Assembly (NCBI GenBank): GCA_964225545.1
Contig: CAXQPB010000198.1
Location: forward strand, 39,452 to 103,451
Direction of reading: 5' to 3'
Length of the DNA: 64,000 nucleotides
Source of the DNA: Nitrosopumilus sp.
Lineage (GTDB): Bacteria > Desulfobacterota > Binatia > UBA1149 > SPBQ01
Made by a program: the position numbers and the translations under genes. Positions 1 through 64,000 of this stretch are shown here, in pieces (within the stretch, counting starts at the first letter, position 1; each line of letters opens with the position of its first letter). The notes under the pieces are model-generated. The model was not told the DNA's origin, searched no databases, and saw only the letters and a list, made by a program, of their open reading frames with translations.

Positions 1-69
1 TCACCACGGGCCGCCGGGGCCGGAAGCCACTCGAAGGCGACGGGCCGGTTCGCACTGCCGGGCAGGAAC

Positions 70-1491
70 ATGATGCCTCGCATGCTCCCCCTGCTGACCT
101 TCCTGACCACGCTGACCCTCGGCGGCTGTTCGCGCGACAGCGCTGAGCTGCCGCTCAGAACGCCGGAGGGCAACCCGCCGAACCTGTTGATCGTCTCGAT
201 CGACACGCTGCGAGCCGATCATCTCGGTGCATGGGGCTACGACCAACCGACCAGCCCGATGATCGATGAGCTCGCGGCGACAGGAGTCCGTTTCGAGCGC
301 GCACTGTCGCCCGCGTCGGAGACCGCTCCCGGAACCGCCTCGCTGCTCACCGGGCGATACGCCGACCGCCACGGCGCGTGGCACAACGTCGTCCCGCTCT
401 CGCCGGAGGCGACCACCATCGCCGAGCTCGCATCACGCGCGGGCTACCGGACGGGTGCGCTGGTCGGCAATCGTCTGCTGGCTGCCAGGTTCGGTTTCGC
501 GCAGGGCTTCGACTCCTTCCATGGTTTCTGGACCGAGAACGCCGAGGAGGCATCCGACGAGGTGGGAGTGTCGCGCGCGATCGAGTGGATCGAAGGACGC
601 GAAACCGACGCCGCCGACGCCGGCCGCCCGTGGTTCCTCTGGCTGCACCTGATGGACCCGCACGGCCCGTTCACATCCGCGGGTCCGGATTGGAGCAAGG
701 ATTTCGAGTATCCCGACGGTCGGTTCGGCGAGGACGCCGCGGTACGGCTCGCCATCGGCAACTACGGACTCGGAGTCATTCCGCGCTACCAGCAGATCGA
801 CGATCACGACCGGCTTTCCTATTATGTGCGCCGATACGACGGGGAGATTCGCTACACCGATCACCATCTCGGCCGGCTGATGCGGGCGCTGCGCGAACGC
901 CGGCTGCATCGCCGCACGCTCGTCGTATTGAGCGCCGACCACGGCGAGAGCCTGACGGGGCATCGCGAGTACCTCCAGCACGGTTGGTTCATTTACGACT
1001 CGACCGTCCGCGTCCCCCTGCTCTTCGCCCTGCCCGGCAGCCTGCCCGAGGGGGCGGTCGTCCGCGAGCCGGTGGGAACCATCGACGTCGTCCCGACGCT
1101 GGTCGAGCTGCTCGGTCTCGAAGCATCGCCGCAGGCCTTCGACGGACGCAGCCTGGCGGTCGCGCTGGCCGGCGGAAGAATCGATGCCGAACGCTCACTG
1201 TTCGGGTTCGGCGCGCGGGCGAACTACCCCTTCTCTGTCTCGCGTGGACGCTGGAAACTGATCCACACGACGGCCGGTACACCGCGTGACGCGCGGCTTT
1301 CGGTTCCGCCGGGCGGTTTCCAGAGCGCGGAGAGTGTCGAGCTCTACGACATCGTCAACGACCCAGGCGAGCTCGACAACCTTGCCGACGAGGCGCCGAA
1401 ACGCACAGACGAGATGCTCGCCGAGCTTTCCGCCTTCGAGATTCGCGTGAAGGCGTCCATCCCGGACGTCGGCCGCGCGCTGTCACGCTAG
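70..1491 (+). CDS. Sulfatase-like hydrolase (alkaline-phosphatase superfamily) lipoprotein; canonical C/S-x-P-x-R formylglycine motif not evident
   Basis: 473 aa. N-terminal signal with lipobox LTLGG|C. Sulfatase-like N-terminal region (LLIVSIDTLRADHLGAWGY ... LLTGRY) and C-terminal HGE/HREY-type block. Region aligned to CxPxR reads SPASETAPG. Confidence 0.7.
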   Translation: MMPRMLPLLTFLTTLTLGGCSRDSAELPLRTPEGNPPNLLIVSIDTLRADHLGAWGYDQPTSPMIDELAATGVRFERALSPASETAPGTASLLTGRYADRHGAWHNVVPLSPEATTIAELASRAGYRTGALVGNRLLAARFGFAQGFDSFHGFWTENAEEASDEVGVSRAIEWIEGRETDAADAGRPWFLWLHLMDPHGPFTSAGPDWSKDFEYPDGRFGEDAAVRLAIGNYGLGVIPRYQQIDDHDRLSYYVRRYDGEIRYTDHHLGRLMRALRERRLHRRTLVVLSADHGESLTGHREYLQHGWFIYDSTVRVPLLFALPGSLPEGAVVREPVGTIDVVPTLVELLGLEASPQAFDGRSLAVALAGGRIDAERSLFGFGARANYPFSVSRGRWKLIHTTAGTPRDARLSVPPGGFQSAESVELYDIVNDPGELDNLADEAPKRTDEMLAELSAFEIRVKASIPDVGRALSR

Positions 1492-1514
1492 CCCCTACAA
1501 CCCGTATAGCCCGC

Positions 1515-2363
1515 TCAGCCCGGAATGCCCGAGCCTGTAACAATCGGCGTGTTGGTCCAGCCGCCACCGGGCACCCGATAGAATCCCCCTGCGGCAAGCG
1601 CACCCCCGTCGACGTGGACCGTTGTTCCGGTCACCCAGGCCGAAAGCTTTGAAGCGAGGAACAGCACGCTGCCGGCGATGTCGTCGGGGCGACCGAAGCG
1701 GCCTGCGGGGATCCAGTACGGTTCCCGGTCACGATGCTCGGCGGGGATCCAGCGGCTGGGCTGTACCTGCTCGGTTTCGGTCGTCTCGGGAGCCACCGCG
1801 TTGACACGAATCCCCTCGGGGCCGAGCTCGAGCGCCAGGCTGCGGGTGAAACCGGTGATCGCCGACTTGAAAGCCGAGTAGACGGCGCAGCCCGGTATAC
1901 CGCGAAACGCCTCGATCGTAGTCACGTTGACGATGCTGCCGCCGCGACCGGCATCGATCATCGCAGGCAGCAACGCGTGCGTGCAGGTCAGGACGTGATC
2001 CAGGTTCACCCGATACAGAGCGTCCCAGTCCTCGTGGCGGGAATCGACGAAGCGGCCCGCCGAGAGATAATGGCCGACATTGTTGACCAGAATATCGGGC
2101 GCGCCGAGCTCGGCGAGGACGCGATCACGGAGACGATCGACGTCTTCGCGCTCACGTACGTCCGCGGGAGCGTCGAGCGCCCTGCCCCCGCGCTCTTCGA
2201 TCGCGCGCGCGACCTCGGCGGAGCGTTGCGGAACGCTGTCTACAACGGCGACCGAGGCACCATGCGCGGCGAGGCTCTCGGCGACCGCACGCCCGATCCC
2301 GGCACCGGCGCCGGTGACGACGGCAGTGCTTCCTTCCAACATGATCGTATCGCGATCCAGCAT
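1515..2363 (-). CDS. Short-chain dehydrogenase/reductase (SDR)
   Basis: TGAGAGIG Rossmann motif, NNVG and YSAFK (YxxxK) motifs. Start chosen at MLDRDTIML within the longer ORF 1515..2489. Confidence 0.75.
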   Translation of the reverse strand: MLDRDTIMLEGSTAVVTGAGAGIGRAVAESLAAHGASVAVVDSVPQRSAEVARAIEERGGRALDAPADVREREDVDRLRDRVLAELGAPDILVNNVGHYLSAGRFVDSRHEDWDALYRVNLDHVLTCTHALLPAMIDAGRGGSIVNVTTIEAFRGIPGCAVYSAFKSAITGFTRSLALELGPEGIRVNAVAPETTETEQVQPSRWIPAEHRDREPYWIPAGRFGRPDDIAGSVLFLASKLSAWVTGTTVHVDGGALAAGGFYRVPGGGWTNTPIVTGSGIPG

Positions 2364-2577
2364 GATCGTTCCTCCTCGGGTTGTGCTCGCCGGAACGGCC
2401 CCTGCGTGCCCGGTTGCGATACGCGCTCGACGAGGCAGCGGCAAGGCAGCGAGAGGACAGGGACTGGACGGGGACAGGACAGTCTGCATGGCGGGCAGTT
2501 GCGACCACGTCGCCTGGCACCTATGCTCCGTCGCCGACCGTCAAAGCGGTCGACCCCCGATGCGATCCTCCGACCCC

Positions 2578-3366
2578 ATGGATTTTTCAGGCAAAGCCGT
2601 CGTCGTTACGGGCGGCGCGCGCGGCGTCGGCCGCGGTATCACGCGCCGCTTTCTCGAACACGGCGCCGATGTGGTGATCTGCGGCCGCCACGAACCCGAC
2701 GAGCTTCCGGCTGTCGCGAACCGCCGCGCGTCCTTCGTGGCCGCCGACGTACGAGACCCCGAGCAGGTCGCCGCTGTGGTCAAAGCTACCGTCGAACGCC
2801 ACGGGCGACTCGACGTGCTGGTCAACAATGCCGGTGGAGCGCCGTTTGCCGAAGCCGCAACGGCTTCACCGCGCTTCTCGGAGAAGATCATCCAGCTCAA
2901 TCTGATCGCGCCGCTCACCTTCGCGCAGCGGGCCAATGCGGTCATGCAGTCACAGGAAAGCGGCGGCGTCATAATCAATATCGCGAGCGTCAGCGCGGTG
3001 AGGCCATCGCCGGGGACGGCTGCATACGGCGCCGCGAAGGCCGGTCTGCTGAGCCTCACGCAGAGCCTCGCGGTCGAATGGGCGCCCAAGGTGCGCGTCA
3101 CCGCGGTCACGGCGGGAATGGTGAAGACCGAGCAGGCCCACCTGCATTACGGCGACGACGACGGAATCGCCGCTGTCTCGGCGACCGTTCCACTCGGGCG
3201 GCTCGCCGAGCCTGACGACGTCGGCGACGCATGTCTGTTTCTGGCCTCACCGCTGGCGTCCTATGTCAGCGGCGCGGACCTGCTGCTGCACGGCGGCGGT
3301 GAGCGTCCCGCGTTTCTCGACGCGGCGATCAACGCAACTCACGAGAACAGCAAAAAGGGAGATTAG
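2578..3366 (+). CDS. Short-chain dehydrogenase/reductase (SDR)
   Basis: MDFSGKAVVVTGGARGVG, NNAGG, YGAAK motifs. ATG at 2578 inside the longer ORF 2080..3366. Divergent from the SDR at 1515..2363. Confidence 0.75.
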   Translation: MDFSGKAVVVTGGARGVGRGITRRFLEHGADVVICGRHEPDELPAVANRRASFVAADVRDPEQVAAVVKATVERHGRLDVLVNNAGGAPFAEAATASPRFSEKIIQLNLIAPLTFAQRANAVMQSQESGGVIINIASVSAVRPSPGTAAYGAAKAGLLSLTQSLAVEWAPKVRVTAVTAGMVKTEQAHLHYGDDDGIAAVSATVPLGRLAEPDDVGDACLFLASPLASYVSGADLLLHGGGERPAFLDAAINATHENSKKGD

Positions 3367-3371
3367 AAAAG

Positions 3372-3830
3372 ATGGCGACCGTGATCGGATCACCGGCAGA
3401 GCTGCCGGAAATGGTGGGGAAACACCTCGGCTACAGCGACTGGCTCGACATAGACCAGGAACGCGTGAACCTGTTTGCAGACGCGACCGGGGATCATCAG
3501 TGGATCCATATCGACCCCGAGGCTGCGAAGTCGGGACCGTTCGGGACCACGATCGCACACGGCTACCTGACACTGTCTCTCATCAGTTACTTCCTGCCCC
3601 GCATCGTACGCGTGGAGAATGTCTCCATGGGCGTGAACTACGGATGCGACAAGGTCCGATTCCCGGCCCCGGTCCCCGTCGGCTCGAAGATTCGTGCAGG
3701 CGCCGAGCTCGTCAAGGTCGATGAGATCAAAGGGTCCTACCAGGCCATCATCCGGGTATCGATCGAGGTGGAGGGAAACGACCGGCCCTCATGCGTGGCC
3801 GACACCATCAGCCGTTTCTTCCCGGCGTGA
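3372..3830 (+). CDS. MaoC-like (R)-specific enoyl-CoA hydratase, hot-dog fold
   Basis: 152 aa. Hot-dog/MaoC signature (DATGDHQWIHIDPEAA...TIAHGYLTLS). Starts 6 nt after the SDR stop. Confidence 0.75.
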   Translation: MATVIGSPAELPEMVGKHLGYSDWLDIDQERVNLFADATGDHQWIHIDPEAAKSGPFGTTIAHGYLTLSLISYFLPRIVRVENVSMGVNYGCDKVRFPAPVPVGSKIRAGAELVKVDEIKGSYQAIIRVSIEVEGNDRPSCVADTISRFFPA

Positions 3831-4350
3831 GGCGGAGTCGGTCGAACGAATTCCAGCTGCCGTTCCGCGCAACGCTCCTGAACCGGCAGCCCTGACAATA
3901 CGCAGCCCCGCGGCCGGTGGACGAAACCGACCGCGAGGCAAGGCCGGGTCCACGTCACCGCCGTCCGAACGAACGCGACGCATCGACTCCGGCCTGGCAA
4001 GCTCGCATCGGTTGGACCGCACGGACCAACCGTTTTGCGAGCAAACCTCGAGCCGGAAGCAGGGCTCGAGGTCCGAGCAAGTGCTCGTTGCCGAAAACCA
4101 CCAACCTTTGTCGGGCTGCCTTCGGTCGTCTCGCTGTGCGCGGCCGATATGCGGCACGGGCGAGCGACATTCTTGATGCCTCACTACGGCATCATACGAA
4201 GCGATAACGCGGCTACGCGAACCTCGTCAATGACGAAAAGAGCAAGTCGTCGAGTTTAACGACCGTTATTCGTGTTTTGTACTGAAAACCCCGAGTGGAA
4301 AACCCTCGAAGGGAAGCCTGTCGAAGTCATGGGTCGGAGCTGCACGACCT

Positions 4351-4728
4351 TCAGACAGGGTCGGTCGCGTAGAGCACGGATCGCTCGAGCGCATTCTCTC
4401 GAAGGTGGGCGATCGCCTGATATTGGTCCGATTCGACCATTTTGAGGAAGTCTCCGCGGCTCGGGTAACGGACCAGAACGATCATGTCCCAGTCCTGCCC
4501 TCCGAGCAGCGACTCCGCCGCCATCGCCTGGTACTCGATGCTTCCACCGACAGCTTCGATGAGTGGCTGGACGGATTGACCGTATTGAATGTAGCTCCGC
4601 AGGCCGCCGTCCGGTTTGAACTTCAGCATGTTGAGCATCACGACGGGCCAGTCCACGCTGCGCGCAGCGAAGGCAGCGAGAACGTCCGGCGAAAGCTCCG
4701 CCGCAGGTTCTCGTTTTGTTTCGCTCAT
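4351..4728 (-). CDS. DUF1330 family protein
   Basis: 125 aa starting MSETKRE. Length and sequence character fit DUF1330. ATG overlaps the stop of the upstream DUF1329 gene (ATGA). Confidence 0.55.
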   Translation of the reverse strand: MSETKREPAAELSPDVLAAFAARSVDWPVVMLNMLKFKPDGGLRSYIQYGQSVQPLIEAVGGSIEYQAMAAESLLGGQDWDMIVLVRYPSRGDFLKMVESDQYQAIAHLRENALERSVLYATDPV

Positions 4729-6044
4729 CGCCCGCCCGCGATCAGTGACTGAACGCTGTACCAGTCCTCGGCGACCGACGAAGGGTGATCGAACCCGAGA
4801 TCCAGATACCAGCCCGGCTCGTTCTGGAAGGCCAGCCCGGGAATCGCCACGCGCGTGCTGTGCTGCAGCTGGATATCGATCACCGAGTACGCGTAGGCGA
4901 ACATACGCTCCTCCGGGTACTCGAAGTCGACTTTGGGGTTGGGCCGGTTCGACACTCGGAAACTCAGGATGACCGTCTTCCACAGCTCGCCGCCGGGATC
5001 GTAGAGGTCGGAATACGGAATGATGTTCGCCTCTTTGTCGACATAGATCACGCGCTTGGAGAACGCGTATTTCGGGGACTTCGACTTGCCTTCGACAATG
5101 TAGACCGAGGGCCGCATCTCCCACGGTTCACAGAACGTCATGCCGCCATCCGACTTGCACGGCTCCGGAGGCAGTCTCTTGCCATGCAGGGAGGCGAGCA
5201 TCGGCTTCTCGCCGAGCAGCTTCCACTCGAACCAGGGAATCTGCCCCGCGTAGCCACCGTAGCTGTCTACATCGATATCCTGTCCGAAGAGCGCGTCACT
5301 TCGCTGGGTCGTTGACATACGACGAACACGGCGCGCGAAAGGAAGATACAGCCAGGTGTCATCGTGCTTGGCCTGGTCGAGATAACGGAAACTGATACCG
5401 CCGACGCCCTTGAGGTCGAACGGCTCGATCAGCGGATACAGGCCGGCCTTGTAGAAGACCTCATCCTTGTTCGGTTCGATGCTGGGCTTGGGATCGTTGC
5501 GAAGCCGTCCCTGGAAGCGAAGCACGCGGAACCATTCAGGGATGAAGTGCCGCTCGACGGAATACATGGGGTTGCCCTCGGAGTCGGTTTCCATCGCTCC
5601 GGTGTCGGCGTCCATCAGGTTCAGATCCAGCGTCTCCGTGAAGTAGTGGGTACGCTGGAAGTTGTACATGATCTTGGTGGCCGCATGCGGGTCGTTCGAA
5701 TCGATGTCCGGGAACGGGAGACCTGCGATCCAGTTTTCGAGCTCGGCGTTCTCTCCGAGCTTGACCTGCGCGGAGTACTTCTCGGTCGCCTCCTGGTAGT
5801 CGGCAGGCACAGAGATCTTTCCATACGGTACGATCTCCATGTCCATTCCGTTCTCAACGCACCACAGGACCCCCTCGGGGACGAGTCCGCGAACCTTCTC
5901 GAGGTTCTTCTTGGTGATGATCTCGCCGGGTTTCACCTCGGCGGATGCAGCGTACGGCGCGATGTGAAACGCGAGCGAAAAGAACGTGACAGCGAAAAGC
6001 GAAACGCGCAGGTGCGCACCAAAAGAACGAATCTCGGGTAACAC
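4725..6044 (-). CDS. DUF1329 family secreted protein (family linked to outer-membrane lipid/hydrophobic-substrate uptake)
   Basis: 439 aa. GTG start with GGAGGG RBS. Signal peptide ending AASA|EV. N-terminal block IITKKNLEKVRGLVPEGVLWCVENGMDMEIVPYG resembles the DUF1329 N-terminus as I recall it. Confidence 0.6.
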   Translation of the reverse strand: MLPEIRSFGAHLRVSLFAVTFFSLAFHIAPYAASAEVKPGEIITKKNLEKVRGLVPEGVLWCVENGMDMEIVPYGKISVPADYQEATEKYSAQVKLGENAELENWIAGLPFPDIDSNDPHAATKIMYNFQRTHYFTETLDLNLMDADTGAMETDSEGNPMYSVERHFIPEWFRVLRFQGRLRNDPKPSIEPNKDEVFYKAGLYPLIEPFDLKGVGGISFRYLDQAKHDDTWLYLPFARRVRRMSTTQRSDALFGQDIDVDSYGGYAGQIPWFEWKLLGEKPMLASLHGKRLPPEPCKSDGGMTFCEPWEMRPSVYIVEGKSKSPKYAFSKRVIYVDKEANIIPYSDLYDPGGELWKTVILSFRVSNRPNPKVDFEYPEERMFAYAYSVIDIQLQHSTRVAIPGLAFQNEPGWYLDLGFDHPSSVAEDWYSVQSLIAGGR

Positions 6045-6204
6045 GAAGCGATCCCTCCAGACCGGGCGCCCCTTGTGCAGAAGGATCAGGCGGGCAAACC
6101 GGCATACATCGTTTTAGTCCATGTTCGGGTTCGACGCCACCACGAGTCGTATCCGACACAGACAGCACTTGCACTGATTTTCCTGGGCTGAAAAAAAGCC
6201 CGTC

Positions 6205-7029
6205 ATGACCGATGAAAAGAAACGCGAGACCGTTCTAGAAACGATCGAGGGCGGAGTGCTCACCGTGACCCTGAACCGCCCTCGTCACAAGAACGCCTTC
6301 AATGCCGCGATGTGGCGGGACGCCCGGGAAAGCCTTGAGGACGCGCTTGCCGACGATCGCGTCCGAGCCGTGGTCATCACGGGCGCCGGGGGAGCCTTCT
6401 CGGCCGGTCAGGACCTCGCAGAGATGAGCAACCTTTCACCGGGCTCCGACTCCGACGACGCATCGGGTCAAGACAACGGTTTTTCACTCTTCATGGATGT
6501 GCTCTGCGACTTCGACAAGCCGCTGATCGCGGCGGTCAACGGGGTCGGGGTCGGCATCGGGATCACACTGCTGCTTCATTGCGACTACGCCTGCATCGCT
6601 CGTGGCTCGCGCCTCCGGGCGCCATTCGTGACCCTCGGCGTGGTTCCGGAAGCCGCGAGCAGTTACCTGTTCCCCGCAGTCATCGGTTATCGCAACGCGA
6701 TCGACCTTCTGTTCGAATCCGATTTCATCAGCGCGGAACGATCCGTCGAGCTCGGGATCGCGACCGACCTGTGCGAGCCCGAAGAAGTGCTGGCCGTTGC
6801 AAGCCGCCGCGCCCAACACCTCGCCGCGAAGCCGCTCGGCTCGCTTCGACACACGAAACGACTGGTTCTGGCGACTCGGCGCGAACAGGTCGATGCAGCA
6901 CGGCGACGAGAGGACGCCGCCTTCGTCGGTCGCATCGGCAGCGCCGAGAACATCGAAGCGGTAACCGCGTTCTTCGAGAAGCGCGACCCGGATTTCAGCG
7001 AGGTACCCCCGCACGATCGCGAACCCTGA
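6205..7029 (+). CDS. Enoyl-CoA hydratase/isomerase (crotonase family)
   Basis: 274 aa with crotonase-fold signature (VVITGAGGAFSAGQDL ... AAVNGVGVGIGITLLLHCD). An unusual Asp/Ser-rich insertion follows SAGQDL. Confidence 0.8.
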   Translation: MTDEKKRETVLETIEGGVLTVTLNRPRHKNAFNAAMWRDARESLEDALADDRVRAVVITGAGGAFSAGQDLAEMSNLSPGSDSDDASGQDNGFSLFMDVLCDFDKPLIAAVNGVGVGIGITLLLHCDYACIARGSRLRAPFVTLGVVPEAASSYLFPAVIGYRNAIDLLFESDFISAERSVELGIATDLCEPEEVLAVASRRAQHLAAKPLGSLRHTKRLVLATRREQVDAARRREDAAFVGRIGSAENIEAVTAFFEKRDPDFSEVPPHDREP

Positions 7030-7080
7030 GCCGGGACAGCCGACCGATCCGCGCAACGCGGACGGGCGCTCGGTCGGCGC

Positions 7081-9024
7081 TCAGGTCGCGCCGGCGACAG
7101 CGGGGATACAAACGCGGAATGTCTTGCTGGCCCGGAGGCTCTTCGGGCCGAACGCATCCCGAACGTAAAGATCAGCTCCGGCGAACTTGTCCTGTTTCGG
7201 TGTCGTCTTCGCGTCCTTGACCTTGAAGCACTGCAGGAACTCGTTCGGTTCGCTCGGCTCGATCCCGTTCACCGCGACCGGCACGCAGAAAGCACTTGGT
7301 CCGATTACCACAGTCTGCTTCTGCTCGAAGTCATCCACGAGTGTGACGGTGCGGCGCTCCAGCTTCGGCGAACCCGCAGCGCGTTTGGCACGGTAGCACT
7401 TGAATGCGTCGAGCAATCCGGAAGCCAGCGCCGGCGGCGCCCCTGATGCCGAACTCGACGACGGCATACAAAGCGTCTCCGGTTTGAGGATCTGCAGAGA
7501 CTCGCTGCCGAATGCATGAGAGATCTGCACCGATGTCGCCTGGAACTTCGGCTGCGGCGCAGCCGTGGTCGAATCCTTGATCTTGTAACAGACCGCGTGC
7601 GCCTCCGGGATGGCCGCCTCGACGCCGTCGCGCGATGCCGGATTGCCGACCGCATGGACCTTGGAAACATGGGTCGATCGCGAGTCCAGAGCATCGATCA
7701 GTTCGACATCGGTGGGTACGAACGGCTCCCCGATCCGGCCGCGCTTGGCGCGGTAGAATTTGAAGACGTCGAGGGTGCAGGCTTGTGCATCGGACAGGCA
7801 GACGCCGACGTCGCACTGCTCGGTGGTACAACCGATCTCATCGGAGCACGGGGTCCCTGTCAGGGGCGTGCAATCGCTCGGCGCCCCCTGGTCGCATGAA
7901 TGACATTCCTCGACAGAGCAGACAGACGAACATCCGTCACCGGCTGCACCGTTCCCGTCATCACAGCTCTCGTTGCCCTCGACGACACCGTCACCGCATT
8001 GTGCGCCCCAGCCGATGTCCGCAAGGAGTTGTCCGGTCAGTAGAATCTCGGACTGCGGGGAAGCGAACGGTTCCATGAGCTCGTCCGTGCCGCCCGCCGA
8101 GAAGGCGGTGTCGAAGTGGGAAACCGACGATCCGCTGCGCACCGGGTCAGGCGCATACATACGAACCTTCCCGTCGGTCAGACCTGATGTGAGAATTCCT
8201 GACCCGGCGGTCACGGCGGCGCCCGACCATACGAGGTTGCCGGAATCAACAACGGACGCGGCCCGCTGCTGGTTGCTCATCTCCTCCCAACCGAGACCGC
8301 TGTCCGCATCGCTGAGGTTTCGCGCGTAGCTGTCGATCAGATCGAAAAACAGCGCCCCGGTCGACGGATCGACGAGCGAGGTGAACCCGATCCCGTGTGC
8401 GATCTCGTGCAGCACGGTGCGGTAGAACGAGATCGTTCCAGAAGGCCCTTCCTCGGGCCCGACGCTGTAGTACCAGTTCGCGCCTTGCAGACAGGAGTCG
8501 TTGTTATCGATACTCTCGTTGAAGGCGGCCTGCAGATCGGACGTGTTCGACATGAGGTCAGTATTCGCCAAGCGGTTCGCGAGCGCGGCCGGATACCACG
8601 TCGAGGCGTGAGGCGCATCGACGCCGCCCGCTGCCGGCACCCAGTCGCGGGCGACGGTCCGTACGCTCGCGCCGCCGAGCACCGCCGAGCCGGCGTTGCA
8701 GCTCATCGCGACCATCTGGACGTCCATCGAGACAGGGATATTGCTGTCCAGACGAGTTCCCCACTCGTTCGCAGCCGCCTCCATCGACGCCTTGCGCTGC
8801 TGTCCGAGCGTGTCGCCCGGCGCCGTCGAGCTCGGGTCGGCAGGCAACTCAGAAGCGAAACCGTCTGTCGGGTTGACGTAAAGAACCGACACATCAGCTG
8901 CACTGGCGATATCAACACCGTGGAGCAACCCGATACTCACCACGACCGGCCAGGCCGCCGCACGCAAAGCCGGCGGTCGGCTGCGGCGAACCGGAACTGA
9001 ACACCTCTCGCGCGCGGCCATCAT
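7081..9024 (-). CDS. Secreted HExxH zinc-metallopeptidase-like protein with Myxococcus-type Cys-rich repeat and four C-terminal ~48-aa repeats
   Basis: 647 aa with signal peptide. Motif VLHEIAHGIGF (HExxHxxGF). CGDGVVEGNESCDDGN matches the Myxococcus cysteine-rich repeat pattern. Four repeats of F/C-Y/F-K/R-x-K...PKF...C-x-P. ATG overlaps the stop of the upstream small gene (ATGA). Confidence 0.6.
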   Translation of the reverse strand: MMAARERCSVPVRRSRPPALRAAAWPVVVSIGLLHGVDIASAADVSVLYVNPTDGFASELPADPSSTAPGDTLGQQRKASMEAAANEWGTRLDSNIPVSMDVQMVAMSCNAGSAVLGGASVRTVARDWVPAAGGVDAPHASTWYPAALANRLANTDLMSNTSDLQAAFNESIDNNDSCLQGANWYYSVGPEEGPSGTISFYRTVLHEIAHGIGFTSLVDPSTGALFFDLIDSYARNLSDADSGLGWEEMSNQQRAASVVDSGNLVWSGAAVTAGSGILTSGLTDGKVRMYAPDPVRSGSSVSHFDTAFSAGGTDELMEPFASPQSEILLTGQLLADIGWGAQCGDGVVEGNESCDDGNGAAGDGCSSVCSVEECHSCDQGAPSDCTPLTGTPCSDEIGCTTEQCDVGVCLSDAQACTLDVFKFYRAKRGRIGEPFVPTDVELIDALDSRSTHVSKVHAVGNPASRDGVEAAIPEAHAVCYKIKDSTTAAPQPKFQATSVQISHAFGSESLQILKPETLCMPSSSSASGAPPALASGLLDAFKCYRAKRAAGSPKLERRTVTLVDDFEQKQTVVIGPSAFCVPVAVNGIEPSEPNEFLQCFKVKDAKTTPKQDKFAGADLYVRDAFGPKSLRASKTFRVCIPAVAGAT

Positions 9025-9461
9025 TGCGACGCGCCTGACGCGACCGGGTCGGCGCAGTGGGTCTTCAAGCGTCCGTCCGGTGCAATCGTGGCGGTCGCGA
9101 GGTGTCCGAAGCGCCCCTGAAGATCGACGACCACCGCGTCGCTTCGACGCGACACTGTCAGACCGGCCGACGATGTACTGAGCATTTCGATCTCAAGCGG
9201 GCTCAGCGTCAGCGATTCGCCTTCCGGCTTCTCGGCCGTCAACTCTCCGGTGCCCCTGTCGAGGTACAGCGGCGAGTCGCCGGCCAGGAGCTGTGCACAG
9301 GCAGCCTGGCCCGGGGCCAGAACAGACGGCAGAGCCGGCAGTGCGAACAGGGCGAGCAGAGTGAGCAGGGAGATCTTCAGCGCGGAGCGAAGAAAGCCTG
9401 AAACTGAGTTACCAATCCCACGCAGCTTCGACTGCGGCGCGGACCCAACGCGATACTTCAT
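9021..9461 (-). CDS. Small secreted protein of unknown function, translationally coupled to the metalloprotease-like gene
   Basis: Start at MKYRVGS preceded by a G-rich RBS. Long signal with hydrophobic core LLTLLALFALPALPSVLA. No recognisable domain. Confidence 0.5.
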   Translation of the reverse strand: MKYRVGSAPQSKLRGIGNSVSGFLRSALKISLLTLLALFALPALPSVLAPGQAACAQLLAGDSPLYLDRGTGELTAEKPEGESLTLSPLEIEMLSTSSAGLTVSRRSDAVVVDLQGRFGHLATATIAPDGRLKTHCADPVASGASQ

Positions 9462-9553
9462 TCGACGTTCCCCCCCCGGAACCAATGAATAGCATGTGAC
9501 CATACGAGTCCGCGGGGGCTCGAATCCAGAGACTTTTTCAACAATTCGGAACC

Positions 9554-10843
9554 TCAGGAGAATGTCGGAGTTCGGGATGTGCGGATGTGCTCGACGAAAC
9601 GCCAGACCGAACGCACGACGTATTCGGTGCGAATGGAGTGAAACACCTCGAACGCGTGTTGGCCACCGGGGAGCTCAGCGTAGACGACGGGCGCTGCCGA
9701 CACCGATCTGAGCTTTTCGACGAAACCGCGAGCGCCATCGACCGATGCGAGAGCATCGTGCGTCCCGTGGATCACGTAAAACGGTGGCGCGGCCGGCCCG
9801 ACCTGATCGATCGGCGAGGCCCCCTCCCAGACCGCCCGCTGGTCGACCGGTGAACATTTGAGAACATAGCGCTCGAGAAACGGCTCCATCGAATTGCCGG
9901 AGTTGCCGCCGCCGCCGCGTCCGAGAAAATCGTAAACCCCGTAGAACGGTACGCACGCTGCCACCGATGTGTCCGCATCTTCGAAGCCGGGCTGGAATTC
10001 CGCCCGGCCCTGCGTAAGCGCCATCATCGAGGAGAGATGACCACCGGCCGAGCCGCCGGTCACCACCACGAGGCCGGGGTCAGCTCCGTACGGGGCGGCG
10101 TGCTCGCGGATCCACGCGAGGGCTTTCTTGCAGTCGATCAAATGGTCCGGCCAGACCGCGTCAGGGCTGAGTCGGTAATTGATCGCGAAACAACACCAGC
10201 CGCGCGCGGCCAGGTAGCGCATGAGCGGGCCGCCCTGCTCCTCCTTGTTGCCGATCACCCAGCCTCCGCCGTGAATCTGCAGAAGAACAGGACAGCGCCC
10301 GTCGGATTCTCGCGGCCGGTAGATATCGAGGAGATTACGCTTCCCCGCATCACCGTAGGCAACGTCCCGCTCGACAACGATGTCCGGGTGCCGCATCCGG
10401 AACGGCAGCAACAGGCGTGCGATCGGGACGGGCTCCGGTTCGCCGGGCTTTGCGGAATCTCCCGCATACCCGGTACCCAGTGTCTCCCGCAGCGCGGATT
10501 CAGTGACTCCAGACGCGGCACGCGAGTGCTTGAGCGCAACGCAGAGACCGGCCCACGACAGCAGCGTGATGACGAGACCGGCGACACCCGCAGGCTGCTC
10601 GAGAGCTCCGTAAGCAACGAACCCCGCCGTGGCAGCCGCCTGCCAGGCGATATGGTACAGAGCGAGCTCGCCGGTCAGCCAGGAGGCGAAGAAGCGTGGG
10701 ATCGACGCCCAGTTCTGACGTCGCTGCGGGATCAGCGTCGTCAGAGTGAAGGTCAGGCCGATCAGGCTCAGCGCGAGGAAAACCGAGGAAACCACGACGC
10801 CAGTTCCGAGCTCCACGGCAACCCGCCGCGCGCCGGATCCCAT
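9554..10843 (-). CDS. Membrane-anchored alpha/beta-hydrolase fold-3 esterase/lipase
   Basis: N-terminal TM helices, HGGGW oxyanion motif, GGSAGG nucleophile elbow. Start uncertain: overlaps the upstream hydrolase gene by 76 nt, with alternative GTG starts 27-51 nt downstream. Confidence 0.7.
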   Translation of the reverse strand: MGSGARRVAVELGTGVVVSSVFLALSLIGLTFTLTTLIPQRRQNWASIPRFFASWLTGELALYHIAWQAAATAGFVAYGALEQPAGVAGLVITLLSWAGLCVALKHSRAASGVTESALRETLGTGYAGDSAKPGEPEPVPIARLLLPFRMRHPDIVVERDVAYGDAGKRNLLDIYRPRESDGRCPVLLQIHGGGWVIGNKEEQGGPLMRYLAARGWCCFAINYRLSPDAVWPDHLIDCKKALAWIREHAAPYGADPGLVVVTGGSAGGHLSSMMALTQGRAEFQPGFEDADTSVAACVPFYGVYDFLGRGGGGNSGNSMEPFLERYVLKCSPVDQRAVWEGASPIDQVGPAAPPFYVIHGTHDALASVDGARGFVEKLRSVSAAPVVYAELPGGQHAFEVFHSIRTEYVVRSVWRFVEHIRTSRTPTFS

Positions 10844-11979
10844 CCGCTCTCGATCATTCCCGACTCCAGCATGGCTGCGTCGAGAAGTTCACGAACATCG
10901 TTCTCGAAGACGAACGAGACATGCGACCCCTGGTACCAGACGATGCGCGGTCGTTCCCAGTGTTCCCAGAGCGCCATCGCCGATCCCGGCGGCGCCAGCC
11001 GGTCGGCAACCGCTGCAAAAATATATCGTCTCTCGCGCGGGATCCGCGGCTGCATGCTGAGCGGGGACACCACAGTCAGAAGCCGTCGAGTCTGCTCCCA
11101 GAACGCATCCATCCGGTCCGGATCGATACCGCTCACTCGATCGGAGTGCTGACGGAACAGCTCAACGAAACAGGAGGCCGGTATACCGGCGACGGCACAG
11201 GCAAGATCGGGTTCGAGAGCCGAAAGCAGCGCTGTCGTGTACCCGCCGAGCGAGACACCGTGGACCGCGACACGGTCGGCTCCCTGCGTACCCCGAATCC
11301 ACGAAATGATTCGGCGCAGGTCCCACATCGCCTGCGCTTCACCGTGGATCAGATTTGAGACGCCTCCGCTGAACAGCTCGCTGCCGTATCCGCGCCCGAC
11401 CCGTCGCGGCCCATGCAGCGGCATGACGTAGGACAGAACGTTCAGTCCGAGCGCGTGATGGAGGTAGCGCGCGCGCATCCCACCGAGATCGGCGAGCGGC
11501 GACCCCATCCCGTAGCCGTGCAACGCGATCATCCATGGGCGCGAGTGATCGGCATGACGCAACATCCACGCGTGAGCGCGTCGATTCTCGCGATACCCCA
11601 TCCACCGCCGTCGTCCGGGCTCACCGACTGCAGGCGTGTATCCGCTCTCGAAGCTCAGCTGCTCGTAAGGGATCAGCCCGAAGACACTCTCGATGTCCGG
11701 ATCCGCGAGTACCGGCGGCTCTCGGTGGTAGGCGGCGGGGTCATCGAGCCAACCACGCTCGCCGTAAAAATCGATACCGCGCGAGACTTCGTTTCGTACG
11801 GTTCGATCGAGCCGGTCCGAATGGGCCCAGAAGCCGGTCGACCCGGACATCGCTCGGAGCAGCCCCTCATCGAGGAGGATCTTGGCGAGCATCGACGTAT
11901 CGCGACGTACCGATGGCACGCTCTCGTGCTGCGCGCCGCCACCCAGCAGCGCGTCCCACAGCATCGCGATCGTCAACAC
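10768..11979 (-). CDS. Alpha/beta hydrolase
   Basis: 403 aa with HGVSLGG (GxSxG) nucleophile elbow. Confidence 0.65.
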   Translation of the reverse strand: MLTIAMLWDALLGGGAQHESVPSVRRDTSMLAKILLDEGLLRAMSGSTGFWAHSDRLDRTVRNEVSRGIDFYGERGWLDDPAAYHREPPVLADPDIESVFGLIPYEQLSFESGYTPAVGEPGRRRWMGYRENRRAHAWMLRHADHSRPWMIALHGYGMGSPLADLGGMRARYLHHALGLNVLSYVMPLHGPRRVGRGYGSELFSGGVSNLIHGEAQAMWDLRRIISWIRGTQGADRVAVHGVSLGGYTTALLSALEPDLACAVAGIPASCFVELFRQHSDRVSGIDPDRMDAFWEQTRRLLTVVSPLSMQPRIPRERRYIFAAVADRLAPPGSAMALWEHWERPRIVWYQGSHVSFVFENDVRELLDAAMLESGMIESGWDPARGGLPWSSELASWFPRFSSR

Positions 11980-12065
11980 GAAGTCGGGCCGTCACGCCTC
12001 GGCGCTCAGGCCCTCCCGCGGCCGTTGTTCGAGGCCGCGTTCATCGGCGCTGCATGCGCCTCGGG

Positions 12066-13544
12066 CTAGGAACCCAGCCGGCCGTCATCGGACTGAGTCT
12101 GAGCGGCGGGATTTCGGATCACCCTGGGCTCGGCCCCGAGCTTGATCCCGGCCGCGTTCGCCAGCTCGACGAAGGACGCCCGTACCATGCGAACGAAGTC
12201 GCTGGCGTCCGGTACCACGCCCGGATCTGCATTGAAGCCCCAGCACATCCGGCCGTTGTAGCTGAACAGCGCCACACCCAGACCGGTGTTCTCGAGCAAC
12301 GGAACCTGCGGGTACATATCGACGAGCCGTGAACCGAGCATGTAGAGCGGAATCTGCGGGCCCGGCACGTTCGTCACGATCATGTTGATCGGCCCGCTCG
12401 TCGACTGGGAACCCAGCGAGAGCAGCTGCGCGGGTGCCCATTCCGCTGCCGCCATCAGCATCTGCACGCCGAGTGCCTGCTCGGAACGTTTGAGGTCGTC
12501 CGTGACCCGGTGGATCGCCTCGAGCCTGCGAACCGGATCCTTCTCCTGAATCGGCAGCTTGACGATCCAGCTCGAGACGTGGTTCCCCAGCTTGCCGCGG
12601 TCTTCATCACGCCGGACACTCACCGGCGCCGATACGCGGAACTCGATGTCGTTGGCGTCTACACGATGTCGAATCAGATATTGCCGGACCGCCCCGGATA
12701 CCGTCGCGAGCACCAGGTCGTTGACCGTGCAGCCGTAGTGGCGTCGCACCGCCTTCACGTCTTCGAGCGACATGTCGAGCCAGTCGAAGCATCGATGCGG
12801 CCCGAGGCGACCGTTGAGCGGAGTCTCGGACGGCTTGCGGATCGCGTAGCCGAACAGCTCGACCAGCGCAGAGCTGCGCTTGAAGAGTTCGCTTCGAATG
12901 CTTTCCGCATGCTTGCCGAAATCGTACAGCCCCCTGGCGATCGCGTTCGGCAACCCGAGCATACGCGTCACTTCATCGCGCAGCAGCTCGCCACCGGTGG
13001 GCGAAGGACGTGGCACGTACGGGTGAACTTCGGGGAGGTGGTGCTCCGGTGTCAGCGACATCATGATTGTGGCCAGATCGGCGCCGGCGCTGCCGTCAAT
13101 CATGCAGTGGTGGATCTTGCTGATGATCGCGAACCTGCCGCCTTCGAGCCCCTCGACGACCCAGAACTCCCACAGCGGTCGATCGCGATCGAGCTTCTGG
13201 GACATGATGCGTCCGGCGAGTTTCTTCAGCTGGGCATCGGTACCCGGCCGCGGGAGCGCGGTGTGACGGATGTGGTAGTCGAGGTTGAAGTGCCGATCGT
13301 CGACCCAGACCGGCGTCTCGACGTAGGGCACCCAGCGGAGCTTTTCGCGGTAGCGGGGGATGACGTGGATGAAGCCTTCGATGGCGCGCCGGAACGCCTC
13401 GATATCCACGCCGCCGTCTTCTCCGACGAGCGGGCCGCCCTCATAAACCGCGGTGGCTGCAACGTGCATGTACACGTTGCGGCGCTCCATCAGCAGAAAA
13501 GTATTGTCCTGAGCCGAAAGTCTTTCGTAGGAGTAACGCGGCAT
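12066..13544 (-). CDS. Wax ester synthase/diacylglycerol acyltransferase (WS/DGAT) family
   Basis: Start MPRYSYERLSAQDNTFL. Catalytic HHxxxDG motif present as HHCMIDGSAG. About 490 aa, typical for WS/DGAT. Confidence 0.8.
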   Translation of the reverse strand: MPRYSYERLSAQDNTFLLMERRNVYMHVAATAVYEGGPLVGEDGGVDIEAFRRAIEGFIHVIPRYREKLRWVPYVETPVWVDDRHFNLDYHIRHTALPRPGTDAQLKKLAGRIMSQKLDRDRPLWEFWVVEGLEGGRFAIISKIHHCMIDGSAGADLATIMMSLTPEHHLPEVHPYVPRPSPTGGELLRDEVTRMLGLPNAIARGLYDFGKHAESIRSELFKRSSALVELFGYAIRKPSETPLNGRLGPHRCFDWLDMSLEDVKAVRRHYGCTVNDLVLATVSGAVRQYLIRHRVDANDIEFRVSAPVSVRRDEDRGKLGNHVSSWIVKLPIQEKDPVRRLEAIHRVTDDLKRSEQALGVQMLMAAAEWAPAQLLSLGSQSTSGPINMIVTNVPGPQIPLYMLGSRLVDMYPQVPLLENTGLGVALFSYNGRMCWGFNADPGVVPDASDFVRMVRASFVELANAAGIKLGAEPRVIRNPAAQTQSDDGRLGS

Positions 13545-13687
13545 GGTTCCACCCAACTTCCCCCAGTGTTATTCAAACGGCGGCAGTACCAGTCTTATTG
13601 CGACGCCCGCGCTCGGTCAATTGTCGGGGCAAAAGCCCCCCGGGCGCGGCGAGCACCGAAGAACAGGCGAACACGGGGGAAAAGGGC

Positions 13688-14734
13688 ATGAAGATAGAAA
13701 CAGGACTACCGATGACCGACTGGCGGGCGATCGAGGCGGCTGCGCGCAGCGCTGAGGCGATCGGGTTCGACGGCCTCGTCAGTTACGAAATCGCCTCCGA
13801 CCCCTTCATCCCGCTGGCCCTCGCTGCCATCGCCACGGAGCGCGTTCACCTCGGCACCGCCATCGCCGTCTGCTTCCCGCGCAGCCCGATGGTCGTCGCG
13901 AACACGGCCTGGGACCTCCACGTTCAATCGGGGGGGCGCTTCACCCTCGGACTCGGGACGCAGGTCAAGGGGCACAACGAGCGCCGCTTCAGTGTTCCGT
14001 GGAGCCCTCCGCTGCCGCGCCTGCGCGAATACGTCCAGGCGCTGAGAGCGATCTGGCGATGCTGGGAGAAAGGCGAGAAGCTCGACTATCAGGGGGAGCA
14101 CTACAATTTCACGCTCATGACTCCGGAGTTTTCACCGCAGCCGTCCGGGCTCGGCCCGATCCCGATCAGCATCGCGGCGGTCAAGCCGGCGATGATGCGT
14201 ATGGCGGGGCGTCATTGCGACGGCGTTCGTCTGCACGGTTTCGCGACACGCCGCTATCTGGAAAACGTCGCGCTCCCTGCAATCGACGAAGGTCTCGAAA
14301 AAGCCGGCCGTGATCGATCCACGTTCGAGATCTGGGGCGGTGGCTTCATCGCCACGGGAGCCGATGATGAGGCGGTCGCCAGACAGCTCGAGTGGTGCCG
14401 GTACCGCGTAGCGTTTTACGGATCCACTCGCAGCTACCACGGGGTCCTCGCCGAACACGGCTGGGAAGACCTCGGGATGAAGCTTCACTCGATGTCGAAG
14501 CAGGGACAGTGGAAGGAGATGGCAGCCGAGATCCCGGACGAGGTTCTTCACGAATTCGTCGCGGCCGGCCGCCACGATCAGATCGCGGCTGTCATGGAGC
14601 AACGCTTCAATGGAATCAGCGACAGCATCACGCTCGGCTTCGACGATTCGACATCCGAGGGTCTCCAGCGCGAGCTGCTTCAGGACATCGGCCGCATTCC
14701 CGCAGCGTTCACCGGCTTCCCTGCCGACTGGTAG
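13688..14734 (+). CDS. Luciferase-like monooxygenase (LLM) family oxidoreductase, possibly F420-dependent
   Basis: 348 aa TIM-barrel LLM pattern (GFDGLVSYE...LGTAIAVCFPRSPMVVANTAWDLHVQSGGRFTLGLG). Start MKIETG with GGGGGA RBS. Confidence 0.7.
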   Translation: MKIETGLPMTDWRAIEAAARSAEAIGFDGLVSYEIASDPFIPLALAAIATERVHLGTAIAVCFPRSPMVVANTAWDLHVQSGGRFTLGLGTQVKGHNERRFSVPWSPPLPRLREYVQALRAIWRCWEKGEKLDYQGEHYNFTLMTPEFSPQPSGLGPIPISIAAVKPAMMRMAGRHCDGVRLHGFATRRYLENVALPAIDEGLEKAGRDRSTFEIWGGGFIATGADDEAVARQLEWCRYRVAFYGSTRSYHGVLAEHGWEDLGMKLHSMSKQGQWKEMAAEIPDEVLHEFVAAGRHDQIAAVMEQRFNGISDSITLGFDDSTSEGLQRELLQDIGRIPAAFTGFPADW

Positions 14735-15566
14735 CCGGCGACCAGAGTCGGGGCAGCCGCCAGGCGACCCCGGCGGCAACGAAGTAGCCGGTGGCAGGCG
14801 CGTCGAACCCGGTCCCGGCGCTGACATCGAACTGGAGGTTTGGCGTCGCCAGATAGGTAAAGCCGCCGTCGACGCCGTTGATGTCGGGCGTTCCGCGCGA
14901 TCGCAGACTGGCGAAGTACTCGAAGAAAACGCCCCAGCCGCCACCGAGCCCCGTACCGATCGCGACCGAGGGCGAGAACTCGAAAAATCGCCCCGAGGTC
15001 CCCTCCCCCCGGCTCAGAGCTGCCGCCTCGAAATTCCACCCCAGGGTGAAACGACGCGCGAGCGTCCACTGGCCAAGCAGAACCAGGGTCGGGTCAACGC
15101 CGCCGCTGGTGATCTCCTTGCTGCCGACGGGAAAACTGAGATCGAGCTCGATCGCGGTCTGCGGGAGCACGCCGAACTGTTCACAGAGCACGGCGCGCAG
15201 ATCGACTCCGAGATCGGAGAACCCGCGAACCTCGTTGCCGTCTTCGAAGTCGGTGCCAGACCACCCGGAGAAACCGAGCGCGACCTCGACGCGCGGATGA
15301 ACGCCGAGCCGGACCTCCAGTTCCGGGACGACCAGGCCACGCTCGCCGGGCGCACCGCTCTCAGCGGTCCCGAGATCGACGCCGCCCCGGCCCTGATGCG
15401 TGAGGCCGGCCTCGATCTGCAAAAAGCCGACGCCGACCACGGTCGGCGGGTTGACGACCCCCGGCCGGTCCGGGCTGATCGGATCGATCGGTGAAGCGCG
15501 AGCCGACATCGGCACGCAAACGCAGATCGAGATGAGCGTCGCCGCGATTCGCCGCGGCGGCCTCAC
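14709..15566 (-). CDS. Outer-membrane beta-barrel channel of the MetA-pathway/transporter family (hydrophobic substrate uptake)
   Basis: GTG start. Signal peptide ...SARA|SP. N-terminal DRPG motif typical of this family. Gly/aromatic-rich alternating beta-strand pattern ending in an aromatic residue region. Overlaps the upstream SDR stop (GTGA). Confidence 0.6.
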   Translation of the reverse strand: MRPPRRIAATLISICVCVPMSARASPIDPISPDRPGVVNPPTVVGVGFLQIEAGLTHQGRGGVDLGTAESGAPGERGLVVPELEVRLGVHPRVEVALGFSGWSGTDFEDGNEVRGFSDLGVDLRAVLCEQFGVLPQTAIELDLSFPVGSKEITSGGVDPTLVLLGQWTLARRFTLGWNFEAAALSRGEGTSGRFFEFSPSVAIGTGLGGGWGVFFEYFASLRSRGTPDINGVDGGFTYLATPNLQFDVSAGTGFDAPATGYFVAAGVAWRLPRLWSPATSRQGSR

Positions 15567-16384
15567 AGGCCGTAGCTCTTCGCGAAAAGACGCTCGAACA
15601 TCCGGTCTCCGATCCAGTGTCGCAGCTTCGCGCCTGCCCTCTGGCCGAAAGCGCCGACCGGATGTCGCGCAGCGGGATCCGGGTCGGCGATAAGCCGCTC
15701 GACCAGAGCGGCGAAGAGTTCAGGGTCGGCGCCGGCGACCTCATCGGCAGCGTAACGATCGACAACGCGTTGCATACGCTCAGCGTATGCGGGCGAGTGG
15801 GCGCCACCGGCATAGAGCCGGTTCGCGGTCATCGATGTTCGGAAATCTCCGGGCTCGATACAGCAGACCTTGATGCCGTACGGCCTTACCTCATGACGAA
15901 GCGCCTCGGTCAGCGCTTCGACTGCGAATTTGCTGGCGCTGTAAAACGACTGGAACGGCAGCGAGATCAGGCCGCCGATCGAGCTGACATTGATGATCCT
16001 GCCCTCGCCGGCTGCGCGCATGTGAGGCAAGACGGTCTGGATCAGCCGCACGGTGCCGAAAAAGTTGGTATCGAGCTGGGACTTCACCTCGTCCAGAGAG
16101 GTATCCTCGACCGAACCGACCAGGCTGATGCCGGCGTTGTTGACGAGAACATCGATTCGACCCGCACGCTCGACGACAGCGGCGACCCCCGCGCTCACGC
16201 TGGCGTCGTCGGTAACGTCCATCACCACACTCTCGAACGCCGTCTGCGCGCTCCGGCCTGCGTCCGGGTCGACGATCACCCGGCGGGTCGTGCCGAAAAC
16301 CCGCATCCCCGCACGCGACAGGCGTTCGGCTGTCGCCTTGCCGAAACCGGACGAGGTCCCCGTGATCAGAACAACTTCAGCCAT
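15563..16384 (-). CDS. Short-chain dehydrogenase/reductase (SDR)
   Basis: Start MAEVVLITGTSSGFGKA. NNAG and YSASK motifs. Confidence 0.75.
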   Translation of the reverse strand: MAEVVLITGTSSGFGKATAERLSRAGMRVFGTTRRVIVDPDAGRSAQTAFESVVMDVTDDASVSAGVAAVVERAGRIDVLVNNAGISLVGSVEDTSLDEVKSQLDTNFFGTVRLIQTVLPHMRAAGEGRIINVSSIGGLISLPFQSFYSASKFAVEALTEALRHEVRPYGIKVCCIEPGDFRTSMTANRLYAGGAHSPAYAERMQRVVDRYAADEVAGADPELFAALVERLIADPDPAARHPVGAFGQRAGAKLRHWIGDRMFERLFAKSYGL

Positions 16385-16614
16385 GATGGGCTGGTTCTGT
16401 AGCGCACGCGCGGACCCATCTCCACGTCCGCCACGCCTTCGGTGCATTCGGGTCGTCGGGCCAAGCGCACGGCGCACGCAACGCCTGCCGCAGCGGGCGT
16501 CAGCGATCCGCCGCTGGTACCCGCAGCGTTTCGAAGATATCTGGCACCGTTTACCGCGTCGCGGCCGGATCCATCAGCCGCAACTCAAGCAGAAACCGAG
16601 AGGAGAATAGAAAA

Positions 16615-17046
16615 GTGAAATCAACATTCAGCAAGCTGGGGACCGCGCTCGTCGCTTTCGCGATTGCGACAGGAGTCAGTTTCACCGCTCAGGCCGGCAT
16701 TTCATCCGACGGAGTGATCGAAGAGATCGCCAAAGGCTGCGAGAAAGAGCTTACCGAGTACTGCTCCAACGTTACAGTCGGGCAAGGTCGAGTCCTCGCC
16801 TGCATCTACGCGCACGGCGACAAGCTCAGCGGTCGCTGCGAGTATGCGATGTACGACGCCGCTGCGAAGCTCGAACGGGCGGTCAACGCACTGAGCTACA
16901 TCGCCAATGAGTGTCTCGATGATGCCGAGAAGCATTGCGCCCAGGTGGAGCTCGGCGAGGGGCGCGTGATCAACTGCCTGAAGGGCAAGAAGTCCGAACT
17001 CGATCAGCGTTGCTCTCAGGCCCTGCGCGACACGGGCATGATGTAA
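16615..17046 (+). CDS. Small secreted protein with two cysteine-rich repeats (GLG1/Cys-rich-FGFR-like repeat pattern)
   Basis: 143 aa. GTG start with AGGAGA RBS and a signal peptide. Two repeats with four Cys each (C-x7-C-x11-C-x10-C, G.GRV motif). Confidence 0.55.
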   Translation: MKSTFSKLGTALVAFAIATGVSFTAQAGISSDGVIEEIAKGCEKELTEYCSNVTVGQGRVLACIYAHGDKLSGRCEYAMYDAAAKLERAVNALSYIANECLDDAEKHCAQVELGEGRVINCLKGKKSELDQRCSQALRDTGMM

Positions 17047-17094
17047 ACTCCGAGTCTTGCCTTGGAGTCGCGACTCCAAGGCAAGACTCGGAGT
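17047..17094. repeat. 48-nt zero-loop palindromic junction between the two convergent copies of the Cys-rich protein gene
   Basis: actccgagtcttgccttggagtcg followed directly by its reverse complement, 24 nt after the TAA stop at 17044-17046. Confidence 0.9.
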
Positions 17095-17526
17095 TTACAT
17101 CATGCCCGTGTCGCGCAGGGCCTGAGAGCAACGCTGATCGAGTTCGGACTTCTTGCCCTTCAGGCAGTTGATCACGCGCCCCTCGCCGAGCTCCACCTGG
17201 GCGCAATGCTTCTCGGCATCATCGAGACACTCATTGGCGATGTAGCTCAGTGCGTTGACCGCCCGTTCGAGCTTCGCAGCGGCGTCGTACATCGCATACT
17301 CGCAGCGACCGCTGAGCTTGTCGCCGTGCGCGTAGATGCAGGCGAGGACTCGACCTTGCCCGACTGTAACGTTGGAGCAGTACTCGGTAAGCTCTTTCTC
17401 GCAGCCTTTGGCGATCTCTTCGATCACTCCGTCGGATGAAATGCCGGCCTGAGCGGTGAAACTGACTCCTGTCGCAATCGCGAAAGCGACGAGCGCGGTC
17501 CCCAGCTTGCTGAATGTTGATTTCAC
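17095..17526 (-). CDS. Mirror copy of the Cys-rich repeat protein gene (16615..17046)
   Basis: Identical translation on the opposite strand across the palindrome centre. Confidence 0.55.
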   Translation of the reverse strand: MKSTFSKLGTALVAFAIATGVSFTAQAGISSDGVIEEIAKGCEKELTEYCSNVTVGQGRVLACIYAHGDKLSGRCEYAMYDAAAKLERAVNALSYIANECLDDAEKHCAQVELGEGRVINCLKGKKSELDQRCSQALRDTGMM

Positions 17527-17756
17527 TTTTCTATTCTCCTCTCGGTTTCTGCTTGAGTTGCGGCTGATGGATCCGGCCGCGACGCGGTAAACGGTGCCAG
17601 ATATCTTCGAAACGCTGCGGGTACCAGCGGCGGATCGCTGACGCCCGCTGCGGCAGGCGTTGCGTGCGCCGTGCGCTTGGCCCGACGACCCGAATGCACC
17701 GAAGGCGTGGCGGACGTGGAGATGGGTCCGCGCGTGCGCTACAGAACCAGCCCATC

Positions 17757-18578
17757 ATGGCTGAAGTTGTTCTGATCACGGGGACCTCGTCCGGTTTCGG
17801 CAAGGCGACAGCCGAACGCCTGTCGCGTGCGGGGATGCGGGTTTTCGGCACGACCCGCCGGGTGATCGTCGACCCGGACGCAGGCCGGAGCGCGCAGACG
17901 GCGTTCGAGAGTGTGGTGATGGACGTTACCGACGACGCCAGCGTGAGCGCGGGGGTCGCCGCTGTCGTCGAGCGTGCGGGTCGAATCGATGTTCTCGTCA
18001 ACAACGCCGGCATCAGCCTGGTCGGTTCGGTCGAGGATACCTCTCTGGACGAGGTGAAGTCCCAGCTCGATACCAACTTTTTCGGCACCGTGCGGCTGAT
18101 CCAGACCGTCTTGCCTCACATGCGCGCAGCCGGCGAGGGCAGGATCATCAATGTCAGCTCGATCGGCGGCCTGATCTCGCTGCCGTTCCAGTCGTTTTAC
18201 AGCGCCAGCAAATTCGCAGTCGAAGCGCTGACCGAGGCGCTTCGTCATGAGGTAAGGCCGTACGGCATCAAGGTCTGCTGTATCGAGCCCGGAGATTTCC
18301 GAACATCGATGACCGCGAACCGGCTCTATGCCGGTGGCGCCCACTCGCCCGCATACGCTGAGCGTATGCAACGCGTTGTCGATCGTTACGCTGCCGATGA
18401 GGTCGCCGGCGCCGACCCTGAACTCTTCGCCGCTCTGGTCGAGCGGCTTATCGCCGACCCGGATCCCGCTGCGCGACATCCGGTCGGCGCTTTCGGCCAG
18501 AGGGCAGGCGCGAAGCTGCGACACTGGATCGGAGACCGGATGTTCGAGCGTCTTTTCGCGAAGAGCTACGGCCTGTGA
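17757..18578 (+). CDS. Mirror copy of SDR (15563..16384)
   Basis: Identical translation; palindrome arm. Confidence 0.75.
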   Translation: MAEVVLITGTSSGFGKATAERLSRAGMRVFGTTRRVIVDPDAGRSAQTAFESVVMDVTDDASVSAGVAAVVERAGRIDVLVNNAGISLVGSVEDTSLDEVKSQLDTNFFGTVRLIQTVLPHMRAAGEGRIINVSSIGGLISLPFQSFYSASKFAVEALTEALRHEVRPYGIKVCCIEPGDFRTSMTANRLYAGGAHSPAYAERMQRVVDRYAADEVAGADPELFAALVERLIADPDPAARHPVGAFGQRAGAKLRHWIGDRMFERLFAKSYGL

Positions 18579-19432
18579 GGCCGCCGCGGCGAATCGCGGC
18601 GACGCTCATCTCGATCTGCGTTTGCGTGCCGATGTCGGCTCGCGCTTCACCGATCGATCCGATCAGCCCGGACCGGCCGGGGGTCGTCAACCCGCCGACC
18701 GTGGTCGGCGTCGGCTTTTTGCAGATCGAGGCCGGCCTCACGCATCAGGGCCGGGGCGGCGTCGATCTCGGGACCGCTGAGAGCGGTGCGCCCGGCGAGC
18801 GTGGCCTGGTCGTCCCGGAACTGGAGGTCCGGCTCGGCGTTCATCCGCGCGTCGAGGTCGCGCTCGGTTTCTCCGGGTGGTCTGGCACCGACTTCGAAGA
18901 CGGCAACGAGGTTCGCGGGTTCTCCGATCTCGGAGTCGATCTGCGCGCCGTGCTCTGTGAACAGTTCGGCGTGCTCCCGCAGACCGCGATCGAGCTCGAT
19001 CTCAGTTTTCCCGTCGGCAGCAAGGAGATCACCAGCGGCGGCGTTGACCCGACCCTGGTTCTGCTTGGCCAGTGGACGCTCGCGCGTCGTTTCACCCTGG
19101 GGTGGAATTTCGAGGCGGCAGCTCTGAGCCGGGGGGAGGGGACCTCGGGGCGATTTTTCGAGTTCTCGCCCTCGGTCGCGATCGGTACGGGGCTCGGTGG
19201 CGGCTGGGGCGTTTTCTTCGAGTACTTCGCCAGTCTGCGATCGCGCGGAACGCCCGACATCAACGGCGTCGACGGCGGCTTTACCTATCTGGCGACGCCA
19301 AACCTCCAGTTCGATGTCAGCGCCGGGACCGGGTTCGACGCGCCTGCCACCGGCTACTTCGTTGCCGCCGGGGTCGCCTGGCGGCTGCCCCGACTCTGGT
19401 CGCCGGCTACCAGTCGGCAGGGAAGCCGGTGA
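18575..19432 (+). CDS. Mirror copy of the MetA-pathway-type OM beta-barrel channel (14709..15566)
   Basis: Identical translation; palindrome arm. Confidence 0.6.
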   Translation: MRPPRRIAATLISICVCVPMSARASPIDPISPDRPGVVNPPTVVGVGFLQIEAGLTHQGRGGVDLGTAESGAPGERGLVVPELEVRLGVHPRVEVALGFSGWSGTDFEDGNEVRGFSDLGVDLRAVLCEQFGVLPQTAIELDLSFPVGSKEITSGGVDPTLVLLGQWTLARRFTLGWNFEAAALSRGEGTSGRFFEFSPSVAIGTGLGGGWGVFFEYFASLRSRGTPDINGVDGGFTYLATPNLQFDVSAGTGFDAPATGYFVAAGVAWRLPRLWSPATSRQGSR

Positions 19433-20453
19433 ACGCTGCGGGAATGCGGCCGATGTCCTGAAGCAGCTCGCGCTGGAGACCCTCGGATGTCGAATCGTCG
19501 AAGCCGAGCGTGATGCTGTCGCTGATTCCATTGAAGCGTTGCTCCATGACAGCCGCGATCTGATCGTGGCGGCCGGCCGCGACGAATTCGTGAAGAACCT
19601 CGTCCGGGATCTCGGCTGCCATCTCCTTCCACTGTCCCTGCTTCGACATCGAGTGAAGCTTCATCCCGAGGTCTTCCCAGCCGTGTTCGGCGAGGACCCC
19701 GTGGTAGCTGCGAGTGGATCCGTAAAACGCTACGCGGTACCGGCACCACTCGAGCTGTCTGGCGACCGCCTCATCATCGGCTCCCGTGGCGATGAAGCCA
19801 CCGCCCCAGATCTCGAACGTGGATCGATCACGGCCGGCTTTTTCGAGACCTTCGTCGATTGCAGGGAGCGCGACGTTTTCCAGATAGCGGCGTGTCGCGA
19901 AACCGTGCAGACGAACGCCGTCGCAATGACGCCCCGCCATACGCATCATCGCCGGCTTGACCGCCGCGATGCTGATCGGGATCGGGCCGAGCCCGGACGG
20001 CTGCGGTGAAAACTCCGGAGTCATGAGCGTGAAATTGTAGTGCTCCCCCTGATAGTCGAGCTTCTCGCCTTTCTCCCAGCATCGCCAGATCGCTCTCAGC
20101 GCCTGGACGTATTCGCGCAGGCGCGGCAGCGGAGGGCTCCACGGAACACTGAAGCGGCGCTCGTTGTGCCCCTTGACCTGCGTCCCGAGTCCGAGGGTGA
20201 AGCGCCCCCCCGATTGAACGTGGAGGTCCCAGGCCGTGTTCGCGACGACCATCGGGCTGCGCGGGAAGCAGACGGCGATGGCGGTGCCGAGGTGAACGCG
20301 CTCCGTGGCGATGGCAGCGAGGGCCAGCGGGATGAAGGGGTCGGAGGCGATTTCGTAACTGACGAGGCCGTCGAACCCGATCGCCTCAGCGCTGCGCGCA
20401 GCCGCCTCGATCGCCCGCCAGTCGGTCATCGGTAGTCCTGTTTCTATCTTCAT
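19407..20453 (-). CDS. Mirror copy of LLM oxidoreductase (13688..14734)
   Basis: Identical translation; palindrome arm. Confidence 0.7.
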   Translation of the reverse strand: MKIETGLPMTDWRAIEAAARSAEAIGFDGLVSYEIASDPFIPLALAAIATERVHLGTAIAVCFPRSPMVVANTAWDLHVQSGGRFTLGLGTQVKGHNERRFSVPWSPPLPRLREYVQALRAIWRCWEKGEKLDYQGEHYNFTLMTPEFSPQPSGLGPIPISIAAVKPAMMRMAGRHCDGVRLHGFATRRYLENVALPAIDEGLEKAGRDRSTFEIWGGGFIATGADDEAVARQLEWCRYRVAFYGSTRSYHGVLAEHGWEDLGMKLHSMSKQGQWKEMAAEIPDEVLHEFVAAGRHDQIAAVMEQRFNGISDSITLGFDDSTSEGLQRELLQDIGRIPAAFTGFPADW

Positions 20454-20596
20454 GCCCTTTTCCCCCGTGTTCGCCTGTTCTTCGGTGCTCGCCGCGCCCG
20501 GGGGGCTTTTGCCCCGACAATTGACCGAGCGCGGGCGTCGCAATAAGACTGGTACTGCCGCCGTTTGAATAACACTGGGGGAAGTTGGGTGGAACC

Positions 20597-22075
20597 ATGC
20601 CGCGTTACTCCTACGAAAGACTTTCGGCTCAGGACAATACTTTTCTGCTGATGGAGCGCCGCAACGTGTACATGCACGTTGCAGCCACCGCGGTTTATGA
20701 GGGCGGCCCGCTCGTCGGAGAAGACGGCGGCGTGGATATCGAGGCGTTCCGGCGCGCCATCGAAGGCTTCATCCACGTCATCCCCCGCTACCGCGAAAAG
20801 CTCCGCTGGGTGCCCTACGTCGAGACGCCGGTCTGGGTCGACGATCGGCACTTCAACCTCGACTACCACATCCGTCACACCGCGCTCCCGCGGCCGGGTA
20901 CCGATGCCCAGCTGAAGAAACTCGCCGGACGCATCATGTCCCAGAAGCTCGATCGCGATCGACCGCTGTGGGAGTTCTGGGTCGTCGAGGGGCTCGAAGG
21001 CGGCAGGTTCGCGATCATCAGCAAGATCCACCACTGCATGATTGACGGCAGCGCCGGCGCCGATCTGGCCACAATCATGATGTCGCTGACACCGGAGCAC
21101 CACCTCCCCGAAGTTCACCCGTACGTGCCACGTCCTTCGCCCACCGGTGGCGAGCTGCTGCGCGATGAAGTGACGCGTATGCTCGGGTTGCCGAACGCGA
21201 TCGCCAGGGGGCTGTACGATTTCGGCAAGCATGCGGAAAGCATTCGAAGCGAACTCTTCAAGCGCAGCTCTGCGCTGGTCGAGCTGTTCGGCTACGCGAT
21301 CCGCAAGCCGTCCGAGACTCCGCTCAACGGTCGCCTCGGGCCGCATCGATGCTTCGACTGGCTCGACATGTCGCTCGAAGACGTGAAGGCGGTGCGACGC
21401 CACTACGGCTGCACGGTCAACGACCTGGTGCTCGCGACGGTATCCGGGGCGGTCCGGCAATATCTGATTCGACATCGTGTAGACGCCAACGACATCGAGT
21501 TCCGCGTATCGGCGCCGGTGAGTGTCCGGCGTGATGAAGACCGCGGCAAGCTGGGGAACCACGTCTCGAGCTGGATCGTCAAGCTGCCGATTCAGGAGAA
21601 GGATCCGGTTCGCAGGCTCGAGGCGATCCACCGGGTCACGGACGACCTCAAACGTTCCGAGCAGGCACTCGGCGTGCAGATGCTGATGGCGGCAGCGGAA
21701 TGGGCACCCGCGCAGCTGCTCTCGCTGGGTTCCCAGTCGACGAGCGGGCCGATCAACATGATCGTGACGAACGTGCCGGGCCCGCAGATTCCGCTCTACA
21801 TGCTCGGTTCACGGCTCGTCGATATGTACCCGCAGGTTCCGTTGCTCGAGAACACCGGTCTGGGTGTGGCGCTGTTCAGCTACAACGGCCGGATGTGCTG
21901 GGGCTTCAATGCAGATCCGGGCGTGGTACCGGACGCCAGCGACTTCGTTCGCATGGTACGGGCGTCCTTCGTCGAGCTGGCGAACGCGGCCGGGATCAAG
22001 CTCGGGGCCGAGCCCAGGGTGATCCGAAATCCCGCCGCTCAGACTCAGTCCGATGACGGCCGGCTGGGTTCCTAG
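20597..22075 (+). CDS. Mirror copy of WS/DGAT acyltransferase (12066..13544)
   Basis: Identical translation with the HHCMIDG motif. Confidence 0.8.
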   Translation: MPRYSYERLSAQDNTFLLMERRNVYMHVAATAVYEGGPLVGEDGGVDIEAFRRAIEGFIHVIPRYREKLRWVPYVETPVWVDDRHFNLDYHIRHTALPRPGTDAQLKKLAGRIMSQKLDRDRPLWEFWVVEGLEGGRFAIISKIHHCMIDGSAGADLATIMMSLTPEHHLPEVHPYVPRPSPTGGELLRDEVTRMLGLPNAIARGLYDFGKHAESIRSELFKRSSALVELFGYAIRKPSETPLNGRLGPHRCFDWLDMSLEDVKAVRRHYGCTVNDLVLATVSGAVRQYLIRHRVDANDIEFRVSAPVSVRRDEDRGKLGNHVSSWIVKLPIQEKDPVRRLEAIHRVTDDLKRSEQALGVQMLMAAAEWAPAQLLSLGSQSTSGPINMIVTNVPGPQIPLYMLGSRLVDMYPQVPLLENTGLGVALFSYNGRMCWGFNADPGVVPDASDFVRMVRASFVELANAAGIKLGAEPRVIRNPAAQTQSDDGRLGS

Positions 22076-22161
22076 CCCGAGGCGCATGCAGCGCCGATGA
22101 ACGCGGCCTCGAACAACGGCCGCGGGAGGGCCTGAGCGCCGAGGCGTGACGGCCCGACTTC

Positions 22162-23373
22162 GTGTTGACGATCGCGATGCTGTGGGACGCGCTGCTGGGT
22201 GGCGGCGCGCAGCACGAGAGCGTGCCATCGGTACGTCGCGATACGTCGATGCTCGCCAAGATCCTCCTCGATGAGGGGCTGCTCCGAGCGATGTCCGGGT
22301 CGACCGGCTTCTGGGCCCATTCGGACCGGCTCGATCGAACCGTACGAAACGAAGTCTCGCGCGGTATCGATTTTTACGGCGAGCGTGGTTGGCTCGATGA
22401 CCCCGCCGCCTACCACCGAGAGCCGCCGGTACTCGCGGATCCGGACATCGAGAGTGTCTTCGGGCTGATCCCTTACGAGCAGCTGAGCTTCGAGAGCGGA
22501 TACACGCCTGCAGTCGGTGAGCCCGGACGACGGCGGTGGATGGGGTATCGCGAGAATCGACGCGCTCACGCGTGGATGTTGCGTCATGCCGATCACTCGC
22601 GCCCATGGATGATCGCGTTGCACGGCTACGGGATGGGGTCGCCGCTCGCCGATCTCGGTGGGATGCGCGCGCGCTACCTCCATCACGCGCTCGGACTGAA
22701 CGTTCTGTCCTACGTCATGCCGCTGCATGGGCCGCGACGGGTCGGGCGCGGATACGGCAGCGAGCTGTTCAGCGGAGGCGTCTCAAATCTGATCCACGGT
22801 GAAGCGCAGGCGATGTGGGACCTGCGCCGAATCATTTCGTGGATTCGGGGTACGCAGGGAGCCGACCGTGTCGCGGTCCACGGTGTCTCGCTCGGCGGGT
22901 ACACGACAGCGCTGCTTTCGGCTCTCGAACCCGATCTTGCCTGTGCCGTCGCCGGTATACCGGCCTCCTGTTTCGTTGAGCTGTTCCGTCAGCACTCCGA
23001 TCGAGTGAGCGGTATCGATCCGGACCGGATGGATGCGTTCTGGGAGCAGACTCGACGGCTTCTGACTGTGGTGTCCCCGCTCAGCATGCAGCCGCGGATC
23101 CCGCGCGAGAGACGATATATTTTTGCAGCGGTTGCCGACCGGCTGGCGCCGCCGGGATCGGCGATGGCGCTCTGGGAACACTGGGAACGACCGCGCATCG
23201 TCTGGTACCAGGGGTCGCATGTCTCGTTCGTCTTCGAGAACGATGTTCGTGAACTTCTCGACGCAGCCATGCTGGAGTCGGGAATGATCGAGAGCGGATG
23301 GGATCCGGCGCGCGGCGGGTTGCCGTGGAGCTCGGAACTGGCGTCGTGGTTTCCTCGGTTTTCCTCGCGCTGA
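22162..23373 (+). CDS. Mirror copy of alpha/beta hydrolase (10768..11979)
   Basis: Identical translation. Confidence 0.65.
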   Translation: MLTIAMLWDALLGGGAQHESVPSVRRDTSMLAKILLDEGLLRAMSGSTGFWAHSDRLDRTVRNEVSRGIDFYGERGWLDDPAAYHREPPVLADPDIESVFGLIPYEQLSFESGYTPAVGEPGRRRWMGYRENRRAHAWMLRHADHSRPWMIALHGYGMGSPLADLGGMRARYLHHALGLNVLSYVMPLHGPRRVGRGYGSELFSGGVSNLIHGEAQAMWDLRRIISWIRGTQGADRVAVHGVSLGGYTTALLSALEPDLACAVAGIPASCFVELFRQHSDRVSGIDPDRMDAFWEQTRRLLTVVSPLSMQPRIPRERRYIFAAVADRLAPPGSAMALWEHWERPRIVWYQGSHVSFVFENDVRELLDAAMLESGMIESGWDPARGGLPWSSELASWFPRFSSR

Positions 23374-24587
23374 GCCTGATCGGCCTGACCTTCACTCTGA
23401 CGACGCTGATCCCGCAGCGACGTCAGAACTGGGCGTCGATCCCACGCTTCTTCGCCTCCTGGCTGACCGGCGAGCTCGCTCTGTACCATATCGCCTGGCA
23501 GGCGGCTGCCACGGCGGGGTTCGTTGCTTACGGAGCTCTCGAGCAGCCTGCGGGTGTCGCCGGTCTCGTCATCACGCTGCTGTCGTGGGCCGGTCTCTGC
23601 GTTGCGCTCAAGCACTCGCGTGCCGCGTCTGGAGTCACTGAATCCGCGCTGCGGGAGACACTGGGTACCGGGTATGCGGGAGATTCCGCAAAGCCCGGCG
23701 AACCGGAGCCCGTCCCGATCGCACGCCTGTTGCTGCCGTTCCGGATGCGGCACCCGGACATCGTTGTCGAGCGGGACGTTGCCTACGGTGATGCGGGGAA
23801 GCGTAATCTCCTCGATATCTACCGGCCGCGAGAATCCGACGGGCGCTGTCCTGTTCTTCTGCAGATTCACGGCGGAGGCTGGGTGATCGGCAACAAGGAG
23901 GAGCAGGGCGGCCCGCTCATGCGCTACCTGGCCGCGCGCGGCTGGTGTTGTTTCGCGATCAATTACCGACTCAGCCCTGACGCGGTCTGGCCGGACCATT
24001 TGATCGACTGCAAGAAAGCCCTCGCGTGGATCCGCGAGCACGCCGCCCCGTACGGAGCTGACCCCGGCCTCGTGGTGGTGACCGGCGGCTCGGCCGGTGG
24101 TCATCTCTCCTCGATGATGGCGCTTACGCAGGGCCGGGCGGAATTCCAGCCCGGCTTCGAAGATGCGGACACATCGGTGGCAGCGTGCGTACCGTTCTAC
24201 GGGGTTTACGATTTTCTCGGACGCGGCGGCGGCGGCAACTCCGGCAATTCGATGGAGCCGTTTCTCGAGCGCTATGTTCTCAAATGTTCACCGGTCGACC
24301 AGCGGGCGGTCTGGGAGGGGGCCTCGCCGATCGATCAGGTCGGGCCGGCCGCGCCACCGTTTTACGTGATCCACGGGACGCACGATGCTCTCGCATCGGT
24401 CGATGGCGCTCGCGGTTTCGTCGAAAAGCTCAGATCGGTGTCGGCAGCGCCCGTCGTCTACGCTGAGCTCCCCGGTGGCCAACACGCGTTCGAGGTGTTT
24501 CACTCCATTCGCACCGAATACGTCGTGCGTTCGGTCTGGCGTTTCGTCGAGCACATCCGCACATCCCGAACTCCGACATTCTCCTGA
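23298..24587 (+). CDS. Mirror copy of the membrane-anchored fold-3 esterase (9554..10843)
   Basis: Identical translation; same start-site uncertainty. Confidence 0.7.
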   Translation: MGSGARRVAVELGTGVVVSSVFLALSLIGLTFTLTTLIPQRRQNWASIPRFFASWLTGELALYHIAWQAAATAGFVAYGALEQPAGVAGLVITLLSWAGLCVALKHSRAASGVTESALRETLGTGYAGDSAKPGEPEPVPIARLLLPFRMRHPDIVVERDVAYGDAGKRNLLDIYRPRESDGRCPVLLQIHGGGWVIGNKEEQGGPLMRYLAARGWCCFAINYRLSPDAVWPDHLIDCKKALAWIREHAAPYGADPGLVVVTGGSAGGHLSSMMALTQGRAEFQPGFEDADTSVAACVPFYGVYDFLGRGGGGNSGNSMEPFLERYVLKCSPVDQRAVWEGASPIDQVGPAAPPFYVIHGTHDALASVDGARGFVEKLRSVSAAPVVYAELPGGQHAFEVFHSIRTEYVVRSVWRFVEHIRTSRTPTFS

Positions 24588-24679
24588 GGTTCCGAATTGT
24601 TGAAAAAGTCTCTGGATTCGAGCCCCCGCGGACTCGTATGGTCACATGCTATTCATTGGTTCCGGGGGGGGAACGTCGA

Positions 24680-25120
24680 ATGAAGTATCGCGTTGGGTCC
24701 GCGCCGCAGTCGAAGCTGCGTGGGATTGGTAACTCAGTTTCAGGCTTTCTTCGCTCCGCGCTGAAGATCTCCCTGCTCACTCTGCTCGCCCTGTTCGCAC
24801 TGCCGGCTCTGCCGTCTGTTCTGGCCCCGGGCCAGGCTGCCTGTGCACAGCTCCTGGCCGGCGACTCGCCGCTGTACCTCGACAGGGGCACCGGAGAGTT
24901 GACGGCCGAGAAGCCGGAAGGCGAATCGCTGACGCTGAGCCCGCTTGAGATCGAAATGCTCAGTACATCGTCGGCCGGTCTGACAGTGTCGCGTCGAAGC
25001 GACGCGGTGGTCGTCGATCTTCAGGGGCGCTTCGGACACCTCGCGACCGCCACGATTGCACCGGACGGACGCTTGAAGACCCACTGCGCCGACCCGGTCG
25101 CGTCAGGCGCGTCGCAATGA
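24680..25120 (+). CDS. Mirror copy of the small secreted protein (9021..9461)
   Basis: Identical translation. Confidence 0.5.
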   Translation: MKYRVGSAPQSKLRGIGNSVSGFLRSALKISLLTLLALFALPALPSVLAPGQAACAQLLAGDSPLYLDRGTGELTAEKPEGESLTLSPLEIEMLSTSSAGLTVSRRSDAVVVDLQGRFGHLATATIAPDGRLKTHCADPVASGASQ

Positions 25121-27060
25121 TGGCCGCGCGCGAGAGGTGTTCAGTTCCGGTTCGCCGCAGCCGACCGCCGGCTTTGCGTGCGGCGGCCTGGCCGGTCGTG
25201 GTGAGTATCGGGTTGCTCCACGGTGTTGATATCGCCAGTGCAGCTGATGTGTCGGTTCTTTACGTCAACCCGACAGACGGTTTCGCTTCTGAGTTGCCTG
25301 CCGACCCGAGCTCGACGGCGCCGGGCGACACGCTCGGACAGCAGCGCAAGGCGTCGATGGAGGCGGCTGCGAACGAGTGGGGAACTCGTCTGGACAGCAA
25401 TATCCCTGTCTCGATGGACGTCCAGATGGTCGCGATGAGCTGCAACGCCGGCTCGGCGGTGCTCGGCGGCGCGAGCGTACGGACCGTCGCCCGCGACTGG
25501 GTGCCGGCAGCGGGCGGCGTCGATGCGCCTCACGCCTCGACGTGGTATCCGGCCGCGCTCGCGAACCGCTTGGCGAATACTGACCTCATGTCGAACACGT
25601 CCGATCTGCAGGCCGCCTTCAACGAGAGTATCGATAACAACGACTCCTGTCTGCAAGGCGCGAACTGGTACTACAGCGTCGGGCCCGAGGAAGGGCCTTC
25701 TGGAACGATCTCGTTCTACCGCACCGTGCTGCACGAGATCGCACACGGGATCGGGTTCACCTCGCTCGTCGATCCGTCGACCGGGGCGCTGTTTTTCGAT
25801 CTGATCGACAGCTACGCGCGAAACCTCAGCGATGCGGACAGCGGTCTCGGTTGGGAGGAGATGAGCAACCAGCAGCGGGCCGCGTCCGTTGTTGATTCCG
25901 GCAACCTCGTATGGTCGGGCGCCGCCGTGACCGCCGGGTCAGGAATTCTCACATCAGGTCTGACCGACGGGAAGGTTCGTATGTATGCGCCTGACCCGGT
26001 GCGCAGCGGATCGTCGGTTTCCCACTTCGACACCGCCTTCTCGGCGGGCGGCACGGACGAGCTCATGGAACCGTTCGCTTCCCCGCAGTCCGAGATTCTA
26101 CTGACCGGACAACTCCTTGCGGACATCGGCTGGGGCGCACAATGCGGTGACGGTGTCGTCGAGGGCAACGAGAGCTGTGATGACGGGAACGGTGCAGCCG
26201 GTGACGGATGTTCGTCTGTCTGCTCTGTCGAGGAATGTCATTCATGCGACCAGGGGGCGCCGAGCGATTGCACGCCCCTGACAGGGACCCCGTGCTCCGA
26301 TGAGATCGGTTGTACCACCGAGCAGTGCGACGTCGGCGTCTGCCTGTCCGATGCACAAGCCTGCACCCTCGACGTCTTCAAATTCTACCGCGCCAAGCGC
26401 GGCCGGATCGGGGAGCCGTTCGTACCCACCGATGTCGAACTGATCGATGCTCTGGACTCGCGATCGACCCATGTTTCCAAGGTCCATGCGGTCGGCAATC
26501 CGGCATCGCGCGACGGCGTCGAGGCGGCCATCCCGGAGGCGCACGCGGTCTGTTACAAGATCAAGGATTCGACCACGGCTGCGCCGCAGCCGAAGTTCCA
26601 GGCGACATCGGTGCAGATCTCTCATGCATTCGGCAGCGAGTCTCTGCAGATCCTCAAACCGGAGACGCTTTGTATGCCGTCGTCGAGTTCGGCATCAGGG
26701 GCGCCGCCGGCGCTGGCTTCCGGATTGCTCGACGCATTCAAGTGCTACCGTGCCAAACGCGCTGCGGGTTCGCCGAAGCTGGAGCGCCGCACCGTCACAC
26801 TCGTGGATGACTTCGAGCAGAAGCAGACTGTGGTAATCGGACCAAGTGCTTTCTGCGTGCCGGTCGCGGTGAACGGGATCGAGCCGAGCGAACCGAACGA
26901 GTTCCTGCAGTGCTTCAAGGTCAAGGACGCGAAGACGACACCGAAACAGGACAAGTTCGCCGGAGCTGATCTTTACGTTCGGGATGCGTTCGGCCCGAAG
27001 AGCCTCCGGGCCAGCAAGACATTCCGCGTTTGTATCCCCGCTGTCGCCGGCGCGACCTGA
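25117..27060 (+). CDS. Mirror copy of the HExxH metallopeptidase-like secreted protein (7081..9024)
   Basis: Identical 647-aa translation. Confidence 0.6.
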   Translation: MMAARERCSVPVRRSRPPALRAAAWPVVVSIGLLHGVDIASAADVSVLYVNPTDGFASELPADPSSTAPGDTLGQQRKASMEAAANEWGTRLDSNIPVSMDVQMVAMSCNAGSAVLGGASVRTVARDWVPAAGGVDAPHASTWYPAALANRLANTDLMSNTSDLQAAFNESIDNNDSCLQGANWYYSVGPEEGPSGTISFYRTVLHEIAHGIGFTSLVDPSTGALFFDLIDSYARNLSDADSGLGWEEMSNQQRAASVVDSGNLVWSGAAVTAGSGILTSGLTDGKVRMYAPDPVRSGSSVSHFDTAFSAGGTDELMEPFASPQSEILLTGQLLADIGWGAQCGDGVVEGNESCDDGNGAAGDGCSSVCSVEECHSCDQGAPSDCTPLTGTPCSDEIGCTTEQCDVGVCLSDAQACTLDVFKFYRAKRGRIGEPFVPTDVELIDALDSRSTHVSKVHAVGNPASRDGVEAAIPEAHAVCYKIKDSTTAAPQPKFQATSVQISHAFGSESLQILKPETLCMPSSSSASGAPPALASGLLDAFKCYRAKRAAGSPKLERRTVTLVDDFEQKQTVVIGPSAFCVPVAVNGIEPSEPNEFLQCFKVKDAKTTPKQDKFAGADLYVRDAFGPKSLRASKTFRVCIPAVAGAT

Positions 27061-27111
27061 GCGCCGACCGAGCGCCCGTCCGCGTTGCGCGGATCGGTCG
27101 GCTGTCCCGGC

Positions 27112-27936
27112 TCAGGGTTCGCGATCGTGCGGGGGTACCTCGCTGAAATCCGGGTCGCGCTTCTCGAAGAACGCGGTTACCGCTTCGATGTTCTCGGCGC
27201 TGCCGATGCGACCGACGAAGGCGGCGTCCTCTCGTCGCCGTGCTGCATCGACCTGTTCGCGCCGAGTCGCCAGAACCAGTCGTTTCGTGTGTCGAAGCGA
27301 GCCGAGCGGCTTCGCGGCGAGGTGTTGGGCGCGGCGGCTTGCAACGGCCAGCACTTCTTCGGGCTCGCACAGGTCGGTCGCGATCCCGAGCTCGACGGAT
27401 CGTTCCGCGCTGATGAAATCGGATTCGAACAGAAGGTCGATCGCGTTGCGATAACCGATGACTGCGGGGAACAGGTAACTGCTCGCGGCTTCCGGAACCA
27501 CGCCGAGGGTCACGAATGGCGCCCGGAGGCGCGAGCCACGAGCGATGCAGGCGTAGTCGCAATGAAGCAGCAGTGTGATCCCGATGCCGACCCCGACCCC
27601 GTTGACCGCCGCGATCAGCGGCTTGTCGAAGTCGCAGAGCACATCCATGAAGAGTGAAAAACCGTTGTCTTGACCCGATGCGTCGTCGGAGTCGGAGCCC
27701 GGTGAAAGGTTGCTCATCTCTGCGAGGTCCTGACCGGCCGAGAAGGCTCCCCCGGCGCCCGTGATGACCACGGCTCGGACGCGATCGTCGGCAAGCGCGT
27801 CCTCAAGGCTTTCCCGGGCGTCCCGCCACATCGCGGCATTGAAGGCGTTCTTGTGACGAGGGCGGTTCAGGGTCACGGTGAGCACTCCGCCCTCGATCGT
27901 TTCTAGAACGGTCTCGCGTTTCTTTTCATCGGTCAT
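27112..27936 (-). CDS. Mirror copy of enoyl-CoA hydratase/isomerase (6205..7029)
   Basis: Identical translation. Confidence 0.8.
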   Translation of the reverse strand: MTDEKKRETVLETIEGGVLTVTLNRPRHKNAFNAAMWRDARESLEDALADDRVRAVVITGAGGAFSAGQDLAEMSNLSPGSDSDDASGQDNGFSLFMDVLCDFDKPLIAAVNGVGVGIGITLLLHCDYACIARGSRLRAPFVTLGVVPEAASSYLFPAVIGYRNAIDLLFESDFISAERSVELGIATDLCEPEEVLAVASRRAQHLAAKPLGSLRHTKRLVLATRREQVDAARRREDAAFVGRIGSAENIEAVTAFFEKRDPDFSEVPPHDREP

Positions 27937-28096
27937 GACGGGCTTTTTTTCAGCCCAGGAAAATCAGTGCAAGTGCTGTCTGTGTCGGATACGACTCGTG
28001 GTGGCGTCGAACCCGAACATGGACTAAAACGATGTATGCCGGTTTGCCCGCCTGATCCTTCTGCACAAGGGGCGCCCGGTCTGGAGGGATCGCTTC

Positions 28097-29416
28097 GTGT
28101 TACCCGAGATTCGTTCTTTTGGTGCGCACCTGCGCGTTTCGCTTTTCGCTGTCACGTTCTTTTCGCTCGCGTTTCACATCGCGCCGTACGCTGCATCCGC
28201 CGAGGTGAAACCCGGCGAGATCATCACCAAGAAGAACCTCGAGAAGGTTCGCGGACTCGTCCCCGAGGGGGTCCTGTGGTGCGTTGAGAACGGAATGGAC
28301 ATGGAGATCGTACCGTATGGAAAGATCTCTGTGCCTGCCGACTACCAGGAGGCGACCGAGAAGTACTCCGCGCAGGTCAAGCTCGGAGAGAACGCCGAGC
28401 TCGAAAACTGGATCGCAGGTCTCCCGTTCCCGGACATCGATTCGAACGACCCGCATGCGGCCACCAAGATCATGTACAACTTCCAGCGTACCCACTACTT
28501 CACGGAGACGCTGGATCTGAACCTGATGGACGCCGACACCGGAGCGATGGAAACCGACTCCGAGGGCAACCCCATGTATTCCGTCGAGCGGCACTTCATC
28601 CCTGAATGGTTCCGCGTGCTTCGCTTCCAGGGACGGCTTCGCAACGATCCCAAGCCCAGCATCGAACCGAACAAGGATGAGGTCTTCTACAAGGCCGGCC
28701 TGTATCCGCTGATCGAGCCGTTCGACCTCAAGGGCGTCGGCGGTATCAGTTTCCGTTATCTCGACCAGGCCAAGCACGATGACACCTGGCTGTATCTTCC
28801 TTTCGCGCGCCGTGTTCGTCGTATGTCAACGACCCAGCGAAGTGACGCGCTCTTCGGACAGGATATCGATGTAGACAGCTACGGTGGCTACGCGGGGCAG
28901 ATTCCCTGGTTCGAGTGGAAGCTGCTCGGCGAGAAGCCGATGCTCGCCTCCCTGCATGGCAAGAGACTGCCTCCGGAGCCGTGCAAGTCGGATGGCGGCA
29001 TGACGTTCTGTGAACCGTGGGAGATGCGGCCCTCGGTCTACATTGTCGAAGGCAAGTCGAAGTCCCCGAAATACGCGTTCTCCAAGCGCGTGATCTATGT
29101 CGACAAAGAGGCGAACATCATTCCGTATTCCGACCTCTACGATCCCGGCGGCGAGCTGTGGAAGACGGTCATCCTGAGTTTCCGAGTGTCGAACCGGCCC
29201 AACCCCAAAGTCGACTTCGAGTACCCGGAGGAGCGTATGTTCGCCTACGCGTACTCGGTGATCGATATCCAGCTGCAGCACAGCACGCGCGTGGCGATTC
29301 CCGGGCTGGCCTTCCAGAACGAGCCGGGCTGGTATCTGGATCTCGGGTTCGATCACCCTTCGTCGGTCGCCGAGGACTGGTACAGCGTTCAGTCACTGAT
29401 CGCGGGCGGGCGATGA
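28097..29416 (+). CDS. Mirror copy of the DUF1329 protein (4725..6044)
   Basis: Identical translation. Confidence 0.6.
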   Translation: MLPEIRSFGAHLRVSLFAVTFFSLAFHIAPYAASAEVKPGEIITKKNLEKVRGLVPEGVLWCVENGMDMEIVPYGKISVPADYQEATEKYSAQVKLGENAELENWIAGLPFPDIDSNDPHAATKIMYNFQRTHYFTETLDLNLMDADTGAMETDSEGNPMYSVERHFIPEWFRVLRFQGRLRNDPKPSIEPNKDEVFYKAGLYPLIEPFDLKGVGGISFRYLDQAKHDDTWLYLPFARRVRRMSTTQRSDALFGQDIDVDSYGGYAGQIPWFEWKLLGEKPMLASLHGKRLPPEPCKSDGGMTFCEPWEMRPSVYIVEGKSKSPKYAFSKRVIYVDKEANIIPYSDLYDPGGELWKTVILSFRVSNRPNPKVDFEYPEERMFAYAYSVIDIQLQHSTRVAIPGLAFQNEPGWYLDLGFDHPSSVAEDWYSVQSLIAGGR

Positions 29417-29790
29417 GCGAAACAAAACGAGAACCTGCGGCGGAGCTTTCGCCGGACGTTCTCGCTGCCTTCGCTGCGCGCAGCGTGGACTGGCCCGTCG
29501 TGATGCTCAACATGCTGAAGTTCAAACCGGACGGCGGCCTGCGGAGCTACATTCAATACGGTCAATCCGTCCAGCCACTCATCGAAGCTGTCGGTGGAAG
29601 CATCGAGTACCAGGCGATGGCGGCGGAGTCGCTGCTCGGAGGGCAGGACTGGGACATGATCGTTCTGGTCCGTTACCCGAGCCGCGGAGACTTCCTCAAA
29701 ATGGTCGAATCGGACCAATATCAGGCGATCGCCCACCTTCGAGAGAATGCGCTCGAGCGATCCGTGCTCTACGCGACCGACCCTGTCTGA
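29413..29790 (+). CDS. Mirror copy of the DUF1330 protein (4351..4728)
   Basis: Identical translation. Confidence 0.55.
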   Translation: MSETKREPAAELSPDVLAAFAARSVDWPVVMLNMLKFKPDGGLRSYIQYGQSVQPLIEAVGGSIEYQAMAAESLLGGQDWDMIVLVRYPSRGDFLKMVESDQYQAIAHLRENALERSVLYATDPV

Positions 29791-30310
29791 AGGTCGTGCA
29801 GCTCCGACCCATGACTTCGACAGGCTTCCCTTCGAGGGTTTTCCACTCGGGGTTTTCAGTACAAAACACGAATAACGGTCGTTAAACTCGACGACTTGCT
29901 CTTTTCGTCATTGACGAGGTTCGCGTAGCCGCGTTATCGCTTCGTATGATGCCGTAGTGAGGCATCAAGAATGTCGCTCGCCCGTGCCGCATATCGGCCG
30001 CGCACAGCGAGACGACCGAAGGCAGCCCGACAAAGGTTGGTGGTTTTCGGCAACGAGCACTTGCTCGGACCTCGAGCCCTGCTTCCGGCTCGAGGTTTGC
30101 TCGCAAAACGGTTGGTCCGTGCGGTCCAACCGATGCGAGCTTGCCAGGCCGGAGTCGATGCGTCGCGTTCGTTCGGACGGCGGTGACGTGGACCCGGCCT
30201 TGCCTCGCGGTCGGTTTCGTCCACCGGCCGCGGGGCTGCGTATTGTCAGGGCTGCCGGTTCAGGAGCGTTGCGCGGAACGGCAGCTGGAATTCGTTCGAC
30301 CGACTCCGCC

Positions 30311-30769
30311 TCACGCCGGGAAGAAACGGCTGATGGTGTCGGCCACGCATGAGGGCCGGTCGTTTCCCTCCACCTCGATCGATACCCGGATGATGGCCTG
30401 GTAGGACCCTTTGATCTCATCGACCTTGACGAGCTCGGCGCCTGCACGAATCTTCGAGCCGACGGGGACCGGGGCCGGGAATCGGACCTTGTCGCATCCG
30501 TAGTTCACGCCCATGGAGACATTCTCCACGCGTACGATGCGGGGCAGGAAGTAACTGATGAGAGACAGTGTCAGGTAGCCGTGTGCGATCGTGGTCCCGA
30601 ACGGTCCCGACTTCGCAGCCTCGGGGTCGATATGGATCCACTGATGATCCCCGGTCGCGTCTGCAAACAGGTTCACGCGTTCCTGGTCTATGTCGAGCCA
30701 GTCGCTGTAGCCGAGGTGTTTCCCCACCATTTCCGGCAGCTCTGCCGGTGATCCGATCACGGTCGCCAT
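30311..30769 (-). CDS. Mirror copy of the MaoC-like hydratase (3372..3830)
   Basis: Identical translation. Confidence 0.75.
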   Translation of the reverse strand: MATVIGSPAELPEMVGKHLGYSDWLDIDQERVNLFADATGDHQWIHIDPEAAKSGPFGTTIAHGYLTLSLISYFLPRIVRVENVSMGVNYGCDKVRFPAPVPVGSKIRAGAELVKVDEIKGSYQAIIRVSIEVEGNDRPSCVADTISRFFPA

Positions 30770-30774
30770 CTTTT

Positions 30775-31563
30775 CTAATCTCCCTTTTTGCTGTTCTCGT
30801 GAGTTGCGTTGATCGCCGCGTCGAGAAACGCGGGACGCTCACCGCCGCCGTGCAGCAGCAGGTCCGCGCCGCTGACATAGGACGCCAGCGGTGAGGCCAG
30901 AAACAGACATGCGTCGCCGACGTCGTCAGGCTCGGCGAGCCGCCCGAGTGGAACGGTCGCCGAGACAGCGGCGATTCCGTCGTCGTCGCCGTAATGCAGG
31001 TGGGCCTGCTCGGTCTTCACCATTCCCGCCGTGACCGCGGTGACGCGCACCTTGGGCGCCCATTCGACCGCGAGGCTCTGCGTGAGGCTCAGCAGACCGG
31101 CCTTCGCGGCGCCGTATGCAGCCGTCCCCGGCGATGGCCTCACCGCGCTGACGCTCGCGATATTGATTATGACGCCGCCGCTTTCCTGTGACTGCATGAC
31201 CGCATTGGCCCGCTGCGCGAAGGTGAGCGGCGCGATCAGATTGAGCTGGATGATCTTCTCCGAGAAGCGCGGTGAAGCCGTTGCGGCTTCGGCAAACGGC
31301 GCTCCACCGGCATTGTTGACCAGCACGTCGAGTCGCCCGTGGCGTTCGACGGTAGCTTTGACCACAGCGGCGACCTGCTCGGGGTCTCGTACGTCGGCGG
31401 CCACGAAGGACGCGCGGCGGTTCGCGACAGCCGGAAGCTCGTCGGGTTCGTGGCGGCCGCAGATCACCACATCGGCGCCGTGTTCGAGAAAGCGGCGCGT
31501 GATACCGCGGCCGACGCCGCGCGCGCCGCCCGTAACGACGACGGCTTTGCCTGAAAAATCCAT
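30775..31563 (-). CDS. Mirror copy of SDR (2578..3366)
   Basis: Identical translation. Confidence 0.75.
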   Translation of the reverse strand: MDFSGKAVVVTGGARGVGRGITRRFLEHGADVVICGRHEPDELPAVANRRASFVAADVRDPEQVAAVVKATVERHGRLDVLVNNAGGAPFAEAATASPRFSEKIIQLNLIAPLTFAQRANAVMQSQESGGVIINIASVSAVRPSPGTAAYGAAKAGLLSLTQSLAVEWAPKVRVTAVTAGMVKTEQAHLHYGDDDGIAAVSATVPLGRLAEPDDVGDACLFLASPLASYVSGADLLLHGGGERPAFLDAAINATHENSKKGD

Positions 31564-31777
31564 GGGGTCGGAGGATCGCATCGGGGGTCGACCGCTTTGA
31601 CGGTCGGCGACGGAGCATAGGTGCCAGGCGACGTGGTCGCAACTGCCCGCCATGCAGACTGTCCTGTCCCCGTCCAGTCCCTGTCCTCTCGCTGCCTTGC
31701 CGCTGCCTCGTCGAGCGCGTATCGCAACCGGGCACGCAGGGGCCGTTCCGGCGAGCACAACCCGAGGAGGAACGATC

Positions 31778-32626
31778 ATGCTGGATCGCGATACGATCAT
31801 GTTGGAAGGAAGCACTGCCGTCGTCACCGGCGCCGGTGCCGGGATCGGGCGTGCGGTCGCCGAGAGCCTCGCCGCGCATGGTGCCTCGGTCGCCGTTGTA
31901 GACAGCGTTCCGCAACGCTCCGCCGAGGTCGCGCGCGCGATCGAAGAGCGCGGGGGCAGGGCGCTCGACGCTCCCGCGGACGTACGTGAGCGCGAAGACG
32001 TCGATCGTCTCCGTGATCGCGTCCTCGCCGAGCTCGGCGCGCCCGATATTCTGGTCAACAATGTCGGCCATTATCTCTCGGCGGGCCGCTTCGTCGATTC
32101 CCGCCACGAGGACTGGGACGCTCTGTATCGGGTGAACCTGGATCACGTCCTGACCTGCACGCACGCGTTGCTGCCTGCGATGATCGATGCCGGTCGCGGC
32201 GGCAGCATCGTCAACGTGACTACGATCGAGGCGTTTCGCGGTATACCGGGCTGCGCCGTCTACTCGGCTTTCAAGTCGGCGATCACCGGTTTCACCCGCA
32301 GCCTGGCGCTCGAGCTCGGCCCCGAGGGGATTCGTGTCAACGCGGTGGCTCCCGAGACGACCGAAACCGAGCAGGTACAGCCCAGCCGCTGGATCCCCGC
32401 CGAGCATCGTGACCGGGAACCGTACTGGATCCCCGCAGGCCGCTTCGGTCGCCCCGACGACATCGCCGGCAGCGTGCTGTTCCTCGCTTCAAAGCTTTCG
32501 GCCTGGGTGACCGGAACAACGGTCCACGTCGACGGGGGTGCGCTTGCCGCAGGGGGATTCTATCGGGTGCCCGGTGGCGGCTGGACCAACACGCCGATTG
32601 TTACAGGCTCGGGCATTCCGGGCTGA
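31778..32626 (+). CDS. Mirror copy of SDR (1515..2363)
   Basis: Identical translation. Confidence 0.75.
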   Translation: MLDRDTIMLEGSTAVVTGAGAGIGRAVAESLAAHGASVAVVDSVPQRSAEVARAIEERGGRALDAPADVREREDVDRLRDRVLAELGAPDILVNNVGHYLSAGRFVDSRHEDWDALYRVNLDHVLTCTHALLPAMIDAGRGGSIVNVTTIEAFRGIPGCAVYSAFKSAITGFTRSLALELGPEGIRVNAVAPETTETEQVQPSRWIPAEHRDREPYWIPAGRFGRPDDIAGSVLFLASKLSAWVTGTTVHVDGGALAAGGFYRVPGGGWTNTPIVTGSGIPG

Positions 32627-32649
32627 GCGGGCTATACGGGTTGTAGGGG

Positions 32650-34071
32650 CTAGCGTGACAGCGCGCGGCCGACGTCCGGGATGGACGCCTTCACGCGAAT
32701 CTCGAAGGCGGAAAGCTCGGCGAGCATCTCGTCTGTGCGTTTCGGCGCCTCGTCGGCAAGGTTGTCGAGCTCGCCTGGGTCGTTGACGATGTCGTAGAGC
32801 TCGACACTCTCCGCGCTCTGGAAACCGCCCGGCGGAACCGAAAGCCGCGCGTCACGCGGTGTACCGGCCGTCGTGTGGATCAGTTTCCAGCGTCCACGCG
32901 AGACAGAGAAGGGGTAGTTCGCCCGCGCGCCGAACCCGAACAGTGAGCGTTCGGCATCGATTCTTCCGCCGGCCAGCGCGACCGCCAGGCTGCGTCCGTC
33001 GAAGGCCTGCGGCGATGCTTCGAGACCGAGCAGCTCGACCAGCGTCGGGACGACGTCGATGGTTCCCACCGGCTCGCGGACGACCGCCCCCTCGGGCAGG
33101 CTGCCGGGCAGGGCGAAGAGCAGGGGGACGCGGACGGTCGAGTCGTAAATGAACCAACCGTGCTGGAGGTACTCGCGATGCCCCGTCAGGCTCTCGCCGT
33201 GGTCGGCGCTCAATACGACGAGCGTGCGGCGATGCAGCCGGCGTTCGCGCAGCGCCCGCATCAGCCGGCCGAGATGGTGATCGGTGTAGCGAATCTCCCC
33301 GTCGTATCGGCGCACATAATAGGAAAGCCGGTCGTGATCGTCGATCTGCTGGTAGCGCGGAATGACTCCGAGTCCGTAGTTGCCGATGGCGAGCCGTACC
33401 GCGGCGTCCTCGCCGAACCGACCGTCGGGATACTCGAAATCCTTGCTCCAATCCGGACCCGCGGATGTGAACGGGCCGTGCGGGTCCATCAGGTGCAGCC
33501 AGAGGAACCACGGGCGGCCGGCGTCGGCGGCGTCGGTTTCGCGTCCTTCGATCCACTCGATCGCGCGCGACACTCCCACCTCGTCGGATGCCTCCTCGGC
33601 GTTCTCGGTCCAGAAACCATGGAAGGAGTCGAAGCCCTGCGCGAAACCGAACCTGGCAGCCAGCAGACGATTGCCGACCAGCGCACCCGTCCGGTAGCCC
33701 GCGCGTGATGCGAGCTCGGCGATGGTGGTCGCCTCCGGCGAGAGCGGGACGACGTTGTGCCACGCGCCGTGGCGGTCGGCGTATCGCCCGGTGAGCAGCG
33801 AGGCGGTTCCGGGAGCGGTCTCCGACGCGGGCGACAGTGCGCGCTCGAAACGGACTCCTGTCGCCGCGAGCTCATCGATCATCGGGCTGGTCGGTTGGTC
33901 GTAGCCCCATGCACCGAGATGATCGGCTCGCAGCGTGTCGATCGAGACGATCAACAGGTTCGGCGGGTTGCCCTCCGGCGTTCTGAGCGGCAGCTCAGCG
34001 CTGTCGCGCGAACAGCCGCCGAGGGTCAGCGTGGTCAGGAAGGTCAGCAGGGGGAGCATGCGAGGCATCAT
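32650..34071 (-). CDS. Mirror copy of the sulfatase-like lipoprotein (70..1491)
   Basis: Identical translation. The 706-aa ORF 32650..34770 is this gene plus a spurious upstream in-frame extension; the real start is MMPRMLPLL (signal peptide + lipobox). Confidence 0.7.
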   Translation of the reverse strand: MMPRMLPLLTFLTTLTLGGCSRDSAELPLRTPEGNPPNLLIVSIDTLRADHLGAWGYDQPTSPMIDELAATGVRFERALSPASETAPGTASLLTGRYADRHGAWHNVVPLSPEATTIAELASRAGYRTGALVGNRLLAARFGFAQGFDSFHGFWTENAEEASDEVGVSRAIEWIEGRETDAADAGRPWFLWLHLMDPHGPFTSAGPDWSKDFEYPDGRFGEDAAVRLAIGNYGLGVIPRYQQIDDHDRLSYYVRRYDGEIRYTDHHLGRLMRALRERRLHRRTLVVLSADHGESLTGHREYLQHGWFIYDSTVRVPLLFALPGSLPEGAVVREPVGTIDVVPTLVELLGLEASPQAFDGRSLAVALAGGRIDAERSLFGFGARANYPFSVSRGRWKLIHTTAGTPRDARLSVPPGGFQSAESVELYDIVNDPGELDNLADEAPKRTDEMLAELSAFEIRVKASIPDVGRALSR

Positions 34072-34214
34072 GTTCCTGCCCGGCAGTGCGAACCGGCCCG
34101 TCGCCTTCGAGTGGCTTCCGGCCCCGGCGGCCCGTGGTGACGGTTCGCACCGCGCTGCCGGCGGTTCCGCGCTGTACCCCGCGCAGGCCCCTCGGCTGTC
34201 GTCCGGCGAGAGGA

Positions 34215-35366
34215 TCAAAGACCCGCACTGCGCGCGACGAGCTCGCGATGGTAGGCCGGCGTCCCGAACAGCTGCTCTCCGGCTCGCGCGCGCTTGAAGT
34301 GCATATGGACGTCGTACTCCCAGGTGAAGCCGACCCCACCGTGAATCTGGATCGCCTCGGCCGCACAGCGGAAGTAGGCCTCCGAGCAGTATGCCTTGGC
34401 GAGCGACGCCAGCACGGAAAGCTCTGCATCGTTCACGGATGCGGCGTATCCGGCGTAGTAAGCGGCTGAGCGTGCCGACTCGACCAGCAGGAACATGTCG
34501 GCGCACTTGTGCTTGATCGCCTGAAACGACCCGATCTTGCGTCCGAACTGAACCCGCTCGCCGGCGTAGTCGACCGTCAGATCGAGACACCGCTGGGCGC
34601 CGCCGACCTGCTCGGCCGCCAGCGCGATGACCGCGAGCTGGAGTGTGCGCTCGAGCCCCTCCCAGGCTCCCCCCTCGTCGCCCACCAGAGCGGTCGCGGG
34701 AAGCCGCACTCCGTCCAGCCCGATCTGTGACTGTCGACGGGTCTGGTCCATCGTCGTCAGCGGCTCGCACCGAAGCTCGGGGGTGTCTGCCGGCACCGCG
34801 AACAGGCTGACGCCTTCGCGGTCGCTCGAGCCCGGTGCTCGCGCCGCGATCAGAAACAGATCGGCGAGCTGGCCGTCGGTCACGTACTTCTTAGTGCCTG
34901 CGAGCACGAAGCTGTCGCCCTCGCGCGTGGCGGTTGCCGCCACGCCTCCAGCCGTCCAGGTCTTCTCCCAGCCTGTGTCCGGCTCGGCCAGCGCGAGTGT
35001 GGCAATCGACTCGCCGGATGCGATCCCCGGCAGCAGCGCGGACTGCTGTCGGCTATCGCCGGAGCTCAGCAGCGCCTGCGCCGCGAGGCACGCGGTGGAA
35101 AACAGCGGCGCGCAGAGCAGGGCGGCTCCGGTCTCTTCCAGCAACGCGACGAGCTCGACGTAGCCCATGCCGATGCCGCCATGCTCCTCAGGAATGATGA
35201 TCGAGGCCCAGCCGAGCTCGGTAGAGATCCGCTTCCACAGATCCGGGTCGAAGCCGGAGTCGCTCTCCATCGCCGCCCGCACCGAATCGGCCGATGCGTG
35301 ATCGTCGAGGAACGTGCGAGCGCTTCTGCGCAGCTCTTCCTGTTCTTCGTTGAAGGAGAAATCCAT
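34215..35366 (-). CDS. Acyl-CoA dehydrogenase (ACAD) family protein
   Basis: 383 aa. ACAD N-terminal helical domain and C-terminal ...IQIHGGVGFTWEYDVHMHFKRARAGEQLFGT block. Confidence 0.75.
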   Translation of the reverse strand: MDFSFNEEQEELRRSARTFLDDHASADSVRAAMESDSGFDPDLWKRISTELGWASIIIPEEHGGIGMGYVELVALLEETGAALLCAPLFSTACLAAQALLSSGDSRQQSALLPGIASGESIATLALAEPDTGWEKTWTAGGVAATATREGDSFVLAGTKKYVTDGQLADLFLIAARAPGSSDREGVSLFAVPADTPELRCEPLTTMDQTRRQSQIGLDGVRLPATALVGDEGGAWEGLERTLQLAVIALAAEQVGGAQRCLDLTVDYAGERVQFGRKIGSFQAIKHKCADMFLLVESARSAAYYAGYAASVNDAELSVLASLAKAYCSEAYFRCAAEAIQIHGGVGFTWEYDVHMHFKRARAGEQLFGTPAYHRELVARSAGL

Positions 35367-35382
35367 GCACGGGCTCCCGCTG

Positions 35383-36288
35383 TCAGGTTCCGTAGACTTT
35401 CTGCGGCTCGATCGCCTCGCCGAGGATCTTCTCGATCGCGCCTCCGACCTCGGCCGGTTCCCAGCGTCTTCCGCAATCGACCGCCGGGCCTTCGCGCCAG
35501 CCGTCCGCGACGCTGATCTTGCCGCCGGCGATCTCGAAGATCCGGCCGGTCACGTCTCGCGAAGCGCTGCTGCCGAGCCACACGACCAGCGGGGAGACGT
35601 TGCCCGGGTGCATCGCATCAAAACCGCTGTCCGGTTTCTTCATCATGTCGGCGAACACGCCTTCGGTCATGCGCGTTCGGGCCGAGGGCGCGATGGCGTT
35701 CGAGGTCACCCCGTAGCGACGCAGCTCGGCGGCCTGAACCAGCGTCAGTGTGGCGATGCCGCCCTTGGCAGCCGAATAGGCGCTTTGCCCGACGCTTCCC
35801 TGAAGCCCTGCACCCGAGCTGGTATTGATGATTCGGGCATCGACATCCGCGCCTTCCTTCGAGCGGTTGCGCCAGTAAGCGCAGGCCTGGTTGGAGACCG
35901 CGAAGTGTCCCTTGAGGTGAACGCGAATCACCGCGTCCCATTCGTCCTCGGCGCAACTGACAAACATCCGTTCGCGCACGAAGCCGGAATTGTTGACGAC
36001 TACGTCGAGACCGCCGAAGGCCTCGATCGCTGCGCCGACGAGCTCCCCGGCCTGCGCGAAATCGGCTATGTCGGCGCCGTTGGCGATCGCTTCGCCGCCG
36101 GCATTGCGGATCTCCTCGACGACCTCACCGGCCGGGCCGGTGCCGCCGCCGCTGCCGTCGAGTTCACACCCGAGATCGTTGACGATCACGCGCGCTCCCT
36201 CGGCAGCGAACGCGAGCGCGTGCTCCTTGCCTATGCCGCGCCCGGCGCCGGTGACAATGACGACTCTTCCTTCGCATATTCCAGACAT
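35383..36288 (-). CDS. SDR, hydroxyacyl-CoA dehydrogenase / MFE-2 N-terminal-like
   Basis: Start MSGICEGRVVIVTGAGRGIGKEHA. NNSG and YSAAK motifs. Gly-rich insertion resembles 17beta-HSD4-type SDRs. The longer ORF 35383..36561 is a spurious upstream extension. Confidence 0.7.
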   Translation of the reverse strand: MSGICEGRVVIVTGAGRGIGKEHALAFAAEGARVIVNDLGCELDGSGGGTGPAGEVVEEIRNAGGEAIANGADIADFAQAGELVGAAIEAFGGLDVVVNNSGFVRERMFVSCAEDEWDAVIRVHLKGHFAVSNQACAYWRNRSKEGADVDARIINTSSGAGLQGSVGQSAYSAAKGGIATLTLVQAAELRRYGVTSNAIAPSARTRMTEGVFADMMKKPDSGFDAMHPGNVSPLVVWLGSSASRDVTGRIFEIAGGKISVADGWREGPAVDCGRRWEPAEVGGAIEKILGEAIEPQKVYGT

Positions 36289-36489
36289 TCGAGATGAGAC
36301 TCCGCTCTGTTCGTGGATTTTTCGGCCCGTGAACCCCGCCGGCCTCACGCTCCCTGCGATATCGGGCACGCAGACATGGAGGGGGGGAGGAAACCTGAGG
36401 CGACAATCGAATTTACACGGGGGAATAATGCAAGCGACCCCCTGAGCCTGAGCCCGCAGATGGCCTGCCCGGCACGGCGGCGTTGACTC

Positions 36490-36522
36490 CGGACCGCGTT
36501 GTCGAGGCGGCAACGCGGTCCG
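36490..36522 (+). promoter_or_regulatory. Perfect 12-bp inverted repeat CGGACCGCGTTG-N9-CAACGCGGTCCG about 50 nt upstream of the Ser/Thr kinase start
   Basis: Seen directly in the 285-nt divergent intergenic region between the SDR and the kinase. Confidence 0.3.
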
Positions 36523-36574
36523 AATCGGGTGGCCGTTCCAACGCTGCCCGGATACACTCACCGCGGAGATCCGA

Positions 36575-37552
36575 ATGGCACGCTTTCCCGAACCGCCGAA
36601 AGACGACTACGCGCTCGTATACCTGTCCGATACCGATCAGCCGCTTCCCGAGAGTATCAACCCGGGCACGCGCTACGCATACTTCAAGACGATCGCGCGC
36701 GGCGGAAAGTGCATTATCCAGTCCTGCAAGGATCTGCTCCTTTCACGGACGATCTGTTACAAATCGCTGCGGCCGGAGCTGGCTGACGACGCGGTCGAGC
36801 AGCAGCGTTTTCTGCGCGAGGCGCGAGTGACCTCGATGCTCCAGCACCCGAACACGGTGCCGGTCTACGAGCTCGGTCGTGACTCGCGGAAGCATTACTA
36901 TTTCACGATGAAGCTCGTGCACGGGTACACGCTGCGCGAGGTCCTCGACTACCGTGATCGCTATGACCTGACGCAGTTGATCGACGTCGTGATTCAGGTC
37001 GCGCACGCCCTCGAATTCGCCCACGGCCACCGGGTCGCACACCGTGACATCAAGCCGGAGAATATTCTCGTCGGCCCTTTCGGTGAGGTCCTGCTGCTGG
37101 ACTGGGGGCTGGCAAAGGTCTGGAACTCCGACGGATCGGCGGGCGATGAGCAGGAGGGCCGCGACGGAGGGCCTGGCGGAGCGGGCGGTATGTTGCAGAA
37201 ACCGAGCAGCCTGACCGGGCAGAGCAAGCTGCAGGGCACGATCAGCTACATGTCTCCCGAGCAGATTCTCGAAGACCCGGAGATCGACTACCGAACCGAT
37301 CTCTACAGTATCGGTGTGGTGCTCTACGAGATCCTCGGCGGGCGGCCGCCGGCGGTGGGCGAGACGGTTCGCGAGGTCATGGAGCAGATCCTCGAAGGCA
37401 AGCCGGCTCCGCCGTCGACCCATACATCCGTAAAGATCCCTGCGCTGCTCGAGGCGGTTACGATGCGCTGCATCGCGAGCGACCGGGCGGACCGGCTGCA
37501 GTCGGCGGGCGATCTGGTGCGCCAGCTTCAGGAAGACTGGCTGCACAGCTGA
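36575..37552 (+). CDS. Serine/threonine protein kinase (Hanks-type)
   Basis: HRDIKPENILV catalytic loop, DWGLAK (DFG-equivalent) and SPEQ (APE-like) motifs. 325 aa, kinase domain only. Confidence 0.8.
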   Translation: MARFPEPPKDDYALVYLSDTDQPLPESINPGTRYAYFKTIARGGKCIIQSCKDLLLSRTICYKSLRPELADDAVEQQRFLREARVTSMLQHPNTVPVYELGRDSRKHYYFTMKLVHGYTLREVLDYRDRYDLTQLIDVVIQVAHALEFAHGHRVAHRDIKPENILVGPFGEVLLLDWGLAKVWNSDGSAGDEQEGRDGGPGGAGGMLQKPSSLTGQSKLQGTISYMSPEQILEDPEIDYRTDLYSIGVVLYEILGGRPPAVGETVREVMEQILEGKPAPPSTHTSVKIPALLEAVTMRCIASDRADRLQSAGDLVRQLQEDWLHS

Positions 37553-37713
37553 CCGCGGCAGCTGCGACGCCGCGCCCCTGCTCCCCTGCAGACCCGCCTG
37601 GCTTTCTGCCTGTCTGGCAGGCAGCAGCTTCTCCGGTTTGACTGCGGATTGGGCACTTGGAAATGTCTGCCGTCCCCCACCGCGGCCTCCCGGGCCCGGG
37701 CGGTGCTGTGACA

Positions 37714-37737
37714 AACCCCTTTGTGAAACAAAGGGTT
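37714..37737 (+). promoter_or_regulatory. Inverted repeat AACCCCTTTGT-gaa-ACAAAGGGTT about 145 nt upstream of glnII
   Basis: Seen directly. Adjacent sequence TGTGACAAAC...TTTGTGAAACAAAG. Confidence 0.25.
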
Positions 37738-37880
37738 AGAGGGGGCGAAGAAAAAGATTCGCTGACCGGCGCGGATGGGTGTGCATCGGCGCAGGCGGGG
37801 AATAATTATTGCTTGAACGAATGGATGGACGCGGCTGATCGGCCGCGAAAGCGATCCGTGCCTGGAGGACACACGTAGCA

Positions 37881-38891
37881 ATGAAAACGAAGTTGGAATA
37901 CATCTGGCTCGACGGTTACAAGCCGACGCAGAGCCTTCGCAGTAAGACGCGCGTCGAGTCGGATTTCGGTGGCACCCTCGAGGAATGCCCCATGTGGTCT
38001 TTCGACTGCAGCTCGACAGAGCAGGCCGATGGCAGCGACTCTGATTGTCTGCTCAAGCCTGTGGCCTGCTTCCCCGACCCGGGCCGCAAGAACGCTTACC
38101 TGGTCATGACCGAAGTGCTCAACGCCGACGGTACGCCGCACGAGTCGAACGGGCGCGCGACGATCAATGACGACGATGAGGACTTCTGGTTCGGTTTCGA
38201 GCTGGAGTTCTTCCTGTGGGATCCGAGCACGGACCTGCCTGCCGGGTTCCCGCGTGCGGGCTACCCGCGACCTCAGGGCCCTTACTACTGCTCGGTCGGT
38301 GCCAACAACGCCTACGGACGCGGCTGCATCGAGGAGCACCTCGACGCCTGCCTCGAAGCCGGCATCAATGTCGAGGGCATCAACGCGGAGGTTGCCGCCG
38401 GACAGTGGGAGTTCCAGGTATTCGCCAAGGGCGCCAAGCGCGCCGGCGATGAGACCTGGGTGGCCCGCTATCTGCTCGAGCGCATCGCCGAGGAGCACGG
38501 CTACGCAGTGGAGTGGCACCCGAAGCCTCTCGGAAACACCGACTGGAACGGTTCGGGCATGCACGCGAACTTCTCCAACGGCGCCATGCGCGAAGCCGGA
38601 ACGCCGGATGTGTTCACGAAGATCTGCGAGGAGTTCGGCAAGAATATCCAGCGGCATATCGACGTGTACGGCGCGCACAACGAGCAGAGACTGACCGGCG
38701 CGCACGAGACGCAGTCAATCGACCAGTTCAGCTTCGGCGTTTCCGACCGCGGTGCTTCGATCCGCATCCCGGTCGCCACCGTCGATGAAGGCTGGAAGGG
38801 GCGTCTGGAGGATCGCCGCCCGGCGTCCAACTCGGACCCCTACAAGGTCGCTGCGGCCATCATCAAGACCACCAAAGAAGCCGGATACTGA
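37881..38891 (+). CDS. glnII: Glutamine synthetase type II (eukaryote-like GSII)
   Basis: 336 aa. GSII pattern: YIWLDG N-terminus, FGFELEFFL, GPYYCSVGANNAYGR, INAEVAAGQWEFQV, NGSGMHANFS, SIRIPV. Confidence 0.8.
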   Translation: MKTKLEYIWLDGYKPTQSLRSKTRVESDFGGTLEECPMWSFDCSSTEQADGSDSDCLLKPVACFPDPGRKNAYLVMTEVLNADGTPHESNGRATINDDDEDFWFGFELEFFLWDPSTDLPAGFPRAGYPRPQGPYYCSVGANNAYGRGCIEEHLDACLEAGINVEGINAEVAAGQWEFQVFAKGAKRAGDETWVARYLLERIAEEHGYAVEWHPKPLGNTDWNGSGMHANFSNGAMREAGTPDVFTKICEEFGKNIQRHIDVYGAHNEQRLTGAHETQSIDQFSFGVSDRGASIRIPVATVDEGWKGRLEDRRPASNSDPYKVAAAIIKTTKEAGY

Positions 38892-38918
38892 TTCGGGCCT
38901 CTTTTCTGGCTACCCTTT

Positions 38919-38997
38919 CGTTGCTGTCTCCGGGCGTCCGTCGATGCGGCGGGCGACCCGGAGACGGTGCGATCGACAGCAACGGCTGAAGATTTTC
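38919..38997 (+). terminator. Putative intrinsic terminator after glnII
   Basis: Inverted repeat cgttgctgtc...gacagcaacg enclosing GTCTCCGGG/CCCGGAGAC, followed by a gattttcg T-run. Confidence 0.35.
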
Positions 38998-39071
38998 GCA
39001 GCCCTGGCTCACGCCTCGCGCAGTTCGAAGAGCGGCGTCCCGTCGCGCAGCTTGGCAGCACGCGACCGCTT

Positions 39072-40190
39072 ATGAACGCGTCACCGTTCAAGGACCCGGT
39101 AATCGTCCACGGCTCCGACTGCTCGTACTATACGGGCAAGATCGAGGCGTATCTGCGCGCGAAAGGCATCGACTACCGTCTGGAGATGTTCACGCCGCTG
39201 TCGATGCGGCGCTGTGTGAAGAACACGGGCGTCCGCCAGATCCCGCAGGTCGAGTGTCCGGACGGGACCTGGCTCCTCGATACCACGCCGACCATCGCCT
39301 ACCTCGAGAGCGTCTGTCCCGGGCCGAAGCTCTCCCCCGCCGACCCTGTCGTGCGGTTCGTTTCGTTGCTGCTCGAGGACTACGCGGACGAGTGGCTGTG
39401 GCGGCCGGCCATGCACTACCGTTGGTCGTACCGTTCCACGGCGAAGTTGATGAGCGCCTGGCTGGCGGAGCACCTCTCGACGATTCCCGCTCCCGCCGCG
39501 CTCAAGCGCGCCTACTGGCTGTATCGGCAGCCGACATGGTTCGTACGGCGTGACGGCGTCACCGCGAGCACGCGCGCTGCGACCGAGGCGTCGTATCTCG
39601 AAAGCCTGCAAGCGCTCGAGGCGATTTTCGAGATCCGCCCTTTCATTCTGGGAGAAATACCGACCGAGGCCGACTTCGGCTTCTTCGCGTCGATGTTCCG
39701 ACACTTCTTCTCCGACCCCGCGCCGGCGAGGATCATGCGATCGACTGCGCCGGGCGTGAACGAGTGGGTCGCGCGAATGTGGAACCTGCGTCCGGAGTTG
39801 CTCACGGACCAAGCGCCGCCGACCACTTTGCCCGAGCGGATCGAGCCGTTGCTCGAGGCGGTGGCGCACATCTATCTTCCCTACCTCGCTGCCAACGCGG
39901 ACGCGCACAACCGGGGGAGTAAAGAGGTCACGTATACGGTGCAGAACGTGCAGTGGCGTGAACCGGTCAAGCCTTACCGGGTCCGCTGCCTGGCGGAGCT
40001 TCACGGAGAGTTTGCGAAGCTGGACGAAGCCCGGCGTGCAGCCGTCGCGGACGCGCTCGCCGATCCTCGCGCTGTGCAAATCCTCGAAAGAGAGCCGCAT
40101 GCATCGACGCCCCCGCCGGCACCGACACTTCCGCTCCGGGCCGGCAGCCGGAACGGCCGTCCGCTCGACAGCTGGTGGCGCACGATCTGA
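39072..40190 (+). CDS. Glutathione S-transferase-like protein (thioredoxin-fold N-terminal domain)
   Basis: N-terminus PVIVHGSDCSYYTGKIEAYLRAKGIDY...IPQVECPDGTWLLDTTPTIAYLE resembles GST_N/glutaredoxin-like. About 372 aa. Assignment is moderate. Confidence 0.5.
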   Translation: MNASPFKDPVIVHGSDCSYYTGKIEAYLRAKGIDYRLEMFTPLSMRRCVKNTGVRQIPQVECPDGTWLLDTTPTIAYLESVCPGPKLSPADPVVRFVSLLLEDYADEWLWRPAMHYRWSYRSTAKLMSAWLAEHLSTIPAPAALKRAYWLYRQPTWFVRRDGVTASTRAATEASYLESLQALEAIFEIRPFILGEIPTEADFGFFASMFRHFFSDPAPARIMRSTAPGVNEWVARMWNLRPELLTDQAPPTTLPERIEPLLEAVAHIYLPYLAANADAHNRGSKEVTYTVQNVQWREPVKPYRVRCLAELHGEFAKLDEARRAAVADALADPRAVQILEREPHASTPPPAPTLPLRAGSRNGRPLDSWWRTI

Positions 40191-40196
40191 GTCGAG

Positions 40197-40922
40197 TCAG
40201 GGGGTCGATCGGCTGATCGGTTCCTCGAGGGTTCCGAACATTCGGTCGTAGATCATCGTCAGGGTCGCGAAGTTGCCGCGGTTCATGTCGGCATGATGCG
40301 CTGCGTGAATCGACGTGATGCGATCAAGCGTGCGGAACGGAAACCGCGGCAGATCGATGAACGTGTGATTGATCTGGTTGAGCTGGGTAAACAGCAGCGT
40401 GGCGATCGCCATGCTGAAAGCGCTGAGGCTTCCGCCACCGATGCTGACGGCAATCAGCGGGATCGTTCCGAGGAACAGCGTCAGCCCGATGGCGGTCTCT
40501 ACAGGATGCACGTACAGGGCGTCGATGTAGGTCGGGTGGTGGACCTGGTGATGCAGCGCGTGAATCCGCCTGAGAGGGCGTCCGTGAAACAGGAATCGAG
40601 GGGTGAGGTAATAGAAGAAGTCGTAAACCATCAGCACGGCGAAGATATCGGCCGCGTGTCGCCACACCGGCCTCGGATCCAGGCTCAGGAAGAACGGGAG
40701 GACCGCGACGTAGAACGCGACGTTGACGCCCAGCCCGGCGAGGTTGTTACGCTTGACGGCTTCACGGAAGGGTTTGCGGCGGAGCTTGGTACGATCGGCC
40801 TCGCGGTTGAGGTCACGCATGTGTGCGAATGCGGGCACGCGGAAGGCGATCGCGCTTCCGAGCTTCGTCAGACCGACGAGCGTAACCAGAAAAACCAGAA
40901 TGGCCTGCCAGTTGTATTCCAT
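40197..40922 (-). CDS. Fatty acid hydroxylase / sterol desaturase family membrane protein
   Basis: 241 aa, multiple TM segments. Histidine boxes HALHHQVHH and HAAHH characteristic of the FA_hydroxylase superfamily. Confidence 0.7.
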   Translation of the reverse strand: MEYNWQAILVFLVTLVGLTKLGSAIAFRVPAFAHMRDLNREADRTKLRRKPFREAVKRNNLAGLGVNVAFYVAVLPFFLSLDPRPVWRHAADIFAVLMVYDFFYYLTPRFLFHGRPLRRIHALHHQVHHPTYIDALYVHPVETAIGLTLFLGTIPLIAVSIGGGSLSAFSMAIATLLFTQLNQINHTFIDLPRFPFRTLDRITSIHAAHHADMNRGNFATLTMIYDRMFGTLEEPISRSTP

Positions 40923-41062
40923 GATTCAGCTGATCCAGATGATCCCGATTCGTTCGATGACCGCGCCGCCGGCCCGGCCCGATCATGCGTATCCGGCGCC
41001 CTGAGAACAAGTGGTTTCTGCGCGCCGCGCAGACGATACCGTATGGCCGCGACCGCGAGCTC

Positions 41063-41494
41063 ATGGTGATGGAGAGTTGTTCGAGGGTTTTCGTCTACGG
41101 CACGCTGCAGCAGGGCGAGGAGCTGTCACACCTGTGGCCGCACGCTCCGCTTGCTGTCGAACCGGCCGTCGTGACGGGCCGGCTGCACGATCTCGGGCCT
41201 TACCCGGCGCTCGTGGCCGGCGCTGACCTCGTGGCCGGAGAGCTGTGGAAACTCGGCCCGGAGCATATGGCGGCTACCCTCGCCGTGCTCGATGAAGTCG
41301 AGGATTACGGCCAGGAAGGGGAAGACGATCTGTACGTGCGCACGATCATCGAATGCCGCCTTGCCAGCGCGCGCGTGGAGCGCGCCTTTGCCTATCTTTT
41401 CGCCGATCCGTCCGCGCTGGTCTCGGCGCCGGTGATCGCGCCGGATGCGGATGGATTGTGTCGCTGGAAGCGCGGCGGCGAGCCTGAGCGCTAG
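41063..41494 (+). CDS. Gamma-glutamyl cyclotransferase-like (GGCT/AIG2 family)
   Basis: VFVYGTLQQGE motif near the N-terminus. Start placed at MVMESCS inside ORF 40985..41494. Confidence 0.6.
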   Translation: MVMESCSRVFVYGTLQQGEELSHLWPHAPLAVEPAVVTGRLHDLGPYPALVAGADLVAGELWKLGPEHMAATLAVLDEVEDYGQEGEDDLYVRTIIECRLASARVERAFAYLFADPSALVSAPVIAPDADGLCRWKRGGEPER

Positions 41495-41549
41495 CCGGTT
41501 GCAGACTGGCTGCCTTGCGGCCGGCGCGCTGGATGCCGCGTTCTGTCGT

Positions 41550-41729
41550 TCAGTGAAGGGTGCGAACCCGCCGGTTCTCGGTCTCGAGGATGACATCGCT
41601 GCGCTTGGATCGCCGGCTCTTCGGCTTCAGCGTCGACTCCATGACCCAGGTGCCTTCGATGCGCTTGCCCGTCACCACAACCTTTTTGCTGCTCTTCGAT
41701 CCGTTGTTCTTTTTCGAGAAGAAAGCCAT
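41550..41729 (-). CDS. Small lysine/arginine-rich protein of unknown function (59 aa)
   Basis: MAFFSKKNNGSKSSKKVVVTGKRIEG... GGAGGA RBS 6 nt upstream of the ATG. No recognisable domain. Confidence 0.4.
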   Translation of the reverse strand: MAFFSKKNNGSKSSKKVVVTGKRIEGTWVMESTLKPKSRRSKRSDVILETENRRVRTLH

Positions 41730-42100
41730 GCCCGTTCCTCCGTGCGTGATGGGAGCAGACAAAGCAGGTGCCATGCCGTGTGCCTGGCATGGATTAAGTG
41801 CTTGAAATCACTGGAACTTGCTGAAGCAGGCGGGTTCGATCGAGGTACATCGGCGAGCGCGTTCGTACATTGTCGCGCGTGCCGATGCCCTCACGCGCAG
41901 TTCATCTCTTCGGTCAATGACCGTACGAGGAAAAAGCGCGCGTACGTTCGAGATCTGGTTCTGTGAAGAGCCTTCGCGCTGCTCTCCCGTTGCGGTTGCC
42001 CGAGTGCTAGGCTCGCGTCGTCGCGGCGTTTCGCGCGCCCGCGCAGGCTGGTGCCTGCGGCCGGGCTTTTTCGGGACCGCATTCGCCGCCGGAGGTAACC

Positions 42101-42988
42101 ATGGCTACAGCAACGAACGCAGGGACACTGTCAGTCACCCGTCTTTCCGGCTCACTCGGGGCGGAGATCCGCGGCGTCAAACTGGTGGAGGCGACACCCG
42201 ATGACGTCGAAACCTTCCGCAAGCTGTTGCTCGAACACCTGGTGATCTTTTTTCCGGATCAGACCCTGACTCCGGACGAGCACATCGCGTTCGGACGTAT
42301 GTTCGGTGAGCTCGAGGCGCACCCCAACCTCATGTTCGCCGGTGAGCGGCCCGAGTTCTTCGAGCTGCACGCCGAGGGAGGGCAGGGGGCGATCGCCGAC
42401 GAGTGGCACAGCGATCTCACCTGTCAGGCCGAGCCCTCGGTCATGGCGATCCTGCACATGGTCAAGTGCCCGGAGGTCGGCGGCGATACGATGTGGGCCA
42501 ACATGTACAAGGCCTACGACGGGCTCTCACCGGCGATGAAGGAATTCTGCGAAGGGCTGTCCGCGCTGCACGATGCGGATCCCCACGGAGATGCCGATAA
42601 GACCGCGATTCATCCGGTCGTTCGCGTGCATCCGGAGACCGGCAGAAAATCGCTCTTCGTCAACGAGCACTTCACGCGCCGTATTGTCGAACTCAGCCAC
42701 GCCGAGAGCCGTGCTCTGCTCTCGTACCTGACCTCATGGGCATCCAGCCCGCAGTTCTCCGTCCGCTACCGCTGGACGCGCGGAACCGTCGCGATCTGGG
42801 ACAATCGTTGCACGCAGCACTGCGTTCTGAACGACTTCGAAGGGGAGCGAGTGATCCAGCGCGTCACGGTCATGGGCGACCGGCCGCAGGCGGCATCGCC
42901 GCCGCGCTGGGAGCCGCGGCTGCTGCCGCTCAGCGCGTCCAGTCGTCACGACCGCCAGCTCTTCGAGCATCTGCACGACGACCAGTAG
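42101..42988 (+). CDS. TauD/TfdA-family Fe(II)/2-oxoglutarate-dependent dioxygenase
   Basis: 295 aa. TauD-like signature: WHSD (HxD iron ligands), second His near VHPETG..., C-terminal R in WDNRCTQH. Confidence 0.75.
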   Translation: MATATNAGTLSVTRLSGSLGAEIRGVKLVEATPDDVETFRKLLLEHLVIFFPDQTLTPDEHIAFGRMFGELEAHPNLMFAGERPEFFELHAEGGQGAIADEWHSDLTCQAEPSVMAILHMVKCPEVGGDTMWANMYKAYDGLSPAMKEFCEGLSALHDADPHGDADKTAIHPVVRVHPETGRKSLFVNEHFTRRIVELSHAESRALLSYLTSWASSPQFSVRYRWTRGTVAIWDNRCTQHCVLNDFEGERVIQRVTVMGDRPQAASPPRWEPRLLPLSASSRHDRQLFEHLHDDQ

Positions 42989-43002
42989 CGGCCGTCCTCC
43001 GG

Positions 43003-44154
43003 CTACAGCCGCTCGATGATCGTCACATTGGCCTGACCGCCGCCCTCGCACATCGTCTGCAGCCCCCAGCGTCCGCCGGTCCGCTCCAGCTCGTTGAGCA
43101 GGGTCGCCATCAGGCGTGTGCCGGTCGCTCCGATCGGGTGACCGAGCGCGATCGCTCCGCCGTTCACGTTGACCTTCGAAAGGTCGGCGCCGGTCTCCTT
43201 CTGCCAGGCGAGCACAACCGGGGCGAAGGCCTCGTTGATCTCGACCAGATCGATCTGATCGAGAGTCATCCCTGTCTTCTCCAGTGCCCAGGCCGTCGCC
43301 GGAATCGGAGCGGTCAGCATATAGATCGGATCGTCGGCGCGAACGCTCATGTGGTGGATGCGCGCGCGTGGCTTCAAGCCGTGCTGTTTCACCGCGCCCT
43401 CTGACGCGATCAGCATGGCCGTCGCTCCGTCCGAAATCTGGCTGGCGACGGCTGCGGTGAGCCGGCCGCCTTCGGACAGCGGCTTGAGCTTCTGCATCCG
43501 CTCGATCGACGTATCGCGTCGCGGCCCTTCGTCGAAGTCGAGCTCGCCGTAGGGGAGAATTTCGTTCTTGAAGCGCCCCTCGTCGGTGGCGCGGATCGCG
43601 CGCTGGTGGCTTTCGAACGCGAACGCCTCCATCTCGTCACGGGTGATGTCCCACTTCTCGGCGATCATCTCCGCGCCGCGAAACTGCGAGACCTCCTGCG
43701 TGCCGAAGCGTTCGACCCAGCCTTTCGAACCGGAGAACGGGTCGGTGAAACCGAGAGGCTCGGCCAGCGTCATCGCCGACGAGATCGGGATCTGACTCAT
43801 GTTCTGCACGCCGCCGGCGACCACCAGATCGCTGGTGCCGCTCATCACGGCCTGCGATGCGAAGTGCACCGCCTGCTGCGAGGATCCGCACTGGCGGTCG
43901 ATGGTTACTCCGGGGACGTGCTGCGGCAGCCCGGCGGCCAGCCAGCAGGTGCGCGCGATGTCACCGGCCTGCGGGCCGATGGTGTCGCAGCAGCCGAAGA
44001 TCACGTCCTCGACCGCACCCGCGTCGACGCCGGTGCGTTCGACCAGGCCCTTGAGGACGTGTGCTCCGAGGTCAGCCGAGTGCTCACCGGCAAGTCCGCC
44101 GCCTCTGCGGCCGACCGGAGTGCGGACCGCGTCGATGATGTATGCCTCTGCCAT
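43003..44154 (-). CDS. Thiolase (acetyl-CoA C-acyltransferase)
   Basis: 383 aa. Thiolase N-terminus IIDAVRTPVGRRGG, QCGSSQQA active-site Cys region, C-terminal GGGQA motif. Confidence 0.85.
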   Translation of the reverse strand: MAEAYIIDAVRTPVGRRGGGLAGEHSADLGAHVLKGLVERTGVDAGAVEDVIFGCCDTIGPQAGDIARTCWLAAGLPQHVPGVTIDRQCGSSQQAVHFASQAVMSGTSDLVVAGGVQNMSQIPISSAMTLAEPLGFTDPFSGSKGWVERFGTQEVSQFRGAEMIAEKWDITRDEMEAFAFESHQRAIRATDEGRFKNEILPYGELDFDEGPRRDTSIERMQKLKPLSEGGRLTAAVASQISDGATAMLIASEGAVKQHGLKPRARIHHMSVRADDPIYMLTAPIPATAWALEKTGMTLDQIDLVEINEAFAPVVLAWQKETGADLSKVNVNGGAIALGHPIGATGTRLMATLLNELERTGGRWGLQTMCEGGGQANVTIIERL

Positions 44155-44205
44155 GTTATTGCTCTCCGTGGGTCTCTGTTCTGGTTGACTGCCTTGTGTC
44201 GGGAA

Positions 44206-45405
44206 TCAGCGTGTGACGACGACCGAGGATCCGTGTCCGAACAGCCCCTGGTTGACGCTGACGCCCGCGCGCGCTCCCTCGACCTGCCGGTCGCCGGCCC
44301 GCCCCTGGATCTGCCACGTGAGTTCACAGACCTGCGCGATCGCTTGCGCGGGGATCGCCTCTCCGAAGCAGGCGAGCCCGCCGCTGGGATTGACCGGGCA
44401 GCGGCCGCCGATCGTCGTCTCACCGTCGCGGAGCAGCTTCTCCGCATCGCCGGGTTCGCACAGCCCGATGTTCTCGTACCAGTCGAGCTCCAGTGCCGTG
44501 GACAGGTCGTAGACCTCGGCCAGGTTCATGTCCTCCGGACCCAGCCCGGACTGCTCGTAGGCGGCCCTGGTGATCGAGTCGCGGAACGGCGTATCGGGCA
44601 GACCCACCGCGGCAGCCGAATCGGTCGCGAAGTTCGGCATCTCGATGACATCGTTGGGATAGGTCGGCGTCACGGTCGAGACGGCGGCGATCTTCACGGG
44701 GTCGGTGGTGTGCTTGCGCGCGAACTCCATGCTCGAAAGCACGATCGCTGCGCCGCCATCACTGGTCGCGCAGATGTCGAGCAGACGCAGCGGGTCGGAC
44801 ACGACCGGCGACTTGCCGAAGTCCTCTTCGGTGACCTCTTTTCGATATCGGGCGTTCTCGTTTTTCAGACCGTGGCGAGCGTTCTTGATCTTCACGCGCG
44901 CGAAGTCTTCCGCGGTTGCCCCGTACATTTCCATGCGGCGGCGAGCGTACAGCCCGAAGTAGATCGGGTTGGTCGCACCGATGAGATGAAACCGCAGCCA
45001 GTCGGGGTCCTGCGTGCGTTTGCCGCCGGTCGGCGCAAAGAAGCCCTTCGGTGTCGTGTCGGCGCCGACGACGAGCGCGGTGTCGCACATGCCGGCGAGG
45101 ATCATCGCGCGCGCGGTGTTGATCGCCTGCGTGCCGCTGGCGCACGCGCCGTACGAGCTGGCGACCGGCGCGCCGGTCCAGCCGAGCGCCTGCGAGAACG
45201 TCGCGCCGGCGACATAGCCGGGGTAGCCGTTGCGGATCGTGTCGCCACCGGCGACGAAGCCGATGTCTTTCCACTCCAGGCCCGCGTCATCGAGGGCCTG
45301 GTTGGCTGCGTGAATGCCGTACTCGACGAAGTTGCGTCCCCACTTTCCCCAGGGGTGCATACCGACGCCGAGGACCGCGACCTGCTTGTCCGTACCGTTG
45401 CTCAA
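44206..45405 (-). CDS. SCP-x-type thiolase-fold lipid-transfer protein (Ltp2-like)
   Basis: 399 aa thiolase fold lacking the classical thiolase catalytic signature. Resembles nsLTP/SCP-x thiolases that partner with DUF35 proteins. Confidence 0.75.
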   Translation of the reverse strand: MSNGTDKQVAVLGVGMHPWGKWGRNFVEYGIHAANQALDDAGLEWKDIGFVAGGDTIRNGYPGYVAGATFSQALGWTGAPVASSYGACASGTQAINTARAMILAGMCDTALVVGADTTPKGFFAPTGGKRTQDPDWLRFHLIGATNPIYFGLYARRRMEMYGATAEDFARVKIKNARHGLKNENARYRKEVTEEDFGKSPVVSDPLRLLDICATSDGGAAIVLSSMEFARKHTTDPVKIAAVSTVTPTYPNDVIEMPNFATDSAAAVGLPDTPFRDSITRAAYEQSGLGPEDMNLAEVYDLSTALELDWYENIGLCEPGDAEKLLRDGETTIGGRCPVNPSGGLACFGEAIPAQAIAQVCELTWQIQGRAGDRQVEGARAGVSVNQGLFGHGSSVVVTR

Positions 45406-45418
45406 CAGATCTGTCTCC

Positions 45419-45856
45419 TCAGCCCGCGCTCGGGCGCCACTTCCAGACCAGATACTCGTTCTCGTCGTCCTCGTACAGAGCGTCGATCACCAGCTCCATC
45501 TTCATGCCCGCCGATAGATCAGCGATCGATACATCGGAGCTGACCTGGCCGAGGACAACCATCTTCTCGAGATCCAGCTCGACGGCCGCGACAATGTACG
45601 GTTCGAACGGGTCGGGCGCCACGTAGGGAGCCGGCGGCGGATAGCGGTTGTCGGTGAACGACCACAGCGTGCCGGTGCGGCTGAGCGGGATCTCTTCGAA
45701 GTCGTTGCCGCGACAGGCGGGGTTGCGGCAGAAATACGTCTCCCGCGGAAAGAAGTAACTGCCGCAGCTCTTGCAGCGGGTGCCGATGAGATGAGCGATC
45801 TCGCCGTCGGCGACGAACCAGCCGTCGATCGCAGGGACTTTTTTCTTCTGACTCAT
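45419..45856 (-). CDS. DUF35 OB-fold/zinc-ribbon protein (ChsH2 C-terminal-domain-like partner of SCP-x thiolase)
   Basis: 145 aa. Cys4 rubredoxin-like zinc ribbon (CKSCGSYFFPRETYFCRNPAC) followed by an OB-fold. Classic genomic pairing with the SCP-x thiolase 14 nt downstream. Confidence 0.8.
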   Translation of the reverse strand: MSQKKKVPAIDGWFVADGEIAHLIGTRCKSCGSYFFPRETYFCRNPACRGNDFEEIPLSRTGTLWSFTDNRYPPPAPYVAPDPFEPYIVAAVELDLEKMVVLGQVSSDVSIADLSAGMKMELVIDALYEDDENEYLVWKWRPSAG

Positions 45857-45875
45857 TTCTCTCGCTTCTTTCCGT

Positions 45876-46940
45876 TCACGCTTGTGTCGTGCCGACTGCC
45901 TCGAAACCGAACGAGGGGCCTCCGCGCTCGCGCAGAACGGCGTCCGCTACCCGGCGTCGATGATACAGCCGGCTGCCCCAGCTCGACTCGAGGGCCCACG
46001 CGCGCTTCATCCACAGATGCAGGTCGACCTCCCAGGTGTACCCGATCGCACCATGTACCTGGAGCGCGGTTTTCGCCGCTGCGCATGCGGCTTCATCGGC
46101 CATTGCCTTTGCCTGGGAGACATCGATCGTCCGATTCGGAGAGTCTGTCGCGATCGAATGCGCGGCCCGGTAGACCATCGGTCGGGCGAACTCGAGCTTC
46201 ACTGCCACGTTGGCCAGGTGATGCTTGATCGCCTGGAACGAACCGATCGGCTTCCCGAACTGATGACGATCTTTCGCATAGTCAACGGCGAGCTCGATCA
46301 GCCGGGCAGTGATGCCGAGCTGCTGGGCCGCGATTGCGAGGGCCGCGCGATCGGCGGCTCGTTGCATCATCGCCTGGGCCTCGTCTCCCGACGCCACGGT
46401 CGTCGCGTCTCCGGTAATCTCGAAGGTGTACAGCCGTCGCGACGGATCGCTGGTGGGCTGTCGCTCGGTTTTCAACGCCGCTCGTTCGACGGCGGCGATC
46501 TCGCCTGCGCGTTCGATCAGAACAAGATCCGCATCGCCGGCATCGGCGACTGCCGGATTGATGTGACCCGCCACCGTGACGACCGCTTCTCCGCTCGCGA
46601 TCGCAGGAAGCCAGCGACCCGCGAGCTCCTCGTTGCCGCACTCGGCGAGCAGCGGAGCCGCCACCGCGGCGGTCTCGACGACCGGCTCGGGGAGGGCGAC
46701 GCGCCCGGTCTCCTCGAGCGGAAGTAGGAGGTCGAGCTCGTTCATGCCGAGTCCGCCGTGCGATTCGGGCACCAGCACGCCGAGCAGGCCCGACGAGGCC
46801 AGCGCCGCCCAGCGCTCCGTCGAGCGGCCGCGCTCGTCGTCCCACAGCGCGCGGATCGACTCCGGCGTGCAGTGCTTCTCGAGCAGCGGCCGCAAGCTGT
46901 CGCGGAAAAGGTTCTGATCTTCGGTGAACGTGAACTGCAT
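45876..46940 (-). CDS. Acyl-CoA dehydrogenase family protein (short FadE-type, likely subunit of a heteromeric ACAD)
   Basis: Start MQFTFTEDQNLF, typical ACAD N-terminus. C-terminus ...LQVHGAIGYTWEVDLHLWMKRAWALE. 354 aa. An alternative GTG at 46970 would overlap the upstream gene. Confidence 0.7.
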   Translation of the reverse strand: MQFTFTEDQNLFRDSLRPLLEKHCTPESIRALWDDERGRSTERWAALASSGLLGVLVPESHGGLGMNELDLLLPLEETGRVALPEPVVETAAVAAPLLAECGNEELAGRWLPAIASGEAVVTVAGHINPAVADAGDADLVLIERAGEIAAVERAALKTERQPTSDPSRRLYTFEITGDATTVASGDEAQAMMQRAADRAALAIAAQQLGITARLIELAVDYAKDRHQFGKPIGSFQAIKHHLANVAVKLEFARPMVYRAAHSIATDSPNRTIDVSQAKAMADEAACAAAKTALQVHGAIGYTWEVDLHLWMKRAWALESSWGSRLYHRRRVADAVLRERGGPSFGFEAVGTTQA

Positions 46941-46944
46941 CGAC

Positions 46945-48108
46945 TCAGGCCCGTGGGAGTCCCAGCACACGCTCGGCGATCACGTTGCGCTGGATCTCGT
47001 TGGTGCCGGCGTAGATGGGACCGGCCAGGGAGAACAGAAAGCCATCGAGCCAGCCGCCGACGTCGCCGGCCGCGCTCGCGTGCGGCAGAAGCTCGGCCCG
47101 TGATTCGAGGATGGCGAGCGCGGTCTCGTGCATGCTGAGGTCGAGTTCGGACCAGAAGATCTTGTTCAGGCTGGCCTCGGCACCGATCGACCCACCCTGC
47201 ATCAGCCGTGAGGCGGTCTGATAGGTGTTCAGGCAATACGCCTCCGCGCCCATCCACGCGCGCGCGACCGCATCGCGCAGGGAGGGGTCGGCCTCATCGG
47301 CATGACGCCGGTACAACTCGACCAGCCGCGCCGCCGTCGCCTGAAAACGCGCCGGGCTGCGCAGCATCAGCCCGCGCTCGAAGCCCGCCGTCGCCATCGC
47401 CACCGACCAGCCTTTGTCACGCTCGCCGAGCTGGTTCTCGATCGGAACGCGGACCTCGTCGAAGAAGATCTCCGCGAAGCCGGTCTCGCCGTCGAGCTGG
47501 GAGATCGGGCGAACGGTGATGCCGTCGAGGTCGAGGGGGACGAGAATGAAGGTCAACCCGCGATGACGCTCGGAGTCCGGGTCGGTACGGAACATGCCGA
47601 ACAGCCAGTCGGCGAACGCGGCACGTGAAGCCCAGGTCTTCTGGCCATTGAGAACGAAGTGGTCGCCGTCGATACGGGCGCTGGCGCGGATGGCTGCCAT
47701 ATCGCTGCCGGCGTTGGGTTCGGACCAGCCCTGCGCCCAGATCTCCTCGCCCGATGCCATGCGCGGGAGGAACCGGGCTTTCTGCTCGGCGGTGCCGTAT
47801 TCCATCAAAGTCGGTCCGAGCAGGAAGATTCCGTTCTGATTCACGCGGCCCGGTGAGCCGGCTCGCCAGTACTCCTCCTCGAAGATCAGCCACTCGATCA
47901 GATTGGCACCGCGACCGCCGTACTCCTCCGGCCAGTTGACCATTCCCCAGCGCCCCTCGTTCAGTTTCGCTTCCCATACGCGGTGGGCAGCGAAGCCTTC
48001 GGCGGTGTCCATCGAAGGCAGAGGGTCGCTCGGTACGTTCTTTGCGAGCCATTCGCGTGCTTCCGAGCGCAGCGCCCGGTGCTCCGGTGTGTAACTGAGA
48101 TCGATCAC
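46945..48108 (-). CDS. Acyl-CoA dehydrogenase family protein; YEGT-type motif reads YAGT
   Basis: 387 aa. GTG start overlapping the stop of the upstream hydratase (GTGA). C-terminal IYAGTNEIQRNVIAERVLG. Confidence 0.75.
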   Translation of the reverse strand: MIDLSYTPEHRALRSEAREWLAKNVPSDPLPSMDTAEGFAAHRVWEAKLNEGRWGMVNWPEEYGGRGANLIEWLIFEEEYWRAGSPGRVNQNGIFLLGPTLMEYGTAEQKARFLPRMASGEEIWAQGWSEPNAGSDMAAIRASARIDGDHFVLNGQKTWASRAAFADWLFGMFRTDPDSERHRGLTFILVPLDLDGITVRPISQLDGETGFAEIFFDEVRVPIENQLGERDKGWSVAMATAGFERGLMLRSPARFQATAARLVELYRRHADEADPSLRDAVARAWMGAEAYCLNTYQTASRLMQGGSIGAEASLNKIFWSELDLSMHETALAILESRAELLPHASAAGDVGGWLDGFLFSLAGPIYAGTNEIQRNVIAERVLGLPRA

Positions 48109-48853
48109 TTCTTGCCCGAAAAGTCCGCGTCGCGTTTCTCGACGAATGCGTCCCGGGCCTCCTGGGAGTCCGGCGACGTGTACAGCTCGAGGGTAAAGCC
48201 CTGCTCGAAACGGTAACTGCGCTTGACGTCCAGCAGCTCGATCCCGTCGAGCGACTCTTTGGCGAGCCGCAGGGCCTTGCCGCTCTTCGATGCGATCTTT
48301 GCGGCCAGCTCGCGCGCTTCGGCAGCGAGGCGGTCGGCCGGCACCACCGATTCGATGGAGCCGTGACGATAGGCCTCGGCGGCGCTGATCGGTTCGCCGG
48401 TGTAGAGCATGCGACGGACCTTCTGCATCGGGAACATTCGATAGAGGTGAGAGGCGGCCCCGAGCGCGCCACGGTCGATCTCCGGCAATCCGAAGCTGGC
48501 GTCCTCGGAGGCGAGAATGATGTCGGCCGAGCCCGCCATGCCGATACCGCCACCGAGACAGAAGCCGTGAACGGCAACGATGACCGGGACCTTGCAGTCG
48601 TGGATGGCCGCGAAGGTGTCGTAGCAGCCTTTGTTGACGCGGGTGATCCGGCTGCCGTCGGCCTGCAGCTCCTTGATGTCGACGCCCGCGCAGAACCCGC
48701 GGCCCTCGGCTCGGATCAGCAGGCAGTTGACGTTCTCATCGCGGCCGGTCTCGTCGATGGTGCGCGCGAGGTCGAACCACCCGGCGCTGTCAAAAGCGTT
48801 TACCGGCGGGTGATCGAGAACGAGTTCGGCGATGCGGTCTGCGGTCGTGACAG
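48105..48853 (-). CDS. Enoyl-CoA hydratase (crotonase; EchA20-like by size and context)
   Basis: Crotonase signature (LIRAEGRGFCAGVDIKEL ... VAVHGFCLGGGIGMAGSADI). Start inferred as TTG at 48853 with AGAGGAA RBS. The upstream part of ORF 48105..49472 overlaps the hydrolase gene in another frame and is discounted. Confidence 0.65.
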
Positions 48854-48904
48854 TGAATGGCAAGGCGTTTCCTCTCGGGAATCGTCGGCGGCCGACGCGT
48901 TGAA

Positions 48905-48970
48905 TAGAACGTGTTTCACTATCAAGAGGGCGGCGCTTGGTAAAGGAGCCGCCACGCTCAGCGTGCGGCC
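48905..48970 (-). promoter_or_regulatory. Copy B of a ~65-nt repeated intergenic element containing a KstR-type palindrome TAGAACGTGTTTCA (48905..48918), upstream of the enoyl-CoA hydratase gene
   Basis: Fits the TnnAACnnGTTnnA consensus of TetR-family KstR operators. Also shares CTTGGTAAAG and GCGTGCGGC blocks with copy A. On the coding strand it gives TTTACC-N17-GATAGT, a possible promoter. Confidence 0.4.
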
Positions 48971-50424
48971 TCGCGTATGCGGTCCTCGACGTAGGCGAAG
49001 AACGGGTTGTGGCGAAGGCGCATCGCGAGATCGAGAGGGATGCTCGCCACGCCGCGCTCGCCGCGCAGGTCGAGTGAGCCGATCGGCGGGAACGGCCGCA
49101 CGGCGCTGCGGTCGCGGTGGGCGCCGTAGACCGGATCGTCGGGCGGGAAGGGGACGGCGACATGGGAGAGCGAATAGACCGCCTGCGGCCACGCCAGGTC
49201 GAGTGGTTGTTCCGTCCACTCGGTGCTCCCGGCTGCGCGTCTTTGCGCGACCACTTCGGCGCTGTCCGGTGCCGTGTTCGTGACCAGAGTGAAGGCGTAA
49301 TCGGCCTCGGTGCTCGACACGATGCCTTCGAGATAGGCGAGGTTGCCGGCGCGGATGAAATCGATGGCTTCGGTCCTGCGGTTGATGTCGAACAGGACCA
49401 CCTCCGAGCCGTTGCGACCGAGGTTCTCCACCAGCCGGACCACTGAGTCGGGCGGCACGGTGGCATCGACAACGGAGCCGAAAGAGAGCAGCGGCGGGAA
49501 TCGAGTTCGCTGCTCGACGCTCAGCCGTTCGAGGCGCGTACGAATCTTCCCGGTCAGCCGGTAGATCTGCCGGCCGGCGTTGACCGGAAACGAGTTGTAC
49601 TTGTACGGATCGTATTCGGGCAGGATGTCGATCCATGCCAGCTTCTCCAGGCCCGGTATGGCCGCCATCCACAGCTGCACGCGCGCCAGCGCCGCGAGCG
49701 GCGATACCGTCAGGGCCGGCGAGAGCAGGATGAGCCGGTCGGGGATGCGTCCTCGCCCGTGGTCGATCACGCGCAGGCTGTGATCGACGGCGAGCGCGGC
49801 GCCGTTGGAGTAACCGGCGATGAAAAATCGGGCGGAATCGCCTGCGGCGTTCTCGCTGACCTCGACGACGTGTTCGGCGGCCAGCCGGCCGGTCTCGCGC
49901 CCGTCCCGGACGTCGATCTCGGTCAGCGCGCCCGGCATCGTCCCGTGGCCGGGGACGCGCAGACCGACGACGTAGTAGCCCTGGTCGACGAGGATCTGCC
50001 CGACGGATCGCAGCGAATACGGCGAATCGCTCAGCCCGTGGAGCAGCAGCGCGCCGCCGCGGATCTCCTCCGGTCGCAGGATGTACGTGCGGTTCCAGTT
50101 GCGGGCGCGACCGCGCGGGCTTGATCGGCTGCCCGGGCTGAAGCGATCAAAGACTGCCGCGAGACCGCTGCGTGCATTCTCCTGCTCGAGAGCGGCCAGC
50201 TCCTCGAACAGCCCGTTTTCGTAATCGAGGTAGCTTTCGAAGTCGGCGTCGGAGTCGTCGGCGTCGAACTCGAAGGGCAGCGCGTCGCTGTGCCAGAACT
50301 TGACGTCCGGCATGCCACGGGCCTGGAGGATGTGGGTCGTCAGGAGCGTCACGCTGCCGCCGAAGACCGTGGCGAGGATCAGCCGTCCGACGGATCTCAG
50401 TGCACGGCTTGCCGTCTCGCGCAT
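48958..50424 (-). CDS. Membrane-anchored alpha/beta hydrolase
   Basis: 488 aa. N-terminal TM. GYSNGA nucleophile elbow (GxSxG). Confidence 0.6.
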   Translation of the reverse strand: MRETASRALRSVGRLILATVFGGSVTLLTTHILQARGMPDVKFWHSDALPFEFDADDSDADFESYLDYENGLFEELAALEQENARSGLAAVFDRFSPGSRSSPRGRARNWNRTYILRPEEIRGGALLLHGLSDSPYSLRSVGQILVDQGYYVVGLRVPGHGTMPGALTEIDVRDGRETGRLAAEHVVEVSENAAGDSARFFIAGYSNGAALAVDHSLRVIDHGRGRIPDRLILLSPALTVSPLAALARVQLWMAAIPGLEKLAWIDILPEYDPYKYNSFPVNAGRQIYRLTGKIRTRLERLSVEQRTRFPPLLSFGSVVDATVPPDSVVRLVENLGRNGSEVVLFDINRRTEAIDFIRAGNLAYLEGIVSSTEADYAFTLVTNTAPDSAEVVAQRRAAGSTEWTEQPLDLAWPQAVYSLSHVAVPFPPDDPVYGAHRDRSAVRPFPPIGSLDLRGERGVASIPLDLAMRLRHNPFFAYVEDRIREAAR

Positions 50425-50433
50425 CGCCGTACG

Positions 50434-51495
50434 TCAGGCGGTCGCGGCGACCGCCGAGAGTCGCTGCTCGGCTTCGTCGGCGATTCGCGCGACGAGCTCC
50501 GCGCAGCTGGGCAGGTCATCGATCACGCCGGTGACCTGGCCGCTCGGCAGCACGCCTTCGGATGGATGCCCCTCGACCATCGCGCGCTGGATGAAGATCG
50601 GAGAGTTCGCCGCCATCAGCGTCTGCGTGCGCGTCAGCCTCTCGTTGCGTTGCATCGAGATTGCCGCGCCGAGCAGCTCGGAGATCGTAGCGCCGCTCAT
50701 ACGGCGGTATTCCAGCCCGCTCATCAGCGCGCGCCACAGCCGTGTCAGCGGGTTCCCCGTCTCGAGCTTGCGCAGGAACTCGTTGACAACCACGCGGTGG
50801 GGGAGTCCGTCGACTTCCTCGGTCACCCGCGTGTCGAGCACCGAGGCCTGCAGGTAGCGCTCGAGGGTCGGGCGGGGGACCGGGCTGTCCGAGGTCAGCA
50901 GGAAGCGAGTGCCCATGGCGATACCCGCGGCGCCCCAGGTGATCGCAGCCGCCAACCCGCGTCCATCGTGGAAACCGCCCGCTGCGGCCACCGGCACGTC
51001 GACCGCATCGAGGACCTGCGGCAAAAGCAACGAAGTCGGGACCGAGCCCGTGTGTCCTCCGCCTTCGCCGCCCTGACAGACGATCATGTCCGCGCCGAGC
51101 TCGACGGCTTTGACCGCATGCTTCACCTGGCCGACGGTCGGCACGCACAGCACGCCCGCGGCCTTGAACTTCTCGACGTAGCTCTTCTTCGGCGAGCGGC
51201 TGTAGCTGGCTGCCTTCACGCCGTAACGGACGACGAGGTCGGCGATGTCGTCGGCGCCGGGCTGCTCCATCAGGAAGTTGACGCCGAAGGGGCGGTCGGT
51301 CAGTTCCTTGACGCGAACGATCGCGCGCTCGGCCTCCGCGGGACGCAGGACCGCACAGGCGAGAAAGCCCATCGCTCCCGCGTTGGCGGTGGCGGCGACC
51401 AGCTCCGGTGTCGCGACCCATCCCATCGCCGTCTGGATGATCGGGTAGCGGACTCCGAAACGCTCACTGAGTTCGGTCTGCAGGGCAGGGTGCAT
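50434..51495 (-). CDS. Nitronate monooxygenase (NMO) / enoyl-reductase family FMN TIM-barrel protein (IpdC-like by context)
   Basis: 353 aa. YPIIQTAMGWVATPELVAA N-terminus typical of the NMO family. Gly-rich FMN-binding block GGEGGGHTG. Confidence 0.75.
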   Translation of the reverse strand: MHPALQTELSERFGVRYPIIQTAMGWVATPELVAATANAGAMGFLACAVLRPAEAERAIVRVKELTDRPFGVNFLMEQPGADDIADLVVRYGVKAASYSRSPKKSYVEKFKAAGVLCVPTVGQVKHAVKAVELGADMIVCQGGEGGGHTGSVPTSLLLPQVLDAVDVPVAAAGGFHDGRGLAAAITWGAAGIAMGTRFLLTSDSPVPRPTLERYLQASVLDTRVTEEVDGLPHRVVVNEFLRKLETGNPLTRLWRALMSGLEYRRMSGATISELLGAAISMQRNERLTRTQTLMAANSPIFIQRAMVEGHPSEGVLPSGQVTGVIDDLPSCAELVARIADEAEQRLSAVAATA

Positions 51496-51513
51496 ACGCG
51501 CGTCCGCTCCTGT

Positions 51514-52287
51514 TCAGCGCGCGGCGAACACCGAAGCGCGCTGGTCGTGCGGGTCGAGTACGCCGCGGATGATCTCCAGCTGTTCAGCCGTCGGCGCCGG
51601 CGTCTCGCCGCAGTCTTCGGCGACCGCGAGCTCGAAGCCGGTGTTCTCGCGGACCTCCTCGAGCGTCGTCCCCGGGTGGACCGAGACAACGCGCATCGTG
51701 TGGTCCGGTCCGCCGAAATCGAGCACCGCCAGGTTCGATATGACCCGGCGCAGCTCCATCAGGTCGCTGCGCACGCCCTTGGGCCATCGCGCGGCCTCGT
51801 AGCCGACGCCTGAGGACATATCGACTTTGCCGACGAACGTCCGCGCCGTGTGCGAAGGCACGAAGAAGCTGCACGGATGGTTGATCGTATTGCCGGGGAT
51901 GCCGCGTACGCCGAGCAACTGGACCTTGGGTTTCGCGTGGTCGCCGATCACGCTGATGTTCGAACTGCCGAAGCGGTCAATCTGCGTCGGCATCGTCATC
52001 GCATGACGTTTGCCGCTCCAGAGCAGGTCGAACACTCTGCGGAACGGCAGCCACCCCTCGATCTTGAGCGCGTCGTCTCCGCGCGGGCCGACCGGGATCG
52101 GCTCTGAGACCAGCCGACACTCACCGTCGTTGAGCAGCAGGTCGGGGCTGAAGCTCAGCCGCGCCAGGCCTGCACCCAGGCGTGGGATCAGCCCCATGCC
52201 CGACGCGAGGATCTCACCGTCGCCGCGCCACGCCTCGGCGCACGCGGCGATACAGAGTTCAGCGTGTGTGTAGTGACCGTGATCCAT
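51514..52287 (-). CDS. CoA-transferase family I subunit B (IpdB-like)
   Basis: 257 aa. Sequence pattern of the 3-oxoacid/glutaconate CoA-transferase beta subunit. Start overlaps the subunit A stop by 1 nt (TGATG). Confidence 0.7.
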   Translation of the reverse strand: MDHGHYTHAELCIAACAEAWRGDGEILASGMGLIPRLGAGLARLSFSPDLLLNDGECRLVSEPIPVGPRGDDALKIEGWLPFRRVFDLLWSGKRHAMTMPTQIDRFGSSNISVIGDHAKPKVQLLGVRGIPGNTINHPCSFFVPSHTARTFVGKVDMSSGVGYEAARWPKGVRSDLMELRRVISNLAVLDFGGPDHTMRVVSVHPGTTLEEVRENTGFELAVAEDCGETPAPTAEQLEIIRGVLDPHDQRASVFAAR

Positions 52288-53153
52288 CAGAACACCGGTG
52301 CCGGGAGTGCGGAGATGCGGTCACCGCCGCCGACCGCGTCGAGATACGCGGTCTCGTCGACGTCCACATACTCTTTCCAGTACGCGGCACGCGCCTCGTC
52401 GTCCTTCGCCGCTGCCGAGTACGTCTTCAGGTGATCGAGGTCGATGCCGTATGCAGGAACACAGGCGGTCGGATGCGCGCCGAACGGAGTCTCGACCACG
52501 CCGTCGGTCAGCGTGCGGTTGAGGACGAGCGACTGCAGCGGGCCGAGCCGTGTGAGCTCTTCGGTTTCGACGATGCGCTCGCAGCTTACGAAACGCTTTT
52601 TCGCGGCCCCGCAGAACAGATCGTCGAAGTACGGGTCGGGGCCGAGGATCTGACCGTTACCGCGCTCGTCGGCATGATCGACGTGGACGAGCGCCGCGTC
52701 GAGCTCGAGCGCCGGCATGGCGAGCAACACCTCGCCGTCCTCATACGGAGACGTGACGGTGCGGATCTCCGGGTTGAGCTGCTGCACGTCGCAGCCGAGC
52801 CCGGCCCGGGTCGGCAGGAACGGCAGCCGGATCATCGCTGCGCGCAGACCCCACTGCAGCATTCCCTCGTCGATCTCCATGACCTCGAGCCGGCCGGCCT
52901 GCCGCGCCGCCCTGAAGTGGGCATCGAGCGGGATCAGGTCGAGGGAGACGAAGCCGAACACCAGCTTGCGCACTTTGCCGGCCGCGCACAGCAGGCCGAC
53001 ATCGGGGCCACCGTACGAGACCAGTGTGAGGTCCTTCAGGGACGATCGCGCGATCTCCCGAATCAGGGCCATCGGCTTGCGGCGTGCGCCCCAACCGCCG
53101 ATGCCGAGAGTCATGCCGTCGGCGAGTTGGCCGACGACGTCGGCTGCTGTCAT
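52287..53153 (-). CDS. CoA-transferase family I subunit A (IpdA-like)
   Basis: Start MTAADVVGQLADGMTLGIGGWG (CoA-transferase alpha N-terminus). 288 aa. The longer ORF to 53495 is a spurious extension. Confidence 0.7.
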   Translation of the reverse strand: MTAADVVGQLADGMTLGIGGWGARRKPMALIREIARSSLKDLTLVSYGGPDVGLLCAAGKVRKLVFGFVSLDLIPLDAHFRAARQAGRLEVMEIDEGMLQWGLRAAMIRLPFLPTRAGLGCDVQQLNPEIRTVTSPYEDGEVLLAMPALELDAALVHVDHADERGNGQILGPDPYFDDLFCGAAKKRFVSCERIVETEELTRLGPLQSLVLNRTLTDGVVETPFGAHPTACVPAYGIDLDHLKTYSAAAKDDEARAAYWKEYVDVDETAYLDAVGGGDRISALPAPVF

Positions 53154-53233
53154 GCGTTTGTTCACCCGATGGAACCCTTCCGGATCGACCGACACTCCGG
53201 CTGTACATCGGAGCGGGAGCGCGATCGCAGCAG

Positions 53234-53300
53234 TGGAACGCGTTCTATTAGCAAGGCGCGGGGCTTTGGTAAAGCCGGTGCCGCGCGGCGTGCGGCTGTC
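53234..53300 (-). promoter_or_regulatory. Copy A of the repeated element with KstR-type palindrome TGGAACGCGTTCTA (53234..53247), upstream of the IpdA-like gene
   Basis: About 75% identical to copy B over about 65 nt. GAACGCGTTC is a perfect 10-bp palindrome. On the coding strand it gives TTTACC-N17-TAATAG. Confidence 0.4.
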
Positions 53301-53493
53301 GGCAGCGAGTAGACCGGCGGAAACCGTCTTCGGATCCACCGCAGGCGGCGATCGTGAGGCCGTGTCGTCATTTCGCGTTTGCGCGACTCCTGCTAAGACC
53401 CGTGGCGGTGTCTCATCAAGTTCTGCTCTCGAACTTCGAGAAAGCAGCCGACGCCGTTGCAGCGCGCGACGGCGACCGGACGGGAAGCACGGC

Positions 53494-53700
53494 ATGACAG
53501 GCTCACGGGTTTTGCGTCGATCTGAACACGGAATGATCGCAGGCGTCTGCGCGGGGATCGCCGAGTACCTCGGCTGGCCGCCATCTCGTGTGCGCCTGGT
53601 TTACGTCGTGGTTTCGCTGGCAAGCGTGGCCTTCCCCGGCATGCTCGTGTACTGCGTGCTCTGGTTTCTGATGCCCGGGCCGTACGACCAGCGCGGCTGA
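53494..53700 (+). CDS. PspC-domain small membrane protein
   Basis: 68 aa. MIAGVCAGIAEYLGWPPSRVRLVYVVVSL matches the PspC-domain consensus, followed by a TM helix. Confidence 0.65.
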   Translation: MTGSRVLRRSEHGMIAGVCAGIAEYLGWPPSRVRLVYVVVSLASVAFPGMLVYCVLWFLMPGPYDQRG

Positions 53701-53740
53701 AGTCGTCGGTCTTGCCCGACCCGACCGTGAGGAGCATGAA

Positions 53741-54490
53741 ATGAAACGATTCGCCGACAGAGCCGCGCTTGTCACCGGAGCCGCCTCGGGTATCGGCCGC
53801 GCCACGGCCGAGCGACTCTGCGAGGAGGGGGCGCGGGTACTGTGCACCGATGTCGACGCGGCCGGCCTCGAAGAAACCGTTGCTGCAATCACCTCGGCCG
53901 GCGGCGCAGCGGTCGCGCGTGTGAGCGACGTCTCCGACCCGGAGCACTGCACGCATGCCGTCGCCGATTGTCGTGCGCGGTTCGGACGGCTTGACGTTCT
54001 GTGCAACGTCGCCGGCATCCTCCACTGGGACAACACGCACGAGCTCGAGCTCGACGTCTGGGAGAGGGTTCTGCGGGTGAATCTCACCGGTACGTTCCTG
54101 ATGTGCAGGGAGGCGCTGCCGGCGCTGCTCGATTCAAAGGGCTGTATCGTCAACGTCTCGTCGACGTCGGCGCTGGCCGGCATTCCGTGGACGGCGGCCT
54201 ACGCGTCGTCGAAGGGTGGTGTCCTGGCTCTGACGCGCACGCTCGCGATCGAGTACGGAAAGCGTGGTGTGCGCGCCAACGCGGTGTGTCCGGGCTCGAT
54301 CGACACGCCGATGACCGGTCAGGCAAGCTTCCCCGAGGACGCGGATCTGAAGCTGCTGCGTCGGGCGATGGCGCTGGACCGGCCGCGCGGTCCGGAGACG
54401 GTCGCCTCGGTCATCGCGATGCTGGCGTCGGAGGACGGCGCGCACATCAACGGCGAGTCGATCCGCGTAGACGGCGCGACGCTCTCCTGA
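53741..54490 (+). CDS. Short-chain dehydrogenase/reductase (SDR)
   Basis: 249 aa. TGAASGIGRA, NVAG, YASSK motifs. Confidence 0.8.
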   Translation: MKRFADRAALVTGAASGIGRATAERLCEEGARVLCTDVDAAGLEETVAAITSAGGAAVARVSDVSDPEHCTHAVADCRARFGRLDVLCNVAGILHWDNTHELELDVWERVLRVNLTGTFLMCREALPALLDSKGCIVNVSSTSALAGIPWTAAYASSKGGVLALTRTLAIEYGKRGVRANAVCPGSIDTPMTGQASFPEDADLKLLRRAMALDRPRGPETVASVIAMLASEDGAHINGESIRVDGATLS

Positions 54491-54548
54491 TCGCGCGCCC
54501 GCGCTGCTGCACTCGCACGCCGCGGCTCGGGCGAGCTCGAACCGCGAA

Positions 54549-55847
54549 TCAGTCCAGGCGCTCGATCACTGTCGAGATTCCCATCCCGGCGCCGATACAC
54601 TGCGTCGCCAGACCGTAGCGCAGGTTCGATCGCCTGAGTTCTTTCGCGACCGTCACCACCAGACGTGCGCCCGTTGCTCCGAGCGGATGACCGATGGCCA
54701 GTGAGCCGCCGTTCACGTTCACGCGATCGAGCGGAATTCCGAGCTCGCGCACCGAGGGGATCACCTGAGCGGCGAACGCCTCGTTGAACTCGACGCGGTC
54801 GATCTGCTCGGCGGTGATGCCGGCCTGTGCCATCGCTTTCTTCGACGAGACCACCGGGCCCAGCCCCATGACCTGCGGTTTGACGCCGCCCACGGCCATC
54901 CCGACGATCCGTGCGAGCGGCTCGACGCCGCACGCCGCTGCCCGCTCTTCGCTCATCAGCAGCGCGGCGGAGACGCCGTCGTTGGTAGGGCAGGAGTTGC
55001 CGGCTGTGATCACGACCTCGCGGTCGGCGAAGCTCTTCAGCCCGCGAAGCGTCGGCAGGCCCGCCAGCGACTCGGCTGTGGTGCCCGGGCGCGTGCACTC
55101 ATCGTAGTCGAAGACGACCTTCTCGCCGCGCTCGTCTTCGAGCCAGTTTCTCTCGTCATCAAACACCGGCAGCTCGACCTCGAGCGGGATGATCTCGTCT
55201 TTGTAGATACCGGCCTCGTGGGCTGCGTGCGTGCGCCGGTGGCTCTCGGCCGAGTAGGCGTCGAGTTCCTCGCGGCTGAGGTCGTAGCACTCCGCGACGT
55301 TCTGCGCGGTCTGTGGCATCGGCTGGATCCACGGTGACTTGCGGATGTATTCGGGAAACTCGACGCTGAAGTAGTCGCTGTGGTCCGGCGCGTGCGCGAT
55401 CTGCGCGTCGGTCATCTCCGCGATGCGATCGGTGAGCTGCGTGATGCGATTGCGGGCGCCGCCTCCGCCGATGGTTCGGCCCATGCGCTCGATTCCCATC
55501 GCGGCACCGCACTCGATCTGACCGACCATGATGCTGGTTGCCACGCGGTGAAGCGTCTCCATGCTCGAGCCGCACTGACGGTTGCTGTGGAACGAACACG
55601 ACTCCATCGGCAGCCCTGCGAGTCGTTGCACGGTGCCGATGTAGCTGAACTCGCTGGCGGCGCCGGCGACGTTGCCGGTGCCGACGTCCTCGATCATCGC
55701 GTCGGCGATCTTCGGCTGGCGATCGAGCAGTGCTCGCAGCACTTTGGCGCCCGCCTCATCGAGCCGGGTGGCGACGAGACTTCCGCGAGCGCCGCGGGCA
55801 AAGGCCGAGCGCGCACCATCAACGAGGACTGCATTCTTCAGCTGCAT
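54549..55847 (-). CDS. Thiolase (3-ketoacyl-CoA thiolase, FadA-like)
   Basis: Start MQLKNAVLVDG with AGGAGA RBS. 432 aa. Thiolase C-terminal GLATQCIGAGMGIS. Confidence 0.8.
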   Translation of the reverse strand: MQLKNAVLVDGARSAFARGARGSLVATRLDEAGAKVLRALLDRQPKIADAMIEDVGTGNVAGAASEFSYIGTVQRLAGLPMESCSFHSNRQCGSSMETLHRVATSIMVGQIECGAAMGIERMGRTIGGGGARNRITQLTDRIAEMTDAQIAHAPDHSDYFSVEFPEYIRKSPWIQPMPQTAQNVAECYDLSREELDAYSAESHRRTHAAHEAGIYKDEIIPLEVELPVFDDERNWLEDERGEKVVFDYDECTRPGTTAESLAGLPTLRGLKSFADREVVITAGNSCPTNDGVSAALLMSEERAAACGVEPLARIVGMAVGGVKPQVMGLGPVVSSKKAMAQAGITAEQIDRVEFNEAFAAQVIPSVRELGIPLDRVNVNGGSLAIGHPLGATGARLVVTVAKELRRSNLRYGLATQCIGAGMGISTVIERLD

Positions 55848-55954
55848 GACGATTTCTCCTGACCGGCCGATCGGCGGTCGTTGCGGTGGGCGAGAGATAC
55901 TATCACGCATCGGCCGGGACAAGCCTGCGACGCTGCGCTACGCTCCGGGCCCCT

Positions 55955-57484
55955 ATGCTGAACGAGATCGTGCGAACCCGCCCTGATGAGACGGCGCTGA
56001 TTGACGGGAATACGACCCGGACGTGGGGCGAGCTCATCGACCGCTGCGTTCGCACCGCGTCGCTGATCGAAGAGGCCGGTGTCGGCCCGAACGGGCACAT
56101 CGCGGTCCTGATGGGCAACCGGGCCGAGTATGTCGAGATCATCCTCGGAGCGGTGCTCGCCGGCGTATGGATCACTCCGATCAACCGCCACCTGCAGGCC
56201 GAAGAGATCGCCTATATTCTGCGCGACTCCGCCGCGAGCCTGGTCTTCGTCGATGCCGAGCGCGCCGCTCTCGCCGAGTCGAGCGATGCGGCGCTCGTCG
56301 AGGTCGGACCGCAGTTCGAGGCCACGCTCGGCGATATCGGCGAGCGCCGACTGGCCGACGAACGCCTCGCGCGTCCTGCCGGCGCGACCAGGATTTACAC
56401 GAGCGGCACCTCCGGCCGGCCCAAGGGGGTGCAGCGTGCCCGCCGTGCCACCGCCGGCGAGGCTCTCGACGGCTTTGTCGCGGCCGGGCGTCCTCTCGGC
56501 ATGGACGGCCGCGGGCCCCACCTTGTCACCGGGCCGATGTATCACGCAGCGCCGCTGCTGTTCGCGATCTACGACCTGGCAGCGGGCGCACCGATGGTGA
56601 TCATGCGGCGCTGGGATGAGCGCCGTTTCCTCGAACTGGTTGCGGAGCACGATGTTCGCCACACCCACCTCGTGCCGACGATGTTCGTCCGGTTGCTGCG
56701 CCTGCTCGAGGAGACGCCGCAGCCGGCCGCCCCGTCCTCGCTGGAGATGGTGCTGCATGGCGCTGCTCCGGTCTCCGTGGATGTGAAGCGGCGCATGATC
56801 GAATGGTGGGGGCCGGTGCTGCGCGAGTACTGGGGGGCGACCGAGGGCGGCTACTGCACTCTGGTCGATTCCGCCGCGTGGCTTGACCACCCCGGCACCG
56901 TCGGCCGCGCAGTGGCGAGCTGGGAGGTTTATGCGACCGGTGATGACGGCGCGCGCCTGCCACCCGGGGAGGAGGGACTGCTTTTCGCGCGCAACGGCGC
57001 GCTGGCGCGCCCCTTCGAATACCACGGCGACCCCGAGAAGACCGCGGCCGCGTATCGTCAGGACGGCGCGTTCACGACCGGCGATGTCGGACGCGTGGAA
57101 GCCGACGGTCATGTGTATCTGACCGATCGCGAGTCGAACATGATCATCTCCGGCGGCGTGAACATTTACCCCGCTGAGATCGAGCAGGTGCTCGCCGAAC
57201 ATCCCGCGGTCGCCGACGTCGCGGTCTTCGGCGTGCCCGATGACGAGTGGGGAGAAGCGGTCAAGGCGGCCGTCGAGCCGCGCGCCGGCAGAGCACCGGT
57301 TGATGATTCCGCCGCTGAGGCGCTGGCAGGCGAGCTGATTGAGTACGTCCGCGAACGTCTGGCCGGCTACAAGGTTCCGCGCTCGATTGACTTCGAGGAA
57401 CAGCTGCCCCGGCACCCGACCGGCAAGCTGTACACGCGGCTGCTGCGCGAACGGTACTGGAAAGGGAAGACTCGGAGGATCTGA
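55955..57484 (+). CDS. AMP-dependent acyl-CoA synthetase/ligase
   Basis: AMP-binding motif IYTSGTSGRPKGV. C-terminal ...GKLYTRLLRE. Divergent from the thiolase gene. Confidence 0.8.
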   Translation: MLNEIVRTRPDETALIDGNTTRTWGELIDRCVRTASLIEEAGVGPNGHIAVLMGNRAEYVEIILGAVLAGVWITPINRHLQAEEIAYILRDSAASLVFVDAERAALAESSDAALVEVGPQFEATLGDIGERRLADERLARPAGATRIYTSGTSGRPKGVQRARRATAGEALDGFVAAGRPLGMDGRGPHLVTGPMYHAAPLLFAIYDLAAGAPMVIMRRWDERRFLELVAEHDVRHTHLVPTMFVRLLRLLEETPQPAAPSSLEMVLHGAAPVSVDVKRRMIEWWGPVLREYWGATEGGYCTLVDSAAWLDHPGTVGRAVASWEVYATGDDGARLPPGEEGLLFARNGALARPFEYHGDPEKTAAAYRQDGAFTTGDVGRVEADGHVYLTDRESNMIISGGVNIYPAEIEQVLAEHPAVADVAVFGVPDDEWGEAVKAAVEPRAGRAPVDDSAAEALAGELIEYVRERLAGYKVPRSIDFEEQLPRHPTGKLYTRLLRERYWKGKTRRI

Positions 57485-57486
57485 GG

Positions 57487-57902
57487 ATGAAGATCGGGCT
57501 GACCGTGTTCGCCACCGATCGATCGGTGTCATCGAGCTCGCCCGCGAGGCCGAGTCAAGCGGCTTCCACTCGCTGTATCTGCCCGAGCACACCCACATCC
57601 CGACATCGCGACGGACGCCCGCGCCGACCGGCGACCCCGAGCTTCCCGAACAGTACGGTCGCACCGTCGACCCCATCGTCGCGCTGGCGGCCGCCGCGGC
57701 GTTGCCGGCGCTGCGTGAAGCCCTCGAGGATGCCGGCCGCGACCCGGCCGAGGTGAAGGTCGTACCGTTCGGAACGCTGCCCGATGCGGGCAAGCTCGCC
57801 TACTACGGACAGCTCGGAATTGAAGAGGTCGTTCTCAATGTGCCGTCGGCGCCGGCGGACACGGTGTTGCCGTTGCTCGACCGATACGCGGCGTTCCTGT
57901 AG
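57487..57902 (+). pseudogene. Degraded LLM/F420-type oxidoreductase remnant (frameshifted, internally deleted)
   Basis: N-terminus MKIGLTVFATDRS in one frame continues after a frameshift near 57520 as IGVIELAREAESSGFHSLYLPEHTHIP (LLM N-terminal signature). It then joins an LLM C-terminal-like tail. Total is about 140 aa, too short for a TIM barrel. Confidence 0.5.
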
Positions 57903-57911
57903 GCAGTTCGC

Positions 57912-59522
57912 GTGGCAGCACACGAACAAAGGACAATCCCGGGCCTGATTGGCGCAGCGGCGGCGGACTTCGGAGATGCGACCGCCATCGAGGAAGGCGA
58001 GCTGAAGATCGGCTTCCGCGATCTTGCGGAAGCGGGAGTCGCAGCCACGCGCGCGTTCATGGCGGCCGGTGTCGAACCCGGCGACCGGGTGGCGATCTGG
58101 GCTCCGAACTTTCACGAGTGGATCGTCGCTGCGATCGGTTTGCAGTCGGCCGGAGCGGCGCTGGTCCCGCTCAACACCCGGCTCAAGGGTGCGGAGGCCG
58201 GTTACATTCTCGAAAAGAGCGGCGCGCGCCTGCTGTGCACGGTAGACGCGTTCCTCGATACCGATTACGTCGGCATGCTCCAGTCCGCCTGCGGTACGGC
58301 ATCGGATTCCAGGCCGGTCGCGGGGCTGCCCGCGCTCGAGCAGATCATCTGTCTGCGTGGCGAGCGCGTGGACTGCCGGAGCTGGGACGATTTCCTCGGT
58401 GCCGGCGGATCGGTCAGCGCCGAGGCTGCGGCTGAGCGCGCCGCTGCCGTCTCTCCCGATGATCTCTCCGATATCCTGTTCACCTCCGGCACGACGGGGC
58501 AGCCCAAGGGCGTGATGACCGCGCACGGCCAGAACCTCGAGGCGTTCGCGGCCTGGTCCGACGTCGTCGGTCTGCGCGAGGGCGATCGCTACCTCGTGGT
58601 GAACCCGTTCTTCCACGCGTTCGGTTACAAGGCCGGCTGGCTGTCGGCGCTGATGCGCGGAGCCACGATCCTGCCCCAGCCGGTGTTCGATGTCGGCGTT
58701 GTTCTCGAGCGGATCGCGTCGGAGTCGATCAGTGTCCTGCCGGGTCCACCCGCACTCTACCAGTCGATCCTCGCCACTCCCGGGTTCGATTCGGCCGACC
58801 TTTCGAGCCTGCGTCTGGCGGTCACGGGCGCAGCGGTGATTCCCGTCGAGCTTATTCACAAGATGCGCGATGTGCTCGGCTTCGAGACCGTCATCACCGG
58901 ATACGGGCTGACCGAGGCCTGCGGCATCGCGACGATGTGCCGTTACGACGACGACCCCGAGACCATCGCGACGACTTCAGGACGGGCGATCCCGGGAGCC
59001 GAGGTCCGCTGCGTTGACGATTCCGGTGCGGAGGTCGCGCGCGGAGAGGCCGGTGAGGTGGTCGTGCGCGGCTACAACGTCATGCGCGGATACCTTGATG
59101 ACGACGCGGCCACGCGCGAGACGATCGACGCCGACGGCTGGCTGCACACCGGCGACGTCGGTGTCATGGACGAGCGCGGATACATCCGCATCACCGACCG
59201 CATCAAGGACATGTTCATCATGGGCGGCTTCAACTGCTACCCGGCAGAGATCGAGCTGATCCTGTGCGGGCACGAAGAGATCGCCGCGGCTGCGGTGATC
59301 GGTGTGCCCGATGAGCGGATGGGGGAGGTCGGTATGGCGTTTATCGTTGCCGCGCCCGGCGCCTCGCCGACCCCGGAGAGCGTGATCGCGTGGTGCCGGG
59401 AGAACATGGCCAACTACAAAGTTCCGCGCCACGTCGCGCTGATCGACGAGCTGCCGCTCAACGCCATGAACAAGGTGCAGAAGTTCGTGCTGCGCGAGCG
59501 CGCGAGGGAGATTCTCGGCTGA
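57912..59522 (+). CDS. AMP-dependent acyl-CoA synthetase/ligase (FadD-like)
   Basis: GTG start. 536 aa. LFTSGTTGQPKGV AMP-binding motif. Confidence 0.8.
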   Translation: MAAHEQRTIPGLIGAAAADFGDATAIEEGELKIGFRDLAEAGVAATRAFMAAGVEPGDRVAIWAPNFHEWIVAAIGLQSAGAALVPLNTRLKGAEAGYILEKSGARLLCTVDAFLDTDYVGMLQSACGTASDSRPVAGLPALEQIICLRGERVDCRSWDDFLGAGGSVSAEAAAERAAAVSPDDLSDILFTSGTTGQPKGVMTAHGQNLEAFAAWSDVVGLREGDRYLVVNPFFHAFGYKAGWLSALMRGATILPQPVFDVGVVLERIASESISVLPGPPALYQSILATPGFDSADLSSLRLAVTGAAVIPVELIHKMRDVLGFETVITGYGLTEACGIATMCRYDDDPETIATTSGRAIPGAEVRCVDDSGAEVARGEAGEVVVRGYNVMRGYLDDDAATRETIDADGWLHTGDVGVMDERGYIRITDRIKDMFIMGGFNCYPAEIELILCGHEEIAAAAVIGVPDERMGEVGMAFIVAAPGASPTPESVIAWCRENMANYKVPRHVALIDELPLNAMNKVQKFVLRERAREILG

Positions 59523-59523
59523 C

Positions 59524-60543
59524 ATGGCGAAGCAACTGAAACTCGGTTTGCAGCTCGGCTACTGGGGGGCGCTGGCGCCGGCCAATCACGTCGAGCTCGC
59601 GCAGGAGGCCGAGCGACTCGGCTACGACTCGGTATGGACGGGAGAGGCCTGGGGCTCGGACGCGTTCTCGCCGCTGGTCTGGATCGGCGCGCAGACCTCT
59701 CGCATCAAACTGTGTACGGGCATCGCGCAGATCTCGGCGCGGACACCGGCGTGCATGGCACAACACGCCGTGACGCTCGACCATCTGTCGGGCGGCCGCC
59801 TCGTCCTCGGGATCGGTGTGTCCGGACCTCAGGTCGTCGAGGGCTGGCACGGGCGTCCGTTCTCGAAACCGCTGGCGCGTACCCGCGAGTACGTCGATAT
59901 CCTGCGCCAGGTCCTCGCCCGCGAGGCCCCGGTCCAGCTCGACGGTGAGCATTACCCGCTGCCGTATCGCGGTGAGGGAGCATGGGGAATGGGCAAACCG
60001 CTCAAGTGCATCACCCATCCGCTGCGCAAGGACGTCCCGATTCTGCTCGGCGCCGAGGGGCCGAAGAACGTCGCGCTCGCGGCCGAGATCTGCGACGGCT
60101 GGCTGCCGCTTTACTACTCGCCGTTTCGCAACGAGGTCTACGCGGACTCCCTGCGTGGAGCGAAGCCCGACTTCGAGATCGCGCAGACTGTGGTCGTGTC
60201 GATCACCGACGATGTGGAGCGCGGGCTCGAGCCGGTGAAGATGATGCTCGCGTTTTATATCGGCGGGATGGGATCGAAGAAGCGCAACTTCCACAAGGAG
60301 CTGATGGCGCGAATGGGCTTCGAGGCAGAGGCCGACCGGATCCAGGAGCTGTTCTTCGAGGGCAAACGCGAAGAGGCGTTCGCCGTCGTGCCCGATCAGT
60401 TCGCCGACGAGATTTCACTGGTGGGCCCGAAGGAACGAATCCGCGAGAGACTCGAAGCGTGGCGTGAGACTCCGGTTACGACGCTGATCATCGGCCAGCT
60501 CGACCTCGAGACGCTGCGTACGATGGCCGAGCTGATCGATTGA
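59524..60543 (+). CDS. LLM-class (probably F420-dependent) oxidoreductase
   Basis: 339 aa. LGLQLGYWG...GYDSVWTGEAWGSDAFSPLVW..., typical LLM TIM-barrel N-terminus. Starts 2 nt after the FadD stop. Confidence 0.75.
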   Translation: MAKQLKLGLQLGYWGALAPANHVELAQEAERLGYDSVWTGEAWGSDAFSPLVWIGAQTSRIKLCTGIAQISARTPACMAQHAVTLDHLSGGRLVLGIGVSGPQVVEGWHGRPFSKPLARTREYVDILRQVLAREAPVQLDGEHYPLPYRGEGAWGMGKPLKCITHPLRKDVPILLGAEGPKNVALAAEICDGWLPLYYSPFRNEVYADSLRGAKPDFEIAQTVVVSITDDVERGLEPVKMMLAFYIGGMGSKKRNFHKELMARMGFEAEADRIQELFFEGKREEAFAVVPDQFADEISLVGPKERIRERLEAWRETPVTTLIIGQLDLETLRTMAELID

Positions 60544-60635
60544 GTCTTGGCGGCCGCTTGGCATCAAAGCAGGCCGCTGTAGTCTCGACAGCAGCAGGCG
60601 CGTCCCGCCTGCGCAGTCCAGAGGAGGATAGAACG

Positions 60636-60977
60636 ATGGCAAAGAAAGCTGACTGGTATTACCACCGCAAAGGTTGAACGTCCTGCACTCGAGCGTCCAA
60701 GTTCCTGGACGCCAACGGCATCGAACCGAAAGAGACCGTTTCCGCGTCGGCAAAGCTCGGCAAGAAGGAAGCGGCGGAGATGGCGAAGGCCGCGACCCGC
60801 GTGATCGTGGCCAAGGGCAAGAAAGTCGATGACTTCAAGCCCGGCGGCAAAGCGCCGGCCGAGGTCGTGACGGCGATGCTCGGACCGCCAGGCAATCTTC
60901 GGGCTCCGACCCTGCGCGTCGGCAAGACCGTGCTCGTCGGTTTCAACGACGAGGCCTACTCGATGGTATTCGGCTGA
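60636..60977 (+). CDS. Spx/ArsC-family (arsenate-reductase-like thioredoxin fold) protein with in-frame TGA at codon 14; putative selenoprotein with U-x-x-C redox motif
   Basis: Strong RBS GAGGAGGA 8 nt before ATG 60636. Translation MAKKADWYYHRKG-[TGA 60675..60677]-TSCTRASKFLDANGIEP...LVGFNDEAYSMVFG. The TGA aligns with the first Cys of the Spx/ArsC C-T-S-C-R-K-A motif. Downstream 65-aa ORF 60780..60977 is the in-frame C-terminal part. Confidence 0.6.
60693..60712 (+). promoter_or_regulatory. Candidate bacterial SECIS-like hairpin downstream of the in-frame UGA
   Basis: GCGUCC-AAGUUCCU-GGACGC hairpin starting 16 nt 3' of the UGA. Loop contains GUU. Confidence 0.3.
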
Positions 60978-60996
60978 GCGCCATGAAGTTCTGACA

Positions 60997-61032
60997 GCGG
61001 CTGCGCAGGCCGGCTCCGGCCTGCGCAGCCGC
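60997..61032 (+). terminator. Strong GC hairpin (17-bp perfect stem, 2-nt loop) after the Spx-like gene; no U-tract
   Basis: gcggctgcgcaggccgg-ct-ccggcctgcgcagccgc, starting 20 nt after the stop. Confidence 0.35.
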
Positions 61033-61190
61033 GCCGGGCTCGGCGCCCGAGGCGTCGCACGGCGTCGATACCGCGCCCTCTCGCTGCACGCGGTTACGCA
61101 CAGACGTCGCCGCAGTCACTACGCGCCGGACCCCCACGCTGGACAATTTTGAGCCGGTGTTCCTCGCCGCGCGTTGCCGCGCAGAAAAAC

Positions 61191-61209
61191 AAAAACGTTT
61201 TTGATCAAA
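61191..61209 (+). promoter_or_regulatory. AT-rich island with two overlapping perfect palindromes (AAAAACGTTTTT and TTTGATCAAA) upstream of the collagen-like gene
   Basis: Seen directly. Located about 45 nt upstream of the GAGGAGG RBS in an otherwise ~68% GC region. Confidence 0.3.
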
Positions 61210-61253
61210 GGTTTTCCGTTCTCGCTCGTCTGTTTGAAGAAGAGGAGGCGGAG

Positions 61254-61757
61254 TTGAGAGGGTCGGCAGTTGTCGCGGCGCTCGCACTTGTTCTCGCGAG
61301 TTCCGCTCTATTCCTGCTCGCACGCAGGCATTTCGTATTCCAGGGACCGCCGGGACCGGCAGGTCAGACCGGACCTCCGGGAGTCGCAGGCCCCGCAGGC
61401 CCCGCAGGCCCCGCGGGTCCGGCAGGGCCTCCGGGACCTCCGGGACCTCCGGGACCTCCGGGACTTGCGGCAGTTTCGGAGCATGCCGCTGATCCGATGG
61501 CCGGCGCGCCCACTGCGGCGTCGTCGGCACAGGGTGGTTCAGCGCGATTTTCCACATGCGTCCGCCGAGAGCGCGAACAGACCGAGGCTTCCGGCGATGG
61601 TCTGATCGTCGTACCCTGTCACGACGGGGAGACGGCGGTCTCGGCCGGCAGCACCGCCGAGGCGTACCAGATGTTTCCCAGCGCGGACTTGAGTTCGTGG
61701 TCTTTCCGGCTGGCAGACTGCTGCGCGAACGTGATGTACGTCGTCTGCTGCGGCTGA
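61254..61757 (+). CDS. Membrane-anchored collagen-like (Gly-X-Y) repeat protein with Cys-rich C-terminus ending CCG
   Basis: Putative TTG start with GAGGAGG RBS. N-terminal TM/signal anchor ([19 protein letters not shown]). 14 uninterrupted G-X-Y triplets ([42 protein letters not shown]) at 61344..61469. C-terminus ...[13 protein letters not shown]. Confidence 0.55.
61344..61469 (+). repeat. Collagen-like triplet repeat region with 9-nt tandem repeats (gcaggcccc x3, cctccggga x4)
   Basis: Direct reading of the sequence. Confidence 0.8.
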
Positions 61758-61807
61758 GCGGCGAGGTCGGGATGCGGTCAGGTTGAGGTTGAGGAGGCGG
61801 CCAGGCG

Positions 61808-63259
61808 ATGAATCAGAACATCGAGCCCGCAGGCGGGCTGTCGGAAGCTGATACCACCGGAGTTCCCACGTGGCCGGCGCCGGGAGTCCGTGAGCGCGTC
61901 GAGCGGCCGCTGGCCGAGCCCCGCGCGGCCGGAGCGAGCGGGGAAGGGGACGACGCCGCGGACGGCGAGGCTGTTCTGCGCGAGGCAAGGAGCCGACATC
62001 GCCGGGCGGCAGCGTTGAAGCAGGCCGCCGAACGACTGGCAGCACGGGAACCCACCGACTCGTTCGCGATCGACCCCGATGCGACCGCATCTGCAGCCGC
62101 CGGAGTCGAGTCCGTGGCCGCGGAAGCGACACTGCCCAACGCGACGACCATCGGCCTGCCGCACGAGCTCAAGTCGTTCGCGCTGTGGCTCGGGCGGCTG
62201 AGTTCTTTTCTGTTGCGGTCGGCTTTCGAGGGGGGACGCTTCGCCGCCGGTACGCTCTCGACCTACGTCATTCATCACCCGGTCCACTTCGTACTCAACG
62301 TGTTCCTGACGGTCGCGATGCTGGTTCTGCTCGCGACCGGTGACGCGCTCAACGAGGAGCTGATTGCGCAGCGACTGGCCGATCGCACCGCCGAGGAGAT
62401 CGCTGCGGTCTCGCGCTTCACGCGCACCTATTCGCTTGCTGATATCGACAGTCGCGGCTCGCGTGAGTTCATGCGCGCGGGCGCGCCGAGCTGGATGCAG
62501 CACGAGTCGATCAAGGCGATCATCGAAGGATCTCGCGAGGCGGGCCTGTCGCTCGAACATCAGGCTGTCCTGCTCGCGACCGCCGAGATCGAGTCAGGCT
62601 TCAATCCGATGGCGCGCGCAGCGACAACGTCGGCGTGCGGTATCTTCCAGTTCGTCAAGGCGACCGGTGCGGCGTTCGGGCTCAACGATTCCGATTGCTT
62701 CGATCCGTGGAAGTCGACCGAGGCCGAGATCGCCCATTACCGCCAGAACTACGAGCGACGCATCGAAGAGCGCGTCGCACACGTCGAAGGTCCCGAACGT
62801 CTGCTGCGCATGTTCGAGTTGAGCTACTACCTCCACCACGACGGGCCGCTGTCGAAAGATCCGTCCGACGAGGTCAAGGCGACCGTGCTCGCCGGTACGC
62901 CGTTCCTTTTCAAGGTCTACGAAGTGCTCGAGGCCGATGAAGAGTACCGTCGCCAGGAACCGACGTTCGTCGACCGCTTCCGTGAGCGCTTCGACAGCGT
63001 CGTCGCGCAGGCGCGCGTGGCGCCGGGCGAGGTGATGGGACCCGTTCTCGCGTGGCTCCGACCCGGCGAGGAGGCGCTTCCTGGTGAAGACGCGCTCGCT
63101 GGTGAAGACGCGCCGCGTCCGGCTGCGGCAGTTGCGGCAGTTGCGACGGATGCGACGGATGCGACGGATGCGACGGATGCCTCCGCTCCGGCCGCCAGCG
63201 ATGTTGCCGGGGAGAAATCGTCGCAATCCGCTCCGCCCGCACCAGCTGCCGGCAAGTAG
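61808..63259 (+). CDS. Membrane protein with lytic transglycosylase (SLT/lysozyme-like) domain and low-complexity repeat tail
   Basis: SLT motif AEIESGFNPMARAATTSACGIFQF (catalytic E-S, then xGxxQ). Two predicted TM helices upstream. N-terminal about 140 aa and C-terminal tail are low complexity. Start uncertain. Confidence 0.55.
   Translation: MNQNIEPAGGLSEADTTGVPTWPAPGVRERVERPLAEPRAAGASGEGDDAADGEAVLREARSRHRRAAALKQAAERLAAREPTDSFAIDPDATASAAAGVESVAAEATLPNATTIGLPHELKSFALWLGRLSSFLLRSAFEGGRFAAGTLSTYVIHHPVHFVLNVFLTVAMLVLLATGDALNEELIAQRLADRTAEEIAAVSRFTRTYSLADIDSRGSREFMRAGAPSWMQHESIKAIIEGSREAGLSLEHQAVLLATAEIESGFNPMARAATTSACGIFQFVKATGAAFGLNDSDCFDPWKSTEAEIAHYRQNYERRIEERVAHVEGPERLLRMFELSYYLHHDGPLSKDPSDEVKATVLAGTPFLFKVYEVLEADEEYRRQEPTFVDRFRERFDSVVAQARVAPGEVMGPVLAWLRPGEEALPGEDALAGEDAPRPAAAVAAVATDATDATDATDASAPAASDVAGEKSSQSAPPAPAAGK
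63125..63178 (+). repeat. Tandem 9-nt repeats (gcggcagtt x2, gcgacggat x4) encoding AAVAAV-ATDATDATDATDA
   Basis: Direct reading. Preceded by an 18-nt x2 repeat (ggtgaagacgcgc...) at 63083..63118. Confidence 0.8.
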
Positions 63260-63278
63260 GCCGCGCCGGCGGGCCGGT

Positions 63279-64000
63279 TCAGCGCGACGCCCGGGCTTCG
63301 TAGGTCACGGTGCGCGCGCCGTCCGCGGGCACCTCGATCTCGAACTCGCTGGTGAAGGCATCGGGTTCGCCGGCCTTCGCCGAAGAACCGAGGATTCGCC
63401 GCTGTCCGGGGAATCGTTCGACGACGGTCACCGTTACCGGTTCGTCCTTGCGATTGCGGATCTTCACCTCGACGCCGAGCTCGATCTCCCGCTTGCTGAC
63501 CTCCAGGTAACTGGTCACGCGGCGCTCGAACGTGACGTCGAAGGCCTCTCCGAGCGTGAGGCGCACGGTCTCGCCGTCGGGCGTATGGTCGATGGAGTCC
63601 TCGCCCGCGAAGATCAGCGACTCATCGGTATCGCTTTTGTAGACGCGGACGACGCCCTTGGGCAGCGGCCGTCCGAGGTTCGATTCGGCGTCATTGGCGA
63701 ACTCGAGCTTCACGTCGACCTTGCGCGGCGTGGTGTCGCGCTGCGATCCGCCGTGCACGTTGACCGCGGTCTCGGCAATATAGCGTTTTTTCACGGCGAC
63801 GCTGTCGGCGTGAAGCAGCTCGATCTGCTTGGTCTGGTTCTGTCCGAGGGTGGTCGGGCGCTCGAGCGCGTAGAGATGGTACTCGAAGAACTCGCGCTCC
63901 TGGAATCCGCGGCGCATCGGTTCCGCCATCGCCATCGATTTCATGACGTCATCCCGGTAGCGCGTGGTCGGTCGAACGAGGTTCACATCGCCGGCCACGA
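63279..64000 (-). CDS. Hypothetical protein, 3' portion only (N-terminus beyond window end); possibly DUF4139-like
   Basis: ORF runs off the window. No confident motif. Weak resemblance to DUF4139-type proteins by composition only. Confidence 0.3.
   Translation of the reverse strand, partial: VAGDVNLVRPTTRYRDDVMKSMAMAEPMRRGFQEREFFEYHLYALERPTTLGQNQTKQIELLHADSVAVKKRYIAETAVNVHGGSQRDTTPRKVDVKLEFANDAESNLGRPLPKGVVRVYKSDTDESLIFAGEDSIDHTPDGETVRLTLGEAFDVTFERRVTSYLEVSKREIELGVEVKIRNRKDEPVTVTVVERFPGQRRILGSSAKAGEPDAFTSEFEIEVPADGARTVTYEARASR

Follow-up and report, generated by a model that had tools for sequence, protein, structure and literature searches.

Does the 34-kb perfect palindrome at the start of the window (the whole 64,000-nt stretch of DNA analysed here) belong to the organism's DNA, or did it arise when the sequence was produced? 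Positions 1..34140 form a perfect zero-loop palindrome in which position x pairs with position 34141-x, with 0 mismatches in 17,070 pairs, and the centre, at 17070|17071, is spacer-free (...CCTTGGAGTCG|CGACTCCAAGG...). Self-BLAST of the window gives a single inverted self-match, 1..34140 at 100.000% identity, and reveals no further repeats except a 36-nt imperfect palindrome at 60997..61032. A perfect inverted self-match of 34 kb cannot be produced by chance. The sulfatase ORF at 32650..34770 (− strand) runs over position 34140, and its twin at 70..1491 (+ strand) is clipped by the window edge. On both counts the data agree with a preliminary description of this DNA, which had reported a perfect zero-loop palindrome over 1..34140 and had proposed that the left arm ends only because the window starts there.

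The innermost 26 nt of the structure (17058..17083), a point missed by the preliminary description, are palindromic in the native genome too. This native perfect palindrome, P (TGCCTTGGAGTCG|CGACTCCAAGGCA), is the putative point of fold-back nucleation, and its centre is exactly the centre of the giant palindrome. P is GC-rich, is present in single copy within the window, and constitutes an intergenic hairpin between two convergent genes. In 47.9 kb of native sequence it is the longest zero-loop palindrome, having 13-nt arms (next longest, 8 nt); in 200 shuffles, the maximum arm length averages 8.15 nt and is at most 12 nt. The predicted RNA hairpin has a free energy of −18 kcal/mol (z = −6.2), and P lacks a T-run and is therefore not a canonical intrinsic terminator. 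A random break would land on the centre of P with a probability of about 1 in 48,000 (~2e-5) over the 47.9 kb. The coincidence of the fold-back centre with the longest native palindrome thus speaks against an adapter-less read turning at a random position and in favour of a palindrome-dependent mechanism.

The native surroundings of P are defined by assemblies of samples other than the window's own. We denote the native order L-P-R, where L is the arm side and R is the true neighbour of P, which is missing from the entire window. Four independent public assemblies of the same population (L001, L007, L008, and L121) are 99.8–100% identical to the arm, and all of them (L001 together with L123) depart from the window at the edge of P, at 17083/17084, and enter different genes. 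Specifically, L001 (ENA ERZ28772220) matches the window as far as 17083 with 99.84% identity over 10,469 nt, and L007 and L008 both match it at 100% as far as the same position; past 17083 the native contigs read TGCCCGGATCATCGG..., whereas the window has the mirror sequence AGACTCGGAG.... In L001, L007, and L008, P is flanked by unique sequence on either side. In L121 (NCBI MAG contig CAXQTF010000404.1, 27.5 kb), which carries P with one change at the outermost base, 8,084 nt of R-side genes are followed by P and then by 9,877 nt corresponding to window positions 17058..26934 at 99.91% identity; a search of the window for the 8,084-nt R-side sequence found none of it. The mirror junction was found in no other public contig.

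Beyond P, the native contigs carry a convergent SDR gene and further unique genes over at least 8 kb. In particular, a gene for a Cys-rich protein and a gene for a 263-aa SDR (SDR263) converge on a 160-nt spacer that holds P, and this convergent pair is kept in a relative, L098, with 88.6% nucleotide identity. The authentic Cys-rich gene (17095..17526, − strand) encodes a Cys_rich_FGFR-repeat protein of 143 aa (PF00839, E = 7.6e-14), has its stop codon 11 nt from P, and is accompanied in the window by a false mirror copy at 16615..17046 (+ strand); the exact 143-aa protein occurs on 20 public contigs. The true neighbours hidden by the mirror comprise the 263-aa SDR, a PAS/HWE histidine kinase, an acyl-CoA dehydrogenase, and a CoA-transferase.

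The window can accordingly be divided into three segments: a false mirror copy (left arm, 1..17057), which is the exact reverse complement of 17084..34140 and displaces the true neighbour; the authentic arm (17084..34140, + strand), which Pfam content and collinear contigs identify as real chromosomal sequence; and the unique continuation of the authentic arm (34141..64000, + strand), identified by Pfam content and by collinearity with L092. The authentic arm is collinear with L001/L134, L121, and L092 at 99.8–99.9% identity, and L092 (45 kb, ENA contig k127_10619477) aligns with 24215..45366 at 99.78% identity, ungapped and spanning 34140, a position that is not a real boundary. The preliminary description had thought the palindrome most likely a fold-back artefact in the assembly, with a left-arm copy that should not be relied on, and had taken the probable true order to be the right arm read outward from the centre into 34141 onward. 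The former is borne out by the four assemblies (99.8–100% identity) that leave the centre into non-mirror sequence, and the latter by the collinearity of L092 across 34140. Passage from the centre into non-mirror sequence was the confirming observation it had named, and here it comes from four assemblies of other samples rather than from the source reads.

A palindrome that is physically real in the sampled population, whether an in vivo duplication or a hairpin-capped linear molecule, is very unlikely, also when the two are taken together. In bacteria, SbcCD-type nucleases cut long perfect palindromes that lack a spacer, and such palindromes are deleted; E. coli sbcCD mutants show inverted chromosome duplications at palindromes. 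An in vivo origin would involve a break or fork stall by P, after which the 3′ end folds back and is extended, so that a sub-population would carry 17 kb or more as an inverted duplication. Perfect arm identity would suit a very recent event of this kind, and the hallmark of the mechanism, as for the large DNA palindromes initiated in vivo by short inverted repeats (Tanaka et al., PNAS 2002, PMC124374), is that a short perfect inverted repeat occupies the exact centre. As in those palindromes and in the E. coli sbcCD case, for which the mechanism is fold-back priming, a short inverted repeat here occupies the centre of a far larger palindrome. However, those palindromes are backed by Southern or snap-back assays and come from mammalian cells or nuclease-deficient bacteria, whereas here the unrearranged junction is present in the four independent assemblies, the adjacency is kept in the relative, and no second public contig has the mirror junction. 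Moreover, a rare, unstable rearrangement would not become the consensus of a metagenome, and the second, distal junction that it requires is not visible in the window. We consider an in vivo duplication very improbable.

Covalently closed hairpin telomeres made by protelomerases are known from phage N15 (TelN), Klebsiella phage phiKO2 (TelK), Agrobacterium (TelA), and Borrelia (ResT), and when replicated or read through they appear as a perfect zero-loop palindrome whose centre is a short palindromic target. If P were resolved by a protelomerase and the arm formed one end of a linear replicon, a read-through or replicated junction would likewise give a zero-loop palindrome centred on a short palindrome, a feature that does not discriminate. 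Such a lineage should never hold L-P-R, yet the four assemblies do, and the 88.6% relative has the adjacency; P is thus internal to a continuous chromosome region elsewhere in the same strain. All of the ~40 ORFs across the window encode catabolic enzymes or regulators by Pfam, with no protelomerase, partition, phage, plasmid, or mobile-element gene among them (47 kb of unique sequence), and comparison of the sequence with phages, plasmids, and viral contigs gave no meaningful match. P itself lies between two convergent housekeeping-type genes, surrounded by ordinary catabolic genes. The reciprocal structure, R-P-reverse-R, was found in none of the 9 placed R-side contigs, and the two that pass P (L121 and L123) enter the arm, an observation of little weight as most contigs stop at P. 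The hairpin telomere offered in the preliminary description is contradicted by continuous L-P-R in several samples of the same strain and by the lack of a protelomerase in the window, where its own statement that no such gene is visible holds for the ~40 ORFs examined with Pfam; we regard this explanation as the least likely of all. If true, either structure, a palindrome exceeding 34 kb with no spacer or a new hairpin telomere from an uncultured phylum, would be remarkable. It would mean that a wild bacterium has an unusual tolerance of giant perfect palindromes, generated at an intergenic palindrome of 26 nt through fold-back or resolution; the evidence is against it.

The 34-kb palindrome is thus very probably a technical artefact, produced either in the assembly graph or through a chimeric molecule, and of these we lean towards an assembly-level graph fold-back at P, in which case the organism's DNA would have no such structure. 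Since P is identical on its two strands, every k-mer within it is common to the arm and to the reverse complement of the arm. If arm-side read coverage dies within P and the link to R is absent, a strand-symmetric de Bruijn graph with small k (21 to 27) contains one unbranched path, from the arm through P into the reverse-complement arm. Palindromic unitigs of this kind are reported whole by SPAdes and MEGAHIT, and multi-k assemblers carry low-k contigs forward. The outcome would be an arm written twice in mirror image, with its true neighbour gone and the two copies identical by construction.

Short-read assemblies demonstrably fail to bridge P. Across many samples, short-read contigs end inside P or at most 3 nt away from it in 7 of 10 cases on the arm side and in 4 of 9 on the R side, and the ends reached from the two sides fall at mirror-symmetric positions. 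The failure of coverage inside P could be due to microdiversity in the stem or to hairpin-linked sequencing error. We simulated a both-strand, node-centric k-mer graph from native sequence only, ending the arm-side coverage at +34 or +37. The unbranched path was identical to the fold-back in the window at k = 21 and, when reads extend to +37, also at values up to k = 27; under full coverage, the graph branches A/T at +37 at k ≤ 27 and reads through natively at k ≥ 29. Edge-centric implementations, which need the (k+1)-mer, would behave like k+1. Within this model, the simulation shows that a dead end inside P at k ≤ 27 would suffice to generate the exact sequence of the window without a chimeric read. 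The final k of modern assemblers is larger than 27, and the false path would therefore have to stem from a low-k round or from gap-filling; we infer both a small k in the assembler used for the window and a failure of coverage across P in its sample. The 100.000% identity of the arms is what a path passing twice through the same graph nodes would give. A 113,042-bp contig bears the exact proteins of the window and lacks SDR263, and its length, an even number, would fit a palindromic contig of full symmetry.

Palindromic unitigs form at self-complementary (k−1)-mers, and neither SPAdes nor MEGAHIT splits them (Rahman & Medvedev, Genome Res 2022, PMC9528984). The 34-kb palindrome resembles them in consisting of a sequence X followed by its reverse complement, with the 26-nt P providing such (k−1)-mers at every odd k up to and including 27. 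It differs in that the palindromes of that study are mostly true genomic ones split by some assemblers, whereas here the genomic palindrome is 26 nt long and the 34-kb one is false, and in that here the true exit from P would be missing from the graph; two points, arms as long as 17 kb or more and the need for a coverage gap, are our extrapolation from that case.

A physical chimera primed at P predicts the same sequence as the graph route. In that alternative, during sample processing, a single-stranded 3′ end located within P or slightly beyond it folds onto itself through a 13-bp stem, a polymerase (phi29 for MDA/WGA, or an end-repair or fill-in enzyme) extends it, and the arm-P-reverse-arm molecule is then sequenced as a long read and accepted by the assembler. 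The position of the centre, exactly on the strongest palindrome in 48 kb, and the hairpin energy of −18 kcal/mol are what snap-back priming needs, and a 17-kb arm is within long-read size. WGA is documented to give rise to long fragments that are artificially palindromic and to inverted duplications within assemblies (Pacasus, PMC6218980), ONT genomic DNA libraries contain ~0.55–0.6% fold-back reads that recur at the same sites, are attributed to library preparation, and can tangle assembly graphs (Breakinator, PMC12870357), and short-read library-preparation chimeras have been described at natural inverted repeats and palindromes (PDSM model, PMC10908179). Such fold-backs, which are site-recurrent, tied to natural inverted repeats or palindromes, and able to enter assemblies as inverted duplications (PMC6218980; PMC12870357; PMC10908179), share with the window a near-perfect forward-plus-reverse arrangement with nothing in between. 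They are, however, single reads with errors, whereas the window has a consensus that is free of errors and arms that match exactly. Compared over many kb with Logan contigs derived from Illumina data, the window shows 100% identity and no indel errors, which is neutral to slightly unfavourable for unpolished long reads, and a minority chimeric read would normally be outvoted by native reads unless located at a contig end. We regard a palindrome-primed chimera as possible, but less likely than the graph route. A fold-back read turning at a random fragment end (ONT template-to-complement, or PacBio with a missing adapter) is a far more doubtful source: such reads exist and yield zero-loop palindromes (PMC6218980; PMC12870357), but a fragment end would have to hit the centre of the sole 26-nt palindrome in 47.9 kb (~2e-5). 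Among the artefact routes named in the preliminary description, the adapter-less template-to-complement read is thus disfavoured by the centring on P, and palindrome-primed snap-back as in MDA is favoured, beside graph fold-back.

For use of the contig, 17058..64000 should be kept and 1..17057 discarded. The contig, probably a 113-kb MAG contig deposited at NCBI and ENA, contains a false duplicate of at least 17 kb, which inflates genome size and gene copy number, with the genes of 17084..34140 being counted twice; the false copy can also distort duplication and contamination estimates, and it hides the true neighbours of the arm. The value of the case lies in data quality, not in biology: it provides a worked example of how a short native palindrome and a coverage gap would give a giant palindromic contig. 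We suggest that MAG catalogues be screened for perfect inverted self-matches centred on a native palindrome of at least k−1, where k is the smallest k used.

The authentic arm (17084..34140) encodes, by Pfam, the Cys-rich repeat protein, an SDR, a MetA-like outer-membrane protein, a luciferase-like monooxygenase, WS/DGAT, an esterase, a DUF7450 protein, an enoyl-CoA hydratase, DUF1329, MaoC, SDRs, and the sulfatase. Its continuation (34141..64000) encodes acyl-CoA dehydrogenases, thiolases, a Ser/Thr kinase, TauD, CoA ligases, and others. For one of the enzymes, the nearest reference MAGs (≤74% amino-acid identity) carry the labels Binatia, Myxococcota, and other phyla.

The window contains a perfect palindrome at 1..34140 with no loop, as the preliminary description had stated. 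Positions x and 34141-x are complementary with 0 mismatches for all x in 1..17070, the centre reads ...CCTTGGAGTCG|CGACTCCAAGG... without a spacer, and self-BLAST of the window returns a single 34,140-nt inverted self-match at 100% identity and no further large repeat; chance is excluded. As had also been proposed, the left arm has no end other than the start of the window: a sulfatase ORF (32650..34770, minus strand) spans position 34140, and its twin (70..1491) is truncated by the window edge.

Public contigs that cross the centre indicate that the 34-kb palindrome is almost certainly not a real biological feature. Next to the centre in the arm is the gene for a 143-aa Cys-rich protein with Cys_rich_FGFR repeats (Pfam; 17095..17526, minus strand; mirror copy 16615..17046, plus strand), and the exact protein is present on 20 public contigs, three of which run past the centre: L001 (ENA ERZ28772220, MEGAHIT-style name k127_10619477, 45,327 bp; matching the window across 10,469 nt at 99.84%), L007 (Logan SRR34157545; 100%), and L008 (Logan SRR26389830; 100%). 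All three match the window to 17083, the outer edge of a 26-nt perfect palindrome, P, and then read TGCCCGGATCATCGG..., where the window instead has AGACTCGGAGTTTACAT, its own mirror. The native sequence beyond P (the R side) encodes a convergent 263-aa SDR (SDR263; Pfam). A look-up of this protein identified a fourth contig, L121 (CAXQTF010000404.1 of NCBI MAG GCA_964226695.1, 27,479 bp), which comprises 8,084 nt of R-side sequence, encoding a CoA-transferase, an acyl-CoA dehydrogenase, an SDR, a PAS/HWE histidine kinase, and SDR263; followed by P with one change, in its outermost base; followed by 9,877 nt that match window 17058..26934 at 99.91% without gaps. Comparison with the native contigs places the R-side sequence nowhere in the window.

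These four contigs, which leave the mirror at P, support the main reading of the preliminary description, a fold-back artefact, and its distrust of the left copy, in place of which native contigs carry the R side. The view that the right arm is authentic is likewise upheld: ENA contig k127_10619477 is collinear with window 24215..45366 (99.78%, gapless), indicating that the right arm, continuing into 34141 onward, is the true gene order. The converse possibility, that the contigs with native order across P are the real chimeras, was rejected, since four assemblies from at least two pipelines agree and the convergent gene on the R side is intact and accompanied by a hairpin of its own; in addition, every 31-mer of a Logan contig should derive from reads, which argues against L007 and L008 being chimeric. 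A 37-nt exact junction pattern had no matches in GTDB species-representative genomes or JGI metagenome contigs. In a relative, L098 (JGI contig, 88.6% nucleotide identity), the same convergent gene pair is present with a different hairpin sequence. Conservation of the adjacency fades fast, as an SDR263 relative at 84% (P0002) still has a Cys-rich gene at a distance of one gene, and a relative at 77% (P0005) lies on a contig without a Cys-rich gene nearby. The record should be corrected by retaining 17058..64000, dropping 1..17057, and restoring the left neighbour per CAXQTF010000404.1. The case is an unusually clean example for quality control and of low interest as biology.

P (TGCCTTGGAGTCG|CGACTCCAAGGCA, 17058..17083) has the same centre as the 34-kb palindrome and occurs once in the window. 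In a palindrome census of 47.9 kb of reconstructed native sequence, P is the longest zero-loop palindrome (13-nt arms; runner-up, 8-nt arms), and in 200 shuffles the maximum arm averaged 8.15 nt and never exceeded 12 nt. P is predicted to form a hairpin of −18 kcal/mol (z = −6.2), and its 24-nt core has no match in IMG/VR. P starts 11 nt past the stop codon of the Cys-rich gene. Because P lacks a T-run, and a scan for consensus terminators gave no hit in the native spacer, it is the location between convergent genes that would suggest a terminator role. Three copies of the motif ACTCC[G/A]AG, alternating in orientation, lie in 17047..17083 (mirror 17058..17094), at +1..+8, +15..+22 (reversed), and +27..+34, where +1 is the first base past the Cys-rich gene stop codon (17047); the spacer thus can fold into either of two mutually exclusive hairpins (pairing arms 1:2 or 2:3), for which a regulatory role is possible. 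A further GC-rich hairpin, GACCGCCCGGG ... CCCGGGCGGTC, lies outside the window in the native spacer (L001 10530..10575), adjoining the convergent SDR gene at its stop codon, and L098 has a hairpin of partly different sequence at the same position; there seems to be one hairpin per convergent gene. Elsewhere in the window, an intergenic 36-nt imperfect palindrome, GCGGCTGCGCAGGCCGG|CTCCGGCCTGCGCAGCCGC (60997..61032; 34/36), is another strong hairpin and a potential trouble spot for assembly.

Failed bridging of P is directly observed in other samples, where short-read contigs stop in P from both sides. On the same offset scale, arm-side contigs end at +13, +13, +15, +15, +15, +19, and +34, and R-side contigs end at +40, +34, +30, and +30. 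In many samples (L002-L010, L122, L125, L126, and L129), breaks fall at mirror-symmetric positions in P. In sample SRR36426605, the break lies at +15 for the arm-side contig and at +34 for the R-side contig. The 5th base of P, read inward, shows a T-to-G change from both sides (T16G in contig L004; the complement of A33 in contig L126), which reflects a compensated polymorphism of the stem or else a systematic sequencing error linked to the hairpin. Contig L122 (NCBI GCA_964230245.1, CAXRHK010000138.1) halts 3 nt before P, and its last ~60 nt carry seven A/T-to-C/G mismatches relative to other assemblies; this tail looks like an error-laden extension out of low-quality reads.

The position of the centre bears on how the fold-back arose. 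The fold-back artefact proposed in the preliminary description stands, with the refinement that it turned at a native palindrome, which shifts the likely kind of artefact. Had the turn occurred at an arbitrary fragment end, as in a template-to-complement nanopore read or an adapter-less SMRTbell read, it would coincide with the centre of P with a probability of only ~2e-5, implying that the mechanism depended on the palindrome. Two technical routes each predict exactly the sequence of the window. We favour, with a little more than even confidence, a fold-back in the k-mer graph of the assembler. K-mers within P are the same on both strands, and, because multi-k assemblers hand low-k contigs to later rounds, a false path formed at low k could be carried forward. 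In simulations of a both-strand k-mer graph with the native sequence as the only input, cutting arm-side coverage at +34 gave, at k = 21, one unbranched path identical to the fold-back of the window, and coverage to +37 kept this fold-back path unbranched up to k = 27; when coverage was complete, the graph branched (A or T) at +37 for k ≤ 27 and read through in native order for k ≥ 29. A self-complementary (k−1)-mer yields a palindromic unitig, which SPAdes and MEGAHIT output whole (Rahman and Medvedev, PMC9528984). Arms made in this way are identical by construction, matching the observed 100% arm identity. NCBI and ENA place the exact proteins of the window on a 113,042-bp contig that is probably its source, that lacks SDR263, and that did not turn up in the GTDB-representative and JGI collections; the even length hints at compatibility with a fully symmetric palindromic contig. 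A possible but less probable source is a physical chimera borne by long reads, in which a 3′ end within P folds onto itself and primes its own extension during amplification or end repair; artefacts of this type are documented for whole-genome amplification (WGA; PMC6218980) and in ONT genomic libraries (PMC12870357), and library artefacts are documented at natural palindromes (PMC10908179).

Biological origins are far less probable. The geometry would be the same for a large palindrome that truly formed in vivo from a short inverted repeat at its centre (the type of Tanaka et al. 2002). Such an origin is nonetheless very unlikely, as four independent assemblies from the same population carry the unrearranged junction and the mirror junction is in no other contig found. 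Long zero-spacer palindromes are, moreover, unstable in bacteria. A hairpin telomere at P, the alternative raised in the preliminary description, is contradicted more strongly still and is highly improbable: a telomere lineage should never have continuous native sequence across P, yet such sequence is present at 99.8–100% identity. Of the R-side contigs, two pass P and both enter the arm, with no reciprocal mirror end. The absence of a protelomerase from the window, noted earlier, agrees with a Pfam scan of ~40 probable genes picked by third-position GC, among which there are also no transposase, integrase, partition, or phage genes.

Each scanned gene encodes either a regulator or an ordinary catabolic enzyme for lipids, steroids, or hydrocarbons; among them are SDRs, a luciferase-like monooxygenase, WS/DGAT, an esterase, DUF1329, MaoC, enoyl-CoA hydratase, acyl-CoA dehydrogenases, thiolases, CoA ligases, TauD, and a Ser/Thr kinase. 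A scan of the whole window found no Rfam families or tRNAs, and megablast of the arm found nothing meaningful among plasmids (four trivial hits, 1–4% of the query) or phages (no hits). The luciferase-like monooxygenase has relatives at 80 MAG loci in species-representative genomes (≤74% amino-acid identity), labelled Binatia, Myxococcota, Deltaproteobacteria, Alphaproteobacteria, and other phyla; none of the 80 has other arm genes beside it, and synteny is absent. These relatives give a vague taxonomic hint to an uncultured host, nothing more. In the WS/DGAT gene (20597..), a premature TAG at 22073 (mirror 12068) stands in place of the GAG of L121, leaving an ORF with a C-terminus 20 codons shorter than the 512-aa gene of four other assemblies; the TAG reflects strain variation or else an error, and only a low-complexity tail is lost. 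A 647-aa Cys-rich protein (DUF4215/DUF7450, Pfam; 25117..27060, plus strand) lies within 8 kb of the 143-aa Cys-rich protein in the lipid-catabolism cluster, and both repeat proteins are identical across many samples. A 336-aa ORF (37881..38891, plus strand) matches both glutamine synthetase domains (Pfam), covering just the first ~155 of 344 positions of the catalytic-domain model, and may encode a GS-like or gamma-glutamyl-ligase-type enzyme; a GGACT-domain gene (40985..41494) adjoins it.

Follow-up and report, generated by a model that had tools for sequence, protein, structure and literature searches.

A gene cluster for the probable degradation of the two final rings of steroids in an uncultured Binatia-type bacterium

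Does a ten-gene operon of an uncultured Binatia-type diderm serve to degrade steroids, or does it act on another lipid? We analyzed the 64-kb stretch of DNA that contains it (termed the window) and consider it likely that the cluster functions in the CoA-dependent opening and degradation of the two final rings of steroids (HIP catabolism). In the literature, we found no report of steroid breakdown in the phylum of Binatia.

Composition of the operon

ORF checks and Pfam and profile searches confirmed ten minus-strand ORFs at positions 43003 to 53153, with the sizes and domains claimed in a preliminary description of this DNA, and independent metagenome gene calls gave identical gene models in 23 contigs with an identical IpdB. 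The minimal gaps and overlaps also claimed there were found at most junctions: the IpdA- and IpdB-type genes overlap by 1 nt (TGATG), those of the crotonase and the first ACAD by 4 nt (GTGA), and the remaining gaps are mostly of 4 to 19 nt. However, a gap of 94 nt with an operator-like palindrome inside lies between the stop of the hydrolase gene and the start of the crotonase gene, and 51 nt separate the SCP2-like gene from the FadA6-type thiolase gene; the block may therefore form two transcription units. Judging from sequence, each operon gene is orthologous to HIP (steroid C/D-ring) genes of the Mycobacterium KstR2 regulon and of proteobacterial scd clusters.

The first two genes encode an IpdA-type alpha subunit (52287-53153, 288 aa; PF01144) of the COCHEA-CoA hydrolase family, which opens ring C, and an IpdB-type beta subunit (51514-52287, 257 aa). 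The alpha subunit matched PDB entries 6CO6_A (E value of about 7e-93) and 6CON_A (3e-82) and the glutaconate CoA-transferase GctA (about 5e-28), while the beta subunit matched 6CO6_B (about 2e-73), 6CON_B (5e-68), and GctB (about 2e-15). The match of the pair to IpdAB was ∼200 bits above that to GctAB, and the cut-offs for pcaI/scoA and atoD were far from reached. The catalytic glutamate of IpdA is kept, with Glu96 aligned to the Glu-to-Ala site of 6COJ_A. IpdB is 65 to 85% identical to Binatia homologues, 53 to 57% to those of Proteobacteria, and 45 to 58% to those of Actinobacteria, and in a tree of IpdA plus IpdB, the Binatia formed their own clade adjoining Proteobacteria. By PDB matches, alignment, and tree, the pair groups with IpdAB, away from glutaconate and 3-oxoacid transferases. 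Homologues are labeled "glutaconate CoA-transferase subunit B" or "ketoacid CoA transferase" in the sources.

The third gene (50434-51495, 353 aa) encodes an FMN acyl-CoA reductase of the IpdC/ScdK type (NMO family; PF03060, 255 bits). It reached 221 bits with the FabK model, far from the cut-off of 453, and is 45 to 51% identical to the ipdB-adjacent NMO of ∼60 actinobacterial loci and Novosphingobium, in line with its proposed IpdC-type identity. The crotonase (48105-48863, 252 aa, TTG start) is of the EchA20/ScdY type (ring-D hydrolase family) and passed NF005925 (370.7 bits, cut-off of 260). This model also detects the genes found in the EchA20 position in mycobacteria (447 bits) and in the ScdY position in Novosphingobium (320 bits); the crotonase is 48 to 58% identical to such genes. 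The final gene (43003-44154, 383 aa) encodes a FadA6-type 3-ketoacyl-CoA thiolase with 64 to 74% identity to FadA6-position genes. It passed NF005865 (705.5 bits, cut-off of 591), as do the FadA6-position genes of Mycobacterium and Novosphingobium.

Two genes encode the FadE31-type alpha subunit (46945-48108, 387 aa) and the FadE32-type beta subunit (45876-46940, 354 aa) of a heteromeric ACAD. The alpha subunit is 51 to 61% identical to the actinobacterial FadE31-position gene and 65% to the Novosphingobium gene, with ChsE4 (4X28_A, E value of 2e-54) as its top PDB match. The beta subunit, for which Pfam detected the N- and C-terminal domains and not the middle one, is 35 to 43% identical to FadE32-position genes, and its PDB matches include Tcur3481 and ChsE5. 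Among PDB entries, the pair best matches two steroid heterotetramers, ChsE4-ChsE5 and Tcur3481-3483, and identity to the position genes indicates orthology to FadE31/FadE32 (ScdM1M2-type, MOODA-CoA dehydrogenase) of the HIP pathway. We rejected the ACADs as a ChsE/igr side-chain module for their FadE31/FadE32-like identity; the preliminary description had seen this module in the ACADs, the DUF35 protein, and an Ltp2-like thiolase, and the SCP2-like protein proved not to be Ltp2.

The DUF35 protein (45419-45856, 145 aa) stands alone, with a zinc ribbon and an OB fold (PF12172 and PF01796) and a weak match to BbsA. Next to it, a 399-aa SCP2-thiolase-like protein (44206-45405; NF004715, 711 bits for a cut-off of 424) has a noncanonical active site. 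Alignment to 6HSJ showed that the nucleophile Cys is kept and that YDLS and GEA replace the thiolase motifs HDCF and GHP, so that two of the three catalytic residues are missing; these motifs are kept in the Binatia orthologues and the closer representatives. We therefore rejected a canonical thiolase, and also Ltp2, which gave 111 bits against 168 and 160 bits for SCP2 thiolase and BbsB. The steroid side-chain aldolases Ltp2-ChsH2(DUF35) and Sal-Shy(DUF35) likewise pair a thiolase-fold protein with a DUF35 partner, and their HDCF-equivalent motif also starts with Tyr (YDHF in Ltp2, YDCY in Sal). In contrast to them, the third position of YDLS is neither His nor Cys, the GHP position holds Glu instead of Tyr or Gln, the thiolase Cys is retained, and the 145-aa DUF35 protein is separate, not fused to a MaoC hydratase.

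The remaining gene (48958-50424, 488 aa) encodes a membrane-anchored alpha/beta serine hydrolase (weak PF12146 match) with an N-terminal TM helix and a G-Y-S-N-G elbow. Its slot lacks it in loci L008 to L023 and is filled in L088, a 62%-identical Binatia relative; elsewhere, it adjoins patatin, TetR, and LLM genes. We regard it as a sub-clade-specific operon insertion.

Relatives and known systems

The closest relatives are Binatia/UBP10 MAGs, and conservation of the operon extends to 17 Binatia/UBP10-type loci. In UTPRO1-type relatives, a homologue of 3-ketosteroid-delta4(5alpha)-dehydrogenase (4AT0, E value of 3e-139) lies just 5' of ipdA. The scd operon of Comamonas testosteroni TA441 and Novosphingobium aromaticivorans pNL2 (scdL1L2-scdN-scdK-scdY-ACAD pair-thiolase-SDR) shares with our operon the order CoA-transferase A, B, NMO, crotonase, ACAD, ACAD, thiolase, and in Binatia relatives, the thiolase is followed by an Rv3548c-type SDR and then an ACAD, as in scd. 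The seven shared genes are collinear with, and 43 to 66% identical to, those of the scd-type operons of N. aromaticivorans pNL2 and Vibrio, which adjoin genes for a TesB-like VOC protein and ketosteroid isomerase. Unlike the proteobacterial operons, ours lacks the ScdN-type 300-aa hydratase between B and NMO and an adjoining TesB-type dioxygenase, carries the DUF35/SCP2-like pair 5' of the thiolase and, in this sub-clade, the hydrolase after the NMO, has a KstR-type operator, and is split between thiolase and SDR/ACAD by a 6.5-kb insert.

The KstR2 regulon of Mycobacterium tuberculosis and Rhodococcus jostii contains echA20-ipdA-ipdB-ipdC, fadA6, fadE30-33, fadD3, and Rv3548c (Crowe et al. 2017, PMC5380842). 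The cluster has orthologues of IpdA (including the catalytic Glu), IpdB, IpdC, EchA20, FadA6, FadE31, FadE32, FadD3, and Rv3548c, at 35 to 74% identity, and comparison with KstR2-regulon genes of ∼60 actinobacterial loci gave 45 to 74%. The match to the mycobacterial module noted previously stands for the gene families but not for their order, which fits proteobacterial scd instead (echA20 precedes ipdA in mycobacteria). Also unlike the regulon, the cluster has no KstR2 repressor or operator and no clear IpdE1 or IpdF, contains the extra DUF35/SCP2-like and hydrolase genes, and belongs to a diderm of another phylum.

The sterol-degrading denitrifier Sterolibacterium denitrificans has, by its published gene list, a HIP cluster (SEDNCHOL_10317-10325, PMC6678751) of the same composition: IpdA, IpdB, a BbsA-like DUF35 subunit, an SCP2-type "propanoyl-CoA C-acyltransferase," IpdC, an enoyl-CoA hydratase, two ACADs, and a thiolase. 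By analogy, our DUF35/SCP2-like pair parallels the one in that cluster, which is located between ipdB and ipdC rather than after the ACAD pair.

Flanking genes and operators

A thiolase, two ligases, and an SDR had been placed downstream of the operon; they are in fact upstream of ipdA and diverge from it, at positions 53741-59522. The SDR (53741-54490, plus strand; PF00106/PF13561), divergent from the operon, is a weak IpdF/ScdG candidate, with just 34 to 38% identity to IpdF-position SDRs. The 432-aa thiolase gene (54549-55847, minus strand) is a conserved neighbor, found immediately 5' of ipdA in Binatia relatives. A FadD4-like acyl-CoA ligase (55955-57484, plus strand) stayed below the profile cut-offs, and a FadD3-family ligase (57912-59522, plus strand; HIP-CoA synthetase family) passed NF005801 (739.6 bits, cut-off of 657) and is 42 to 54% identical to fadD3-position genes. 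It is followed by an F420-dependent LLM oxidoreductase of the Rv3520c subfamily (59524-60543, plus strand; TIGR03559, 454.7 bits, cut-off of 335).

On the other side, an unrelated 6.5-kb insert (36452-42988) separates the FadA6-type thiolase from an Rv3548c-type SDR (35383-36450, minus strand; true start probably near 36280). This SDR passed NF005861 (481 bits, cut-off of 373), as do Rv3548c-position genes (55 to 67% identity), and lies directly after the thiolase in six related loci (L008, L010, L011, L016, L020, and L022). The adjacent IpdE2/ScdC-like ACAD (34215-35549, minus strand; true start probably near 35366) scored below the NF050027 cut-off (235 versus 450 bits); of the Novosphingobium gene pair in the ScdC position, the first shares 39% identity with it. 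A MaoC-type hydratase (30311-30838, minus strand) is 54% identical to its MaoC counterpart in the Novosphingobium steroid cluster, and a 66%-identical gene lies 3' of the operon in L012. General lipid functions (WS/DGAT, esterases, LLMs, fatty acid hydroxylase, and TauD) also abound in the flanks.

Scanning for the KstR motif TnnAACnnGTTnnA (as defined in PMC1995591) revealed two operator-like palindromes, TGGAACGCGTTCTA (53234-53247), which directly follows the −35-like hexamer TTGCTA and lies ∼80 bp 5' of the ipdA start, and TAGAACGTGTTTCA (48905-48918), after TTGATA in the 94-nt gap 5' of the crotonase gene. These two matches, against 0.21 expected in 64 kb, fall in the two promoter gaps of the cluster, and a motif of this type lies 55 to 120 bp 5' of ipdA in nine related Binatia loci. 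Neither a KstR2 box nor a KstR2 homologue was found in the window, and the surroundings of the operon showed no TetR gene. From the motifs, regulation looks KstR-like rather than KstR2-like.

Substrate and proposed pathway

Four curated equivalog or subfamily models were passed, NF005925 (EchA20-position), NF005865 (FadA6-position), NF005861 (Rv3548c-position), and NF005801 (FadD3 family), and reference genes of Mycobacterium and Novosphingobium match these HIP-linked models. The IpdAB grouping, the NMO, and the FadD3-family ligase in the flank support the IpdAB-IpdC-EchA20-type HIP module that the preliminary description had proposed for a Gram-negative, nonactinobacterial host; the grouping of transferase and NMO and the gene context, which it had named as able to overturn this reading, did not refute it. 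An ordinary operon for beta-oxidation of fatty acids or aromatics, whose CoA-transferase would be a generic enzyme for 3-oxoacids or glutaconate and which would include an enoyl reductase, would account for the domains, all from generic beta-oxidation families, and for the transferase labels of the homologues. We consider it most improbable given the ∼200-bit preference for IpdAB over GctAB, the distance from the pcaI/scoA, atoD, and FabK cut-offs, the membership of crotonase, thiolase, SDR, and ligase in HIP-specific curated families, and the synteny with steroid clusters across three phyla.

No kshA/kshB, kstD, or hsaA-D/tes genes, steroid uptake genes, or IpdE1 partner were found in the window, and the IpdF candidate is weak; a recent comparative study cautions against taking ScdL1/ScdY homologues alone as proof that steroids are used. 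With kshA, kstD, and hsa absent from the window, we therefore infer the physiological substrate to be a steroid or another hydrindane-type lipid. The same enzymology could serve a nonsteroid alicyclic lipid (ring fragments derived from hopanoids, other triterpenoids, diterpenoids, or carotenoids) degraded via a hydrindanone or methyl-cyclohexenone carboxyl-CoA intermediate, with Binatia not being steroid degraders. The missing ring-A/B genes, the lipid-rich flanks, the lineage-specific hydrolase and DUF35/SCP2-like pair with its altered active site, the lack of ScdN, and the report that HIP-type clusters in Metapseudomonas resinovorans have no further steroid genes in their vicinity all fit this alternative. 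Yet we find it unlikely: the four models passed are tied to HIP, the seven shared genes keep the order of bona fide steroid clusters at 43 to 66% identity, a delta4(5alpha)-ketosteroid dehydrogenase homologue adjoins ipdA in related Binatia loci, and the operator is of the KstR type. To our knowledge, no nonsteroid substrate is known for any IpdAB/EchA20/IpdC trio.

For HIP catabolism, we propose a pathway with enzymes identified by homology and chemistry taken from characterized orthologues (PMC5380842). The FadD3-family ligase (57912-59522) would thioesterify HIP or a close analogue, and one round of beta-oxidation would remove the propionate side chain, with the ACAD (34215-35549), the MaoC hydratase (30311-30838), the Rv3548c-type SDR (35383-36450), and the thiolase (54549-55847) as candidates. 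An SDR and the IpdC-type flavoenzyme (50434-51495) would then yield the enone HIEC-CoA, whose ring D would be hydrolytically opened by the EchA20-type crotonase (48105-48863) to give COCHEA-CoA. IpdAB (51514-53153) would open ring C by retro-Claisen hydrolysis with the conserved alpha-subunit Glu, and the FadA6-type thiolase (43003-44154) would release acetyl-CoA to leave MOODA-CoA. The DUF35/SCP2-like pair may catalyze a late C-C cleavage of a methyl-branched beta-oxo or beta-hydroxy intermediate, possibly by a nonthiolase (Tyr/Glu) mechanism, and a KstR-like TetR protein might repress both transcription units via the two TnnAACnnGTTnnA palindromes. The membrane-anchored hydrolase could act as an accessory esterase or lipase.

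Gene content of the operon and comparison with known HIP clusters

We confirmed by translation and domain searches the ten minus-strand ORFs, with their domains, that the preliminary description had reported at 43003-53153. From upstream to downstream, they encode a CoA_trans protein (IpdA type, 52287-53153, 288 aa), its partner subunit (IpdB type, 51514-52287, 257 aa, without a Pfam match), an NMO (353 aa), an alpha/beta hydrolase of the Hydrolase_4 type (488 aa; its N-terminus forms a hydrophobic helix, and its elbow reads G-Y-S-N-G), a crotonase with an ECH_1 domain, two ACADs (46945-48108 and 45876-46940, the second without a detectable middle domain), a DUF35 protein (zinc ribbon and OB fold), an SCP2-like thiolase-fold protein with a Thiolase_C_1 domain, and a classical thiolase (43003-44154). 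GC3-based gene calling reproduced the ten gene models, as did gene calls made independently for 23 metagenome contigs with an identical IpdB protein. The minimal gaps and overlaps described earlier hold for most junctions (a 1-nt overlap between the A and B subunit genes, a 4-nt overlap between the crotonase and ACAD genes, and mostly 4 to 19 nt elsewhere) but not for the 94 nt before the crotonase gene or the 51 nt before the last thiolase gene. GC content is 59 to 68% along the whole window. A sigma-70 consensus scan of 42800-53800 returned no promoters, and terminators occurred at chance level, the scan being uninformative at 66% GC. In the copy of the locus in NCBI MAG GCA_964230245.1 (L003:4878-5938), the NMO gene is split into two called fragments (199 and 173 aa), probably through a frameshift error of that assembly; it is intact, with 353 aa, in the window and in other assemblies. 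A small PspC-domain membrane protein is encoded divergently upstream of ipdA (53503-53700), here and in the Binatia relative L088.

The ipdA and ipdB genes adjoin, and their products have the sizes expected for the family (~290 and ~250 aa). IpdA and IpdB matched chains A and B of the Rhodococcus jostii RHA1 enzyme (6CO6_A, E 7e-93, 314 bits; 6CO6_B, E 2e-73, 250 bits) and Mycobacterium tuberculosis IpdAB (6CON, E 3e-82 and 5e-68), and the next-best match was glutaconate CoA-transferase GctA/GctB (E 5e-28 and 2e-15; 101 and 59 bits). We deduced the catalytic Glu of IpdA from the sequence difference between 6CO6 and 6COJ, since the A chains of these two entries are identical except for EMDAGM in 6COJ where 6CO6 has EMDEGM. 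The EIDEGM motif of the window protein aligns with EMDEGM of 6CO6_A and keeps the Glu at this position (Glu96). The pair therefore lies closer to IpdAB than to the glutaconate, 3-oxoacid, or acetate CoA-transferases, which was the check proposed in the preliminary description. A 3-oxoacid or acetate CoA-transferase identity is disfavoured, as both models scored far below their cut-offs (57 versus 128 for pcaI/scoA). Judged by sequence, we assign the pair as an IpdAB-type ring-C hydrolase with a class I CoA-transferase fold, for which COCHEA-CoA hydrolysis, and no CoA-transferase activity, is predicted.

A one-genome-per-species scan yielded 80 loci, onto which we mapped the window proteins by tblastn. 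The matches in mycobacterial, Gordonia, Nocardia, Rhodococcus, and Amycolatopsis loci follow the KstR2 regulon layout (Crowe et al. 2017, PMC5380842). At the echA20 position, the crotonase is 47 to 57% identical to the syntenic reference genes, and corresponding matches were found for the thiolase at 43003-44154 (fadA6 position, 64 to 74%), the ACADs at 46945-48108 (fadE31, 51 to 61%, or 51 to 65% with Novosphingobium included) and 45876-46940 (fadE32, 35 to 41%, or 35 to 43% with Novosphingobium), a ligase at 57912-59522 (fadD3, 42 to 54%), and an SDR at 35383-36450 (Rv3548c, 54 to 67%). Four of these proteins pass NCBIfam models: the crotonase NF005925 (370.7 versus a cut-off of 260), the thiolase NF005865 (706 versus 591), the SDR NF005861 (481 versus 373), and the ligase NF005801, "FadD3 family" (739.6 versus 657). 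The first three models are also matched by the echA20-, fadA6-, and Rv3548c-position genes of M. kyorinense and Novosphingobium. The NMO occupies the ipdC position next to ipdB and is 45 to 51% identical to the syntenic NMOs of Actinobacteria and Novosphingobium; we based its assignment as IpdC/ScdK type on synteny and identity, since no curated IpdC model matched it. A FabK identity was rejected. Adjacency, identity, and the NF005925 score thus bear out an IpdC-type NMO and an EchA20-type crotonase beside ipdAB, as first proposed. The closest solved relatives of the ACADs are steroid alpha2beta2 heterotetramers (ChsE4-ChsE5 and Tcur3481-3483), so the pair fits a putative FadE31-FadE32-type heteromer. 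The search for IpdE1 returned none, and a single IpdE2-like ACAD scored 235 against a cut-off of 450; an SDR at 53741-54490 is 34 to 38% identical to IpdF-position genes. The window also contains two genes of the luciferase-like monooxygenase (LLM) family (59524-60543 and 19407-20768). The former adjoins the FadD3-type ligase gene and passes the model of the F420-dependent "Rv3520c" subfamily, named after a gene of the M. tuberculosis cholesterol gene cluster.

We also compared the operon with proteobacterial systems, using the scd nomenclature of the TA441 preprint. A tblastn search against plasmids found IpdB homologues with 53 to 57% identity in Novosphingobium, Sphingobium, Vibrio alfacsensis, Burkholderia, and Caballeronia. 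On N. aromaticivorans pNL2 and on the Vibrio plasmid, the order is VOC dioxygenase, CoA-transferase A and B, 300-aa hydratase, NMO, crotonase, two ACADs, thiolase, and SDR, and pNL2 continues with two ACADs, an SDR, a MaoC protein, a ketosteroid isomerase, a thiolase, and FadD3. Seven operon genes shared with these plasmids are 43 to 66% identical to the window genes and keep the same order; therefore, the window operon is collinear with the proteobacterial scdL1L2-K-Y genes and not with the mycobacterial arrangement. The pNL2 MaoC protein is 54% identical to the product of a MaoC gene of the window at 30311-30838, outside the operon.

The preliminary description had further read the ACAD, DUF35, and Ltp2-like genes as a side-chain module of the igr type (ChsE-ChsH-Ltp2). 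This reading did not hold: the igr module (ChsE1E2-ChsH1H2-Ltp2) combines a MaoC hydratase pair, to which DUF35 is fused, with the aldolase Ltp2, which has YDHF and a second catalytic Tyr, whereas the operon here contains no MaoC gene, its DUF35 protein stands alone, and its SCP2-like protein has the motif YDLS and a Glu at the GHP position. Ltp2 (6OK1) is the seventh-best PDB match of the latter protein.

The DUF35/SCP2-like pair and the alpha/beta hydrolase

Neither the actinobacterial KstR2 block nor the operons of Novosphingobium and Vibrio contain a counterpart of the DUF35/SCP2-like pair. The HIP cluster of Sterolibacterium denitrificans comprises IpdA, IpdB, a BbsA-like subunit, a propanoyl-CoA C-acyltransferase, IpdC, a hydratase, two ACADs, and a thiolase (PMC6678751). 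A DUF35-partnered thiolase-fold enzyme co-occurs with IpdAB both here and in denitrifying sterol degraders, and it is a candidate for the last steps of ring degradation.

We analyzed the sequence of the SCP2-like protein. It passes NF004715 (711 versus a cut-off of 424), and its closest solved relatives are the zebrafish SCP2-thiolase (168 bits) and BbsB (160 bits), compared with 111 bits for Ltp2. Alignment to 6HSJ showed that the nucleophilic Cys is kept (GACASG), that HDCF, the acid/base Cys motif, is replaced by YDLS, and that the His of GHP is replaced by Glu (GEA). The same pattern is found in 9 of 10 Binatia orthologues, the Cys region being scrambled in the tenth (L016). In a library of 1.8 billion proteins, the closer representatives (≥40% identity) have C, (Y,Q,A,P)-D-x-x, and G-E at the three sites; those at greater distance show the canonical residues (C, HDCF or HDAF, and GHP). 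A canonical SCP2-type thiolase such as SCPx or BbsB was rejected, as the acid/base Cys and the GHP His are both replaced. In the steroid aldolases Ltp2 (YDHF plus Tyr) and Sal (YDCY plus Gln), the motif likewise begins with Tyr (PMC12329534); the window protein shares this Tyr with both and otherwise fits neither pattern. We therefore did not class it as a thiolase or as Ltp2, because its motifs match neither, and we propose that it may cleave a C-C bond of a methyl-branched intermediate late in the pathway. No mycobacterial counterpart of NF004715/PRK06059 was identified, and the cluster-member names of its relatives gave only "acetyl-CoA acetyltransferase." Three related loci (L019, L020, and L022) carry a second SCP2-like/DUF35 pair, 31 to 32% identical, in reversed order between the ACAD pair and the thiolase, with the motifs YDAF and SEA. 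This pair occupies the same operon slot, so two different non-canonical thiolase-fold types have been recruited to one position.

The block conserved in Binatia loci is IpdA-IpdB-(IpdC)-EchA20-FadE31-FadE32-DUF35-SCP2-like-FadA6-Rv3548c-type SDR-ACAD, the NMO being missing at the operon position in some UTPRO1-type loci. The slot of the alpha/beta hydrolase is empty in L008-L023 and filled in L088, and because of the latter we regard the gene as a sub-clade-conserved insertion. More distant hydrolase homologues (~50% identity) adjoin patatin, TetR, and LLM genes, neighbors that point to a lipid esterase. An unrelated insert of ~6.5 kb (36452-42988), with Ser/Thr kinase, GlnA-like, GST-like, fatty-acid hydroxylase, GGACT, and TauD/TfdA dioxygenase genes, parts the FadA6-type thiolase from the Rv3548c-type SDR and the ACAD, which adjoin it directly in related Binatia loci.

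Putative operators

The window contains no exact KstR2 operator (AnCAAGnnCTTGnT), and matches with one mismatch lie outside the promoter gaps of the cluster; with the KstR2 protein of the M. kyorinense locus as query, tblastn found a homologue neither in the window nor among the Binatia loci. We searched for the KstR motif TnnAACnnGTTnnA (Kendall et al. 2007, PMC1995591) and found it exactly twice in the 64-kb window, versus 0.21 expected: at 53234-53247, ~80 bp upstream of ipdA, and at 48905-48918, between the hydrolase and crotonase genes. A TTG(C/A)TA hexamer directly precedes both palindromes, and nine related loci have a KstR-type palindrome at a distance of 55 to 120 bp upstream of their ipdA genes. 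The two palindromes with their hexamers and the conservation in relatives suggest two promoter-operator units with predicted operators under a KstR-like TetR repressor. No gene for such a regulator was seen in the window. The sites would represent a KstR-type operator outside Actinobacteria, the group with which the KstR-like repressor system has, to our knowledge, so far been associated. In L012 and L014, a CAAAC-N5-GTTTG palindrome stands upstream of ipdA in place of the KstR-type one, a sign that another repressor may act on the operon in these two loci.

Probable host lineage and proposed link to steroids

An identical IpdB protein was found only in metagenome assemblies and in one NCBI MAG, GCA_964230245.1. 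The nearest loci (65 to 79% IpdB identity) are in MAGs labelled Candidatus Binatia, UBP10_UBA1149, Polyangiaceae UTPRO1, "Deltaproteobacteria," or "Myxococcales," and a 62%-identical homologue of the hydrolase is encoded in a MAG named Candidatus Binatia bacterium. UBP10, UTPRO1, and UBA1149 are names that GTDB uses for lineages of Binatota; in the NCBI taxonomy, Binatia belongs to Candidatus Binatota, a candidate phylum of which we know of no cultured member. In a neighbor-joining tree of concatenated IpdA and IpdB, all these MAGs fall into one clade, with the window beside L088, and this clade adjoins three proteobacterial sequences, apart from Actinobacteria. The DUF1329/LolA-like and MetA-type outer-membrane proteins encoded in the window fit a diderm host. 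The tree and these genes agree with the Gram-negative, non-actinobacterial host envisaged earlier, which is probably a Binatia bacterium, and gene-by-gene homology and synteny support the main reading of the preliminary description, a steroid C/D-ring (HIP) cluster in such a host.

Pfam scans of the confidently called genes at 17 to 64 kb found no Rieske oxygenase, KstD, extradiol dioxygenase, or HsaD/HsaAB. No ring-A/B genes (KshAB, KstD, HsaABCD/Tes, or AtcABC) and no steroid transporter gene were found in the 64-kb window, and tblastn of the flank genes of the relatives against the window revealed none of them either. Just upstream of ipdA, the UTPRO1-type locus L016 (2258-3724), like L010 and L023, encodes a flavoprotein matching the R. 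jostii 3-ketosteroid-delta4(5alpha)-dehydrogenase (4AT0, E 3e-139); thus, at least one homologue of a ring-A steroid enzyme is linked to the operon in the lineage, not in the window organism. The same flank also contains LLM, Zn-ADH, alpha/beta hydrolase, and arylesterase/SGL lactonase genes. An HsaD identity of this hydrolase was rejected, its best PDB match being a "possible hydrolase" (6WYM), with HsaD reaching only E 1e-9.

We infer that a steroid may be the physiological substrate. In genomic and metagenomic surveys, Actinobacteria and Proteobacteria are the only groups for which aerobic degradation of steroids has been reported (PMC4810484, PMC5790920). When we searched the literature for breakdown of steroids or cholesterol by Binatota, Binatia, or Myxococcota, the one relevant paper described genes for sterol biosynthesis in Binatia associated with sponges (PMC9531527). 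Our findings leave the established pathway chemistry as it stands; the lineage-specific features are the non-canonical DUF35-partnered thiolase-fold enzyme, the inserted putative membrane esterase, the predicted KstR-type operators, and the adjacent Rv3520c-type F420 LLM. We tentatively raise the possibility, doubtful as it is when taken as a whole, that Binatia break down the rings of steroids or related polycyclic lipids, a capacity so far unrecognised in them, and that in their HIP operon a DUF35-partnered Cys/Tyr/Glu thiolase-fold enzyme replaces the ScdN-type step for late C-C cleavage, with a membrane-anchored esterase in one sub-clade and KstR-like repressor control. If the operon is conserved and near-complete in many MAGs of Binatia, an abundant uncultured phylum, known from soil, sediment, and sponges, would be added to the mineralisers of sterols, bile acids, and hormones, and the HIP operon of Binatia could serve as a marker set for finding such degraders.

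Read as reverse complements, positions 1-17070 and 17071-34140 are identical throughout (100%), with no spacer between them and the centre at 17070/17071; the genes in 1-17070 are all mirror copies. This perfect 17-kb palindrome is most likely an assembly foldback artefact, such as a missed hairpin adapter at the contig end. A set of genes for lipids or hydrophobic substrates lies at 17095-29416 (mirrored in 4725-17046), with a MetA-type outer-membrane channel (18422-19432), a WS/DGAT wax-ester synthase (20573-22075), a BD-FAE/Abhydrolase_3 esterase (23253-24587), a second crotonase (27112-27963), and a DUF1329/LolA-like lipoprotein (28028-29416). At the centre of the palindrome, a 219-aa ORF (17095-17754, mirror 16387-17046) contains a Cys_rich_FGFR repeat (PF00839, E 5e-13), a domain found mostly in eukaryotes.

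Follow-up and report, generated by a model that had tools for sequence, protein, structure and literature searches.

In Mycobacterium and Rhodococcus, the TetR-family repressor KstR (Rv3574) binds as a dimer to a core fitting TnnAACnnGTTnnA, which in mycobacteria overlaps the −10 box (Kendall et al., 2007; PMC1995591). Another TetR repressor, KstR2 (Rv3557c), controls a regulon with a different box, and a kstR2 mutant showed derepression of Rv3550-Rv3553, the mycobacterial orthologues of genes considered here (Kendall et al., 2010; PMC3068626). The effector of KstR2 is HIP-CoA (PMC8700777). In the Gram-negative Caenibius tardaugens, oestrogen degradation is repressed by the TetR protein EdcR (PMC8700777). 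For Binatia, neither steroid catabolism nor KstR-like control was described in the literature that we searched. Our analysis of a steroid gene array from this phylum suggests that two elements in it are probably 41-bp promoter-operator modules served by an unlinked repressor.

The window, i.e., the whole 64-kb stretch of DNA analysed, carries a fold-back assembly artefact at positions 1-34140, and its unique sequence amounts to 47 kb. Ten genes on the minus strand form a co-directional array whose sole sizeable gap, of 94 nt, is occupied by one of the two elements (copy 1). Pfam matches and gene calls gave two predicted transcription units. Unit 1 (48958..53153) comprises an ipdA-like gene (52287-53153), ipdB (51514-52287), an ipdC-like reductase gene of the NMO family (50434-51495) and the gene of a 488-aa alpha/beta hydrolase (48958-50424). 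Unit 2, the distal part of the array (43003..48863), encodes an echA20-like enoyl-CoA hydratase with a TTG start (48105-48863), two fadE-like acyl-CoA dehydrogenases (46945-48108 and 45876-46940), a DUF35/ChsH2-like OB protein (45419-45856), an Ltp-type thiolase (44206-45405) and a further thiolase (43003-44154). The best matches of IpdA and IpdB were PDB 6CO6/6COJ/6CON (E 7e-93 and 2e-73), which we take to be IpdAB. Among the NCBIfam models, the hydratase matched PRK07938 above the cut-off and the small acyl-CoA dehydrogenase of unit 2 matched IpdE2 below the threshold. The Pfam, NCBIfam and PDB matches together identified the genes 3' of both elements as steroid C/D-ring genes (ipdAB, ipdC, echA20-like, fadE-like and thiolases). 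The IpdA protein was equally close to actinobacterial IpdA (up to 70%) and to other Gram-negative homologues.

The initial annotation had reported one promoter/operator-like element upstream of the ipdA-like gene and one upstream of the hydratase gene, and both were found there, each preceding its minus-strand gene. Copy 2 (P_ipdA, 41 nt, CTTTACCAAAGCCCCGCGCCTTGCTAATAGAACGCGTTCCA; 53234..53274, minus strand) heads the ipdA-ipdB-ipdC-hydrolase unit. It contains the −35-like hexamer TTTACC (53268..53273, minus strand), recognized by sequence conservation, and, 17 nt from this box to the hexamer, a putative extended −10 TGcTAATAG (53245..53253, minus strand; TG at 53252-53253, hexamer at 53245-53250). 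Its predicted palindromic operator (TAGAACGCGTTCCA on the coding strand, 53234..53247) fits TnnAACnnGTTnnA, shares the final 3 nt of the −10-like hexamer and overlaps the predicted start site (~53237-53239). Copy 1 (internal, P_ech, 41 nt, CTTTACCAAGCGCCGCCCTCTTGATAGTGAAACACGTTCTA; 48905..48945, minus strand) lies between the two genes, 13 nt past the stop codon of the hydrolase gene and 41 nt ahead of the TTG of the hydratase gene. Motif scan and alignment placed its TTTACC at 48939..48944; a putative extended −10 TGaTAGTGA lies at 48916..48924 (both on the minus strand), and the predicted operator, TGAAACACGTTCTA on the coding strand, likewise fits TnnAACnnGTTnnA (48905..48918).

On the coding (minus) strand the conserved unit reads C-TTTACC-N12-CTTG-n-TA-n-T-AG-AAC-NN-GTTC-n-A, which is shorter than first described. 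The element had been given as ~65 nt long, with a GCGTGCGGC tail; however, this tail is a chance match, which in copy 1 belongs to the upstream hydrolase gene (its final codons and stop) and is not conserved in relatives, so that only ~41 nt form the element. The identity of ~75% was likewise too high: it was 70% with gaps over the original 65-67 nt (49/70 columns), and the ungapped core agreed at 28 of 41 positions. The proposed promoter TTTACC-N17-(TAATAG or GATAGT) held for copy 2 with TAATAG, whereas in copy 1 the 17-nt spacing leads to TAGTGA and GATAGT lies at N15.

Both 14-mers fit TnnAACnnGTTnnA as had been claimed (TAGAACGTGTTTCA at 48905-48918 and TGGAACGCGTTCTA at 53234-53247). They were the only matches in the window, with 0.21 expected from dinucleotide shuffles, and one of 100 shuffles reached two matches. 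TTTACC-N12-CTTGnTA occurred exactly twice, at both modules (0.00 expected). A supposed third site at 41854 proved to be noise, since it scored at best 7/12 against TAGAACnnGTTCTA and 17 other window positions scored 9. A LexA (Cheo-type) SOS box was considered and rejected, as it needs GAAC-N4-GTTC and the sequence here is GAAC-N2-GTTC.

Outside the window, the module was recovered from Binatia-like relatives, giving ten copies in eight loci with IpdA 70-100% identical (two copies each in the window and L091, one each in L092/L099, L094, L011, L098, L100 and L115). Every copy lies directly upstream of ipdA or of an echA20-like hydratase gene: orthologues of copy 2 precede ipdA in L091, L092/L099, L094, L011, L100 and L115, and orthologues of copy 1 precede the hydratase gene in L091 and L098. 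The ten copies share C-TTTACC-N12-CTTG-n-TA-n-T..AAC..GTT..A at fixed spacing, while spacer and flanks have diverged; over the nine copies with full flanks, the mean information content was 1.44 bits for the module, 1.57 for the palindrome, 0.85 for the spacer and 0.5-0.6 for the flanks. All eight copies from relatives match TnnAACnnGTTnnA, as do both window copies. Palindrome positions 1, 4-6, 9-11 and 14 were invariant in 10/10 copies and positions 2, 3, 7, 8, 12 and 13 varied; at the sequence level, the invariant bases are exactly the published KstR core. Furthermore, the identical 14-mer of copy 1 was found beside ipdA clusters in the actinobacterial loci L041, L059, L062 and L065, and identical 14-mers in actinobacterial loci include one in front of a KstR orthologue (L025; PDB KstR, E 1e-34).

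The palindrome, present in all ten aligned copies, was absent in three relatives (L110, L111 and L116; IpdA 77-79%) that keep TTTAC[CG]-N14-TGnTA, indicating that the promoter core is separable from the operator. The −35-like TTTACC was invariant in 10/10 box-bearing copies and was TTTACC or TTTACG in the three box-less relatives; TG, TA and the 17-nt spacer length did not vary among the 13 orthologous upstream regions. Scanning metagenomes for the composite motif returned only three true matches, all at ipdA/echA20 orthologous positions, plus eight low-GC chance matches, and a 523-kb contig held one module copy. In two Myxococcota loci (L036 and L072), TTGACC-N7-TGAAACnnGTTTCA stands before a GTG-initiated reading frame ~0.8 kb upstream of ipdA; this unannotated frame was taken as the first gene of the ipdA operon.

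We read the module as a putative promoter (−35, 17-nt spacer and extended −10) whose −10 end and start site are overlain by an operator particular to the lineage, because the three more distant relatives keep TTTAC-N14-TGnTA without the palindrome. The earlier proposal of a promoter overlapped by a KstR-type operator is thereby supported by recurrence, fixed spacing and gene position in relatives. TTTACC matches TTGACA at 4/6 positions. Against promoter function, the −10 hexamers (TAATAG, TAGTGA, TAGTAG) do not end in the usual T and are poor in their 3' half, and a consensus promoter scan reported no sigma-70 site in the module region. We infer promoter function, start site, repression, regulator family and effector. 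On the coding strand, the −35-like TTTACC, a 17-nt spacer of free sequence and the extended −10 TGnTAnnnn would form the promoter, and the 14-bp palindrome TnnAACnnGTTnnA, beginning within the −10 hexamer, would span the predicted transcription start. A repressor dimer whose gene lies elsewhere in the genome, most likely of the TetR family with KstR-like DNA specificity, would bind the palindrome and block RNA polymerase until released by a CoA thioester of the pathway, either HIP-CoA or an intermediate next to it. Copy 2 would be the main promoter for ipdA-ipdB-ipdC-hydrolase, and copy 1, which occurs where echA20 and ipdC have another gene between them, a paralogous promoter inside the operon that serves echA20-fadE-fadE-DUF35-thiolase-thiolase. 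A single regulator would then act on the two halves of the steroid C/D-ring (HIP) pathway, and repressor at copy 1 could also stop read-through from copy 2.

The initial annotation saw no TetR gene in the 64 kb, in agreement with our own HMM search, which found no TetR_N domain in stop-to-stop ORFs of at least 90 aa. Pfam scans of the window's called genes revealed no other DNA-binding regulator, and none was found within ±10 kb in the Binatia-like relatives. The regulator would be a CoA-thioester-sensing TetR repressor of KstR-like type, unlinked to the cluster. It is possible, though unlikely, that the palindrome is instead the operator of a regulator unrelated to KstR, either from another TetR subfamily (e.g., a fatty-acyl sensor of the PsrA/FadR kind) or from a separate HTH family; its AAC-N2-GTT core would then have converged on the KstR consensus. 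AAC..GTT cores are found in the operators of further TetR proteins that respond to acyl-CoA, e.g., PsrA (GAAAC-N2-4-GTTTC), which favours this explanation, as does the fact that no KstR orthologue was detected. Among Gram-negative loci, the only TetR gene found to adjoin such a box (L051, Myxococcota) points the same way, its product being generically TetR-like rather than KstR-like. Homologues of it elsewhere have no box, and this, like the absence of a linked regulator, counts against the KstR-type reading. However, the exact agreement of the ten copies with the KstR core and the 14-mers shared with actinobacterial steroid loci argue against convergence, and the closeness of IpdA to its actinobacterial counterparts is compatible with a regulatory logic transferred alongside the genes. 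TTTACC...CTTGnTAA could also be a second dyad operator, TTAnCAAG-N9-CTTGnTAA, with KstR2 half-sites, so that two repressors would be integrated on one promoter. The half-site AnCAAG/CTTGnT does match the KstR2 motif (PMC3068626), L011 has a perfect 9+9 inverted repeat (TTACCAAGG-N7-CCTTGGTAA), and the four pairs of bases invariant on both arms in the ten copies are all complementary. Nevertheless, the dyad degrades in several copies (left arm TTACCGAG or TTACCGAA, right arm CTTGTTAT) and is lost in box-less relatives that keep TTTAC-N14-TGnTA (CCTG in L116, TTTACG in L110), and its 15-bp centre-to-centre spacing is unfit for one TetR dimer. The window held no exact match to the KstR2 box AnCAAGnnCTTGnT, and the five one-mismatch matches (three unique, two mirrored by the artefact) all lie away from the modules. 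We regard such a dyad as improbable. We are just as doubtful of the wider proposal that KstR-like control extends beyond Actinobacteria to Binatia and Myxococcota, with a KstR-type box (not KstR2) governing HIP/C-D-ring genes and a second KstR2-half-site dyad at non-canonical 9-bp spacing; one compact promoter, duplicated within the operon, would then receive two repressors that sense steroids, or a single such repressor that binds in an unusual way.

The initial annotation had also allowed for an RNA element, and each window copy can indeed draw a GC hairpin around TTTACC, with copy 1 directly following a stop codon. That the operon transcript carries a terminator-like hairpin or a structured leader, be it a riboswitch or an attenuator, is nevertheless very improbable, and this reading was rejected: Rfam gave no match at gathering thresholds or even at E up to 5, folding z-scores were −0.9 to +0.3, and RNAalifold found 0 conserved pairs in nine copies. 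Moreover, conservation within the module is lowest in the spacer that forms the hairpin, and it ceases with the palindrome's 3' end, the point from which a leader would run. In favour of chance similarity in GC-rich DNA, or of an interspersed repeat of REP/MITE type, the two window copies resemble each other barely above background (local score 31 vs 26-29 for the best unrelated stretches), and the putative element finds its real support in motif arrangement and cross-genome conservation rather than in this pairwise similarity. Yet the 47 kb of unique sequence contains two copies only, the composite stood at orthologous positions alone once low-GC chance matches were set aside, and the module is conserved across relatives whose flanks have diverged. 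The scatter away from catabolic genes expected of a REP-like repeat was not seen in the metagenome scan, in which the true matches stood at ipdA/echA20 only, and this explanation is scarcely credible.

The promoter-operator module would be a genetic switch of an ordinary type that had previously gone undescribed in Binatia, and it offers a concrete cis-element for regulon prediction in this phylum, which has no cultured representatives. It suggests that the way in which actinobacteria regulate steroid degradation, with a CoA-thioester-sensing repressor and a palindrome overlying the −10, either spread between phyla together with the ipdAB cluster or arose anew. Nor would other lineages have to follow the mycobacterial division of labour, in which KstR serves the upper pathway and KstR2 the HIP pathway, and an operon extended by an inserted gene may keep its co-regulation via duplication of the whole module. 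In practice it remains a predicted binding site without a regulator.

Compared with known systems, the operators of KstR are likewise 14-bp palindromes with the same invariant positions; like the modules here, as predicted, they overlap the −10 region, precede lipid/steroid catabolic genes and occur in several copies per genome. However, the host of KstR is an actinobacterium, whereas ours belongs to an uncultured Gram-negative-type Binatia lineage, and the box lies just downstream of and overlaps the −10 hexamer here but upstream of and overlaps the −10 box at kstR itself. The box would also control C/D-ring (HIP) genes, which mycobacteria place under KstR2, and no kstR gene was found linked to it here. 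Because the Mycobacterium orthologues belong to the KstR2 regulon, a KstR-type box at these genes is not the textbook arrangement. The KstR2 regulon covers the same gene set (echA20, ipdA, ipdB, ipdC, fadE and thiolase), and the same logic of a TetR repressor released by a CoA thioester would be expected here; in contrast, the KstR2 box is absent at both promoters, which have only KstR2-like half-sites at the wrong spacing, and kstR2 lies within the cluster in actinobacteria, whereas the cluster here has no regulator inside it or nearby. EdcR has a different, longer palindrome (TnnCnnTACnAnTnGTAnnGnnA), is encoded inside its cluster and serves another steroid pathway segment, but it comes from a Gram-negative host and its palindrome overlaps the −10 of two pathway promoters, as we predict for the two modules here.

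The two 14-mers pointed out in the initial annotation were present as written, TAGAACGTGTTTCA at 48905-48918 and TGGAACGCGTTCTA at 53234-53247, and in a pattern search of the 64-kb window only these two matched TnnAACnnGTTnnA (mean chance expectation 0.21; two matches were reached in 1/100 dinucleotide shuffles). Furthermore, the promoter-like part, TTTACC-N12-CTTGnTA, was found at exactly two minus-strand positions of the window, 48920-48944 and 53249-53273, where 0.00 occurrences were expected. Copy 2 of the element (53234-53274, minus strand) is located in the divergent intergenic region (340 nt) that precedes ipdA, 81 nt ahead of the ATG. Copy 1 (48905-48945, minus strand) occupies the sole sizeable gap (94 nt) of a ten-gene array and starts 13 nt past the hydrolase stop codon. 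The copies had been described as about 75% identical over some 65 nt, but we found 70% with gaps over these 65-67 nt and 28/41 identical positions in the ungapped core. Their similarity is barely above the GC-rich background (local score 31; the highest-scoring unrelated stretches of the window reached 26-29), and the case therefore rests on motif architecture and comparative data. In copy 1, the GCGTGCGGC tail included in the longer element is coding sequence that closes the hydrolase gene, and the relative L091 does not conserve it; thus, the element measures 41 nt rather than 65. A third site proposed at 41854 could not be upheld, since it scored 7/12 while 17 background positions of the window scored 9/12.

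The array around the two elements is read from the minus strand. Copy 2 heads genes for an ipdA-like CoA-transferase alpha subunit (52287-53153), an ipdB-like beta subunit (51514-52287), an NMO-family, ipdC-like reductase (50434-51495) and a 488-aa alpha/beta hydrolase (48958-50424). Copy 1 precedes a TTG-initiated enoyl-CoA hydratase gene (48105-48863), whose product passes the NCBIfam PRK07938 cut-off, followed by genes for an acyl-CoA dehydrogenase (46945-48108), a smaller acyl-CoA dehydrogenase with an IpdE2 match below threshold (45876-46940), a DUF35/ChsH2-like OB protein (45419-45856), an Ltp-type thiolase (44206-45405) and a thiolase (43003-44154). The best PDB matches of the alpha (E 7e-93) and beta (E 2e-73) subunits were 6CO6, 6COJ and 6CON, which we take to be the IpdAB ring-cleaving hydrolase. 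In the opposite direction to ipdA lie a small PspC-domain gene (53494-53691, plus strand), an SDR gene, a thiolase gene and two acyl-CoA ligase genes. As a whole, the gene set is a steroid C/D-ring (HIP) catabolic cluster. It is flanked by a sulfatase gene (32650-34149, minus strand) and a TauD/TfdA-family dioxygenase gene (42101-42988, plus strand), neighbours that could point to sulfated sterols being used; the relative L116 likewise has a sulfatase gene close by. Between the fadA6-like thiolase and fadD3-like ligase genes, the divergent promoter region (55848-55954) has no KstR-type box, only a short GATAcTATC dyad, so the ligase that would make the presumed CoA-thioester inducer seems to be outside this control. 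A perfect 7+7 palindrome, TCTCGAACTTCGAGA (53427-53441), shares the divergent intergenic region with copy 2; it is found some 55 nt ahead of the PspC-domain gene and is possibly a distinct operator.

Metagenomic contigs and three MAGs encode an IpdA identical to that of the window, and the closest named homologue (89% identity) belongs to 'Candidatus Binatia bacterium'. The MAGs GCA_964230245.1, GCA_041245915.1 and GCA_964229185.1 contain this locus, GCA_036445895.1 and GCA_964555245.1 are relatives, and ERZ28772220 is among the source samples. Among GTDB species representatives the best IpdA was only 70% identical, in Binatia and Myxococcales MAGs, with Actinobacteria close behind. The cysteine-rich repeat proteins and the DUF1329 protein of the window are compatible with a Gram-negative-type lineage. 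Two oddities of the sequence itself were also observed. Positions 1-34140 form a perfect palindrome, with arms 1-17070 and 17071-34140 that are 100% complementary and have no spacer. The fold-back is located on a natural 24-nt hairpin, GCCTTGGAGTCGCGACTCCAAGGC (17059-17082), where several short-read contigs break, and the independent assembly L106 runs past the palindrome centre into a different SDR gene. Hence positions 1-17070 are an assembly artefact, leaving 17071-64000 as the only unique sequence. At about 61250-61760 (plus strand), a small protein predicted to be membrane-anchored contains a collagen-like Gly-X-Y run, with repeats at 61344-61480, and short-read contigs of the same organism end at about 61050-61410, probably because of this run.

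The relatives' regions upstream of ipdA or the hydratase gene contained the same coding-strand module, C-TTTACC-N12-CTTG-n-TA-n-T-AG-AAC-NN-GTTC-n-A. The window (IpdA 100%) and L091 (IpdA 89% identical to that of the window) each have two copies, at ipdA and at the hydratase gene. L092/L099 (82%), L094 (82%), L115 (77%) and L011, a Binatia MAG (70%), each have one at ipdA; two fragments, L100 and L098, have one at ipdA and one at the hydratase gene, respectively. Over these ten copies the palindrome was retained, and its positions 1, 4, 5, 6, 9, 10, 11 and 14 were invariant (10/10) while 2, 3, 7, 8, 12 and 13 varied. The invariant positions are exactly the published KstR core TnnAACnnGTTnnA. 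Purified KstR binds probes with this motif as a dimer, and the mycobacterial motif overlaps a −10 region (PMC1995591). For the nine copies with full flanks, mean information content was 1.44 bits in the 41-nt module and 1.57 in the palindrome, but 0.85 in the 12-nt spacer and 0.5-0.6 in the 30-nt flanks. A composite scan of a metagenome collection returned 11 matches: three in high-GC contigs, all at orthologous ipdA or hydratase positions, and eight in contigs of 30-42% GC, which were judged to be chance. A 523-kb metagenomic contig had a single composite copy. The module is a real, conserved cis-regulatory unit, composed of a predicted promoter and a predicted KstR-type operator.

These two parts could be told apart in relatives that lack the palindrome. 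L110 (77%), L111 (79%) and L116 (78%) keep TTTAC[CG]-N14-TGnTA at the same place, and 13/13 regions had in common a −35-like hexamer, 17 nt of free sequence as a spacer of fixed length, TG and TA. This shared part has the layout of a putative extended −10 promoter. The palindrome is an add-on found in one sub-lineage. In the box-bearing copies it opens with the final three bases of the −10-like hexamer (TAnTAG|AAC...) and would be expected to cover the predicted start sites, at about 53237-53239 and 48908-48910, so that a dimer bound there would occlude RNA polymerase. The −10-like hexamers are without the usual final T, and a consensus promoter scan reported no sigma-70 site in this region. 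Sigma-54, ECF-sigma and LexA readings failed on spacing, judged from the sequence itself. The −35 and −10 parts are also bridged by an imperfect dyad, TTAnCAAG-N9-CTTGnTAA, which could be taken as a second operator, as its half-sites are those of KstR2 and it is perfect in L011. However, it is degraded in several copies, and likewise in relatives without the box, which favours the promoter reading.

The element had also been considered as an RNA leader, a reading that was rejected. No Rfam match was obtained, neither at E up to 5 nor at gathering thresholds; folding z-scores ranged from −0.9 to +0.3, RNAalifold gave 0 conserved pairs over nine copies, and conservation stops where the transcript would begin. 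Scattering as a REP-like repeat was excluded by copy number and position in the window and metagenome scans. The KstR2 box had no exact match in the window and no one-mismatch match at either promoter. One KstR2-like site with one mismatch, AACGAGCACTTGCT, was seen at 30052, in a non-coding stretch of about 520 nt (29790-30310) with locally lower GC between the DUF1330 and MaoC-dehydratase genes; this stretch gave no Rfam or tRNA match.

The internal copy occurs where another gene stands between the hydratase gene and ipdC, and it is absent where the two adjoin (L092, L011 and L115). In the window and L091, this intervening gene encodes the hydrolase. In L098, the hydratase copy follows a gene that, from its translation alone, was taken for a luciferase-like monooxygenase, and this rules out a strict tie to hydrolase insertion. 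The hydratase copies of the window and L091 share CTCC before TTTACC, and those of L091 and L098 have similar spacers, indicating that the duplication is old and maintained. In this uncultured Binatia lineage the module appears to have been duplicated to co-regulate both halves of the HIP-catabolic operon.

As the initial annotation stated, the 64 kb have no TetR gene: the TetR_N profile, a domain-limited HMM built from TetR and QacR seeds plus locus matches, had no match in any stop-to-stop ORF of at least 90 aa. Across the called genes and leftover ORFs of the window, all of which were scanned with Pfam, no DNA-binding regulator of any kind was found. The putative repressor is presumably encoded elsewhere. 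One TetR gene adjoining a box was found in a Gram-negative locus, L051 (Myxococcota), but its product is only generically TetR-like. It was rejected as the cognate regulator, being not KstR-like and having homologues in L113 and L114 without a box; none of its 71 homologues carried a Binatia label. The module is predicted to work like a KstR operator, a class assigned by likeness of the site, not by the regulator protein.

In mycobacteria, the orthologues of these genes belong to the KstR2 regulon and not to the KstR regulon (PMC3068626), so a KstR-type box was unexpected here. Around the ipdA clusters of L053 and several Micromonosporaceae loci, however, KstR-type boxes are likewise seen. Identical 14-mers were found in actinobacterial steroid loci: one lies in the promoter of a genuine KstR orthologue (L025; E 1e-34 to PDB KstR), and another, in L053, precedes ipdA by about 190 nt. 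In the Micromonosporaceae loci L041, L052, L059, L065 and L087, a KstR-type box, TAGAACGCGTTCTA, stands directly in front of TetR genes that scored with the TetR profile, and the ipdA cluster is bordered by more boxes of this type. The L052 protein, the only one of the five whose sequence was inspected, looks KstR2-like from its KstR2-type residues (GILSGSLYHHF...). The KstR/KstR2 regulon split in these Micromonosporaceae may differ from the mycobacterial model. No account of KstR-type control beyond Actinobacteria came to light in the literature searched. The Myxococcota MAGs L036 (9199) and L072 (9182) have TTGACC-N7-TGAAACnnGTTTCA about 40 nt before an unannotated GTG-initiated frame, which lies roughly 0.8 kb upstream of ipdA and was taken as the first gene of the ipdA operon. 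Compared with the Binatia module, they carry the same type of box in a second non-actinobacterial phylum but with a different promoter layout.
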